A stretch of DNA of 63,993 bases, counting the filler, from Microthyrium microscopicum (lineage: Eukaryota): the NCBI GenBank assembly GCA_010405405.1. It is 4 parts of 4 records of this genome, joined end to end, with 100 filler letters (N's around TTAATTAATTAA, not from the genome) between each part and the next. Parts side by side here need not be neighbours in the genome. Positions count along the whole stretch, not along the records: positions 1 to 29,397 come from MU004237.1; 3 more parts are not named here. One strand, given 5' to 3'. Positions 1 to 63,993 of the stretch are shown one piece after another (position 1 is the first letter of the stretch; every line of letters starts with the position of its first letter). The notes beneath the pieces were generated by a model. That model was given only the letters and a program-made list of their open reading frames with translations, ran no database searches and was not told the origin of the DNA. Position numbers and translations under genes: made by a program.

Positions 1-647
1 ATACTTTTAAAAACTAATAATAAAACTAGATTCCTTATAGTCTAAGGATTCTAAAACTATATAGACTATACTAAAAAGAGTTATATTTAGTAAAGTTACT
101 TATATATTTTATTCTTAATCTAATTAAACAATTTTCTTATATAACTTTAAGTTCTTAATAATATGTTTTTAGGTTTAAAACTAGTAATTACTATTTTTAG
201 CTCTAATTTATTTTTTTCTATACTTCTAATAATTTTAGTAGTCTAATACTAGAATATTATTAAATTATATCTATAATTAGACTATATAACTTACTTTTAA
301 GTACTAAAATAAATAGTTAAATTCTTAAATATTAAATATCTCTAGAACTATAGCCCGTATAATAAAACTAAGATTAGCATTAGAATCCTTATAATTAGAC
401 GAATCTAATAATATAATTTTTAGCGTATATTAATAACTAGTATTAAATACTAGTTCTTACTAGTTTTTACTAGCTAGTATACTAGCTAGTATACTAGCTT
501 AGTATCTAGTATTACTAAAAACTAGTTAATTATATAACTAGTTCTAGACTATACTAGTACTATTAAGTTCTAGTACGCATTATAAAACACCAATTAAGTT
601 CTAGTTTTAGCTAAAACTAGACTAGACTTACTAGGTTCGCAACCCTG
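1..647. mobile_element. Terminal part of a probable hAT DNA transposon, ending ...GGTTCGCAACCCTG (reverse complement CAGGGTTGCGAACC)
   Basis: CAGGGTTG-type terminus is typical of hAT TIRs. Many short ACTAGT/ACTAG subterminal repeats lie at 436-633. RIP weakens locally at 575-650, as expected at a repeat boundary. The partner TIR and TSD are outside the window. Confidence 0.5.
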
Positions 648-699
648 ACGTTAAATAACTTCTACTTCTTTAGGTTAGCTAATATAACTAGTAAGACAC

Positions 700-3600
700 G
701 CGTTAGTACTACTATAAAATCTAATACAGCATATAACTTAATAGCTATATTTCTATCTATATTAAATATAACGTATAGAATTATATACTTAACTATAACT
801 ATATAGAGTAAGTATAATATTAAGATTAGTAAATATCTATATTTCTAGAAGAAGGCATTATTACTAAATTTACTAAGTAGAGTCCTAACTATATACTTTT
901 AGTAAGAGTAACATATTTTAATAGTATTAGTAAATTAATCTAGTAGTAAGCACATAAGATAGCATTTAGCGCGTTAGCCTATATAGAAAAACTAGGCAAA
1001 CGTTTAGTTTTCTATTATAAGGTTATTAGCTAGCTCTATAATTAACGTATCCTAGAGTCTTTTCTATAAACTATTCATAGCTATACTACTAATAGGTATA
1101 CTAAGTAAGACTAAGTAGATTAAATAGTTGTAAATTACCTACTATATAACTTTATTGCATTCTAATTAACTATAGTAGGAATAAATAATAAGGATATTCT
1201 ACCTATAAAGTTAAGTATATAATTTAGTAAAACTAATAGTAGTTAGTAACTTATATTATTAAATTAGCTATAGACTAAGGAGTCTATAAAATATATAACT
1301 TAGAATTGTTTATATTCTAGTATAAATAGATTAATATAATTTTATTTATTATTTAAAGGAAAGCTTTACTTATAGTTAAGTTTTACTATTTTACATCTAA
1401 ATAGTTAGTAGAGACTATACTTTTTACTCTTCTTTAGTAGTACTCTTAACCTTATTAGTATCTAACTACTAGCTCTAACCTTTAATTATAGCTTTATAAA
1501 CTATTACTATAGTAGCTTATATCTTGTCTAAATAATTAGTAATATACTCTACTACCTACGCTAGCTTAGTTAGTAAAAGTATATACTTATCTATACTAGT
1601 TAACAAAAGGAAGACGCTACTACCCTTATATAGATTATACTAGGCTAGATCCTAAATTACCTCTTACATTAGACTATATAGAGTAGTACTATTAGCGCCT
1701 ATAATATATTACTTACTAATAGGGCCTTAACGCCTAAACCTTATAATATAACTATAATAAAGAATTTTAACTATTTCTATATAATTCGTTAATAGTTGCT
1801 CTTTATTAGCAGTAGGTAACTAAAAATTCTTAAATTAATTACTTATAGTAGTAGTATCCTATAGGTAAAAAAGTATAGAGTTAATATACGTAATATTAAA
1901 TTAATTATCCTCTTTTTCTTCATTAAAACTTAAACTAATAATATAAGTATAGGTATTATCCTAGTACTTATTATAAGTATTATAATCTTACTAATTATAA
2001 AAGTTAATTATAAACTACTTATAAGTTAGCTAATACTTCTATCGTAATTAGTATTATAAAGTAAGATAAAAAGCCCTATAGAAACTATAATCCTAAAATA
2101 TTATATAAATATCTTATAAATAAAGAGCTACGTAGAAACTATAACCCTAAAATTTATATATTTTTCTAAGGCTATAGTTTTTACTACGCTCTAGGTAAAT
2201 AATAGGTAAGTTAATTAGTATATAACATAGGATAAACTTATAGTTATAAAAACTAAGTTAGGCTTATTACTTTCTAAGTAGTAAGGTCTAACTCTATTAT
2301 TTATAACTATAGTTATTAACTACTAAGTTTATATCTATTATAAGATAAGTTTAACGACTAATAACCTAATCTTATTATAAGAACTATCTTCTAATACTTT
2401 AAATATCTATTTAAAAAGCATTAGATTTATAATCTATAGATACTAGGTATTAGCTAGAGACTTACCTACTTTAATATTATTTATAAATATTTAATACAAT
2501 ATAATAAACTCTACGTTTATTAGATTAAGTATATACTCTATAAAGGTTTATAGAAAGGTAAGAGACATTTTATTACTATCTAGATCTTTAGAGTATTCTA
2601 AGTTAAAATTATAATTATATATAGTAAATAATTCCTCTAAGCTAAGTAGAATTTCTATATTACTTATCTAGTTATTTATAAACTACTATATTACATTCTA
2701 TCCTATTTTAAGATACATATTAAGTAACTAGATTTTATTAGGCACTAGGGTACTAGAAAGGCTAATAATATACTTTAGATAGCTAGGCAATATTAGGAAA
2801 TTACTTATACTATAAAAACTTAAGGATTTTTTATTTTTAATATAGTATATTTCATTAATAATAATTCGTTATAGTTTTAGGTTACTAGTTTACTAAAAAA
2901 CTAGTTATTAGGTTTTATCTTCTACTTTTTTCTTCTAGTCCTTATAGTTATTTTCTAGTTTAGAGTTATAGAACAACGCTTTACTATCTTCTTCTACCTA
3001 CGCTATCTTTGCCTCCTACTTAGTAGTTATAATAGCGTCTATATCTTTAATAACTAAGCTAGCCTTAACATTATTATTAGTAGCGGCATTAGTTTATCTA
3101 GCTAAATTGCTCTTAATATTATTAATATCTAGCTTTACTTTACTATATTAGCGTCGTTTAGGGCCTACTTTTAGTATAGTATTACTAGGCTTTAAAGTAG
3201 TAAAGGCGCAAGCTATTAAGGTAGTTTATAGAACTAGAATAATTAAATACTCTATCTTTTCTTTAATATAATTAATATTAGCGTTATACTATTTATTAAA
3301 CTATTTTATACTAGGTAGAATTAACTTAAACTAAGTAGAACCTTTATGCTACCTAGCTTACTTATACTATTAGGTAAAGCATAAGAGAGGAAAGCCCTAT
3401 TTATTAATCTTAATGTATTAAACTTCTCTAGTAGGCAAAAGATCTAGCAAACAAACTAGAGGTTATATATTACCTATATTACTTTCCTATAATATATTTA
3501 TACTAGCTAGATAAACTATAATAGTTAGAGCATAGAGTTTAGTACCTTCTAGAGTAGGATTATTTATAATTATGTTACGTATTTTTTAGACATATATATT

Positions 3601-6430
3601 AGTATATGCCTTTACTACTATAAGGATAATTAAGGTTTTGCTTAAACCTATCTTACCTACTATTAAAGCTATATAAGTAGAGTAATTAACTAGTTTATAG
3701 ATAATAGCTACGTCTAAAATATAAAGTTAGTAATAAGTTATAAGTAGAGTAAAGGAAGAATTCAATTTACATTACTAGAACTAGATATAATATATAACCT
3801 AGGAATATATATACTAGACATATTCTAATATTCCTAAGTAGTAAATTTATTAATAAAGTATTACTAAGGTAAGGATAGAGTTAAAAACTTACTAATTATT
3901 TAAGAGACTAAGGGTATAACTATAAGGTTACTACTATAATTAAATAGATTTATATAGCTAAGCTTGTCTAATTTATAGTTTCCTAAAGGATATATACCCT
4001 CTTCTATAATATAATAATAGGTATTTAAAATATTATTAAGTATATCTTATCCTAGTACTTTTAAAGCTACTTTAAAACTTATAGCATAATCTAATATCTC
4101 TTATACTATAATATTCTATACTACTAATTTTAATTAACTAATAGTCTAATTAAGTACAATTTTTTCTTTATTACTTATCTTAGTACCTATAGCTTAATTA
4201 ATTATAAGTTCACTAAACTTACACACTATAGCAGTATACTAATTAGTTACTACTTTATCTAGATATAAAAGTTAAGAGTAGTAATTAGTAGTAGCACTAG
4301 AAAGACTTAAGCTATACTAAATACGTTTAACGTTAGCCTAATACTTAACTTCCTATATATTTATAACTAAAGGACTAACCTATTTAACTTATAGAGCTAA
4401 TAATTACTTAATTATAGCTACGTAGGCTATAAGTTAGAGACAATAAGTAGGCTATTTTTTTATAGTACCCTTTATATTTTTTATAGTATATACTATCTTA
4501 GAAATTTTCTCTATTAACTAGTTCTTTAAATTTAGACCTATATTAGGTATATTACTATCTAGTAAAATATCTATACTACCTACTCTAAGAATAACGCTAT
4601 TACTACACAAAGTTTCTAATACTACTTTGCGTTTAATATTATCTATAACTATATAAGTTATATTATTATTATCTAAATTATCTTTATTATTTATACTAAA
4701 TAGATTCTTTTACTACTATATAGCAAAATCGCGTTTAATATTACTATAGGACGTAGTAAGAAGGTCCTATACGGTTTAGTAATCCTTAAAAGGATCTAAT
4801 TTACTATACTTAGCAATTTTCTATTTCTAATTTAGGAATAAGTATAGATTTTTCTTAATAGTATTAATAATATAATTAAGAGTAAATAATGCTTAGTTCT
4901 AATCCTTAATAGATATACTATATATATAATTCGTACTATATAGATATATTATATTTATATCTCTAAGTTAATAAACCTTATTAAATATTTTAAATTTAGC
5001 TTAAATAAGGTAGTAAAGAATATAAATAACTAACTTAATTAAGTCTATAAATTTCAACCTATTACTATTTTTAAACTTAATAGGATAGTCTTACTTATAA
5101 TTAGCTAGCTAGTTTAGGTACTAGATAAGAAATTAACAATATAAAGTATTAAGTACTAACTATTAAATAGCATTATTTTCTAGAAAGTTATAAAGAATCT
5201 AGAGTATAGAGATAATTTAGAATTTTATAGATATAGCGTAAGCTTACTTAGTTACGCTTTTTACGTCTATATTCTATAATATCTATACGAACTAGGAATA
5301 TATACTAGCGTTAGCCTATACTAGATTACTATTAGTAAATAGGTCTAAGTTAATATAAGTTAGATAATATATACCTTATATTATTACAAACTCCTCTAAA
5401 TCTTTAGTATATAGTAGGTTTAAACTAAGATATAAAGCTAGCTCTTAATTACTTAAGGTACTACTATATACCTACTAGTATAAACTATCTAATCCTTTAA
5501 ATACTTTAAACGTTATATATTTTTTTACTACTACTAACTCCTTCTATTTATTAGACTATACGTATATTCTTAATTAATCTTTAAACTTAACTATTTTTAG
5601 CTATAGCTTTTATAATTTAGTATAAGTAATTAACGTATAGTAATATTCAATATAGCTAAACTAATAGAAGAGATAATGCTAGAAATAGAGTCGTAGTATA
5701 CTTATAGTAACTTTTACGTAACTAATATACCCTTTTAGCTAATCTTCTATAGAAAGTTAGCTAAGTTTATAGAGTACTACGACGCTAGCTAAGTTATATA
5801 TTAAAGATATACCTATTATATTAATATCTTTATCCTTATCTACGTTAGTATAATTAGTTTACTAAGTAGCTTACTTATACTTATAAGAGGGTTTGCCTAG
5901 TTAATAATTATTATCGTTTTTATATTCGTCCTTATTAGAACTTTAATATAATTAACGTTTACGTTTAGTTATTTAGTATAGGTTTCTCTTAGTTGCTTAA
6001 ATTTTAAGCTTATTATTACTTTTAGTAATTTTAAGGTCTAGGTACTTAATCTTAATTATATTAAGATATTTATTTACTATACCTAGCTTACCTTCTTAAG
6101 ATCGCTTTTAATTTACATTTTCCCATTCTAGTATTATACTAAGGTCCTTTACCTTTTTTATTAAGAATTTTATTTTTTTATACGCTTTCTCTATAGCCTT
6201 ATCTAGTTTTAATATAACGTTAGGAGTAGTATTTAGTAAAGATTTATAAGGCCCTTTATCTATAGGTTACATTCTACTACCTACTAGAGCTTTATAAGCT
6301 ACTTTTACTATAGGTTATATACTACTAGCTAGTAGAGTTTTATAAGCTATTTAACGTACAGGTTGCTAACTTAGGCTTAAATAAGACGTTACTAATTCGT
6401 TATTATCTTTAGAGTTATTTATATTTACTA
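700..6430 (-). pseudogene. SNF2/SWI2-family helicase relic, RIP-inactivated; C-terminus probably cut by the hAT end; gene boundaries approximate
   Basis: Minus-strand motifs in the correct order: 3669-3631 ALIVGKIGLSKTL (motif I, de-RIP A-G-E-M-G-L-G-K-T); 3531-3502 ALTIIVYLAS (Ia, PTIVVCPAS), in frame with motif I; 2868-2833 RIIINEIYYIKN (II, RIIIDEAHYIKN); 2763-2738 LSSTLVPN (III, LSGTPVPN). An intron-like CTAAC...TTTTAG lies just upstream of motif I. Confidence 0.85.
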
Positions 6431-6485
6431 CTATATATATAATAGAGGATATATATTTTATAAGAAATTATAATTTAGTAAAGAG

Positions 6486-6790
6486 ATAGCTAAGATTTAT
6501 AACCTAGGAAACTAAGCTATAAGAAGGGAAAATATAAAATTAAAAAAGGAATAGCTAAGATTTACAACCTAGGAAACTAAGCTATAAGAAGGAAAAATAT
6601 AAAATTAAATAAGGAATACCTAAGATTTATAACCTAGGAAATTAGGCTATAAGAGGAAAAAATACAAAATTAAATAAGGAATAGCTAAGAACTATAACCT
6701 AGGAAATTAAGCTAAGTAAAAGAAAAGGAAAACCTAAGTAAGAGAAACCTAAAAACTATAACCTAGGAAATTAGGATATAAAATTAAAAA
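6486..6790. repeat. 65-bp tandem repeat (4 units plus partial), each unit carrying the (T/A)ACAACCTAGGAA motif
   Basis: Units start at 6486, 6551, 6616 and 6681 (ATAGCTAAGATTTATAACCTAGGAAACTAAGCTATAAG...). A less-mutated instance, TTTACAACCTAGGA, is at 6561. Confidence 0.95.
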
Positions 6791-7929
6791 AAGTAGGCTA
6801 AGTAATAGAATACCTAAAATATATAGCCTAAGGATTTTAGCTAGGACTATAAAAAGTAGATAATATAGAGTAAACATAGTTTTATTAATTAGTATTAAGT
6901 TTAGAATAAATAATAAGATAGTAGAAAAGAGTTAAAAGAAAGTATAGAGTAATAACTTTAATAAAAAGGTTTTAAATATATACAATAAGCTAGCTACAGA
7001 CTACAACCTAGGAATTTTAAAGCCTATCTACTTAAACTAAACTTTAGAATTTATAAAGAATTATAAAGAAGAAATAAAGGAACTATAAACTTAAAATGCT
7101 TTATACTTTTTTAGTAAACCTATAGACAAATATTTCGCTAGATATTAATATACGCCTTCTAATATTTAAAAACTTAGCAAATAATCCCTAAAAAGGAAAA
7201 GCATAATATATTAAGTAGGTAGTAGCGTTTTAATATAGATATAGAGTAAGATAGAGTATAATAGTAGTTACCCTTACCTATACTAAAATATAGAAGTATA
7301 AGAACATAGGATAATAGGAGCTAAGCATTAGCGTACTAAATCTATAGTATTAAGAATAACTATATATAATTATAGCATAAGACTTATATTCTAAGGTTAT
7401 AAACTCTAAATAGTATATATCTATTAGCAATTTAGATCTACTCTATATCTTATTTCGTTTAAGTATCTATAATTCTAGGGTTATATTCTATAGTAAGTTA
7501 TATTATCCTTCTAAATAGTAATATTCTCTCTAGCGAATTTAAAACTTATTACTAATTCTTAAGAAGATATTTAATATATTAGATTTACATTATTCTAATA
7601 TAATAGTATTATTAAGATAAATAATAAATTAATTACTATTAAATAACACATAGGTATAGTATAAATTTTTATATTTAATTAATAGGGCTAGGTAGTTTAC
7701 TACTATATATTATCTACCTTATAACCCTTTCTATATACTAACTAACTTTTATTATTTATTTTTTTCGTTTCTTCTTTTATTCATTTATTATTACTAATAT
7801 AGTTATTATAATTATTAATATTATTATTATTTAGTTTTTTATACTTATTATAATAAAGATAAGATATTATATAGTTAGGTTAAAATTATAGTTACTATAA
7901 ATTATATAACGCAAGTATATCTTAGTTAT

Positions 7930-9063
7930 TATAGAAGAAGAGATTTAGATAATTTCCCTATTCTCTATAGCTACTACTTCTTCTTCTTCTTATTTTTTAG
8001 CTATAGCTTCCTCCTTAAGCTATAAATAATAAGCTTCTTTGCGTCTAATAAGGATAATAGCCACTCTATATATATTATTACTAGGCTATAGTAGTATAGT
8101 AGGGTAATAGATTATAGCATTTTAGTTAAGGCTAACTATATTAACTTTATTAAGTCTAGTAAATTTAATCTTTAATTCCCTAGTTACTATAAGCTTTATA
8201 AGGAGATTAGGGTTCTATTTAAACTTCTACTTAGTTCTAAAATATAACGCTTTTTAATAAAAGCAATCTTTCTATCTTTTCTATAAGGTTTAATTATTAC
8301 TATATTTTATACCTTAAGCTATCTTAAGAAATATATTATTTACTACCTTTTTAACTAATACTTTATACTTAGAGTAAATAGCCTAAGCAATCTTAATATA
8401 ATACAATATACTATAAATACAAATTAGCTAATACTATTAGTTATAAGATTATGCTCTTTTAATTATACTATCTATTCTAAGGAGGTATTATATAGAATTT
8501 TATACGTTAGTATAGATATTAAAATAATCTAGTTAAAAGACTATTAAAGAGTTAGATAATAAATATAAGAATCTAAACTCTTAGTCTAATTATATAGTTA
8601 GAAAGATAGTATCCTAATATACTAAAGAGATAGGAATATAGTTAATTTAATTATAAGGTATTAAAAGCAATAGCTATAATCTACGCATAGCTAAAGAAAT
8701 AATACTACTAATATTATTAACGATTATTACTTATATAAAACTAGTAGGAATTATTAGTAGCAAAAGAATAGATACTAAACTACGCTTATTCTACAATATA
8801 GTTAATATTTTAGCAATTCGTCTTATCTAAACTTTTTAGCTATTATCCTTTATAACCTTAGCTTTAGTAGGTTTAGCTTTAGTCGCCTTAGTCTACTCTT
8901 TAGTTAGTTTAACGTTAATAATTAATCTAGTAATATTAGACTTAACCTTCTTATCTAAAGCTTTAGTCTTTTTACTAGTTATATTTACCTTCTTTATAGT
9001 AGTTGCTAGCTAACCTTATATACTTTTAGCTATACCTATAGAAGAGTAGTTATTACTAAGCAT
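7930..9063 (-). pseudogene. Unknown gene relic with K/A/T-rich N-terminus
   Basis: The ATG is retained in both copies (CAT at 9061-9063; ATG CCT AGT near 51274). It is followed by a protein-like frame (KKTKALDKKVK...TKATKAKPTKAK) and lies directly downstream of the 57-bp motif array. The 3' end is approximate. Confidence 0.5.
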
Positions 9064-9169
9064 TTTGCTAGGTATAATAGAGAATTACCTACTTATCTAA
9101 ATAAAATATAACTAAAGAAATAATAACTAAAAAGAGGCAAGAATAAAAAGGAATAGTAGCTAAGAGCCT

Positions 9170-9480
9170 ACTATAAACTATAACCTAGGAAGTAGATAGA
9201 AAAAGCTAATAAAATACTAATAGGCTACTAAAAACTATAACTTAAGAAATAGATAGAAAAAGCTAGTAAAATACTAATAAGCTACTAAAAACTATAATCT
9301 AAGAAGTAGAGAGAAAAAGCTAGTATAATATTAATAGCCTACTAAAGACTATAACCTAAAAAGTATAGAGAAGAAGCTACTAGAATAGTAATAGCCTACT
9401 AAAGACTATACCCTAAGAAGTATAGAAAAGAAGCTACTAAAATAGTTAAGAGGCTACTAAAATATATAACCTAGGAAATA
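9170..9480. repeat. 57-bp tandem repeat (6 motif copies) carrying ACTATAACCTAGGAA
   Basis: The motif recurs at 9177, 9234, 9291, 9348, 9405 and ~9463. Confidence 0.95.
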
Positions 9481-10019
9481 AGTAGAAATTATTATACATT
9501 TTATTAGTAACTTAAGAATAAGTAGTAAAGTAGGCAAAAGAGTTATAAGAGGCTAATAGAAACTACAACCTAAGAAATTAATATAGGCTAAAATATAGGA
9601 ATAGATAATAGAGTAGTTTAAAAAAGATTTAGAGAAAATTAAGACTAAATAGTTAGAGGTTTTTAGCTTAACCCTAGCCCTATTAATATTTCTAAGGTTT
9701 TGTAACCTATAATTGCCTAATATAATGCCTAGTATATACCACTTTAGGTAAGTATAATAGGAATTACACAGGTTAGATATTTTATAACACTAAGCCTTAT
9801 AGCAGACTACTATTTTAGGAAGTAATAAGTAAATTAAATTTATATAGCTACTTCTTATTATAGTAATAATAGGTAATAAAGAGGGCTTTACTAGCCTAAA
9901 TAAGTAAACATTTCTAATAATATACTCTATATTAAAAGCACTATCTAAAAGCTATAACCTAGAAATATTAGAAAGTAAGTTTTAGCTTTAAACTATTAGA
10001 TAAAGGTTATAACTATATA

Positions 10020-10440
10020 AATATTTAGTTATTTTAGGGTTATAGTCTTTATATAGCCCTTTATTAGGTATATATTCCTCTCTACTATTCTTTTCCTAGA
10101 GCTATTTTTCCTATATACAAATTTAGTTATTTTAGAGTTATAATCTTTATATAGCCCTTTATTTAGATATATATTCCTCCTTATTAGTCCCTTACTAGAC
10201 TTTTTTAGCTATTATAATAGTTATATATTTTAGGATTATAGGTTTTGTATAGTTCTTTATTATATATATAATCCTACCTATTATATATATTTTTAGCTAT
10301 TATATTTATAATAAATTTTAGGGTTATAGTTTTAATATAGCTCTTTATTATATATATATTCCTCTCTACTATAGTTGTACTAGATATATTTAGGTACTAT
10401 AACGGTAGTGTATTTTATAGTTATAGTTTTTAACTAGCTC
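10020..10440. repeat. ~100-bp degenerate tandem repeat with the same motif in the opposite orientation (TTTTAGGGTTATAG)
   Basis: TTTTAG(G/A)GTTATA...TATAGCYCTTTATTA...TATATATTCCTC repeats near 10030, 10130, 10228, 10316 and 10414. Confidence 0.85.
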
Positions 10441-11099
10441 TTTATAGTATAATTTAATATTATGCTTATAGTCTATAAATATANNNNNNNNNNNNNNNNN
10501 NNNNNNNNNNNNNNNNNNCCTACTTAGATATTATAGTTAGTATATATCTTATTACTACTTTATAAAATATTATCCTATATATTTATATTATCTATTCTAT
10601 TTTCTATTATAAACTATTACATTATAGCTATATATTATTATATATACTTTAGTTAGATAAGTTCTATAATCTTAACTAATAATTGCTAGAAAGTCTACGT
10701 AGGTTGTAGTATAATCCTACTATTTTCTATCTTACTTTAGACTATCTTATTTTACCTTCTATTTCTATTAGGTATTTATAGAGGCTATTAATACTATAAC
10801 TAATTATTTATCTTCTCTTACTATTAAAGTAGCAAATAGTATAATGCTAGTTGTATAGTATATAGTATAATTCTAGTTCATTATAGTATTATAGCTATAG
10901 ATATCCTATTATATATATAGGTATATTAGTTTTATCTCTAATTAATTTATCTATATCTAACTCTTTTTTAATAGAGTTATCTATTTATTTTTAGGTTATT
11001 ATAGAATCTATATATAAGAAAGGTAGCTTATAATCTTAGTTTGTATAATATTTTTAAATTAATTATAGTTTTTATAGTATATATTATTCGTTATTATTA

Positions 11100-14000
11100 T
11101 TAGAGTCGTCTACTTTACTAGTATTATCATTATTAATTAAGATTATTTCGTAGTCTTTTATAATATTAGTTTAGAAGTTATTAGGAAGATTAGGTTCGTT
11201 AATGTTTAGATTATCTAGTTATATTTAGGTATATTTAATCTAATTATATTTAGATTTATATATCTACTACAAAATTATTAGAGACTTTATATTCTTCTAT
11301 ACTATCTAGTCTACTCTCTTCTTTATTACTTAGCTTAATACTACTTTTACTATCTTCTAGTTTAGTTTTATTACCTACATTATTAACATCTAATATATCT
11401 TTATATTTACTACTCTTAAGTAATTTACTAATATTTTAAAACTCTTAGGACCTATCTATAAGAAGAAATACCTAGGAGTATATCCTTTAAGTGTAATATT
11501 ATTATAGTATTATTATAGTTAAACTTTGCTTCCTTAAGTTATATAACAACCTAGTTCTACTAGTTAGTTAGACTTACTAGGTATTTATTAGTTATTAGTT
11601 ATCTCTTATAAAGGAGTAAGCATAATTAGTCTTCTATTGCTTTATACTACATATTTCTATGTTATTATTTATCTTACCATTAACTATCTCTAATATAGCC
11701 CGTTTAGTAGTAAATCTTTTAGGTTCCTTTCGCATTAGTACTAGTTACAATATATTAGCTAATATTTCTACTACTACGTAAGAGCTACTAGATATTATAT
11801 TTCGCTATTATTCTATTATCTAATAAGTAGGTTATTAATTTTTACCTACGTATACCTTTATCTAACTAGATTTACCTATTCTTATAGCTAATAATAGTAA
11901 AATAGCCTAATCTTATCTATTAATACTTATAGTTATTCTATTACCCTAGTAATATATATTATTAAGATATTAACTAGAAATGCTATTTTTTAAGGTTATA
12001 AATTTAAATAGCTTCTATATAACATTATAACTACTAGTATTATAATTCTTATTAGGTAAATTTCCTTATCTTAAATAATTATTTTGTCTAAGTATATAAC
12101 CTTTATCTATTAAAAGTACTACCTAAGCTATCCTTACTAAGCCTATATAGTCTCTACTTATTATTAAAAACATTTATACTTAAGGTTATATTTAATTATC
12201 TAGTATATAATTTAACTTAAAGGTAAGAATAAGAAGTATTAGGTCTATAGCAATATAAGAAAGTAAAGAGTTTTGCCTAAAACTTTAGAGGAATAAGGAA
12301 TTAAAAATACTTATATTAAGTATATTAGTAATAGGAATAGAAGATAGTTTTAAGGAGTTTAGCTCTATATATTCTATTAACTTTAAACTCTTAATATAGT
12401 AGTAGTAAATATATACAAGTTATTATTTTAGGTTATATATTTACTTTATAGTGAATTAGAGTTCTATATTAAAAGTTTAGAATAAATTTTATACTTAATA
12501 TAAAGAACATTTAATTTTAGTATTCTATACTATTTACGTATATATTATATATAAACTTACCTTTCTTTTGCGTGCGTTATTTTTAGCACCTTAGTTGTTT
12601 TAATACATCTTTATTAAATATTTAAATATTATTAATCTTATAAGTAGATTAGCTACGATAAACTATCTATAAATCTAATAGAAGTATACTAGATTTAGTA
12701 AACCTTTCTTTACTAGCAAACCCTTTATTACTAGTTAGATATAAATTATCTTCTATTAATATAACATTTTCTACTTCTTTTATTATAACCGCTAATCTAG
12801 ATACTTATTAGACTAAGTCCTATTATATATACTATAAATTACTAGCTATTAGATATTTATAATTTTAGTTATCTAATCCTAGCTAGCGACCTACCTTATT
12901 ATATTAAGTCTAATTTAAATAAGTAGACTTAGAATCTTATTAATTAGCGTTATTAAAATTTATTAACGTATTATCTACATCTCTAGGAAACGTTAACTTA
13001 AGTTTATCGTTATCTAATTCTCTATAGCTTCTGCTAATAAATAATACTATTCTTAATAGGTTATTATTATTACTTATTTTAACGAACTATATAGCTTATC
13101 TAGATTAGATATTACTTATAGCACATAGGCGTATAATTAGTTTAGCTATAGGAAGATCTTACTAGTAGTCTAAGCTAAGAATAAAATTATTAATAGCTTT
13201 ATAGTACTAAAGATACTTACTATATAGTACTAATCTCCTATATATACTATATAAGTATTATATACTATAATAATAATAAAGATACTAATCCTTCTAACTA
13301 AAACTAACTACTTCTAGTTAAGATAAAAGTCCTAAATTAGTAACTAAAAGTATGCTAGCTTTATTAGCCTTAGTAATTATAGTATTAGTTGCTACTTAAT
13401 TTAATCTGCTAGCTATAATAGTATAGAAGTTATTATATATCTCTTTTAGTAAAGTAAAAGTATTAGTATTAAGAATGTTAATATATATAGCAAAAAATAG
13501 CCCTAATTAAAAAGAATAAGGAATACGTTATCTAGTTTTCTTAGCCTCTTTACTAGGCTTTATAGTTTTAAGAAACTTACTACTATTATAAATAAGTATA
13601 ATGTTTAGTATAATAGATACCTTTTAGAGTATAGTATCTCTTAACTATATACTAAGTTTGTTTTACTCATTAAGGCTAGTTAGTTCCTAGTTATTTAATA
13701 TACTATATAGTGCCTTAATAAATTTATAGTAACTAAAATCCTTCTAATTAGGCATTCTATTAACTTCCTTAAGTATAGTAGGAAAATATTAACTAGGATA
13801 AACTTTAAATAGAAGGCCTAGATAATCTCTCTATATTTAAAGATCTAAGAAGAGCTAATTAATAAAGCTAAGCTACTTATATTAACCTTTAGATCCTAGA
13901 ATATTAATTAAATATGCCTTATTAGCTATATTAAAATTAATGTACTAAGAAGACTAGTATATATAATTAATTAAGGAAGTATTAAGTCTATAGTACTTAT

Positions 14001-14830
14001 AAGTATATTATTTCTTAAGGTAAAAGGTCTTACTATAAAGGATAGTCTCTATATAGTACTAGTATATAGTAGTATTACCCTATATTCTATATACTAACTA
14101 TATTTATTTAAATCTAGGTAGCTTTTATCTAGGCTTACTAAGTATTATTTACTTAACTTCTATAATAAATGCCTATACTGCTAATTCTACTATAATTTTA
14201 AGGGCTTTATTAAGGTTTCTATTTATAAGTACTACGCAAAAGATATTATATTAGATAATAAAGGCTATAAAGGTAGGTTTAATAAGGTAAAGGATATTAG
14301 GAGAATTAGGTCTAAAAGGCATTTTATAGAATAATATAATAGTTTATTATAACTTATATATAAATAAGTTAATAATTTAAATTATATAGAAATAGTTATA
14401 TATCTTATATTATAGGAATCTATCTACGTTTTTACGTCTAGATATATATTTATTCTTATTATATATATACTAAACTCCTATCTACTACTAAGGCTATATT
14501 AACTTAGTCTTAGGCTCTATAAGAATAAATAGTAATTCGTACCTATTAGGTACGCTTTTTTATGCCTAATATAGTTAATAATAAGTTTTCTAATTTCGTA
14601 CTAGAGTTCTAAATAAGGACTATTTACTAATAGTTAATCTTTATTTATAGCATGTTATTTATATAATTAAAATCTAATATAGATATTTTATTAGCTAATT
14701 AATTAATTATACGCTAAATTTAGTTTTTAGTTAGTTAAGGTCTAAGTATACTAACTAGTCCTTTAATCTATTCTAGAATCTTAGTAAGCATATTTGTATA
14801 ATTATTTTACTAGCTACTTAGCTTCTATTC
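11100..14830 (-). pseudogene. Large unknown gene relic, with a possible Cys/His cluster and an acidic tail; boundaries approximate
   Basis: A long protein-like minus-strand frame runs at ~13830-12900 (e.g. KFLKTIKPSKEAKKTR*RIPYSF). A run of TAT codons at 13296-13200 is compatible with RIP-converted TGT/CAT. The region is duplicated at 36874-40137 and 48905-49272. Confidence 0.45.
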
Positions 14831-15199
14831 TTCTATATATAACTCTAAGTTAGTAAGAAGGTATATTAAAGGTATTATAAGTACGTTAAAGAGAATAATA
14901 TCTTCTAACTATATACTTTTAGTATAATTAGTTATATCTAACTTATCCTTATTAAGATACTTATTAATAATTTATTAAGTATATTATATAAGCTATAGCG
15001 TATAATAAGAAAGTATTTTATATATAGGTACTTTAATATTAGCTACGTCTAGTTTAAAGAATTAGGTACTATTTAAGTTAATAACTTATTCTGCCTATAC
15101 TACTAAATAGGTTTACTTATTCTACTTAAGAACTTAGACTTATAGTTAGACTTCCTTATTATCTTTAAATACTTATATAATTTTATTAGAATTAGCTCT

Positions 15200-17640
15200 A
15201 ATAAAGTAATATACTTTTTGTTATATAATTTTATTACTACGTTTCTAACCTAATGCTACTAGTTATATACTTTAAAGCTAAAGGTTTTAGAATATATCTA
15301 GTTTATTAATAAGGGTTTAGCTAAATATAATAATTATATACCTAAACTTTTACTATAAAGTTAGTATATAGTTAGGTAGTATATATTGCCTTAGAGTAAC
15401 TATATTTACTTTTAGGGTAAACCTAATATTCTTAGTCTTTAAGAATATCTAAATATAAGACTTAATAATATATATAATAGCTAAGAAGAATTATTACCTT
15501 TTCTTTATAATTAATACCTTATCTAGACTAATAATAGTCTAGATCTCCTTATATATATTAATAGCTTAAGTAATAAATTATTAATAAGGTAGCTTATACT
15601 ATACTAGTTTTATACTAAGTAGCTATATAGTAGAATCTAAAAAGTCTATTAAAAATAGAACAAATTACCTATTAGATTATATTTTAATAGCTAATATTAA
15701 TACTATAGACTCATTAGACTCTTTAATTACTATAACTATAAATCTATACTAAATTAGTTAAGAAATAATAAAAATATTAAGTCCTCTTAGTCCTATAGCC
15801 TCTTTATCTATTAGACGTCTAACCTTTTATAAGAAGAAATCTAGAGAGTAGTTCCTCTAAAGATTAATAGCTTCTACTTTAAGTCATTTTAGCAATTTTA
15901 TCTTATTTTAATATAATATATAGTACTTATAAAATACTTAGCGCGTATATACTTAATAATAAAGTTCTCTAATAAACTAAGTAGTCTAAATATACCTAAA
16001 AAAGTTATATAGAAAAGTAGCTTAGATAAAGGCAATCTTAATCTTAGTTTCTTTCTTATATTAATAAGTAGCATATAATAAATAAAGAGCCTAGGATTAA
16101 ACAACTAGTTATTAAAAAGTTAAAGCTAGGTATAATAAGTTAAGGACTATAAGTACTTAAGCAATTTTAGGTTATAGCACTAGAATTATATTACTCTAAA
16201 TAAAATATAATTATTTTAGCTAAATCATTCTATATTATTTTATAATAGTATATTCGTTAAGTCCTAGTTAAAAATATATCTTAGATTTTTTAAGGTTAGG
16301 TTAAGCTATAGTAATATATTTACGCTATATGCTACTATCTTTTATAACTAGATTACTAAAAATTAACTTAAGTATTTAAATATAAATAACTATAGTAGCT
16401 AAGTATTACTATTATGCTATATTAGTAGCTTATTTATAATATAAGTTAATTATTAGTAGTAGTAAATATTAGGTAGTAAGGAGAATTAGCTATAGCTATC
16501 TTTCTATAGATTTCTAGATAAAGTAGTTAACTTTAGACGTAAAAAGTATTTAATATAGGGAATATTTTAAGACGTTAGAATTAGTATTAGTAAGCTATAT
16601 CTAGTATAAATATAAGTATATATATTATAAATTTAATTACTATAGATTATCTTAGAATATAATATAGCATTCTTATTATTTTCTTAAAGGTCCCTATTTT
16701 ATATAGACTACTTATACTAATTATAAAAGATATTAACTTAAAATTAGTACTTAATGCAAACTCTAAATATACTACTTTTACTAGCTTAATAGCTAGTATA
16801 TACTTAGGTAGTAGCCTTCTATAACTAGTAGATAGTTATTTATATAGGTTGCTTAAGTATATAGTATTTTCTAATCTAGTCGCGTTATTATCTAGTAGGT
16901 CTAAAGTTATCTATATAGTATGAACTAAGTTACTCTAAACGATTATATTAAAATAGTATAAGACCCTTATAAATAATACTAAAGATTTCTTTATAAATTA
17001 TATATACTTTCCTATTTACTAGGCTAGCCTTATATATTAAACTATTAGGCTTATAATAAAACTTATAACTACTTACTTTATTAGTAAAAAACTATAGAAA
17101 CTACTTAGGTTAGATCTTATTACTAGTATTAAGATTACTATAATACTAAATCTAATTTTTACTATATTCTTATTTTAATACTAGCGTAATACCCTTAGTA
17201 AGAAGTTTATTACTATAAGTATCTTAGCAAAATAGTATATCCTTATATATAAGATTAATATATAAATAGCGTAGTCTAATAAATAAAAGATTAAAATAGT
17301 AATTTATATACTCCTAGTAGTTACTAAATCCTTAGACAAGGTTATTAGCTTTCTATAATAGTTTGCTATTATATAATATAAGTATAAGAATAAGATTCTT
17401 AAATATATTTAAACTTATTATCTAATCTAATAAATAGGTTATAATATTAGCTTATTTATCTTTAGGATTTTTAGTAGTAGTATCCTTTTAGCTTAAGTTT
17501 ATACCTTAGAACCTTTTACTATAGTCTAGTATATAATCCTATAAAGATTTAAGGTATTTACCTTAGATTATAAAGGATATATTAGCTAGGCCTAGCTTTA
17601 AGTTATCTTAGTTTCTTATTTTCTATTACGCTATAGCTAT
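15200..17640 (-). pseudogene. Relic of an uncharacterised fungal protein with K.Y..HKEIF...PF...RLE.L and FG.R.E.R motifs; boundaries approximate
   Basis: 17020-16924 reads VNRKVYIIYKEIFSIIYKGLILF*YNRLE*L. 16767-16744 reads FRVCIKY* (de-RIP FGVRIE.R). The listed 68-aa ORF 15898-16104 is in the same frame (663 nt downstream) and is a stop-free remnant of it. Confidence 0.5.
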
Positions 17641-19819
17641 TATATATATATAATATTTATTAAAGGGCATATGCTATAGAACGTTAATTAGACAAATATC
17701 CCTAATAACTAGAAATAGAATATATTAGTGCTACTATTTAAGTTATTTTATATAAAGATACTACTCTTTACTACAAGATATTAAATTAAGAAAATAAACG
17801 TAAATACTAAATCCTAATAATAACCTACTCCTTTAAACAAGAACCCTAAGACAAATATTCTTATACTTATATAGGTTTAGAATAGGCTAGATAATATTAT
17901 ATTCCTAATTAAAAATATAAATAAGATATCTATATTTAATATAATTAGTTTTAAAGTACCTAAAGAACGTTAAGATATTAATTCTACCTTTATATATAGC
18001 TAGTAAAAATAGATAAAGCATAGTACTATCTTAATTATAGACTCTATATATATAAATCTCATTTAGGTTTAGAACCTATAATTATTTAAAACTAAGGCGT
18101 AGCGTCTATTCTTTATTATAAAACATTAAATATTATAGTTTGTATTAGTTCTTAGTTAATAACATATAGGACTTATATACTTAAATAGCCTATATTATAT
18201 TCTTTTCCACTATTATACTATTTAGGAATTATAAGGATATAAGGCTATTCTACTCTTTAGATATTAACCTTAAAGAATAAGTATAGTTTAGCTTAATTAC
18301 ATCTACTACTAGAGGAAGTAAATCTAGTAAAGTAGATAAAGAGGATAAATAACTATTAACTAATAGATAGTTAGTATTAGGATAATTAGATAAATAATCG
18401 TAATATTAGAATATAAAGTTATCTATTTCTTATAATATAAACTAGTAATCTTTAAATAAAAGATAAGGTATTATCTAATAATATAAAATGCCTCTCTACT
18501 AAGTATTATCTTAAGTAGCTATATAAACGTTAGAATTAAGAGTATCTACTATAATATTATTAATATAAGTTATTTCTATTAGTAGTATAGACTATAACTT
18601 ATTACTATAAGATTCTTTATTATTACTATATTAGAATAAGGAGATATCTAGGCTGTCTATATATTTAGTANNNNNNNNNNNNNNNNNNNNNNNNNNNNNN
18701 NNNNNNNNNNNNNNNNNNNNNNNNNNNNNNNNNNNNNNNNNNNNNNNNNNNNNNNNNNNNNNNNNNNNNNNNNNNNNNNNNNNNNNNNNNNNNNNNNNNN
18801 NNNNNNNNNNNNNNNNNNNNNNNNNNNNNNNNNNNNNNNNNNNNNNNNNNNNNNNNNNNNNNNNNNNNNNNNNNNNNNNNNNNNNNNNNNNNNNNNNNNN
18901 NNNNNNNNNNNNNNNNNNNNNNNNNNNNNNNNNNNNNNNNNNNNNNNNNNNNNNNNNNNNNNNNNNNNNNNNNNNNNNNNNNNNNNNNNNNNNNNNNNNN
19001 NNNNNNNNNNNNNNNNNNNNNNNNNNNNNNNNNNNNNNNNNNNNNNNNNNNNNNNNNNNNNNNNNNNNNNNNNNNNNNNNNNNNNNNNNNNNNNNNNNNN
19101 NNNNNNNNNNNNNNNNNNNNNNNNNNNNNNNNNNNNNNNNNNNNNNNNNNNNNNNNNNNNNNNNNNNNNNNNNNNNNNNNNNNNNNNNNNNNNNNNNNNN
19201 NNNNNNNNNNNNNNNNNNNNNNNNNNNNNNNNNNNNNNNNNNNNNNNNNNNNNNNNNNNNNNNNNNNNNNNNNNNNNNNNNNNNNNNNNNNNNNNNNNNN
19301 NNNNNNNNNNNNNNNNNNNNNNNNNNNNNNNNNNNNNNNNNNNNNNNNNNNNNNNNNNNNNNNNNNNNNNNNNNNNNNNNNNNNNNNNNNNNNNNNNNNN
19401 NNNNNNNNNNNNNNNNNNNNNNNNNNNNNNNNNNNNNNNNNNNNNNNNNNNNNNNNNNNNNNNNNNNNNNNNNNNNNNNNNNNNNNNNNNNNNNNNNNNN
19501 NNNNNNNNNNNNNNNNNNNNNNNNNNNNNNNNNNNNNNNNNNNNNNNNNNNNNNNNNNNNNNNNNNNNNNNNNNNNNNNNNNNNNNNNNNNNNNNNNNNN
19601 NNNNNNNNNNNNNNNNNNNNNNNNNNNNNNNNNNNNNTAAAGTAAGAATAGGTCCTTTACTAGTAGTATATAGTAGAATAACGACCCTAATAGGAAAGTA
19701 AGTATATTAGTTAAGATATTAGGAAAGACTTATAAAATATAGATAAGTTCCTTATTATTCTAAATAGCTTTATTTACTTTAATTTTACGTTCTATCTTAT
19801 TACTTATTCTATCTTACTA

Positions 19820-20885
19820 CTTATATTAGGGTTAATAGTAACTTCTTTATCCTATACTAGCTTATATATAGTAATTATTACTAAGTAGAATATACTAACT
19901 ATTCTTATAGGTAGCAAGCTAAATTACATTACTTATAACTATATCTAAGGTAAAGAAGGTAAATATAGTAGTAAAGGACATAGTAGCTATAAAGAAGGAG
20001 GACGTAGCAGCTATAGCAATACTAGGCTAAGATTAAGTTCTATAAAAAACCTCTTTGTCTCTAAATTATAGTTACCTATAGGAGCCTATAGTTAAATTAT
20101 ACTTTATACTAGAATAGGGTATTAGGAGTAAATAAGTAGCCTTCTCTACTACTAGCTAGTCCTTCCTAACCTATACTAAGTAACTAGGATTAATAGTAAC
20201 TTCCTTATCCTATACTAGCTTATATATAGTAATTATTACTAAACTAGGCTAAGATTAAGTTCTACGAAAAATCTACTTTATCTCTAAATTATAGTTACCT
20301 ATAAGGAGCCTATAATTAAAATATACTTTATACTTTATAATGCTAGAATAGAGTATTAGGAGTATCTTTATTTAAGTAGATAAGTAAGCTATATTAGTAA
20401 TAGTAAATTAGTCTTAGTAGAACTTCTAGAAGTAGAATATTAAAGAATAGCTCTTTCCTTAATAATAGTAGAGTTAACACTATAGCTATTATACTTTCTA
20501 AGATAACTTTATTAATATTATACGTACCTTTTAGAATAACTTTATTAATATTATGCTTATATAACTCTAAGTAACTATCTCTCTTAAGATGCTATTATTA
20601 TTTTAATACTTAGCTTATTCTAGTTTAATTATATAGTATTAAGTATACTTATTACTCCTTATAGAAAGTCTAAGTTATTAGATATACTATAGATACTTAA
20701 AGGAATAGCTTATAGGTAAGTACTATAGTTAATAAGAGGTAATTAAAACGACTAGAAGTTAAGAAATTACTATTTACCTTCTTCTATACTACTAGCTAAT
20801 CCTTCTTAACCTATACTAAGAGACTAAGGTTAATAGTAACTTCTTCGTCCTATACTAGCTTATATATAGTAATTACTACTAAAGT
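19820..20885. repeat. Modular internal repeats (a ~60-bp module x3 and a ~110-bp module x2)
   Basis: TTAATAGTAACTTCYTTATCCTATACTAGCTTATATATAGTAATTA occurs at ~19832, ~20190 and ~20830. ACTAGGCTAAGATTAAGTTCTA...TATTAGGAGTA occurs at ~20021 and ~20243. Confidence 0.9.
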
Positions 20886-21299
20886 AGATTAAGCTATAGC
20901 TATTAGTCTTTTTAATATATCTTTAATAAGAGGCTATGTCTATAATAATAGAATATATCTATAATAATAGAATATATTACTAATAATAAGAATTAGTAAT
21001 AGCAAGAGATTATATTATTAATAAAAAGATAATCTTTAGTTAGGAATATATATATATTAATAAGAAGAGTATATTAGGTTAAAAAGAGAATAGGCTATCC
21101 TCTATAGTAGATAAGCTCTCTACTAATATTATACTCTATAAGAAGGATAGTTAAAAATATTTTATAGAGTTTTTAGATAAAAGCTACTATACTAGGCCTC
21201 TAAGTTAAAGTCGCTTTTTAAGCTACTATAAAGAATAATTAAACTAATTAGTTATTATATTGCTTCGCTATATTAATTAAAAAGAATATTAAGTAGGTT

Positions 21300-21840
21300 A
21301 TTAGTATAGAAGGTAGCCTAAGTATTTATAAGGATAAAGGTACTATAATCTAAAGAGTTTTATTAATAACTACTCTTTACTCTCTTAAATATTTATTTAC
21401 TCTTGTCCTAAGCGTTACCTAACTTATATTAAAGTATTTCTTTAGCTAAAGTAAGAATAGGTCCTTTACTAGTAAATAAGAAGTTATACTAACGTACTTA
21501 ACGTTATTAAGGAAGAATAGTTAGTAGAGTCTAGTAACTACTTTAATAAATTAAAATAAAGAGTTTATAAACGCTAAGAAGATTCTTTCTACTAATTTTT
21601 TAGTACTTTATCTAATAAGTAATCTTTTTAATACTATCTTATTATTATATCTTGTAGAACTAATAAGTATTAAGTATATAATATTATAGAATATTATCTT
21701 TAATTAGGGTTCTTACTATTTTTATCTATTTAGCAAGTTTAGACTTAGCCTTTTCGTAAAGCTTAGTAAGGAAGCTATTAATAATTTCGTTATTAAGCTA
21801 ATTAAGTAGTTTAAGAGTTTAAAAGTTTTTAATAATAATT
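21300..21840 (-). pseudogene. Ulp1/C48 SUMO-type cysteine protease domain relic (copy in block B)
   Basis: The minus strand reads TLKLLN*LNNEIIN (WLNDEIIN) and then the His, Asp and Cys-region motifs, as in the mirror copy at 61693-62190. Confidence 0.85.
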
Positions 21841-22469
21841 AGAGTTCTACTAATATTTAACTATAGTGTCTACTATAAGAACTACTCTTTATAAGGTAGG
21901 TAGTACTAAAGCTACTTCTAAGTATATTACTCCTACTAATAACTATAAGATTAGTAGTTAGTTTGTACTTAAATTTATAACTAGATTAAGTAAATAAAGT
22001 ATCTATGTTAATTAGTTATACTTATTAACTACTAAAAGCAAACTATTTATTAAAGTGCTTCTACTACTAAGCGCTAAGATTAAACTATAGAGTTTACTAA
22101 GTTCTATAAGTTTAAAAATTGTTAAATTATAGTTTAAACTAGTAATTTACCTAATATAATAATATTAATCTAGTAGGCTTTATCTAGTAAATATTAGACT
22201 AGTTATTTAATACCTCAAAATAGTATTAAACTAAATTACTATATATAACTAAGCCTATAAAAGAGGTTAGTAATTATATAAAGGATTATACTTTTATTAA
22301 AACTTTCTTATATAGAGTTAAAGATATATATCTTAAGCTTTATCTAGGATATCTTATAATTTATATAAACTACTAAAGTAGTATATATATTTCTAAGAAA
22401 TTTAACTTATTCCTATATATTGCTCCTTATTCTATCCTTAATACTAAATATTAAGTTAGTATAGAGTTA

Positions 22470-22700
22470 ATATAGAGTTAGCCTAGGTTAGTATATAGTT
22501 TAAATACTAGCCTAGGGTTTAAATATTAGCCTAGGGTTTAAATATTAGCCTACCTACATATAGAATTAGCTTAGGGTTAGCCTAGGATTAGCCTAGGGTT
22601 AGCCTAAGTTTAAATACTAGCTTAGGGTTTAAATATTAGCCTACCTATATATAGAGTTAGCCTAGGGTTAGCCTAGGGTTAGCTTAGGGTTAGCTAGGAG
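22470..22700. repeat. Telomere-like minisatellite of AGGGTTAGCCT 11-mers and AGGGTTTAAATATTAGCCT 19-mers
   Basis: Direct reading, e.g. GTTAGCCTAGGGTTAGCCTAGGGTTAGCTTAGGGTTAG at 22656-22693. Mirrored at 60815-61070. Confidence 0.85.
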
Positions 22701-23149
22701 TTTAGAGTACTAGAAGTTTAGTCTAGTTAACTTTTTAAGTATAGTTTATTAAATAATACTATTAATATTATATACGTTATTATTATTTATACTTATACTA
22801 GTATTATTTCTATATATATTCTTAATCTATTTATATCTTAATTATAATTATTACTATAGCAAGTTATTATATTCTTATTATTATGAGTTAGTATTAGTAA
22901 AAGAGAGTTATATTAGTAGTAAATATAATAAAGAAGTTAAATATTAAATTCATTAATCTTAATTTAAATTTATTTATTTACTTTAGTATTTAAAGTATAG
23001 ATATTATCCTATAATTTAACTTAAATTATAATAACTATTAGTTGTTAGAATTATAACTCTAATCTTTATTAGAACTTAAACCCTTTAAGTCTATATTATC
23101 CTCTAAGTCTAAGTTATTCTTATCTAACGTATTTAAGTACCTAAGACCT

Positions 23150-23215
23150 TTATTACTATTATTATTATTACTATTAATATTATTACTATTATTATTATTA
23201 TTATTATTATTAGTT
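23150..23215. repeat. (TAT)n tract, probably a RIP-converted poly-Asp run of a small minus-strand gene (~23500-23050)
   Basis: The mirror at 60304-60366 reads AAT AAT AAT... within a frame continuing LDKDNLDLEDN. GAT/GAC>AAT is expected under RIP. Confidence 0.55.
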
Positions 23216-26200
23216 ATAAAATGTTAAGAAGGTTAACTATATATATATAAAATTATAAACGTTTAGATAAAGTTATATAGCTAGTCTATATTATTAGGAT
23301 TAAAATTTTTCTATAATTTAATATCCTATACTATTATATTAGCTAGTATTAGCTCTAGTAAGATTATTAATTATAAGGAGTTACAAAATCTAAGCAATTC
23401 TTTAAGGCATATATCTAGTTTAGCCTATATTTGCTCTTCTATTTACTTTTCTATTATTTTATATAGGTAGTAGGCTTTATATAAAGGACTTATAAGGCTT
23501 ATAATAATAGATATTATAAATATAGATTAAGTATTAGTAGATATAGAAAGAGAAAGATAGAGATTTAGTATATAAGGTATTTATATTTTAATTTATTATA
23601 TAGAATTAGGTAAGGGCAAAGTAACGCTTAGTTGGTTACTATATCTAACCTAAAGACTAGAAGTTACTTACTTATATTAAAGTATTTCCTACTATTACTA
23701 TATCGTCGTAAATAATAATTAAAATATTAAAGTTATAATTATAACGTATAATAAGTTCTTAAGGTTATTAGTATTAATATAAGACTACTATTAAGTAACT
23801 AGTCTATTTTAAGTAAGTAATAGCCTAGTTCTCTAACCTTTTTTATCTATAGTTATTATATAAAAATTAAATGCTAGATTCTAGTTTAGAAAGTTCTAGT
23901 ATCTCTAAGCTAAATCCCTTTAGTCTTAAGTATTCTAGTATATATAGTTATTCTACTTCTAATTTTTAAATTTTATTTATATTAATAACTTATATAACGT
24001 ATACCTTAATATTTCTTTTTATTATAAGTATAATACTATATTATGCTTTCTTTATTACTAAAGCCTAAGAGGTAAATAAAAACTATAGCCTAGGACTAGT
24101 ATACTATAATTCTTTCTTATTATTATAAAGAGGTATATAAAAGTTATAACCCTAAATTAGTATACTACGTTTCTTTTACTATTATTATAAAGAAGTATAT
24201 AAAAAGTATAACCCTAAAGTAGTATATTATACTAAGTTATAGGTTTTATATACTTCTAAGGTTTAATTTAGATAAATATAATAATATTTTATACTTTTTT
24301 TATTATTACCTTAAGAGGGTATAATAGAATTATAGTATAAGATTAATATATATCTTATACTAAGTTATAGTTTTATATTATTTATATAGGTTAATAAGTA
24401 GTTAATTCTTATTACTTAGGTTCTAAACTATAATCTAAATTATAACTTTAGTACTAGGTTATTATTATTATTTAGGTTTTAAGATATATTTTATCTATAA
24501 TTAGGCTTATACTATCTATATAGATAGTACTAATTATTAAGACTTAAAAGTTAATACCTTAAGAATCTATTTAATAGACTTCTCTATTAGAATAAAGTGC
24601 TTTAAACTCTTAGTTCTAAAGGCCCTAGGAGTTAAATACTATTATGCTTCTAGCTAGTTATTTAGTAACTACTTTTATTATTTATAGTAGTTTTAAGGCA
24701 ATCTTAGAGTTTAGTATATACTTAGCTTTATTACTAAAAAAGGCTATAGAGTTATTACGTTTTTGCTAAATAACCTTAGTACTAGCATAGTATTAGTACT
24801 AACTAAGATATAATTTTAGTTTAGACTTATATATAAATAAGAAACTATAGCTAGCTACTTAACTATTTCTAACTAATAGTCTACGTATTATATTTAGTAA
24901 TAGCTTATTAAACGTTAGGTTTCTATAAACTACTTACGTAAAGATAAATATAAAAGTATTTTCTAGTACTATATAAATAGTATTTATTATAACTAACTTT
25001 ATAATTAATATTATTATAGTCTATAGTAAGATTAGGCTAATTATTAAAGATATTAGTAATAACTTTAATTATATAGCTACTATAACTAAATAGAGCTACG
25101 TTCATATTAAATTTTGCTATAAAAGCGTAACTAAATAGCTATATTATAAGTATTAATAGCTAGATATAAATAGAAGATACTATTATTAAATCTTACTATT
25201 AGTATATATACTATAATACTTTACGTACTTACTTCCTAATTAATAATATTAAAAGCCTTAACTATAAAGTCTTACTAAGTACTTAATATAGCAATATAGC
25301 TAAAATAAGGTTTATAAATTAGTATATATAGTAAGACTTTCTATATAAAATTAACTTACTTATTTACTTATTTTATATATTATTATAATATAAACTATTA
25401 TAAAGAGTAGAGAGTAGAAAAGAAAAGAATAAAAGTAGTAGAATAAAAAAGAAAAAGAGAAATATAGAATAAGAAAAGTAAAGAAGGAAGCTATAAACAT
25501 AAGTAATATATATATTAAGCTTAGCTAGTATATAAGTAATACTATAATTACCTTTATAAGTAATATAGTAAACTAGTACTACTTTAAAAATAATAGTTAA
25601 CTTTATATATAAGTATAGAAGCTAGAAACTAAAAAGAAATATTAAATATTAATATTAAGAGTTAAAGTAGATATAAATAAATATATAGATACTAGTAAGT
25701 ATCTTTATACCTAAGGTAATAGTAGAACCTTATAGAAATTAATATAAGAAATATAGTTTACTTAAGCTAATCTATCTATAAATACGCCTCTAAGCTTTTT
25801 ATCTAAGTCTTATAATAAGATTAATATATTATTAAAAAATATTTACTAAATATATTATTTCCTATTTATTTCTAGATATAGAAAATAGTCTCTAAATAAG
25901 GTTAATTAATCTAGAAATAATAAAAAACAATATTAGAATAGAGTATAGTTCTTATACTTTTAAAAATAAGATACCTTAACTAATATTAAGCTTTATTACT
26001 AAGACGTACTACTAAATTTAATTTAGCAACTAACTATAATACTAAAAAAGGAAGTACTTAAGTACGTATTAGTATTAAAAGTTAAAGTAGATAGGAGTTA
26101 AGGTAGATAAGAGTTAACGTATATAGGAGTTAAAGAGCTAGGAGCTAGAGCTAGAAGCTAGGAGCTAGATTAGGAAGTAGATATTAAATATATATACTAG

Positions 26201-26624
26201 TAGTTAAAGCTAATAAAAGCTAGGTACTAGGAGTAGTATATATTAAATTTTAGTATTAGGAGTAGATAATAAATATTAATATTAGGAATTAAAGCAAATA
26301 GCTAGGAATTTTTTTAGAGAATTTTCTTAGGTTTATTTTAACTCTAGCGTATTTTTACTAGGTAAATTTTAGGTAAGAGGGTTTAAGTAGAGCTAGAATT
26401 AAGGTAGATAGTAGCTAAATATTAGTAGTAGTAGCATATAGTAGTATATATTTAAAAACTATAAACCCTAACCCTAAATTTATCCTAACTTTAGTACTAT
26501 AATTTAGTCTAAAATTTTACTACGCTAGCATAATAGTAGCATATAACTCTACTATTATATAAAGTTAAGGTTATAGGTTTAAATCCTACGTATAGTAGAG
26601 TTACCTATTTAATCTTTATAAAGA

Positions 26625-26920
26625 ACGTTTTTTTTTGCTATAGTAAAAAAATATAGAAAATAAGTAGCTTAATAAGCTAAGTATAGATATATTATCTATT
26701 TATTTTTTAGCCTTATATTAGTAGAGATAAAGATAATTTTATATATTTTAGTAACCTTAGTAGTAGCAAAGTTACTAAGTTAATCCCTATAGAGGATATT
26801 TTTTTACTATAGTAAAAAGATATAGAAAATAAGTAGCTTAATAAGCTAAGTATAGATATATTATCTATTTCTTTTTTAGCCTTATGTTAGTAAAGATAGA
26901 GGTAATTTTATATACTTTTA
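26625..26920. repeat. 169-bp tandem duplication
   Basis: TAGTAAAAARATATAGAAAATAAGTAGCTTAATAAGCTAAGTATAGATATATTATCTATTT occurs at 26641 and 26810. Mirrored at ~56740-57030. Confidence 0.9.
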
Positions 26921-28180
26921 TAATACTTTTAGGTAGAGGTAACCTTAGTAGTTATAAGTAGATATTAGGATATATTAAAATTAAATAGCTAAATTCTTCT
27001 ATAATTAGTATATATAACTTTATTAACATTAAAAAGGTAATATAAGTCTTAGAACAAAGATATACTATAGAAGTTATTAATATCTAGTAAAATATAGCGC
27101 TAAAGTTATATAGTAAGTAAATAGTAAGGGCGTATTAAATTTTATAGCTAATATAATTTACTAAATAGTTATTATATAAGAATAATATAAAGTAATTTCG
27201 TACTAAGTAATAGGAACTACTTTAATATACTTACTAATCTTATATAGACTAGTAAATTTATCCTTATTATTATACTCCTATATCTTAATACACCTTAACG
27301 CTTTATAAGTCTAAGCCTTTATATCTAAGTAGTATTAATACTAAAAGTATAGTAGACCTAAAGAAGGTTTATATAGTAGAAGAATATAGAGTATATATAG
27401 AGTAGTATTATTAGTAAAATAAAAGGGCTTATTACTTAATAACTCTCTAAGTTTTTCTAGGATATATTCTAAGCTACTTTAGTTAGTTAGTATAACAAGA
27501 TTAGTATTAATATTAAGCTCTATTAAGCGCATCTACTTTAATATATCTTATAGTCCTTTTAGAAACTTACTTATCCCTCTAAGGGCTAATTTATTAAAGT
27601 GCTAATTATATATATATTTATTATAGTTTTGCTATATTTTATAAGTAGTATATTACTATTATAAGTCTTTAACTAGTATAATTAATAGTAGAATAGGTAG
27701 TTTCCTTTTATATAGAGTTTATTATTAAGGAATATAAAAGAATAGTATTTCTATAATTACTAAGTAGGAAAAAGTAGTAGTATTAAAGAGTAAAGTTAGT
27801 AATATTTTAGTTTAGGATTAGGTAAGGATTTAGCTAGAGTTAAGGAGACTAGCAAACCCTATAATAATATACTCCTTCCTCTATTTTTTATATCTTAATT
27901 GTTATCTATACTATCTTCTTTAGTATATATAAATTATTTAATATTTACTATAATAAAGTAGAGTAGTACCTATTATTACTATATCCTAGTCTTATAATAA
28001 GGTACTAAAGAGCTATCTAAAGTCTATAACCTAGTTATTTAGTAGTCTTATATTATAATAGTTAGTAACTATAGTACGTAGAGTAAATATATTTATTTAA
28101 GACTATTAACTTTTAGCTTAATTATAGTATAGCATAATATAGCATAGTATATTAGTAATCTAAATATTACTATAGGCTTC

Positions 28181-28233
28181 TTAAAAACTATAGCTTAGAA
28201 GAAATATTAAAAAAGCTAGGTTATAGTTTTTAA
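28181..28233. repeat. Inverted pair of the shared motif (18-bp arms, 17-nt spacer), ~470 bp inside the element terminus
   Basis: TTAAAAACTATAGCTTAG (28181-28198) and CTAGGTTATAGTTTTTAA (28216-28233) are 16/18 complementary. Also present at ~55427-55480. Confidence 0.8.
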
Positions 28234-29441
28234 AGAGCTCTTTAGAGTAAATTGCTAAGACTACTAGAATTAAATAGAGAGTTAACTTTAGATAAAGCAA
28301 GTATAAGTAAATAATATATAGAGCTATAGAGTAAAGTAGTATTATACTATTAGGTATTAGTTTAGTAAGTATTATTACTAATAGTTAAAAAAAAGGTTAT
28401 ATTCTATTAGTAAGTTACTTTACTAAGTCTTCCTAACATAGTATTTTAATAATAGAATTTTTACTAAGTCCTAACTTTATACTATTAGATCTATCTACCT
28501 AATAAGAGTACTATATTATATAAAATTATATATATTTAATAGAGAACATTAACCTAAGTAATATAAGCTTTAGAGCATATTTATTAAGTAGGTATTAAAG
28601 GAGTTATAGAGGTATAGAAGTATCTCTCTACCAAAAATATAAACTTTTAGTAGTCTAACATTTTGCATACAAACCAATCTAACTCTAGCTTACAAACATC
28701 TACTATAAATTTTATAGAATTTAATTTAAATATATTTATTAATTAGTTATAGATTAGAAATATACTTTTATAAAGATACCTAGTTTATATTTACTCTATA
28801 TAATATATTAGTATATTATATCTTAGATTTTATAAAAATATTCTAATAAATATAACTTTTATATAGTACTAAATAGTATAATTAAGTTTATTATAATTAT
28901 ACTAGTAGTATAAGCTAAGGTAATAAAAACTTTATTTTAGATATTCTTAGTAGTATAATAAAAGCTAAATATTAATAATAAAGGTTTTATATTAAAAGCT
29001 AGTACGTCGTTAGAACTAAGTAATAGTAATAATAAGAATATATTAAGGTTTAATATTAAGAAGATAGTAATTATAATACTTTTCTAAGTTTTTATATTAA
29101 GTAGAAGAATAGTTTTAGAAAAAAATAGAGAGTTATTATACTAGTATATAAATACTCTAGTAGTCTTTAGCTAAAGTAAAGTAGAGCTAAGTAACTTATT
29201 TTTAGTAATATTTTTAAGTAAAGTATTTTAAGTATTTTAAGCTATAAGTTAGTTAATTCTATATATAGTAGTACTCTTCTCTATTTTAATTAGTATATCT
29301 AGTCTAGGTAATAGCCTTAGATTAATTTATTTTAACTTTTAAGTACTAGTAAGAATTATATATAGCTATATTAAGGGTTATATATAACTATATTAAGNNN
29401 NNNNNNNNNNNNNNNNNNNNNNNNNNNNNNNNNNNNNNNNN

Positions 29442-29453
29442 TTAATTAATTAA
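29442..29453. other. Artificial assembly linker TTAATTAATTAA (also at 35224-35235 and 62452-62463)
   Basis: An identical 12-mer with stops in all six frames is centred in a 100-bp spacer of 44 N + 12 + 44 N, three times. Confidence 0.95.
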
Positions 29454-31053
29454 NNNNNNNNNNNNNNNNNNNNNNNNNNNNNNNNNNNNNNNNNNNNTAT
29501 ACTACTATATTATACTAAAGTATATAACTACTCTTAGCTTAGTCTTAGATTAAATACTTTAAATAACTACTCTTTTTACTCTCTTTACTTAACTAGCTTT
29601 AAGACGCTATCTTATTTCTATATCTTTATATTTACTATTAAATAGGTAAAATATATAGTTATATTACTTATATACTAGTTAGCTTACTAGTACTAAGCTC
29701 TACCTAAAATAACTTCCTTTATAACTAATATTCCTATATAAATAACTTTATTAAAATAAACTAATTTTATTAAACCTATAGAATTTTAATAGAAGCTACG
29801 CTACTACTTATTAATCCTATTAAAATAATTCGTACCCTAGATCTACTTATAAACTACTATATCTCCCTATTTATCTTATATCTTTATATTAAATACCTTT
29901 CCTTATTTTAAATAAATTTTTAGACTAATCTTTTAAATTAGATTTCTCTTATATCTATATAACTAGTACTCTATATAAAGCTTAATACGCCTAAACCTTA
30001 CTCTAATATATACTATAATTTACTTAGTAAGATTTACTAAACTAAAGAATATCTTAGGATACTTAACTAAAGAAATATTAGCTTACTTATATAAAGTCTT
30101 ACTACTTATATTACCTTTATTAAGTCTTTAGTTTATTAAAAGTTTTCTATAATTTTCTACCTACTAGCTAATAAACTTTAAACTTAGAATTAAAATACTT
30201 TAAGTATAATAATTCTATAACTTTTATACTTTCTTATATAAATCTAGATTAATATAATTATAATAGTAGATCTATACTAAAAAGAGAAAGAAATCTAAAG
30301 TAGAAAGTAGTAATAATTAAGTCATATTATTACTTAGTACTTAATAGCTAAAAAATAACCTAACTAATTAACTTAAAGCTTCCTAGGATAAAGTAATTAA
30401 TAACTCTAAAAGTCTTCTCCTAGATGAATAAAATATTAAAAACGCCTTCTAAAGCTTAGAAGAATATAACCTAGAAGATCTAGATTTAGATAATAACGCT
30501 AAAAGTACTCTAAAGATAATATAAGGCTTATCTAACTATATAATAATACTTAATTTAGTAGATACTATACCTTTTAAAGATCTAGAAGACGTATTAAATA
30601 ATAATACTATATAGTTTAAAAGTTATTCTATTAACTTAGATACTTCTAGTCTTTTTAATAATATAAGCTTAGATAATTAGTTAGACTTATAAGCAATACT
30701 ATAGCCTAATAAAAATATATTACTATTACTACTAGATCTAGATNNNNNNNNNNNNNNNNNNNNNNNNNNNNNNNNNNNNNNNNNNNNNNNNNNNNNNNNN
30801 NNNNNNNNNNNNNNNNNNNNNNNNNNNNNNNNNNNNNNNNNNNNNNNNNNNNNNNNNNNNNNNNNNNNNNNNNNNNNNNNNNNNNNNNNNNNNNNNNNNN
30901 NNNNNNNNNNNNNNNNNNNNNNNNNNNNNNNNNNNNNNNNNNNNNNNNNNNNNNNNNNNNNNNNNNNNNNNNNNNNNNNNNNNNNNNNNNNNNNNNNNNN
31001 NNNNNNNNNNNNNNNNNNNNNNNNNNNNNNNNNNNNNNNNNNNNNNNNNNNNN

Positions 31054-33950
31054 AACTAAATTACGACTTAGATTATAGCTAGTATTAATTAAAATCTAAA
31101 CTTTACCTTAGATAAGTTATCTATATAGAGTAAGATTAACGAAAAAGTACTATTATAGCTAATAAATATAATAAAATTATAGTAATTATTTAAGAAGTAA
31201 TATTATATAAATAACTTCCTATTTAGCTTTAATTATCTCTTTAAACTTATTACTAATACGCTAATAAACGCTTTATAGTTAAAAACTTAGAAACTACGAT
31301 TTAGGTAGAAAATATTATTAAGTAAGAGTATAATATATTTCTAAACTACTACTTTAAAAAGCTCTCTTCTATTAAAAATAAGATAGAAGATCCTATTATT
31401 AAGATAGTTATTAATATATTAAAGAATATAAGTTAAAAACTTCTTTTATTAAACCCCCTTAGAAGTAAGCTAGAGCTATTTATATATAGTTAAGATTATT
31501 TTATTAATAATTTTATAATTTTAGATAAAAAAGTTATATTAATCCTATTTAACTTTTTTATAAATAATTTTAGAGTTTTTTAAAATATCTATTACTCTAT
31601 TACTAGATTCTATATATAGCCTTAAATATTTAAAGAAAAGCTTCGTAGTAAAATACTAAACTAATTTAATCTTAGCCTTAGCCCTTTTAGTACTAAATTT
31701 AATAATAAGATTAATGCTTTTATTTATATAGTAAATCTAGACTATAGTCTAGATATTAAGATTAATAGTTAAACTATTTTCTTATATATATATACCTAAG
31801 CATTTTTATCTAATATACTATAATCTTAAAAGCTTACTAGATATAAATCTTATAAAACACTTTATAGCTATAGATTTTGCTTAATCTCCTAAAATAAATA
31901 AAATTAACTTACCTTTAATATTAAAAAGAATAGTTAATACTACTATTATATATAATAAGAATAAGCCTCCTTTTATAGAATATTAAAGGTAGCAAAAGAT
32001 ACTAAACTTATAAAATTAGGACTTACTAAAAATAAGAGTCTAATTTATTATTTAGCGCCTATATTAGATTTATATATAATAAGACTTCCTAATATTACTT
32101 ATTTAGAATATTAGAGTATTAGAAAGCTTATATTATATTATTTATTCTCTAAAGTCCTTATAAAATCTAGCGCTAAAAGTATAACTTTAGTATTTTAATA
32201 GCTACTATTTTCTTCTACGTAGAGTTATCTATAATCTCTAAGCGTTTATTTAGAATTATATAGATAATAAAAACTTACTAGGCTTTTAATTATTATCCCT
32301 ATTCTTATATAGATTTACCTAAACGATTTAATAATAGATTCTAATCTTATTAATATTATCTATTATAACTATTTCTTAGATATAGATAACTAAGATAATA
32401 ATCTATTAGCTAGAAGCTTTATTATAAAGATATATTATAGGATTATATAATTAATATTAGCTATAAGTAGTAGAAATATAAAATAGATAACCTTATAGCA
32501 AATAGATAATACTATTTAAGCTAGCCGTAAGTTAATTATAAAGCTCTTTACGTTTTCTATAGTAGCTTAGAATAATAAGAAGTTAAGATAATAAAAGAAG
32601 AAGGTTATAGTACTATAAAAGAAGTCTAATATACTTTAGTAGGCTATTACCTAAAGAGCTATATAGTCCTAAGAAACTTCTATTAGCTATAGACTAAGTA
32701 GATATAGAAATTAAACTAGTTAACTATCTAAGGATTTAAATAAGCTATATAATAATTTAGATTCTTTAGATAGTTTACTAGAGTTATTATTACTTTTAGC
32801 GTCTTAAGCTAATATATCTAATAATAAGGCGTTAACTATAAGTAATAGTAATTTAACTAGTAATATAGATTTAAATAATTCTTTCTTAAATACTAAAGTA
32901 GTAAGAAAAGTTAATCTTAGTACCTAGAAGAAGGTAAATATATTTTAAAAGGCTATATTGTAACTAAATATATACGTTAGCTAATATCTACTAAATATAA
33001 TAAAGGAATTTAAACTACTTAAACTAATTTTTACTAAAGAAAGAGAAGATAAGTATAGGTTAGTTTATAATACTTAAACTCTACTATATACTAATAGCTA
33101 ATATAGACTATATAAGAATAGTATTTAGTATACTAATAAATAAAATATTAGCATTACTCTATTATATTAAGAGTAAATTTAAGTTACTATATTTTTTATA
33201 CTAGTAGGATCTTATAGTTATAAGTTTCTAATATAGTATTAAGAGTTTTATTCTATTATAGGTAATTATCTAAATATATTTAAATAACTAAACTTATAAG
33301 CCTACTTCTAAGAGTTATAAAAAGAAGTTAATATAATTTATTATAAGAAACTTATTAGTACTAAGAATTACTAATACGCTACTATTTTATATATAGTTAA
33401 AAAGAATAAGATTAAAAAACAAATAGATCTATTTACTAAAGTTATCTTATTATATTAACTAAGACGTAGTAATCTATTTTAAAAACTTCTTTTAGACGTA
33501 TATATAAAGAACTATAATCTAAGATTCTTGGAATTAAATAGTAGGCGTAATAAATAGGCTAGTTATATTACCTTTACTAATTAGTAAGTTACTATATATT
33601 ATTACTTATAGCTTAGTTATATCCTTATAAATAATAGCTATTAAATAGCCTTAATTTATAAGCTATATTAATAATAGGTTCTACTTTTATTATATTATAC
33701 TAACTAGATTATCTAGAAATAATAGATAGCTTTACTTCTAGGCTTAATACTATATTTAAGTAGTATATAATAATTAATTTACTTAGATTAATACAATATT
33801 TTTTAATAAATATAATAAAAAACGTTAAGTATTTTTAGTATTAATATACCTAGAACTAGTATATAATAAAAACTAGAAACGTAATAAATTATTAAATATT
33901 CTAATTTATAAAGTTTTAGAAGAAAAGAATATTATTAGGCTTATAGCTAT
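31054..33950 (+). pseudogene. CMC/EnSpm (CACTA)- or Plavaka-like fungal transposase relic
   Basis: Plus-strand motifs in order: PLRSKLEL (31454, PLRGELEL); FFINNFRVF*NIYYSITRFY (31554, F.DDFG.FRN.Y.S..GFY); LSPFS (LGPFG); AFLSNIL* (AFL.DMPQ); SYRFC (31866, GCRFC); PNITYLEY*SI (32088, D.AHSE..GI); LNIYVS*YL (32963, PNVH.G.HL); EDKYR (33045, E.KHR). Confidence 0.7.
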
Positions 33951-36900
33951 TAAGAATAAACTAATCTAAAGACTACTATAGCTATAAGAAGGTTAGGTTA
34001 CTTATATTAAATATAATCTTTACTTTATATAAGGTAATTAGGTAGTAAATTATTATTATTAGTCTTACTTTTTTTATTATTTAGTGTCTTCTTATAAGAT
34101 TCTATAAAATTAATTCTATTAGATATACTAGCTCTATATCTAATAATAATAACTATATAGGTTTCTATAGACGCTTATCTTTCTTAGTATATTATTTTAA
34201 TAAATCTCTATAAACTATAAATTAGATTCTAGGTTACTATTTACTAATTACTTCCTCTTAATATTCTTTTATTATTCTTTTTAAGAATTAGTATATATAA
34301 ATTCCTAATTCCTAAAACTCTAATAATATTTTTACTAGATATAGACTATAATTATCTTTTCTTTCTTACTTTTACGATTTACTTATTATAATTTATATAT
34401 AGTAAATATTAAGTTACTAAAGATATAAAAAAATATAAGCTTTATATAATGCTAGTCTAGTCTTTCTAGTATATTTTTATTACTTCTTTAAAAATATTTA
34501 TAGGCTATAATAGATAATCCTATAAAAATATATAAATTATACTTACCCTTACTTAATATAGTCCTAGTACTCTCTTAAGTTTATATACTTACTCCTTTAT
34601 ATTAATTTATATAGATTAAATTATTTATAAAAATAATAAATAATAGTTAAGAGCTAAGAATTATATAGTAAGTTTAAAAGTAGGTTTTTTTAGATATAAT
34701 ATTATATTATAAGTATAAGTATATATATTAATAGAAGATTAGTTTTCTTAATTTATAAAGTTTATACCTACGTATAAAATTTAGATTAGTTTAAGGCTTC
34801 TATTTTTCTATCTTATAAAGTTAGTAACTAAACTAGAAGAGAAGGCTAGTAAATAATCTAGTATCCTATATAAATAAAGGAAATACAAATTATAGTTATA
34901 AATTAAGAGTTAAAGATGCTTATACTAGTATAACTATATATCTAATACTACTAGTCTTTATTCTTACTAACTACTATAAAGTTTAAGAAAGTTAATAGAT
35001 TATAGTTAACTAGAATAATATAAATAAATTAAGTTACTATCTTATCTTATTAGCTATAAATCTCTTTACTAAACTATTACTCTATTCTATTATTATAATA
35101 AATTTATAATTTAATAAGATAGTTTTATTAAGGCTACCTATACCTCTTTACCTAAGCTACTTTATTACTTTACCTTCTANNNNNNNNNNNNNNNNNNNNN
35201 NNNNNNNNNNNNNNNNNNNNNNNTTAATTAATTAANNNNNNNNNNNNNNNNNNNNNNNNNNNNNNNNNNNNNNNNNNNNTAATACTAATCTTAACGTCTT
35301 AAGATATTCTCTATATTAGATACTTTCTATATCTAAAGTTAACTACTTTATTTAGAAATCTATAGAAAGATAGCTATAACTAATTCTTCTTATTACCTAA
35401 TATTTACTACTACTAATAATTAACTTATATTATAAATAAGCTACTAATATAGTATAATAGTAATACTTAGCTACTATAGTTATTTATATTTAAATATTTA
35501 AGTTAATTTTTAGTAGTCTAGTTATAAAAGATAGTAGTATATAGTATAAATATATTACTATAGCTTAACTTAATCTTAAAAAATCTAAGATATATTTCTA
35601 ACTAAAACTTAATAAATATACTATTATAAAATAATATAGAATAATTTAGCTAAAATAATTATATTTTATCTAGAGTAATATAATTTTAGTATTATAACCT
35701 AAAATTACTTAAGTATTTATAGTTCTTAACTTATTATACTTAGCCTTAACCTTTTAATAACTAGTTATTTAGTCCTAAGCTCTTTATTTATTATATATTA
35801 CTTATTAGTATAAGAAAGAAACTAAAATTAAAATTATCCTTATTTAAGCTACTTTTCTATATAACTCTTTTAAGTATACTTAGACTACTTAGTTTATTAA
35901 AGAACTTTATTATTAAGTATATATACGCTAAGTATTTTATAAGTACTATATATTATATTAAAATAAAATAAAATTACTAAAATAACTTAAAGTAAGAGCT
36001 ATTAACCCTTAGAGAAACTACTCTTTAGATTTCTTCTTATAAAAGGTTAGACGTCTAATAAATAAAGAAGCTATAAAACTAAGAAGACTTAATATTTTTA
36101 TTATTTCTTAACTAATTTAGTATAAATCTATAGTTATAGTAACTAAAGAGTCTAATAAGTTTATAGTATTAATATTAGCTACTAAAATATAATTTAATAA
36201 GTAATTTGCTCTATTTTTAATAAATCTTTTAGATTTTACTATATAGCTACTTAGTATAAAACTAGTATAGTATAAGCTACCTTATTAATAATTTATTACT
36301 TAAGCTATTAATATATATAAAGAGATCTAGACTATTATTAGTCTAGATAAAGTATTAACTATAAAGAAAAGGTAATAATTCTTCTTAGCTATTATATATA
36401 TTATTAAGTCTTATATTTAGATATTCTTAAAGACTAAAGATACTAGGTTTACTCTAAAAATAGATATAGCTACTTTAAGATAATATATACTACCTAACTA
36501 TATACTAACTTTATAGTAGAAGTTTAAGTATATAACTATTATATTTAGCTAAATCCTTATTAATAAACTAAATATATTCTAAAACCTTTAGCTTTAAAGT
36601 ATATAACTAGTAATATTAGGTTAAAAACATAGTAGTAAAATTATATAATAAAAAGTATATTACTTTANNNNNNNNNNNNNNNNNNNNNNNNNNNNNNNNN
36701 NNNNNNNNNNNNNNNNNNNNNNNNNNNNNNNNNNNNNNNNNNNNNNNNNNNNNNNNNNNNNNNNNNNNNNNNNNNNNNNNNNNNNNNNNNNNNNNNNNNN
36801 NNNNNNNNNNNNNNNNNNNNNNNNNNNNNNNNNNNNNNNNNNNNNNNNNNNNNNNNNNNNNNNNNNNNNNNNNATAGAAGAATAGAAGCTAAGTAGCTAG

Positions 36901-39900
36901 TAAAATAATTATATAAATATACTTACTAAGATTTTAGAATAGATTAAAGAACTAGTTAGTATACTTAGACCTTAATTAACTAAAAACTAGATTTAGTATA
37001 TAATTAATTAATTAGCTAATAAAATACCTATATTAGATTTTAATTATATAAATAGTATACTATAAATAAAGATTAACTATTAGTAAATAGCTTCTATTTA
37101 GAATTTTAGTACAAAATTAGAAAACTTATTATTAACTATACTAGGCGTAAAAAGATATATCTAATAAGTATAAATTACTATTCGTTTTTATAGAGCCTAA
37201 GACTAAGTTAATATAGCCTTAGTAGTAGATAGGAGTTTAGTATATATATAATAAGAATAAATATATATTTAGACGTAAAAATATAGATAAATTCCTATAA
37301 TAAGAGATATATAACTATTTCTATATAATTTAAATTATTAACTTATTTATATATAAGTTATAATAAACTATTATATTATTCTATAAAATGCCTTCTAGAC
37401 CTAATTTTCCTAATATTCTTTACTTTATTAAACTTACCTTTATAGTCTTTATTATTTAATATAATATCTTTTACGTAATACTTATAAATAGAAACCTTAA
37501 TAAAGCTCTTAAAATTATAGTAAAATTAGTAGTATAAGTATTTATTATAGAAGTTAAGTAAATAATACTTAATAAGCCTAAATAGAAGCTATCTAAATTT
37601 AAATAAATATAGTTAGTATATAGAATATAGAGTAGTACTACTATATACTAATACTATATAGAAACTATCCTTTATAGTAAAACTTTTTACTTTAAAAAAT
37701 AATATACTTATAGGTACTATAAACTTAATACTCTCTTAATTAATTATATATACTAGTCTTCTTAGTACACTAATTTTAACGTAGCTAATAAAGTATATTT
37801 AATTAATATTCTAGGATCTAAAGGTTAATATAAGTAGCTTAGCTTTATTAATTAGCTTTTTTTAGATTTCTAAATATAGAGAAATTATTTAGGCTCTCTA
37901 TTTAAAGTCTATTCTAGTTAATATTTTCTTACTATACTTAAAAAAGTTAATAGGATACTTAATTAGAAAGATTTTAGCTACTATAAATTTATTAAGGTAC
38001 TATATAGTATATTAAATAACTAAGAACTAACTAGCCTTAATAAGTAGAATAAACTTAGTATATAGTTAAGAGATACTATACTCTAAAAGGTATTTATTAT
38101 ACTAGACATTATACTTATTTATAATAGTAATAAGTTCCTTAAAACTATAAAGCTTAGTAAAGAGGCTAAGAAAACTAGATAATATATTCTTTATTCTTTT
38201 TAATTAGGACTATTTTTTGCTATATATATTAACGTTCTTAATACTAATACTTTTACTTTACTAAAAGAGATATATAATAACTCTTATACTATTATAGCTA
38301 GTAAATTAAATTAAGTAGTAACTAATACTATAATTACTAAGGCTAATAAAGCTAGTATACTTTTAGTTACTAATCTAAGACTTTTATCTTAACTAAAAGT
38401 AGTTAGATTTAGTTAGAAGAACTAGTATCTTTATTATTATTATAGTATATAATACCTATATAGTATATATAGGAGATTAATACTATATAATAAGTATCTT
38501 TAGTATTATAAAGTTATTAATAATTTTATTCTTAGCTTAGACTACTAGTAAGATTTTCCTATAGCTAAATTAATTATATACTTATATACTATAAGTAATA
38601 TCTAATTTAGATAAGCTATATAGTTTGTTAAAATAAGTAATAATAATAACTTATTAAGAATAGTATTATTTATTAGTAAAGGCTATAAAGAATTAGATAA
38701 TAATAAACTTAAGTTAACGTTTTCTAAAAATATAGATAATACGTTAATAAATTTTAATAATACTAATTAATAAAATTCTAAGTCTACTTATTTAAATTAG
38801 ACTTAATATAATAAAGTAAGTTACTAGCTAGGATTAGATAACTAGTATTATAAATATCTAATAGCTAGTAATTTATAGTATATATAATAAGACTTAGTCT
38901 AATAAGTATCTAGATTAGTACCTATAATAAAAAAAGTAGAAAATATTATATTAATAGAAAATAATTTATATCTAACTAATAATAAAAAGTTTATTAGTAA
39001 AGAAAGGTTTATTAAATTTAGTATACCTTTATTAGATTTATAGATAGTCTATTATAGCTAATTTACTTAAAAGATTAATAATATTTAAATATCTAATAAA
39101 GATATATTAAAATAACTAAGGCGCTAAAAATAACGTATATAAAAAAAAGGTAAGTTTATATATAATATATATATAAATAGTATAGAATACTAAAATTAAA
39201 TATTTTTTATATTAAGTATAAAATTTATTCTAAACTTTTAATATAGAACTCTAATTTACTATAAAGTAAATATATAACCTAAAATAATAACTTATATATA
39301 TTTACTACTACTATATTAAGAGTTTAAAGTTAATAGAATATATAGAGCTAAACTTCCTAAAATTACCTTCTATTCTTATTACTAATATACTTAATATAAG
39401 TATTTTTAATTCTTTATTCCTTTAAAGTTCTAAGCAAAACTTTTTACTTCTTTATATTACTATAGACTTAATACTTCCTACTCTTACTTTTAAGTTAAAT
39501 TATATACTAAATAACTAAATATAACTCTAAATATAAATATCTTTAATAATAAGTAGAGACTATATAAGCTTAGTAAGAATAGCTTAGGTAGCACTTTTAA
39601 TAGATAGAGGTTATATATCTAAATAAAATAATTATTTAAGATAAGAAAATTTACCTAATAAGAATTATAATACTAGTAGTTATAATATTATATAGAAGCT
39701 ATTTAAATTTATAACCCTAAAAAATAGTATTTCTAGTTAATATCCTAATAATATATATTACTAGAATAATAGAATAACTATAAGTATTAATAAATAAGAT
39801 TAGGCTATTTTACTATTATTAGCTATAAGAATAGATAAATTTAGTTAGATAAAGGTATATATAGGTAAAAATTAATAACCTACTTATTAGATAATAAAGT

Positions 39901-40137
39901 AATAGTAAAATATAATATTTAGTAGCTCTTACGTAGTAGTAGAAATATTAGCTAATATATTATAACTAATATTAATATAAAAGGAACCTAAAAGATTTAC
40001 TACTAAATAAGCTATATTAGAAATAGTTAATAGTAAGATAAATAATAATATAGAAATATATAGTATAAAGTAATAAAAGACTAATTATACTTACTTTCTT
40101 ATAAGAAATAACTAATAACTAATAAATACTTAGTAAG

Positions 40138-40456
40138 TATTATAGACCTCTATAGACTCGCTATAGAGGCGTAGGCATCTTACTACCTCCTTACTTACTC
40201 TACTCTTATAGTACGCTATAGGAAGGCTCTTTACTAGCAAACCGCTAGGTTAACGTAGATAGTACCTACCCTCTACTATAATAAGACAAAGCTAAAATAG
40301 AGCTAAGGATAAGAAGGAGAGGTAGCTTTACTAAAGAGGAGATAGAGAAGAGTATAAATAAAAAAGTAGACTTAATCTCTTAGAAGATTAAGTATTAGTC
40401 TTATCTTAATACTAGTTCTTAGAATCTATTTCCCTTACTTTAAACTATCCTTTATA
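40138..40456 (+). repeat. 5' LTR (319 bp)
   Basis: TATTATAGA...CCTTTATA (RIP-converted TG...CA ends). Colinear with 48586-48904. TATAAATA at 40353. Confidence 0.97.
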
Positions 40457-40486
40457 ATTCTAATACTTCTTAACGTACTATATAAT

Positions 40487-41666
40487 AGCAAGCTTAATAG
40501 ATCCTTATAATAATAAGGAGTATAAGAAACTCTAATAAAGATTAAAATAGAGGCAAAGATAAAGATAAAGACTTAGATAATAACTTAGATAATAACTTAA
40601 GTTAATATAATAGCTTACTACTACTAATAGACCTAGAAGCTACTTTAGCTACCCTTTATATAGTAATAGCTTAAATTAATAAATAAGAATAAGTACGTAT
40701 AGCTAAGACGTAATAGCTTTATAATAAGATTATAGCTTTATCGTAGGCCTTATAATAGAATCCTTCTCCTTCTTCTTAACTAAGAGAACCAAAACCTACT
40801 AACTTTATAATCCTTTAACGTAAGACTTAATAAGAACTTATTAACTAAATCGTAAGTATAAAAAACGCTTTTTATTTAGTACTTTCTTAATTCACTACGT
40901 AAGAGAGCTATATTAGATAGGTTAGCTAGTTTATAAGTCCTAATCTATAAACTTAATAGAACCTAAAGAAGACTTAGAAAAAGATTAAGCTACTAACTTA
41001 GACTTAGGAGAAGTTTACGAAATAGCTCTAATATTAATACGCTTACTCTACTATAACTAAACTTTTAGTTACTAAGAAACTTAAAGAAGCTAAGTAGTGC
41101 TCTACCTAGACTCCTATAGAGTTTAACGCTTACTTAAACTTACTAGAGACTTAACTTAATATTAATACGACTTACGAAGGAGATAAATAATACTTAAAAT
41201 TCCTTACTAAGCTAACTCTAGAGCTATAAAAATAGATTAAATTAATAGAGTATATCTTAACTACTAGACCTAATATAGTTAATATTACTAAACGCTTTTA
41301 GTAGATTACCTATAAGTACTTATAAGAAGACTTATTAAGTAATATTAATCCTTAACTCCTCTAATTAAATTATAATTTATAAGGTAGCTAAAGTAAATAA
41401 TAAAAGCATAAAGGTTACGTAGAGTATATACTATTAACTTACCTACTAATAAGTATAAAGCTTAAAAAAGATAGTAAGACGTATAAAGAAATTACTTATT
41501 ATAATTATAATCTATTTAGATATTATATAAATAAGTATAATAAGTCTCTAAGAGGCTTTTAAGCTACCTAAGAGTAGAGAGGATTCTTAAAACATAGAGG
41601 CTAAAGAAAGAACCTAAATACTATTTCTCTTTTATTAAGATCTAGAACTAACTTAGGAAAAGAGTA
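40487..41666 (+). pseudogene. gag: gag relic
   Basis: Zinc knuckle ITYYNYNLFRYYINKY at 41491-41538 (de-RIP CX2CX4HX4C). Ends LGKE* at 41652-41666, like the SGKE* end of fungal Gypsy gag. The start is approximate. Confidence 0.8.
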
Positions 41667-41669
41667 AGT

Positions 41670-44600
41670 ATTATAAGGGTTAAGAACTCTATTTCTATAA
41701 TACTAGATTAGATTATAGGGGTATAGATTTAGATAATAGCTAACCTTCTTCTTACTATAAGAAACTAATTTATAAACATCTTTTTAGATACTAGTAGTTA
41801 AATTAATATTATTAATAAATAACTTATATAACGCTATAGCCTTAAGAAAATAACTATAGAAAGTATCTAAGCTATAAGTTTTACTAATAATATAATAAGA
41901 AGTAAATATTATAGTATATATTAGCTACGTTTTTATTATAAAAACTCTTTTAGTATTTATAAGAACGTTAAATACTATTTCTTTTCTTTTAATTAGACTA
42001 AATATATCTACCTTATAGTATAGGGAACCCTTTTATAAGAGAAATATAATATCTTTATTTACTTAAAGTAGAAGAAGTAGTTATTTAGGAAAGAGAAGCT
42101 AAAATATAAGATTATAGACTAGAGTATATTTAAGAAAGGGCTATAAGAATATAGTAAGGTATTTAAACTAACTATAAAATTTAATAAGTACCTATACTTA
42201 AATAGTAGGAAGGTAAAGATCTCTAGTATTAGCTTTAAGCTAAGCTTATAAGTAGATATTAATCTAGAGAATAGACTACTATAAAAGCTATAAGATTTAG
42301 CCTTTTAAGTTAAGGCTAAGGATAAAAATAAACCTATTCCTAAAAGTATTAAATATACTATTAAAATAACTATAGACTCTCCTTTTAGATTTATCTATAA
42401 TTTATTAGTAATAGAACTTAAAATACTATAGAAATACCTTAAGTTAGCCTTTATAAAAGATTAAATCTAGGAATTAACTAGCTTAGCTAAAGTATCTATA
42501 CTCTTTATACTTAAAAAGGATAGAGGATTATAATTTTACGTAAACTACTACTTACTTAACGTAGTTACTATTAAGAATTATTACTTATTTCCTTTAATAA
42601 ATAAGATATTAGATTAACTTAGTAAAGTAGTATACTATACTAAAATAGACCTTAAGGACGCCTATACCTAGATACTTATTTAAGAATAAAATTAATAGAA
42701 AATAGCATTCTATACCTAGTATAAATACTATAAATACTAAGTTATACTTTTTAGACTTATTAATATCCTAGCTACGTTCTAAGCCTATATTTATAAAGTA
42801 TTAGCAAGACTCTTAAATATTATTTATATTATCTACCTTAATAATATTCTTATCTTCTTTAAAACGTATAAGAATTACGTTTATAATATACGTATTATAT
42901 TAAAATACCTACTAGCTACTAAGCTTTATACTAATTCTAAGAAGTACTAATTCTTTACTAATAAAGTAGAATTCCTTAGTTTTATAGTCTCTATAAAAGG
43001 AGTAAAAATAAATCTTAGTTAAGTTAAGTCTATTATAAAATAGCTAGAACCTAAGAGCTATAATAATATATAAGTATTTATTAGCTTTATAAATTTCTAC
43101 TATAGGTTTATTAAAGGCTACTTAAAGATAGTAAAACCTTTAACTAACTTGCTTAAGGATATATAACTTAGAAGGAAATATAAACCTTTTATCTAGATAA
43201 AGAAAGTAACATAAACATTTTATATACTCTATATAGTCTTTAATAAAACTTTTATTCTTATATATTTTAACCTAAAGAAAAGAATCTACCTTAAGACTAA
43301 TATATCCTAGTATACTATTATAAATATTCTTTTCTAGCTATAGAAAGATAGCTAATAGTACCTTATTACTTTTTAGTTAAGAAAATTAATAAAAGCTAAA
43401 ATTAACTATTAAACTTATAACTAGGAGCTTCTTACTATTATTAAGGCTATAAAATATTAGTAATATTACTTTAAAAATAGTTACTATCCTATTAAGATTC
43501 TAACTAATTATAATAACCTAGTAAGGTTTATAAAATAGAAGAACTTAAATAGGCGCTAAGCATACTAAGTAATTATATTAATAAAGTATAACTTCTATAT
43601 TAAGTATTAAAGCAAAAAGATAAATCTTATAAATATGCTATTAAGATAACCTAACTATACTACTATAGAATAGGCTATAAATAACTTACTACCTACTCTT
43701 TAGAAGAAACTAGAACTCCTTTTAGAGAAAGAATAGAAAAAGCTAATCTTTATAAATAGTCTTAAGCTAATAAAGTAACTTACTAATAAGATGCTAATAA
43801 TAAATAAGTATAACCTTATAGATAAAATATCTAATATTAAGTACTACTTAATACTAAACATATTAAAGATAGGCAAGATACCTTATAAGTAAATAAGTAG
43901 CTAAGATACTATAAATAAGAAGAGTAAAGACTTTCTTAGCTCCTAAAAAGTAATTACTACTTTAGACTACATCTATATCTTAAAAATTATAATAAAAAAA
44001 ATAATATAAAACCTATATATTATAGATAAAAAAGCTCTAAATATACTAATTACCTTAGTCTAAATTACTTAAGATAGTAATAAAGAACTTAGGCGTATCT
44101 AAGAAGTACTTAATACGTAACTAGAATCTAAAGAAATCTAATAGCTAAAAAATACTTAATTAGTCTAAAGAGACTACCTTTACTATAAAGGCTAACTATA
44201 TATATTTTATAAGCTTACTTTAAGAGACAAACTCTTAGTAATATACTATAATAACCTACTAGTAAGATACTTAAAAGTTTAAAGTACTATAAAACTACTC
44301 TATAAATAGTTTTATTAGCTAAAAATAAAAGAGAATATATAAATATATATAAAGACTTACTTAGTCTACTAAAGAATAAAAGTAAAATAATATTAACTTT
44401 ATAATAAGTTAAAGTCTTTACCTTAACTAACCTAACTATAGTAAGAAATTATTATAGACTTTATTATAAGTTTACTACTTTATAAATATAAACTTATAAC
44501 GTTTAATACTATACTAATAATTATAGATTAATATACTAAATAAATAAGGTATATTAAAATTATAAAAGATATAACTACTAAAAAGCTAATAAAACTTATA

Positions 44601-45520
44601 AAAAAAAGAGTTTTTTTAAAAAAAGGCCTACTAGTAGGCATTATATTAAATAGAGAATCTATCTTTATAAGTAAATTTTAGACTAAACTATACTAAGTAA
44701 GAAAAGTAAAATATAGGCTATCTATAGCTTAGTATTTATAAACTAATAGCTAGACTAAGTAGTAAAACTTAGTACTAAGATATTACTTATAAGCCTTTAT
44801 TACTAAAAACTAGACAAACTAATTAAGCCTTCTATCTATAGTATAATAGATAATAAATACGTTTTATAATAAGATACTTAATTATATCCTAAATATAATT
44901 AAAATAAGATATAAACTAATCCTCTTAATAAATCTTTTTATAGACTCTAAGAATAGGCTTAAAGAAAAGGAAAGTAAGGTAGTAGTAGTAAAGTAAAAAG
45001 TAGTAAAAATAGAATAAGACTAAGAAAAGATAGTAGAACACTAGAAAAAAGTAGTAGAATACTAAGCTAAGTTTTATAATAAGAAGTATATTCTAATATT
45101 ATTTTATATAGAAAATAAGGTCCTACTATTAATAGAGAATATTAAACTTAAACTATTAAGTAAGAAGCTAGCTCCTTACTATATAGAATTATTTAGTATC
45201 TAAGACGTAGTTAAAGAATAAGCCTACTAACTAAACTTTCTAATAGGCTACTAAATCTATAACGTCTTCTATATATCTAAACTTAAGCTATATTATTAAA
45301 GAGAAGATTAAAAAGAACTAGAGCTCCTTATAGCTATTAAGCTAGAAGATAAAAAAGAATAAGAGGTAAGAGCTATCTTAGATAAAAAGAAATAAAAAAA
45401 GAAAGTTAAATACTTTATTTATTAGTAAGGCTATTTTCTAACTTATAACTTTTAGGAATAAGAAGAAGATTATAAGAACGTATAAGACTTAATTAAGGTT
45501 TTTAAAGAAGCTAGTAGACT
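41670..45520 (+). pseudogene. pol: pol relic: protease, reverse transcriptase, RNase H, integrase, chromodomain
   Basis: PR IFLDTSS (41778). RT LFILKKDRGL*FYVNYY (~42500), KIDLKDAY (42642), YLNNILIF (42834, YLDD). RH KTNIS (ETDAS) and YN*ELLTII. IN YYNNLLVRY...TYLVY (HHCC), IDFIISL, LNRESIF, Y L*TNS*TK**N (HPQTDGQTERQN), NVFYISKL. Chromodomain E*EVRAILD...YFIY**GY...F*E at 45358-45480. Confidence 0.95.
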
Positions 45521-48500
45521 TAAGTTTATTATTATAAAGAAAAGAAAAAGAGAAGAATAAAACTATAAAGAAAGGCATTATAAGAAAGAAGAGATTTTTA
45601 TACGCTTTTTATTTATTATAAAAAAGTAACTAACTAGTAGAATAAAAACTAGAAAACTAAAAATAGAAATAGTAAAAATTATAGTTAAGTAAATTACTAG
45701 TAAGATATAAATAAAACCTAAATAAAATTAAGAGGTCTTATAAGAGACTAATAAGCTAGTACTATAAAAAAAAAAGGACCCTCTTCTATAGAAATAGAAG
45801 AAGTAGACTATTAGTAAATATAATAAAAAATAAGAATTTTTTCTAAATACTATAACTATAAATAGTAAGTTAATAAAAAGGCTAGTCCTAAAAGATATTA
45901 AGACTAGTAACTTACATTTAAAGAAATAAATAAACATAGTATTTACGTAACTAAAACGTAACTAAATTACTAGACTCTAACTCTATATATTAAAATACTA
46001 TAACTTTAAAAGTAAGCATTAGATACTATTAGTTACTCTAAGACTACTAGGAAAAGAGTACATAATAGATATAGCTAGAGTAATTAGCACGCTATTAGTA
46101 AATAGGTAAGTAGATAAAGGAATATTATAAATTATAGGTACTATAAGCGTAAGAGAAGGATAAAGATAGCTAGGATTAATACTAATAAAATTAATACTAC
46201 TATCTAGATTATAGTAGATAATTACTCTACTAGTAGTATAACGCTACTAGAATTAGTAGAGAGAGCAAACTATTTCGTTAGTATATTAAGCCTAAGCCTA
46301 GGTAGCTAGAAAGAAGCTATAGAAGAGTAGTATAGTTACTTTATTAGACTACTTAGTCTATATACTACTTACTTCCTTATCCTTAATCTCTTTTATAGTA
46401 AGTAGATATACTATAGAGCGTAAGGTACTAATATTTAAGATAAATTTAAAAAGTACGTAAGCTCTAGATATAGTAATATTCTCCTTATTTTAGACTAAAG
46501 AAAATAAGAAGTAAATATAAGGATAATTACCCTACGTAGGTAGATTACTAATAAGTAGAGATAACGAAAAATTATTAGTAGTAAAACTTAGCTCTTAGTA
46601 AGGATTAAGTAGTTTAAAGCCTTCTAGGTAGATTCTTATAGGCTAGATAGATACTTAAACTTATAACTAAGTATAAGATATAAATAGAAGATAATTCTAA
46701 GAATAATAGTTAGTAGAAGTATAACTTATAGATAAAATATAAAAGAACCTATACTAAGATACTAGATATTATTAGTCTACTTTAGTATATTTCTAATACA
46801 ACTAAGTATAGTATAAATATAAAATACTATATCTAAGGCTATAAGATAGCTATAGCCTTCTAGGTAACCCTCTATATAATACTAAACTATAATAGAAGTA
46901 TTATAAGCTTATTAATAACGCGTTAACTTCTTATTATAAATATAGTACATATTACTATATTAATAAAACTTAATAAAAAAACCTAAAGGCGTAATAACTA
47001 TAATAGAACTTATAAAATTAAAAAACGTAAAGTAAATATATAAGTAGATTAAGTTATTTATAACCTTATTAAAGACTATAAGTATCTAAATAGAGGTTAA
47101 TACATAAGCTATATCTAAGTTACTAATAAGATACTTATAATATTATAATAATGCTTCTAGTAAGTATAGTAATAGTACTTAATAAAGTTATCTTTATAAC
47201 TATACATAGTACTTTATAAGATATAACTACTATTAGAATAATAGTAGACTATATTATTAATAATATTCTATAAATATTAAAGATAATACAAGAAGAAAAG
47301 CAAAGTAGGTATAGCTTAAGAGTAAGATATAATCTAAGCAATATTCTATAAAAGTATAAGTTAGTAAAAGAATTAGGTAAGTTACTTATAATATACTTAC
47401 TATAAAGGCCTACTACTAAGTAATTTAAACTATAGGACCTAAGTCTATATTTCCTAGCTTACTAGGTAAGTTATCTAACTTAAACTTCTTACTATCTAAA
47501 AATAACGTATAGAGTAGCGTAAAAATACTCTAATAAGTAGTTTACTTTTTAATTATAAGATAAGTAGTAAGTAGCTATAAAAGCTCTAACAATAAAGTAT
47601 TCTTATAACAACATTTTCTATTAATCTAAAAAGTACATAGAGTATAGGTTAGCTATAAAGTAAAGTTAGTAGTTAAATTAATTATAATAGTACTAAAAAG
47701 TACTTAGAGTAAGTAATAAAAGCTATTAATACTATATTAGACTAAATAAGAAATAAATAGTAGATTAGTACTAGTAATAATATAGCTTAAGAGTAATAAG
47801 ACGTAAAGAGTTAATAAACCTCCTTAAAGCTCTAAGAAGACTACCTAATTAGTAAGTTAAACTAAGTTATAATTACGTAACTTAAGCTCCTTAAAAGCAC
47901 ACTAAGAACCTTACAGAGTATAAAGAGCAGTAAAACGCTAGTAAATTATACGCTTAAAAGGTTAACTACTACGTTACTAAGATTATTAAAACTCCTAAAA
48001 GGCATAATATATTCTTAGAAAATAATTACTTAGGTTAAGGTTAACTAACTACTTACTCTTCTATAAATTACTATTATTAATAAAGTTATTATTATTAAAA
48101 GAATTAACGTTAATAGAATCCTAATAAGACGAATTACTACTATGCAAACTACTAGAACAATAATAAGAAAATATTATAGAAGAATAATTAAAATACTATT
48201 AGAACGTACGTTAAAAAGTTAAAAATATTAAAAATAGGCAAAGAAAATACAAATAGAGTACGAAAAGAATATAAATTAAATTAAAGACTCTAAAGAGATA
48301 TAGTTTTAAAAACTTTTAAGATTTTAGGTAGGTAATATACTTATAGATTACTTATAAGAAGAAAAGATTATAGTATTAAGAAGATAGAGTATTATAGTTC
48401 TAAAATATTTTAGTATTATATATATACATAATACTATTATAATAAATAAAATTATTATTATCTATATAATAAATACTATAGTAACTCTAAAGATAAGAAT

Positions 48501-48568
48501 ACTATAGATTAAGACTATACCTACTAAAAAAGGAAGGCATAATAGCTAAGTTATTAAAGACAACTTTC

Positions 48569-48585
48569 TTTAGAAGAGAAAGCTC
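48569..48585 (+). promoter_or_regulatory. Polypurine tract
   Basis: AGAAGAGAAAG lies immediately upstream of the 3' LTR. Confidence 0.7.
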
Positions 48586-48904
48586 TATTATAAATCTTTA
48601 CGAACTTACTATAAAGGCGTAGGTATCCTACTACTTTCTTACTTACTCTACTCTTATAATACGCTATAAGAAGGCTCTTTACTAGCAAACTATTAGGTTA
48701 ATATAAATAGTGCCTACCTTCTACTATAATAAGACAAAGCTAAAATAGAGCTAAGGATAAGAAGAAGAGATAGTCTTACTAAAGAGAAGATAGAGAGGAG
48801 TATAAGTAAAGAAGTAAACTTAATCTCTTAGAAGATTAAGTATTAGTCTTATCTTAATACTAGTTCTTAGAATCTATTTTTCTTACTTTAAACTATCCTT
48901 TATA
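48586..48904 (+). repeat. 3' LTR (319 bp)
   Basis: Same length as and colinear with 40138-40456, differing by transitions. Followed by GTAAG. Confidence 0.97.
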
Positions 48905-51900
48905 GTAAGTCTAACTAACTAGTAGAACTAGGTTATTATATAACTTAAGAAAGTAAAGTTTAACTATAATAATATTATAATAATATTACACTTAAAGGAT
49001 ATACTCCTAGGTATCTCTTTTTATAGATAAGTTCTAAGAGTTTTAAAATATTAGTAAATTACTTAAGAGTAGTAAATATAAAGATATATTAGATATTAAT
49101 AATATAGATAACTAAACTAAACTAGAAGATAGTAAAAGTAGTATTAAGCTAAGTAATAAAGAAGAAAGTAAACTAAATAGTATAAAAGAATATAAAGTCT
49201 TTAATAATTTTATAGTAGGTATATAAATCTAAATATAATTAGATTAAATATACCTAAATATAACTAGATAATNNNNNNNNNNNNNNNNNNNNNNNNNNNN
49301 NNNNNNNNNNNNNNNNNNNNNNNNNNNNNNNNNNNNNNNNNNNNNNNNNNNNNNNNNNNNNNNNNNNNNNNNNNNNNNNNNNNNNNNNNNNNNNNNNNNN
49401 NNNNNNNNNNNNNNNNNNNNNNNNNNNNNNNNNNNNNNNNNNNNNNNNNNNNNNNNNNNNNNNNNNNNNNNNNNNNNNNNNNNNNNNNNNNNNNNNNNNN
49501 NNNNNNNNNNNNNNNNNNNNNNNNNNNNNNNNNNNNNNNNNNNNNNNNNNNNNNNNNNNNNNNNNNNNNNNNNNNNNNNNNNNNNNNNNNNNNNNNNNNN
49601 NNNNNNNNNNNNNNNNNNNNNNNNNNNNNNNNNNNNNNNNNNNNNNNNNNNNNNNNNNNNNNNNNNNNNNNNNNNNNNNNNNNNNNNNNNNNNNNNNNNN
49701 NNNNNNNNNNNNNNNNNNNNNNNNNNNNNNNNNNNNNNNNNNNNNNNNNNNNNNNNNNNNNNNNNNNNNNNNNNNNNNNNNNNNNNNNNNNNNNNNNNNN
49801 NNNNNNNNNNNNNNNNNNNNNNNNNNNNNNNNNNNNNNNNNNNNNNNNNNNNNNNNNNNNNNNNNNNNNNNNNNNNNNNNNNNNNNNNNNNNNNNNNNNN
49901 NNNNNNNNNNNNNNNNNNNNNNNNNNNNNNNNNNNNNNNNNNNNNNNNNNNNNNNNNNNNNNNNNNNNNNNNNNNNNNNNNNNNNNNNNNNNNNNNNNNN
50001 NNNNNNNNNNNNNNNNNNNNNNNNNNNNNNNNNNNNNNNNNNNNNNNNNNNNNNNNNNNNNNNNNNNNNNNNNNNNNNNNNNNNNNNNNNNNNNNNNNCT
50101 AAAAATATATAGAATAGGTAGGATTATATATATAATAAAGAACTATATAAAACCTATAACCTTAAAATATATAACTATTATAATAGCTAAAAAAGTCTAG
50201 TAATAGAATAATAAAAAGAAATATATATTTAAATAAAGAGCTATATAAAGATTATAATTCTAAAATAACTAAATTTATATATAGGAAAAATAGCTCTAGG
50301 AAAAGAATAGTAGAGAGGAATATATATCTAATAAAGAGCTATATAAAGACTATAACCTTAAAATAACTAAATATTTATAGAGTTATAATCTTTATTTAAT
50401 AATTTAAAGCTAAAACTTACTTCCTAATATTTCTAGGTTATAGCTTTTAGATAGTACCTTTAATATAGAGTATATTATTAGAAATATTTACTTATTTAGA
50501 CTAGTAAAGCCCTCTTTATTACCTATTATTACTATAATAAGAAGTAGCTATATATATTTAATTTACTTATTACTTCCTAAAATAGTAGTCTACTATAAGG
50601 CTTAGCGTTATAAAATATTTAACCTACGTAATTTTTATTATATCTATCTAAAGTAGTATATACTAAGTATTATATTAGGAAATTAATAATTATAAAACCT
50701 TAGAAATATTAATAGGGCTAGAGTTAAGTTAAAAACCTCTAACTATTTAGTCTTAATTTTTTCTAAATCTTCTTTAAACTACTCTATTATCTATTTCTAT
50801 ATTTTAGCCTATATTAATTTTTTAGGTTATAGTTTTTATTAGCTTCTTATAGCTTTTTTACCTACTTTACTACTTATTTTTAAGTTACTAATAAAACGTA
50901 TAATAATTCCTACTTATTTTCTAGATTATATATTATAGTAGCTTCTTAACTATTTTAGTAGCTTCTTCTCTATACTTTCTAAGGTATAATCTTTAGTAAG
51001 TTATTAGTATTTTACTAGCTTCTTCTCTTTACTTTCTAGATTATAGTCTTTAGTAAGTTATTAGTATTATACTAGTTTTTTCTCTCTACTTTTTAAGTTA
51101 TAGTTTTTAGTAGCCTATTAGTATTTTACTAGCTTTTTCTATCTACTTTCTAAGTTATAGTTTTTAATAAACTCTTAGCTACTATTTTCTTTTATTCCTA
51201 CCTTTTTTTAGTTATTATTTCCTTAGTTATATTTTATTTAGATAAGTAGGTAGTTCTTTATTATACTTAGTAAAATGCCTAGTAATAATTACTCTTTTAT
51301 AGATATAGCTAAAAGTATATAAAGTTAGCTAGTAACTATTATAAAGAAGATAAATATAATTAGTAAAAAGACTAAAGCTTTAGATAAGAAGGTTAAGTTT
51401 AATACTACTAAATTAATTATTAACGTTAAACTAACTAAAGAGTAGACTAAGGCGACTAAAGCTAAACCTACTAAAGCTAAGATTATAAAGGATAATAGCT
51501 AAAAAGTTTAGATAAGATAAATTATTAAAATATTAACTATATTATAAGATAAGTATAGTTTAGTATTTATCTTTTTACTACTAATAACTTTTACTAGTTT
51601 TATATAAGTAATAATTATTAATAATATTAGTAGTATTATTCCTTTAGCTATATATAGATTATAGCTACTACCTTTAATACTTTATAACTAAATTAACTAT
51701 ATTCTTATTTCTTTAGTATACTAAGATACTATCTTTTTAACTATATAATTAGACTAAGAGTTTAGATTTCTATATCTATTATCTAACTCTCTAATAGTCT
51801 TTTAACTAGATTATTTTAATATTTATACTAATAAATAAAATTCTATTAAATACCTACTTAGAATAAATAGTATAATTAAAAGAGTATAATCTTATAATTA

Positions 51901-54900
51901 ATAGTATAAGCTAATTTACGTTTATAGTATATTATATTATATTAAGATTACTTAGACTATTTACTCTAAGTATAAAGTATTAGTTAAAAAGGTAGTAAAT
52001 AATATATTCCTTAAAATAGCTTAAGGTATAAAATATAGTAATAACTAGGCCTTATAAAAAAGATAGAAAGATTACTTTTATTAAAAAGCGTTATATTTTA
52101 GAATTAAGTAGAAGTTTAAATAGAACTCTAATTTCCTTATAAAGCTTATAATAATTAGGAAATTAAAGATTAAATTTACTAGACTTAATAAGGTTAATAT
52201 AGTTAGCCTTAACTAAGATACTATAATCTATTACTCTACTATACTATTATAGCTTAATAATAATATATATAAAGTAGCTATTATCTTTATTAGATATAAA
52301 GAAGCTTATTATCTATAGCTTAAAGAGGAAGTTATAGCTAAAAAATAAGAAGAAAAAGAAGTAGTAGCTATAGAGAATAGGAAAATTATCTAAATCTCTT
52401 TTTTTATAATAACTAAGATATACTTACGTTATATAATTTATAGTAACTATAATTTTAACTTAACTATATAATATTTTATCTTTATTATAATAAGTATAAA
52501 AAACTAAATAATAATAATATTAATAATTATAATAACTATATTAGTAATAATAGATAAATAAAAGAAGAAATAAAAAGAATAAATAATAAAAGTTAGTTAG
52601 TATATAGAAAGGGTTATAAAGTAAATAATATATAGTAGTAAACTACCTAGCTCTATTAATTAAATATAAAAATTTATACTATACCTATATATTATTTAAT
52701 AGTAATTAACTTATTATTTATCCTAATAATACTATTATATAAGAATAATATAAATCTAATATATTAAATATTTTCTTAGGAATTAGTAATAAGTTTTAAA
52801 TTTATTAGAAAGAATATTACTATTTAGAAGAATAATATAACTTACTATAGAATATAACTTTAGAATTATAAATACTTAAATAAAATAAGATATAAAGTAG
52901 ATCTAAATTATTAATAGATATATACTATTTAGAGTCTATAACTCTAGAATATAAGTCTTATACTATAATTATATATAGTTATTTCTAATACTATAGATTT
53001 AGTACGCTAATACTTAGCTTCTACTATTTTATATTCTTATATTTTTATATTCTAGTATAAGTAAGAGTAACTATTAGTATACTCTATTTTACTTTATATT
53101 TATATTAAAATACTATTACTTACTTAATATATTATACTTTTCTTTTTTAGGAATTATTTACTAAGTTTTTAAATATTAGAAGGTATATACTAATATTTAG
53201 TAAAATATTTATTTATAGATTTACTAAAAAAGTATAAAGTATTTTAAGTTTATAGTTCCTTTATCCTTTCTTTATAATTCTTTATAAATTCTAAAGTTTA
53301 GTTTAAGTAGATAGGCTTTAAAATTCTTAGGTTATAGTCTATAGCTAGCCTATTATATATATTTAAAACTTTTCTATTAAAGTTATTACTCTATACTTTC
53401 TTTTAACTCTTTCTTACTACTTTATTATTTATTCTAAATCTAATACTAATTAATAAAACTATATTTACTTTATATTATTTACTTTTTATAATTTTAGCTA
53501 AAATTCCTAGGCTATATATTTTAAGTATCTTATTACTTAGTCTATCTTTTTTAATTTTATATCTTAATTTCTTAGGTTATAGTTTTTAGGTTTTTCTTAC
53601 TTAGGTTTTCTTTTTCTCTTACTTAACTTAATTTCTTAGGTTATAGTTCTTAGTTATTTCTTATTTAATTTTATATTTTCCTCTTTTATAGCCTAATTTC
53701 TAAAGTTATAAATTTTAAGTATTTCTTATTTAATTTTATATTTTCTTTTCTTATAGCCTAGTTTCTTAGATTATAAATCTTAGTTATCTTTTTTTTAATT
53801 TTATATTTTTCTTTCTTGTAGCTTAGTTTCTTAGGTTATAAATCTTAGTTATTTTTTCTTTAATTTTATATTTTCTTCTCTTATAGTCTAATTTTCTAGG
53901 TTATAAATCTTAGCTATTTTTTTACTAAATTATAATTTTCTATAAAATATATATTCTCTATTATATATATAGTAGTAAATATAAATAACTCTAAAGATAA
54001 TAATAAATTAGTAATGTTTTATCTAGTCCTAAGTTAGTAACCTAAGCATTAAATAGCTTATAAAACTTTACTAAGTAGTAGTATATAATCTATAGTAAAA
54101 GTAGCTTATAAAGCTTTAGTAGATAGTAGAATATAACCTATAAATAAAGGGCCTTATAAATCTTTATTAAATACTACTCTTAATATTATATTAAAACTAG
54201 ATAAGACTATAAAGAAAGTATATAGAAAAATAAAATTTTTAATAAAAAAGATAAAGAACCTTAGTATAATATTAGAATAAAAAAACGTAAATTAAAAATA
54301 ATCTTAAGAAGGTAAGCTAAATATAGTAAATAAATATTTTAATATAATTAAGATTAAGTACCTAGACCTTAAAATTACTAAAAGTAATAATAAGCTTAAA
54401 ATTTAAGTAATTAAGAGAAACCTATACTAAAAGACTAAACGTAAATATTAATTATATTAAAGTTCTAATAAAAATGAATATAAAGATAATAATAATTATT
54501 AACTAAGTAAACTATCTTATAAGTATAAGTAAGCTACTTAGTAAACTAATTATACTAATATAGATAAGAATAAAAATATTAATATAATAAGTATACTTTT
54601 AATATATAACGTAGCTAGTATTATAGTACCTTATAAACTTAGCTAACTTTTTATAGAAGATTAGCTAAAAGAGTATATTAGTTATATAAAAGTTATTATA
54701 AGTATACTATAACTCTATTTCTAGTATTATTCCTTTTATTAGTTTAGTTATATTAAATATTACTATATGTTANNNNNNNNNNNNNNNNNNNNTTATATTA
54801 ACTTAGACCTATTTACTAATAGTAATCTAGTATAAGCTAATACTAGTATATATTCCTAGTTCGTATAGATATTATAAAATATAGACGTAAAAGGTATAAC

Positions 54901-54953
54901 TAAGTAAGCTTACACTATATTTATAAAATCTTAAATTATCTCTATACTCTAAA

Positions 54954-57900
54954 ATAGTAGACGTTTATAAGCTAGAGTTAGGTTAGTCTATACGTAAAAT
55001 ATTAGACTACTAAAAGTTTATATTTTTAGTAGAGAGATACCTCTATACCTTTATAACTCCTTTAATACCTACTTAATAAATATACTCTAAAGCTTATATT
55101 ACTTAGGTTAATGTTCTCTATTAAATATATATAATTTTATATAATATAGTACTCTTATTAAATAAATAGATTTAATAGTATAAAGTTAGGACTTAGTAAA
55201 AATTCTATTATTAAAATACTACGTTAAAGAAACTTAGTAAAGTAACTTACTAATAGAATATAACCTCTTTTTTAATTATTAGTAATAATACTTACTAAAT
55301 TAATACTTAATAGTATAATACTACTCTATCCTATAGCTCTATATATTATTTACTTATACTTACTTTATCTAAAGTTAACTCTCTATTTAATTTTAGTAGT
55401 CTTAGCAACTTACTCTAAAAGGCTCTTTAAAAACTATAATCTAGCTTTTTTAATATTCCTCCTAGGCTATAGTTTTTAAGAAGCCTATAGTAATATCTAG
55501 ATTGCTAATATACTATACTATACTATGCTATACTATAATTAAGCTAAAAGTTAATAGTTTTAAATAAATATATTTACTTTATATACTATAGTTGCTAACT
55601 ATTATAATATAAGACTACTAAATAATTAAATTATAAACTTTAGATAGCCCTTTAGTACCTTATTATAAGACTAAAATATAGTAATAATAGGTACTACCTT
55701 AATCTATTATAGTAAATATTAAATAATTTATATATACTAAAAAAGATAGTATAGATAATAATTAAGATATAAAAGATAAAGAAAGAAGTATATTATTATA
55801 GAGTTTACTAATTTCCTTAATTTTAGCTAAATTTTTACCTAATCCTAAATTAAAATATTACTAACTCTATTCTTTAATACTACTACTTTTTCCTACCTAG
55901 TAATTATAAAAATACTATTCTCTTATATTCCTTAATAATAAACTCTATATAAAAGGAAACTACCTATTTTACTATTAATTATACTAGTTAAAGACTTATA
56001 ATAGTAATATACTACTTATAAAATATAGTAAAACTATAATAAATATATATATAACTAGCACTTTAATAAATTAGCTCTTAAAGGAATAAGTAACTTTCTA
56101 AAAGGACTATAAGATATATTAAAGTAAATACGCTTAATAGAGCTTAATATTAATACTAATCTTATTATACTAACTAACTAAAGTAGCCTAGAATATATTC
56201 TAAAAAAACTTAGAAAGTTATTAAGTAATAAGCCTTTCTATTCTATTAATAATACTACTCTATATATACTTTATATCTTCCTATTATATAAACCTTCTTT
56301 AGGTCTACTATGCTTTTAGTATTAATATTACTTAGATATAAACGCCTAAACTTATAAAGCGTTAAGACGTATTAAAATATAAAAGTATAATAATAAAAAT
56401 AAATTTACTAGTTTATATAAGATTAGTAAGTATATTAAAGTAGTTTCTATTACTTAGTATAAAATTACCTTATATTATTCTTACCTAATAATTATTTAGT
56501 AAATTATATTAGCTATAAAATTTTATACGCTCTTACTATTTACTTATTATATAACTTTAGCGCTATATCTTACTAAATATTAATAACTTTTATAGTATAT
56601 CTTTATTCTAAGACTTATATTACCTCTTTAACGTTAATAAAGTTATATATACTAATTATAAAGAAATTTAGCTATTTAATTTTAATATATCCTAATATTT
56701 ACTTATAACTATTAAGATTACTTCTACCTAAAAGTATTATAAAAGTATATAAAATAACCTCTATTTCTACTAATATAAGGCTAAAAAAGAAATAGATAAT
56801 ATATCTATACTTAGCTTATTAAGCTACTTATTTTTTATATCTTTTTACTATAGTAAAAAAATATCTTTTATAAGGATTAACTTAGTAACCTTACTACTAC
56901 TAAAGTTACTAAAATATATAAAATTATCTCTATCTTTACTAATATAAGGCTAAAAAATAAATAGATAATATATCTATACTTAGCTTATTAAGCTACTTAT
57001 TTTCTATATCTTTCTATAATAGTAAAAAAAATATCTTCTATAAGAATTAAATAGGTAACTCTACTATATATAAAATTTAAACTTATAACCTTAACTTTAT
57101 ATAATAGTAGAGTTATGTACTACTATTATACTAACGTAATAAAATTTTAGACTAAACTATAATACTAAAGTTAGAATAAATTTAAAGTTAAGGTTTATAG
57201 TTTTTAAATATATACTACTATATACTACTATTATTAATATTTAGCTATTATTTATCTTAATTCTAGCTCTACTTAAATCTTTCTACCTAAAATTTATTTA
57301 GTAAAAATACGCTAGGATTAAAATAAACCTAAGAAAATTCTTTAAAAAAATTCCTAGTTATTTACTTTAACTCCTAATACTAATATTTAGTATCTACTCT
57401 TAATACTAAAATCTAATATATACTCCTAGTACCTAGCTCTTATTAGCTTTAACTACTNNNNNNNNNNNNNNNNNNNNNNNNNNNNNNNNNNNNNNNNNNN
57501 NNNNNNNNNNNNNNNNNNNNNNNNNNNNNNNNNNNNNNNNNNNNNNNNNNNNNNNNNNNNNNNNNNNNNNNNNNNNNNNNNNNNNNNNNNNNNNNNNNNN
57601 NNNNNNNNNNNNNNNNNNNNNNNNNNNNNNNNNNNNNNNNNNNNNNNNNNNNNNNNNNNNNNNNNNNNNNNNNNNNNNNNNNNNNNNNNNNNNNNNNNNN
57701 NNNNNNNNNNNNNNNNNNNNNNNNNNNNNNNNNNNNNNNNNNNNNNNNNNNNNNNNNNNNNNNNNNNNNNNNNNNNNNNNNNNNNNNNNNNNNNNNNNNN
57801 NNNNNNNNNNNNNNNNNNNNNNNNNNNNNNNNNNNNNNNNNNNNNNNNNNNNNNNNNNNNNNNNNNNNNNNNNNNNNNNNNNNNNNNNNNNNNNNNNNNN

Positions 57901-60900
57901 NNNNNNNNNNNNNNNNNNNNNNNNNNNNNNNNNNNNNNNNNNNNNNNNNNNNNNNNNNNNNNNNNNNNNNNNNNNNNNNNNNNNNNNNNNNNNNNNNNNN
58001 NNNNNNNNNNNNNNNNNNNNNNNNNNNNNNNNNNNNNNNNNNNNNNNNNNNNNNNNNNNNNNNNNNNNNNNNNNNNNNNNNNNNNNNNNNNNNNNNNNNN
58101 NNNNNNNNNNNNNNNNNNNNNNNNNNNNNNNNNNNNNNNNNNNNNNNNNNNNNNNNNNNNNNNNNNNNNNNNNNNNNNNNNNNNNNNNNNNNNNNNNNNN
58201 NNNNNNNNNNNNNNNNNNNNNNNNNNNNNNNNNNNNNNNNNNNNNNNNNNNNNNNNNNNNNNNNNNNNNNNNNNNNNNNNNNNNNNNNNNNNNNNNNNNN
58301 NNNNNNNNNNNNNNNNNTTCTATTTATATCTAGCTATTAATACTTATAATATAGCTATTTAGTTACGCCTTTATAGTAAAACCTAATATAAATATAGCCT
58401 TATTTAGTTATAGTAGCTATATAATTAAAGTTATTACTAATATCCTTAATAATTAGCCTAATCTTATTATAGACTATAATAGTATTAATTATAAAGTTAG
58501 CTATAATAAATGCTATTTATATAGTACTAGAAAATACTTTTATATTTATCTTTATATAAGTAGTTTATAGAAACCTAATATTTAATAAGCTATTACTAAA
58601 TATAATACGTAGACTATTAGCTAGAAATAGTTAAGTAGCTAGCTATAGTTTCTTATTTATATATAAGTCTAAACTAAAATTATATCTTAATTAGTACTAA
58701 TACTATACTAGTACTAAGGTTATTTAGTAAAAACGTAATAACTCTATAGCTTCCTTTAGTAATAAAGCTAAGTATATACTAGACTCTAAGATTGCCTTAA
58801 AATTACTATAAATAATAAAAGTAGTTACTAAATAACTAGCTAGAAGTATAATAGCGTCTAACTTCTAAAGCCTTTAGAATTAAGAGTTTAAAGTACTTTA
58901 TTCTAATAGAGAAGTCTATTAAATAGATTCTTAAGGTATTAGCTTTTAAGTCTTAATAATTAGTACTATCTATATAGATAGTATAAGCCTAATTATAGAT
59001 AAAATATATCTTAAAATCTAAATAATAATAATAATCTAGTACTAAAGTTATAATTTAGATTATAGTTTAGAACCTAAGTAATAAGAATTAACTACTTATT
59101 AATCTATATAGATAATATAAAACTATAACTTAGTATAAGATATATATTAATCTTATACTATAATTCTATTATACTTCCTTAAGATAATAATAAAAGAAGT
59201 ATAAAATATTATTATATTTATTTAAATTAACCCTTAGAAGTATATAAAACCTATAACCTAGTATAATATACTACTTTAAGGTTATACTTTTTATATACCT
59301 CTTTATAGTAATAGTAAAAAAAATATAATATACTAATTTAAGGTTATAACTTTTATATACCTCTTTATAATAATAAGAAAGAATTATAGTATACTAGTCC
59401 TAGGCTATAATTTTTATCTACCTCTTAAGCTTTAGTAATAAAAGAAGCATAATATAGTATTATACTTATAATAAAAAAAAATATTAAGATATATATTATA
59501 TAAGTTATTAATATAAATAAAATTTAAAAACTAGAAATAGAATAATTATATATACTAGAATACTTAAGGCTAAGAAAATCTAGCTTAAAGATACTAGAAC
59601 TTTCTAAACTAGAATTTAGTATTTAATTTTTATATAATAATTATAGATAAGAAAAGTTAGAAAACTAGGCTACTACTTACTTAAGATAAACTAGTTACTT
59701 AATAGTAGTCTTATATTAATACTAATAACTTTAAAAACTTACTATATATTATAATTATAACCTTAATATTTTAATTACTATTTATAATAATATAGTAATA
59801 GTAGAAAATACTTTAACTTAAGTAAGTAACTTCTAGTTCCTAGGTTAGATATAGTAACTAACTAAGTATTACTTTACCTTTACCTAATTCTATATAATAA
59901 ATTAAAATATAAATACTTTATATACTAAATTTCTATCTTTCTCTTTCTATATCTATTAATACTTAATTTATATTTATTATATTTATTATTATAAGCCTTA
60001 TAACTTCTTTACGTAAAGCCTTCTACCTATATAAAATAATAAAAAAGTAAATAGAAGAGTAAATAGAAGAGCTAATAAAAGAGTAAATATAAGCTAAATT
60101 AGATATATACCTTAAAGAATTACTTAGATTTTATAACCTCCTATAATTAATAATCTTACTAAAGCTAATACTAGCTAATATAATAGTATAAGATATTAAA
60201 TTATAAGAAGATTTTAATTTTAATAATATAGACTAGCTATATAACTTTATTTAAACGTTTATAATTCTATATATATATAATTAACCTTTCTAACGTTTTA
60301 TAACTAATAATAATAATAATAATAATAATAGTAATAATATTAATAGTAATAATAATAATAGTAATAAAAGTCTTAAGTACTTAAATACGTTAGATAAGGA
60401 TAACTTAGACTTAGAGGATAATATAAACTTAAAGGATTTAAGTTCTAATAAAGATTAGAGTTATAAATCTTACGACTAATAGTTAATATAATTTAAGTTA
60501 AATTATAGGATAATATCTATACTTTAGATACTAAAGTAAATAGATAAATTTAAATTAAGATTAATAAATTTAATATTTAACTTCTTTATTATATTAACTA
60601 CTAATATAACTCTCTTCTACTAATACTAACTTATAATAATAAGAATATAATAACTTGCTATAGTAATAATTATAATTAAAATATAAATAGATTAAGAATA
60701 TATATAGAAATAATACTAGTATAAGTATAAATAATAATAATATATATAATATTAATAGTATTATTTAATAAATAATACTAGAAAAGTTAACTAGACTAAA
60801 CTACTAGTATACTAAACCCCTAGCTAACCCTAGGCTAACTCTAAGTTAACTCTATATATAGGTAGGCTAATATTTAAATCCTAGGCTAGTATTTAAACCT

Positions 60901-62407
60901 AGGCTAACTATAGGCTAATCCTAAGCTAACTTTAGGCTAACCCTAGACTAACCCTATATATAAGTAAGCTAATATTTAAACCTTAGGCTAGTATTTAAAC
61001 TATATATTAAACTAGGCTAATTTTATACTAACTTTATACTAACCCTATATTAACTTTATACTAACCTAATATTTAGTATTAAGGATAGAATAAGGAGTAA
61101 TATATAGGAATAAGTTAAATTTCTTAGAAATATATATACTACTCTAGTAGTTTATATAAATTATAAAATATTCTAGATAAAGCTTAAGATATATATCTTT
61201 AACTCTATATAAGAAAGCTTTAATAAAGATATAATGCTTTATATAATTACTAACCTCTTTTATAGGCCTAGTTATAAATAGTAATCTAGTTTAATATTAT
61301 TTTAAGATATTAAATAACTAGTCTAATATTTACTAGATAAAGCCTACTAGATTAATATTATTATATTAAGTAAATTACTAGTCTAAACTATAATTTAATA
61401 ATTCTTAAATTTATAGAACTTAGCAAACTCTATAGTTTAATATTAGTACTTAATAGTAGAAGTACTTTAATAAGTAGTTTGCTTTTAGTAGTTAATAAGT
61501 ATAACTAGTTAATATAGATACTTTATTTACTTAATCTAGTTATAAATTTAAGTATAAACTAATTACTAATCTTATAGTTATTAGTAGAAGTAGCGTACTT
61601 AGGAGTAGCTTTAGTACTATTTACTTTATAAAGAGTAGTTCTTATAATAGACGCTATAGTTAAATATTAGTAGAACTCTAATTATTATTAAAGACCTTTA
61701 AACTCTTAAACTACTTAATTAGCTTAATAATAAAATTATTAATAGCTTCTTTACTAAGCTTTATAAAAAGGCTAAGTCTAAACTTACTAAATAGATAAAA
61801 ATAGTAAAAACTCTAATTAAAGATAATATCTTATAATATTATATACTTAATACCTATTAGTTTCCTAAGATATAATAATAAGATAGTATTAAAAAGATTA
61901 CCTACTAGATAAAGCGCTAAAAAATTAGTAGAAAGAATCTTTTTAGCGTTTATAAACTCTTTATTCTAATTTATTAAAGTAGTTACTAAACCTTACTAAT
62001 TATTCTTCCTTAATAACGTTAAGTACGTTAGTATAACTTCTTATTTATTAGCAAAGGACCTATTCTTACTTTAGCTAAAGAAATACTTTAATATAAGTTA
62101 GGTAACGCTTAAAATAAGAGTAAATAAATATTTAAGAAAGTAAAGAGTAGTTATTAATAAAACTCTTTAGATTATAGCACCTTTATTCTTATAAATACTT
62201 AGGCTACCTTCTATATTAATAACCTATCTAATATTTTTTCTAACTAATATAGTAAAGTAATATAATAACTAATTAGTTTAATTATTCTTTATAGTAGCTT
62301 AAAAGGTAACTTTAACTACTTAGAGGCCTAGTATAGTAGCTTTTATCTAGAAACTCTATAAAATATTTCTAACTATTTTTCTTATAGAGTATAATATTAG
62401 TAGAGAG
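54954..62407 (+). mobile_element. Second copy of block B (reverse complement of 28705-21116), abutting block A inside the SNF2 locus
   Basis: Starts TAGTAGACGTTTATAAGCTAGAG, the reverse complement of 28705-28683. Colinear through the 169-bp duplication, the telomere-like array and Ulp1. Confidence 0.92.
61693..62190 (+). pseudogene. Ulp1/C48 SUMO-type cysteine protease domain relic
   Basis: One frame reads DL*TLKLLN*LNNKIIN (DL.TL.P..WLNDEIIN), Y*IKR (RW.KR), LFILIY*SSY*TLL (FIPIH...HW.L, 61981), YNFL (YDSL, 62032) and **NSLDYSTFI (Q.NS.DCG.F, 62161). Confidence 0.88.
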
Positions 62408-62507
62408 NNNNNNNNNNNNNNNNNNNNNNNNNNNNNNNNNNNNNNNNNNNNTTAATTAATTAANNNNNNNNNNNNNNNNNNNNNNNNNNNNNNNNNNNNN
62501 NNNNNNN

Positions 62508-63993
62508 TAAAGAAAGCTTATTTATATTTATACTATATATAAGATAATTACTAAAAAGATAATTACTTAAGCTAGGAATAAATATTTAGTTTATATTAGA
62601 AAGTAGTAAATTATATATTTATACTTATCTTAATTTCTATAAATAAAAATAACTTAATATAGTATCTTTATTATTTATAACTTAAGAAGAGTTATAGTTA
62701 GAAGAATCTACTTTAATATTATTATATTAGCTTATATATATAATAAAATAGAGATAAAATAGAATAAAAAAGATAAATACTAATATATTATATAATATTA
62801 TATTACTTATTAAGCTTTTCTAAGTAATTATATTATTATAACTAGTAAAATAAAAAAAAAAAGGTTTCTAGAATAGTTTAAGACTTATATATCTATTAGT
62901 ATTTATTAGCTTTCTAAATAAATCTAGATAAATAAATAATAGAAATACTTAGCTACTACTAAAAGACTTATCTAAAAGACTTATAAGTCTTATATCTTAA
63001 GTAGCTTTTAAAGCTTTATTAAAAGTAGCATTTAATACTATATAGAAATTATAACTTAGTTAATATTTAATAAGAATTATTCTTTTAGAAATTATTAAGC
63101 TAGTTTTTAAATAATTAAGTAAGCCTAACTTAAAGTTTAAAGCTTAAAGTTTATTAGTACCTTTAGATTTATAAGTACTATTTTACTTAATAATAGTACT
63201 TTTAACTTATATCTACCTAGTTAGATTTAAAAACTCTATTTATTTATTTAGCTAGTAAGTAATTATTATATTAGCTAATATTTAGTTTAGTAAGTATATT
63301 TAGAGTATATTATATTAGTATTAGATATCTACTTTATAAAGTCTATTCTATTTTATTTATTATAGCTTAAAAGGTCTTAAGCTATAAAGTCTTATAATAA
63401 AAATCTACTATTCTTAGTAAAGAAGAATATATAAATTAGAATCTAATAAAAGTAAATTATAGGCTAAGAAAATATATATAGTAATTTACTTAGCTTTACC
63501 TCTTTTTATACCTTAATCTTTATAAGCTTCTATAAGCCTACTTCTTATTTTACTTTTTATAATATTATCTTACTCTACTAAATTTATTATAGTTTTATTA
63601 ACTTAGTATAAGCTTATTTAAAAGATTATATTATATATAAAATATATTATTAAAATTTAAATATTAAAATAAAGTAATAGTAAGAATTTAATAAGTATAA
63701 TATTATAATAAAGATTACTAAGTATATAAGTATTCTAATAGAAATATATAATTAATAAAACTTTAAATAAGTATAGTAAAGAATAAAAAGTAGATTATAT
63801 AGAATAATAAGAAAAAAAGATAATATTTTAAAAGTTATACTATATAATATATAAAAAATATTAATACTAGGATTAATCTTAGTAGTATTTTTTATTACTT
63901 TTTAACTCTTAATTAACGTAGTATATATTAAGTATATATAAAGACTATATTCTTAAAACTTATTTAGCTATTATTATTAGTTCTTATTAAATA
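62508..63993. other. Unassigned, heavily RIP-mutated repeat on a separate contig
   Basis: RIP-type composition with no match elsewhere in the window. Shows only a weak recombinase-like pattern on the plus strand. Confidence 0.4.

Follow-up and report, generated by a model that had tools for sequence, protein, structure and literature searches.

RIP-killed, multi-copy DNA with SNF2 and Ulp1 gene relics in Microthyrium microscopicum: a possible mosaic of nested repeats

A 63,993-nt stretch of Microthyrium microscopicum DNA (the window) contains two long blocks, A and B, which the initial annotation joined into one giant multi-gene mobile element at 648-28705, carrying a SNF2 remodeller and a SUMO protease. 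Does the locus hold one such element, or several repeats lying together?

RIP-mutated repeats on separate contigs

Four contigs make up the window, and each join is an artificial linker made of 44 N, TTAATTAATTAA and a further 44 N (Table 1). Contig 3 (35280-62407) carries the "second copies" of both blocks together with a nested Gypsy element, and in self-comparison its similarity blocks began and ended exactly at the linkers. As the linkers are identical and artificial, the copies once taken to share one locus belong to different contigs, and the second copy stops on its outer sides where contig 3 itself stops.

Table 1. Features of the window, with their positions, strand and basis.
Feature	Position (nt)	Strand	Remarks
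Predicted large SNF2-family ATPase gene relic	850-6300 (approximate)	-	Degenerate motifs and RNY phase
Block A, duplicated portion of lower-copy repeat	5198-16589	+	Self-BLAST 88-95% identity to 54953-35280
Tandem arrays with TATAACC(Y)TAR core, A	6255-6364, 6486-6843, 9160-9477, 10030-10372		Tandem Repeats Finder
Coding-like RNY segments in A	8272-9198, 12580-13992, 14468-15586		RNY scan
Coding-like RNY segment, middle stretch	16348-17751		RNY scan
Middle stretch	16590-19968		A-level depth; single-copy within the window; 967-N gap at 18671-19637
Block B, higher-copy repeat	19969-28706		Left end approximate, from depth step alone; portion duplicated in the window 21116-28706
Predicted Ulp1/SENP-type (C48) cysteine protease gene relic	21150-22450	-	Catalytic core 21800-21342
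Tandem array with TATAACC(Y)TAR core, B	24067-24231		Tandem Repeats Finder
B2, 2.56-kb tail of B	26149-28706		Hardly any RNY coding signal; top depth in 3 of 4 runs
Flank beyond B right terminus	28707-29397		Itself repeated; depth under B level in 3 of 4 runs
Artificial contig-join linkers	29398-29497, 35180-35279, 62408-62507		All three identical
Second block A copy, contig 3	35280-54953	-	Broken by Gypsy element and N gaps
Nested Ty3/Gypsy LTR retrotransposon, 8.77 kb	40138-48904	+	Pfam matches, LTR pair, target-site duplication
Second block B copy, contig 3	54954-62407	-	End meets A 5198 with zero bases between
Predicted Ulp1 relic, contig 3 copy	61720-62178	+	Ordered four-motif pattern

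Both blocks are repeated in inverted orientation. For A, 5198-10296 matched 54953-50099, 11210-14836 matched 49272-48903 plus 40138-36874, and 15202-16589 matched 36667-35280. For B, 21116-25175 matched 62407-58318 and 26199-28706 matched 57457-54954. Both blocks matched at 88-95% identity. Internal N gaps occur in contig 1 (35 N at 10484-10518 and 967 N at 18671-19637) and contig 3 (36668-36873, 49273-50098 and 54773-54792).

Repeats mutated by RIP have a TA/AT index well above ~0.9, a (CA+TG)/(AC+GT) index well below ~1.0 and copies that differ by C:G to T:A transitions. Here TA/AT was 1.58-1.90 and (CA+TG)/(AC+GT) 0.02-0.18 in all 16 of the 4-kb windows, and GC was 0.11-0.25 across the entire window in 2-kb windows. 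Over 16346 aligned bases of the block copies, 1250 of 1319 mismatches were transitions and only 178 bases were gaps, with a purine/pyrimidine (RY) identity of 97-100%. By both indices, the transitions and the RY identity, these are RIP-mutated repeats. Self-BLAST thus upheld the two long blocks, each present twice, and the indices and the almost wholly transitional divergence their RIP mutation. Divergence was alike for A versus A and B versus B (7-9%). Most RIP mutations were common to both copies. The flanks at 1-5197 and 28707-29397 were mutated as heavily as 5198-28706. The region is RIP-killed DNA without intact reading frames, inside which are relics of SNF2 and Ulp1 genes.

The Gypsy insertion splits the second A copy. 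Its 319-bp LTRs (40138-40456 and 48586-48904) are 89% identical, and 100% in RY space, and a 5-bp target-site duplication, GTAAG, lies at 40133-40137 and 48905-48909. Pfam scans, in which reading frames were translated with stops read as X, matched RT_RNaseH (7e-10), RT_RNaseH_2 (2.6e-9) and SH3_Tf2-1 (2.3e-5). Used as a sensitivity control, the element showed that such scans missed RVT_1 and rve. Its target-site duplication indicates that nesting by transposition did occur here.

The insertion also bears on the very improbable explanation, already largely refuted, that contig 3 is an assembly artefact, a redundant or misassembled duplicate of contig 1. The window is indeed a concatenation of contigs with several N gaps within repeats. 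However, 8% of sites differ between the copies, with transitions making up 95% of these differences, in a strand-consistent RIP pattern with few indels; the Gypsy element and its target-site duplication are in one copy only; and many variants are backed by read-contigs.

Reads came from four runs of a single sample, possibly the assembly's own source. Each run placed 595-2996 read-contigs of this one sample on 10519-29397 at 80-100% identity. In run X2, 755 were at least 99% identical, 923 were 95-99%, 1084 were 90-95% and 234 were below 90%. Many variants are present in the genome, and the DNA is multi-copy, gene-bearing and RIP-killed, more than a two-copy duplication. A multi-copy, gene-bearing repeat with SNF2 and Ulp1 relics, as originally proposed, is thus supported by read-contigs and by the motif patterns described below.

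Gene relics and motif arrays

SNF2-family ATPases carry helicase motifs I (GLGKT), Ia, II (DEAHxxKN) and III (GTPxQN), ordered in a single frame. On the minus strand, a RIP-degenerate motif I was read as KIGLSKT at 3654-3634 and motif II as NEIYYIKN (for DEAHxIKN) at 2856-2833, followed by SLSSTLVPN (~LSGTPxxN), where motif III has P for the expected Q. Motifs I and II each gave one match in six frames of the 64 kb (0.46 and 0.11 expected); they share a frame and stand in the correct order, 266 codons apart. The combined II+III pattern also matched once, against 0.007 expected, and the C-terminal motifs IV-VI gave no secure reading. By these helicase motifs, the sequence reads as a degraded SNF2-family gene. 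The initial annotation was thus right about the relic but not about its place in the blocks, as the core (minus strand, ~2.8-3.7 kb) falls within 648-5197, a stretch present only once in the window.

The RNY codon-phase fraction was 0.33-0.43 over 851-6260, in successive phases; the relic has three phase changes and spans the A boundary at 5198. Phase 2 was unbroken over 3900-5399, at 0.33-0.43 per 300 nt, and so runs through this boundary. As the coding phase crosses it, 5198 looks like a break inside a gene, by insertion or truncation, and not like the end of an element. The continuity at this point is a single 100-codon bin at 0.33 (z ~1.9), and two unrelated genes would give it by a one-in-three chance.

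Homology searches of the SNF2 region were negative. No Pfam family matched the minus frames of 1-6900 at E<=1 or the plus frames of 1501-4200, and none matched small SNF2 and Ulp1 pieces at E<=10, the third piece probably being out of frame. A 900-codon query found no phmmer match among 1.84 billion representatives, and no PDB sequence matched at E<=10. HMMER-based searches are blind at the RIP level seen here. This is of methodological interest: where heavy RIP defeats profile searches, gene relics and junctions can still be brought out by RY comparison and by RNY codon phase.

Ulp1/SENP proteases are recognised by WLND..IN, the catalytic His (HW), the Asp (YDSL) and the oxyanion Gln with the Cys (Q.N..DCG), in that order. 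The RIP-degenerate pattern WLND..IN, PI[HN]...HW.L, YDSL, Q.N..DCG was found in both B copies and in none of 300 shuffles; its final sub-pattern was changed after a first form (QQ.N..DCG) gave no matches. At the positions of the catalytic His, Asp and Cys the relic now has Y, N and Y. RNY was 0.339 in the relic's phase. The frame appears to be stand-alone, at ~430 codons with a tandem array at 22498-22713 as its upstream limit, and no transposase fusion was apparent. Against Pfam PF02902 the relic matched no family at E<=0.05, nor did a 280-codon piece at E<=10. Judged by its four ordered motifs, this reads as a Ulp1/SENP-type gene, in agreement with the relic first proposed for B and its copy.

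The additional gene-like frames noticed at the outset were also recovered, as further coding-like segments in the RNY scan. Neither RY codon-class usage as a guide to strand, which had the wrong sign for Ulp1, nor low stop-codon density as a gene finder, with fewer stops in antisense frames of the Gypsy control, was retained. No hidden paralogues were seen in codon-class space, and Pfam gave no match to two segments with a coding phase on contigs 2 and 4. A single RIP-degenerate match to an E2 (UBC) motif at 17298 was rejected as its context does not fit.

A short motif had been described as arrayed in both blocks, and enrichment and tandem arrays bear this out. TATAACCYTAR occurred 18 times against 2.7 expected and TATAACC 59 times against 24, and Tandem Repeats Finder gave array periods of 48, 65, 57, 98 and 62 nt. 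A telomere-like (CCCTAA)2 is present at 26466-26477, in B2.

Junctions, depth and the search for element ends

The sharp end common to both B copies was confirmed, one base from its first placing: it falls at 28706/54954 and not 28705, and the first base of A, 5198, matches the directly adjoining 54953. The right end of B has at least three different neighbours: it is followed by the flank in contig 1, by A 5198 in contig 3 and, in a read joint seen in three of the four runs, by 26149 (28707->26149, going back 2559, side 46). The possibility that this joint is a mislaid A start was rejected (6/46 bases identical). Most other read joints were left out, their sides being only 20-29 letters. Contig 1 has the blocks in the order A-middle-B, and contig 3 has B-A. 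The right flank is a repeat in its own right: 296-nt read-contigs of two sorts, one with 0 and one with 32 differences, were placed on 28975-29270.

Depth was taken as the summed word depths of read-contigs, which the tool states are not copy numbers. On this measure the B mean was 2.38-3.30 times that of A plus middle in all four runs. In three of the runs the bin after 28788 stood at 222 (B mean 845), 520 (2962) and 807 (3269); in run X4 the flank bin was 120 against a B mean of 125, counted as no drop.

Hallmarks of mobility were sought across the region. No Pfam family matched six frames of 4000-10482, 10519-18670 and 19638-29397, by a method which the Gypsy control shows to be only partly sensitive. 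A DDE/RNase-H-fold transposase likewise had no Pfam match in six frames of 4000-29397, at a sensitivity that lost RVT_1 and rve in that control. BLASTN gave no inverted match of either block end. The best inverted match in RY space was 40/50 (z ~2.8 among 29000 positions), and gapped RY alignment gave the B end a score of 36.5, no better than the null (mean 36.6), a weak test as the left end of B is undefined. The sharp points at 5198 and 28706 are present without a TIR found. As a target-site duplication, the flanks of 5198 and 28706 shared A-rich bases only. The right flank also matched 10 nt in RY space at 20035 and 20257, but ~1.5 such matches would arise by chance and a target-site duplication of B was rejected. 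No direct repeats flank A or B as LTRs would, the sole LTR pair being that of the nested Gypsy.

Helitrons are marked by Rep (HxH) and Pif1-type helicase motifs and by 5'-TC and CTRR-3' ends. The unit 5198-28706 has the 5' TC but ends in ...CTACTAT, not CTRR; motif III had no matches and the other Rep/helicase motifs were at chance level. A loose tyrosine-recombinase pattern, H..RH, matched 283 times against 255 expected, and hAT patterns were also at chance level.

One giant element at 648-28705 is left unsupported by depth, neighbours, order and phase, with no TIR, LTR, target-site duplication or transposase found. We instead favour, with roughly even confidence, a mosaic of at least three RIP-killed repeat families nested in each other. 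We read the locus in this way because B depth exceeds that of A, the right end of B has three neighbours and A/B order differs; because the coding phase crosses 5198 and the SNF2 motifs lie to the left of it; and because the copies differ almost only by transitions, the Gypsy element is nested and genomic variants are many.

More specifically, it is about an even call that a long SNF2-bearing repeat with several genes and a lower copy number hosts a shorter, higher-copy Ulp1 element, nested within it at differing sites. The long repeat, A+, would extend from before base 1 to ~20.0 kb and probably resume after 28706; it would contain the large SNF2-family gene, running on the minus strand from ~6.3 to 0.85 kb, and four or more other coding-like segments. 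B would be a ~8.7-kb element at ~20.0-28.706 kb with a discrete right terminus, comprising a stand-alone Ulp1/SENP-type protease gene, two to three other coding-like segments and a 2.56-kb non-coding tail. The Gypsy retrotransposon would be the third family. The position of B would differ between A+ copies, after the middle stretch in contig 1 and at 5197|5198, inside the SNF2 region, in contig 3. Transposition may account for the movement of B, probably through a cut-and-paste mechanism in which Ulp1 was an accessory gene, much as in other DNA transposons that bear Ulp1. A+ may have been propagated as one large block of genes, whatever the mechanism. RIP after each duplication would have converted C:G to T:A until CpA saturation, destroying every reading frame. 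The sequence is now dead DNA and its mobility is unproven.

Several points count against the mosaic. The depth sums, which are not copy numbers, come from one sample, and run X4 had no flank drop. B has no defined left end, searches for its TIR and target-site duplication were negative, no transposase was recognised in A or B, and phase continuity at 5198 reaches only z ~1.9. The similar divergence of A/A and B/B is also compatible with joint copying of the two blocks, and the exact meeting of the B end with A 5198 fits two head-to-tail 23.5-kb units equally well. The check first suggested, whether A and B occur independently with their own termini, thus weakened the single-unit reading, yet head-to-tail units fit the junctions equally.

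One unlikely alternative takes 5198-28706 (A, middle and B) as a single 23.5-kb mobile unit, a shorter form of the element first proposed. Contig 1 would then hold one unit between unrelated flanks and contig 3 a head-to-tail junction, with SNF2 a neighbour or target and Ulp1 and the other genes cargo. The similarity ends 5198 and 28706 are adjacent in contig 3 (54953/54954), as a head-to-tail dimer gives, the A and B copies are similarly diverged, and one short motif is arrayed in both blocks. Such a unit is hard to square with a B depth 2.4-3.3 times that of A in 4/4 runs, a B end joined elsewhere to 26149 and a coding phase that passes through 5198. It also has no TIR, LTR or Helitron ends, Rep/helicase motifs only at chance level, and no recognised recombinase or transposase.

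The lack of TIRs and of a target-site duplication is what a non-mobile origin would predict. Under this somewhat doubtful explanation, a chromosomal gene block at 5198-28706, with its left breakpoint in the SNF2 gene, was amplified in tandem or segmentally, like the X3X3R8 repeat discussed below. Contig 3 would be the internal junction of the tandem duplication and would belong in the 967-N gap of contig 1; further copies would have arisen through unequal crossing-over before RIP inactivated them. An X-S-Y duplication gives exactly the joints seen (X|S-start, S-end|S-start and S-end|Y), the scaffold gap at 18671-19637 lies between A 16589 and B 21116, the two points at which contig 3 ends, and a breakpoint within a coding-phase region is expected. 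There is precedent in a 26-kb multi-gene repeat described as holding Rad5/SNF2-like helicases (PMC3017866). Whole-unit arrays, however, should give A and B the same depth, which was not observed; the flanks 1-5197 and 28707-29397 are equally RIP-mutated, the right one being repeated; and the second junction at 28707, to 26149, needs a coincident breakpoint. The mosaic of nested repeats remains our preferred reading.

Comparison with known systems

Starships are giant elements of Pezizomycotina whose first gene, at one end, is a DUF3435 tyrosine-recombinase 'captain', and whose ends are short direct repeats or TIRs, with an empty site. The present locus resembles them in its tens of kb, multi-gene cargo, filamentous ascomycete host and RIP mutation, which Starships often show. 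By contrast, the copy number here, estimated at ~10-25, is high for a Starship and terminal repeats were not found. The AT-isochores of Leptosphaeria maculans are reportedly an example of nested, RIP-degraded transposon clusters in AT-rich fungal compartments. The likeness lies in a GC near 20%, CpA-to-TpA saturation, LTR elements within older repeats and the lack of intact genes. Here, however, the older repeats carry host-like genes (SNF2, Ulp1) and not only transposon genes.

A Ulp1/C48 domain or gene is carried by several DNA transposons, including plant MULEs, Zisupton/KDZ and Ginger1. B is like these in being multi-copy and several kb long, with a discrete end and a predicted Ulp1-type protease gene, but differs in having no recognised transposase, TIR or target-site duplication and an apparently unfused Ulp1 frame. 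The C48 protease is described as an accessory domain of fungal cut-and-paste transposons (PMC5751038). In the part of that survey consulted, KDZ is given for Basidiomycota and early-diverging fungi and is not listed for the RIP-competent ascomycete group resembled here (PMC5751038). Extra Ulp1 genes are described on accessory or mini-chromosomes of Parastagonospora and Colletotrichum (PMC8146201, PMC10779208); a transposon-borne origin, if true, would explain them.

The closest precedent is X3X3R8 of Stagonospora (Parastagonospora) nodorum SN15, a 26-kb multi-copy, RIP-affected repeat (Hane and Oliver 2010, PMC3017866). Its sub-repeats X3 and R8 are said there to have once been taken for separate families, and its described content is several host-like genes, among them Rad5/SNF2-like helicases, a Rad6-type E2 and uncharacterised ORFs (PMC3017866). 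Compared by description only, the two share size class, multiple copies, RIP, a SNF2 gene and coding segments of no assigned family. They differ in that X3X3R8, as described, carries the Rad6-type E2 and three helicase genes, whereas here there are a Ulp1 protease and one SNF2 relic; the words 'Ulp1', 'sentrin' and 'SUMO' have no occurrences in the paper's five supplementary files (PMC3017866). We think it unlikely, though worth stating, that A+ (at least 20 kb, at least five genes, ~ten copies) represents an undescribed kind of giant mobile element, autonomous and with its own remodeller, that B is a smaller mobile element preferring A+, and that the TATAACCCTAA telomere-repeat-like arrays are binding sites for one of the two. 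As part of the same improbable joint reading, such an element would be akin to X3X3R8. Large gene-bearing repeats of RIP-competent fungi are poorly understood, X3X3R8 having gone unexplained since 2010 in the literature searched, and a second SNF2-bearing case would hint that large elements or amplicons with chromatin or SUMO/ubiquitin-pathway genes form a class that recurs.

RIP-mutated duplicate blocks and a nested retrotransposon

GC content lay between 0.11 and 0.25 in every 2-kb bin of the window, and RIP indices were extreme along its entire length (TA/AT 1.58-1.90; (CA+TG)/(AC+GT) 0.02-0.18). Three identical 100-nt constructs, each 44 N, TTAATTAATTAA and 44 N (29398-29497, 35180-35279 and 62408-62507), are presumably artificial six-frame-stop linkers for concatenating contigs. 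The window thus consists of four contigs (1-29397, 29498-35179, 35280-62407 and 62508-63993), and neighbourhood across the linkers is meaningless. Irregular N runs within contigs differ in length from the intact other copy (e.g. 860 N vs 1024 bases). Read-contigs entered the run at 18671-19637 from both sides, indicating that real sequence underlies the irregular runs, which are gaps or have been withheld.

Self-comparison recovered both long blocks twice, at 88-95% nucleotide identity. Block A (5198-10296, 11210-14836 and 15202-16589) is repeated inverted inside 35280-54953, and block B (21116-25175 and 26199-28706) inside 54954-62407. These second copies occupy contig 3 from first to last base, hence their outer ends are contig ends and not biological ends. 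In purine/pyrimidine (RY) space, which is unaffected by RIP transitions, identity between copies was 97-100%, with 11572-14836 matching its copy at 99.85%. The 16346 aligned bases held 1319 mismatches, of which 1250 were transitions and 69 transversions, together with 178 gap bases. C or G was retained in contig 1 at 927 sites and the reverse was seen at 323. Residual differences fell mainly at CpT/ApG, indicating that CpA is saturated. The initial annotation had described two duplicated, RIP-mutated blocks, and the self-comparison, RIP indices and excess of transitions bear this out.

The second copy of A is interrupted by a nested Ty3/Gypsy element, which was RIP-mutated following its insertion and served as a positive control. 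Its LTRs are 89% identical, rising to 100% in RY space. With stops read as X, Pfam returned RT_RNaseH (7e-10), RT_RNaseH_2 (2.6e-9) and SH3_Tf2-1 (2.3e-5); RVT_1 and rve were absent from this result. As domains of the control were partly missed, HMMER has only partial sight at such a RIP load.

Features located in the window
Feature	Coordinates	Strand	Details
Ty3/Gypsy LTR retrotransposon	40138-48904	plus	8.77 kb; in second copy of A; 319-bp LTRs; 5-bp target-site duplication GTAAG
SNF2 motif I	3654	minus	IALIVGKIGLSKT; single match over all six frames
SNF2 motif II	2856	minus	RIIINEIYYIKN, read as rIIlDEAHxIKN; single match
Ulp1 relic	21800-21342	minus	four-motif ordered pattern
Ulp1 relic copy	61720-62178	plus	four-motif ordered pattern
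Coding-like RNY segments	8272-9198, 12580-13992, 14468-15586, 16348-17751		RNY scan
Coding-like RNY segments	19595-20347, 20964-21899 (Ulp1), 22332-23601, 24566-25324, 28631-29397		RNY scan
TATAACCCTAA motif copies	e.g. 2140, 10034, 10318, 24145, 24207		
Irregular N runs within contigs	10484-10518, 18671-19637, 30744-31053, 36668-36873, 49273-50098, 54773-54792, 57458-58317		

Coding phase, SNF2 and Ulp1 relics and a telomere-like motif

The fraction of RNY codons is a coding signal that transitions leave unaltered. In the true phase it reached 0.325 for SNF2 and 0.339 for Ulp1 vs 0.19-0.25 in other phases; the Gypsy signal was weak (0.256). Scanned in 150-codon windows at a threshold of 0.315, nearly all of 1-6260 was coding-like, the signal passing through four phases in turn (maxima 0.37-0.43), and signal was near-absent from 26149-28706. 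Phase 2 ran uninterrupted through 3900-5399 (0.33-0.43 per 300 nt), spanning the A boundary at 5198. After heavy RIP, both RNY codon phase and purine/pyrimidine alignment are still informative. A codon-class test for strand was rejected because it gave the wrong sign for Ulp1, and the mostly co-oriented arrangement given in the initial annotation was not confirmed. In the Gypsy and SNF2 controls, antisense frames of genuine genes held fewer stops than sense frames, making low stop density misleading for gene finding. On contig 2, 31116-33998 carries 2.9 kb of unbroken RNY coding phase (maximum 0.38). Its frame had no Pfam match on either strand, nothing else in the window resembles it, and it is a RIP-killed gene or transposon.

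Pfam gave 0 families in every scan of the SNF2, Ulp1, A and B region, where HMMER is partly blind. Searches by phmmer against 1.84 billion representatives and of PDB sequences (E<=10) likewise gave 0 matches. Profile searches being empty, frames were decoded through the RIP channel using the consensus motifs of SNF2 and Ulp1. The possible readings in this channel are S/R/D/E/N/K for G, T/V/I for A, S/L/F for P, Y for H and for C, N for D, K for E, and a stop for Q and for W. SNF2 motifs I and II lay in order in a common frame, 266 codons apart, followed by SLSSTLVPN. Expected matches per window were 0.46 for motif I, 0.11 for motif II and 0.007 for II plus III, and by our own unsimulated estimate the joint chance of the same frame, order and spacing is about 1e-4 or less.

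The Ulp1 pattern (WLND..IN, PI[HN]...HW.L, YDSL and Q.N..DCG in order) occurred exactly twice in the window, once per B copy, and in 0 of 300 shuffles, its last sub-pattern having been loosened after a first version matched nothing. The catalytic His, Asp and Cys presently read Y, N and Y. Upstream, the frame is limited by a tandem array at 22498-22713, so Ulp1 appears to have been a gene on its own, about 430 codons long.

TATAACCYTAR occurred 18 times vs 2.7 expected, a count reached in 0 of 100 shuffles, and TATAACC 59 times vs 24. In A the motif forms tandem arrays with periods of 48-98 nt, and in B an array with a period of 62 nt. Its core holds one telomere-repeat unit, and an exact (CCCTAA)2 is found once, at 26466-26477 within the non-coding B tail. 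This likeness to telomere repeats may point to a subtelomeric origin or to a site for a telomere-repeat-binding protein.

Junctions, read depth and the relation of A to B

RY alignment placed the last B base at 28706 = 54954 and the first A base at 5198 = 54953. The B end directly adjoins the A start in contig 3, with zero bases between, and in contig 1 both 5198 and 28706 adjoin other sequence. The unit so delimited starts with TCTAGAGTATAG and ends with CTACTAT. BLASTN detected neither LTRs nor TIRs for A and B, and the search in RY space was equally negative (best 40/50; gapped score 36.5 vs a null mean of 36.6). A joint from 28707 to 26149, with a 46-letter side, was present in three of the four read runs; its reading as a mislaid A start was rejected (6/46 bases identical). 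The contig 1 flank, the A start and the 26149 joint thus give the right end of B three different neighbours.

The stretch was found in four runs (X1-X4) of one sample, which may be the assembly's own source. Between 595 and 2996 read-contigs per run fitted 10519-29397 at 80% or more. In X2, 755 were at least 99% identical, 923 fell at 95-99%, 1084 at 90-95% and 234 below 90%, and differences were overwhelmingly transitions. Such broad classes and transitions point to repeat families with many diverged copies. Mean summed depth over A, the intervening segment (mid, 16590-19968) and B was 1085/819/3269 in X1, 330/398/845 in X2, 1066/1296/2962 in X3 and 53/36/125 in X4. B was 2.38-3.30 times as deep as A plus mid in all four runs, these being depth sums and not copy numbers. 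Past 28788, depth fell to 807 (X1), 222 (X2) and 520 (X3) in the next bin, and was 120 in X4. Exact-match contigs in X2 had a depth of 27-32, suggesting very roughly ten A copies and about 25 B copies. Where depth climbs to the B level, a segment of about 110 nt is directly duplicated (20026-20135 and 20248-20365, 222 nt apart), and this local duplication may be near the left end of B.

The unequal depth of A and B favours nested families, a reading to which we give about an even chance. B would be a separate element of about 8.7 kb, higher in copy number than the longer SNF2-bearing repeat around it. The insertion points of B would lie after mid (contig 1) and at 5197|5198 (contig 3). Nesting would account for the depth steps, the B-end neighbours, the switched order of the two blocks between the contigs and a coding phase that extends across 5198. 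Non-mobile tandem amplification with its left breakpoint inside the SNF2 gene is unlikely: contig 3 would then fill the 967-N gap in the contig 1 scaffold, whose sides it matches, and A-vs-A and B-vs-B divergence are alike at 7-9%, but the unequal depths speak against it. The same similarity of divergence would suit one 23.5-kb unit arranged head to tail, a reading that is somewhat more doubtful still. All three readings fit the junctions; an assembly artefact is very improbable.

The region is made of dead multi-copy repeats nested in one another, and the SNF2 and Ulp1 relics in it are real. What the initial annotation observed largely stands, including both relics, the short motif arrayed in both blocks and the sharp shared end. 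Its interpretation holds in part, for the multi-copy state and the relics. The single giant element that it proposed is the less likely reading given the unequal depth, the several B-end neighbours and the opposite order.

Comparison with known repeats

No described element with the SNF2 plus Ulp1 gene set was found in the literature on fungal transposons, Kyakuja/Zisupton and Starship, a scope with most subscription journals and Repbase outside it. Extra Ulp1 genes are described on accessory chromosomes (PMC8146201, PMC10779208), and the C48 protease is classed as an accessory domain in fungal DNA transposons (PMC5751038). The closest precedent to the M. microscopicum repeats is X3X3R8 of Stagonospora nodorum, a name with no later use in the open literature searched. 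This 26-kb RIP-affected repeat is described as carrying three Rad5/SNF2-like helicases, a Rad6-type E2 and two uncharacterised ORFs, with gene models persisting on nine copies (PMC3017866). No E2 was found in the M. microscopicum repeats. Conversely, 'Ulp1', 'sentrin' and 'SUMO' are absent from the X3X3R8 supplements, whereas the M. microscopicum repeats carry a Ulp1 relic.
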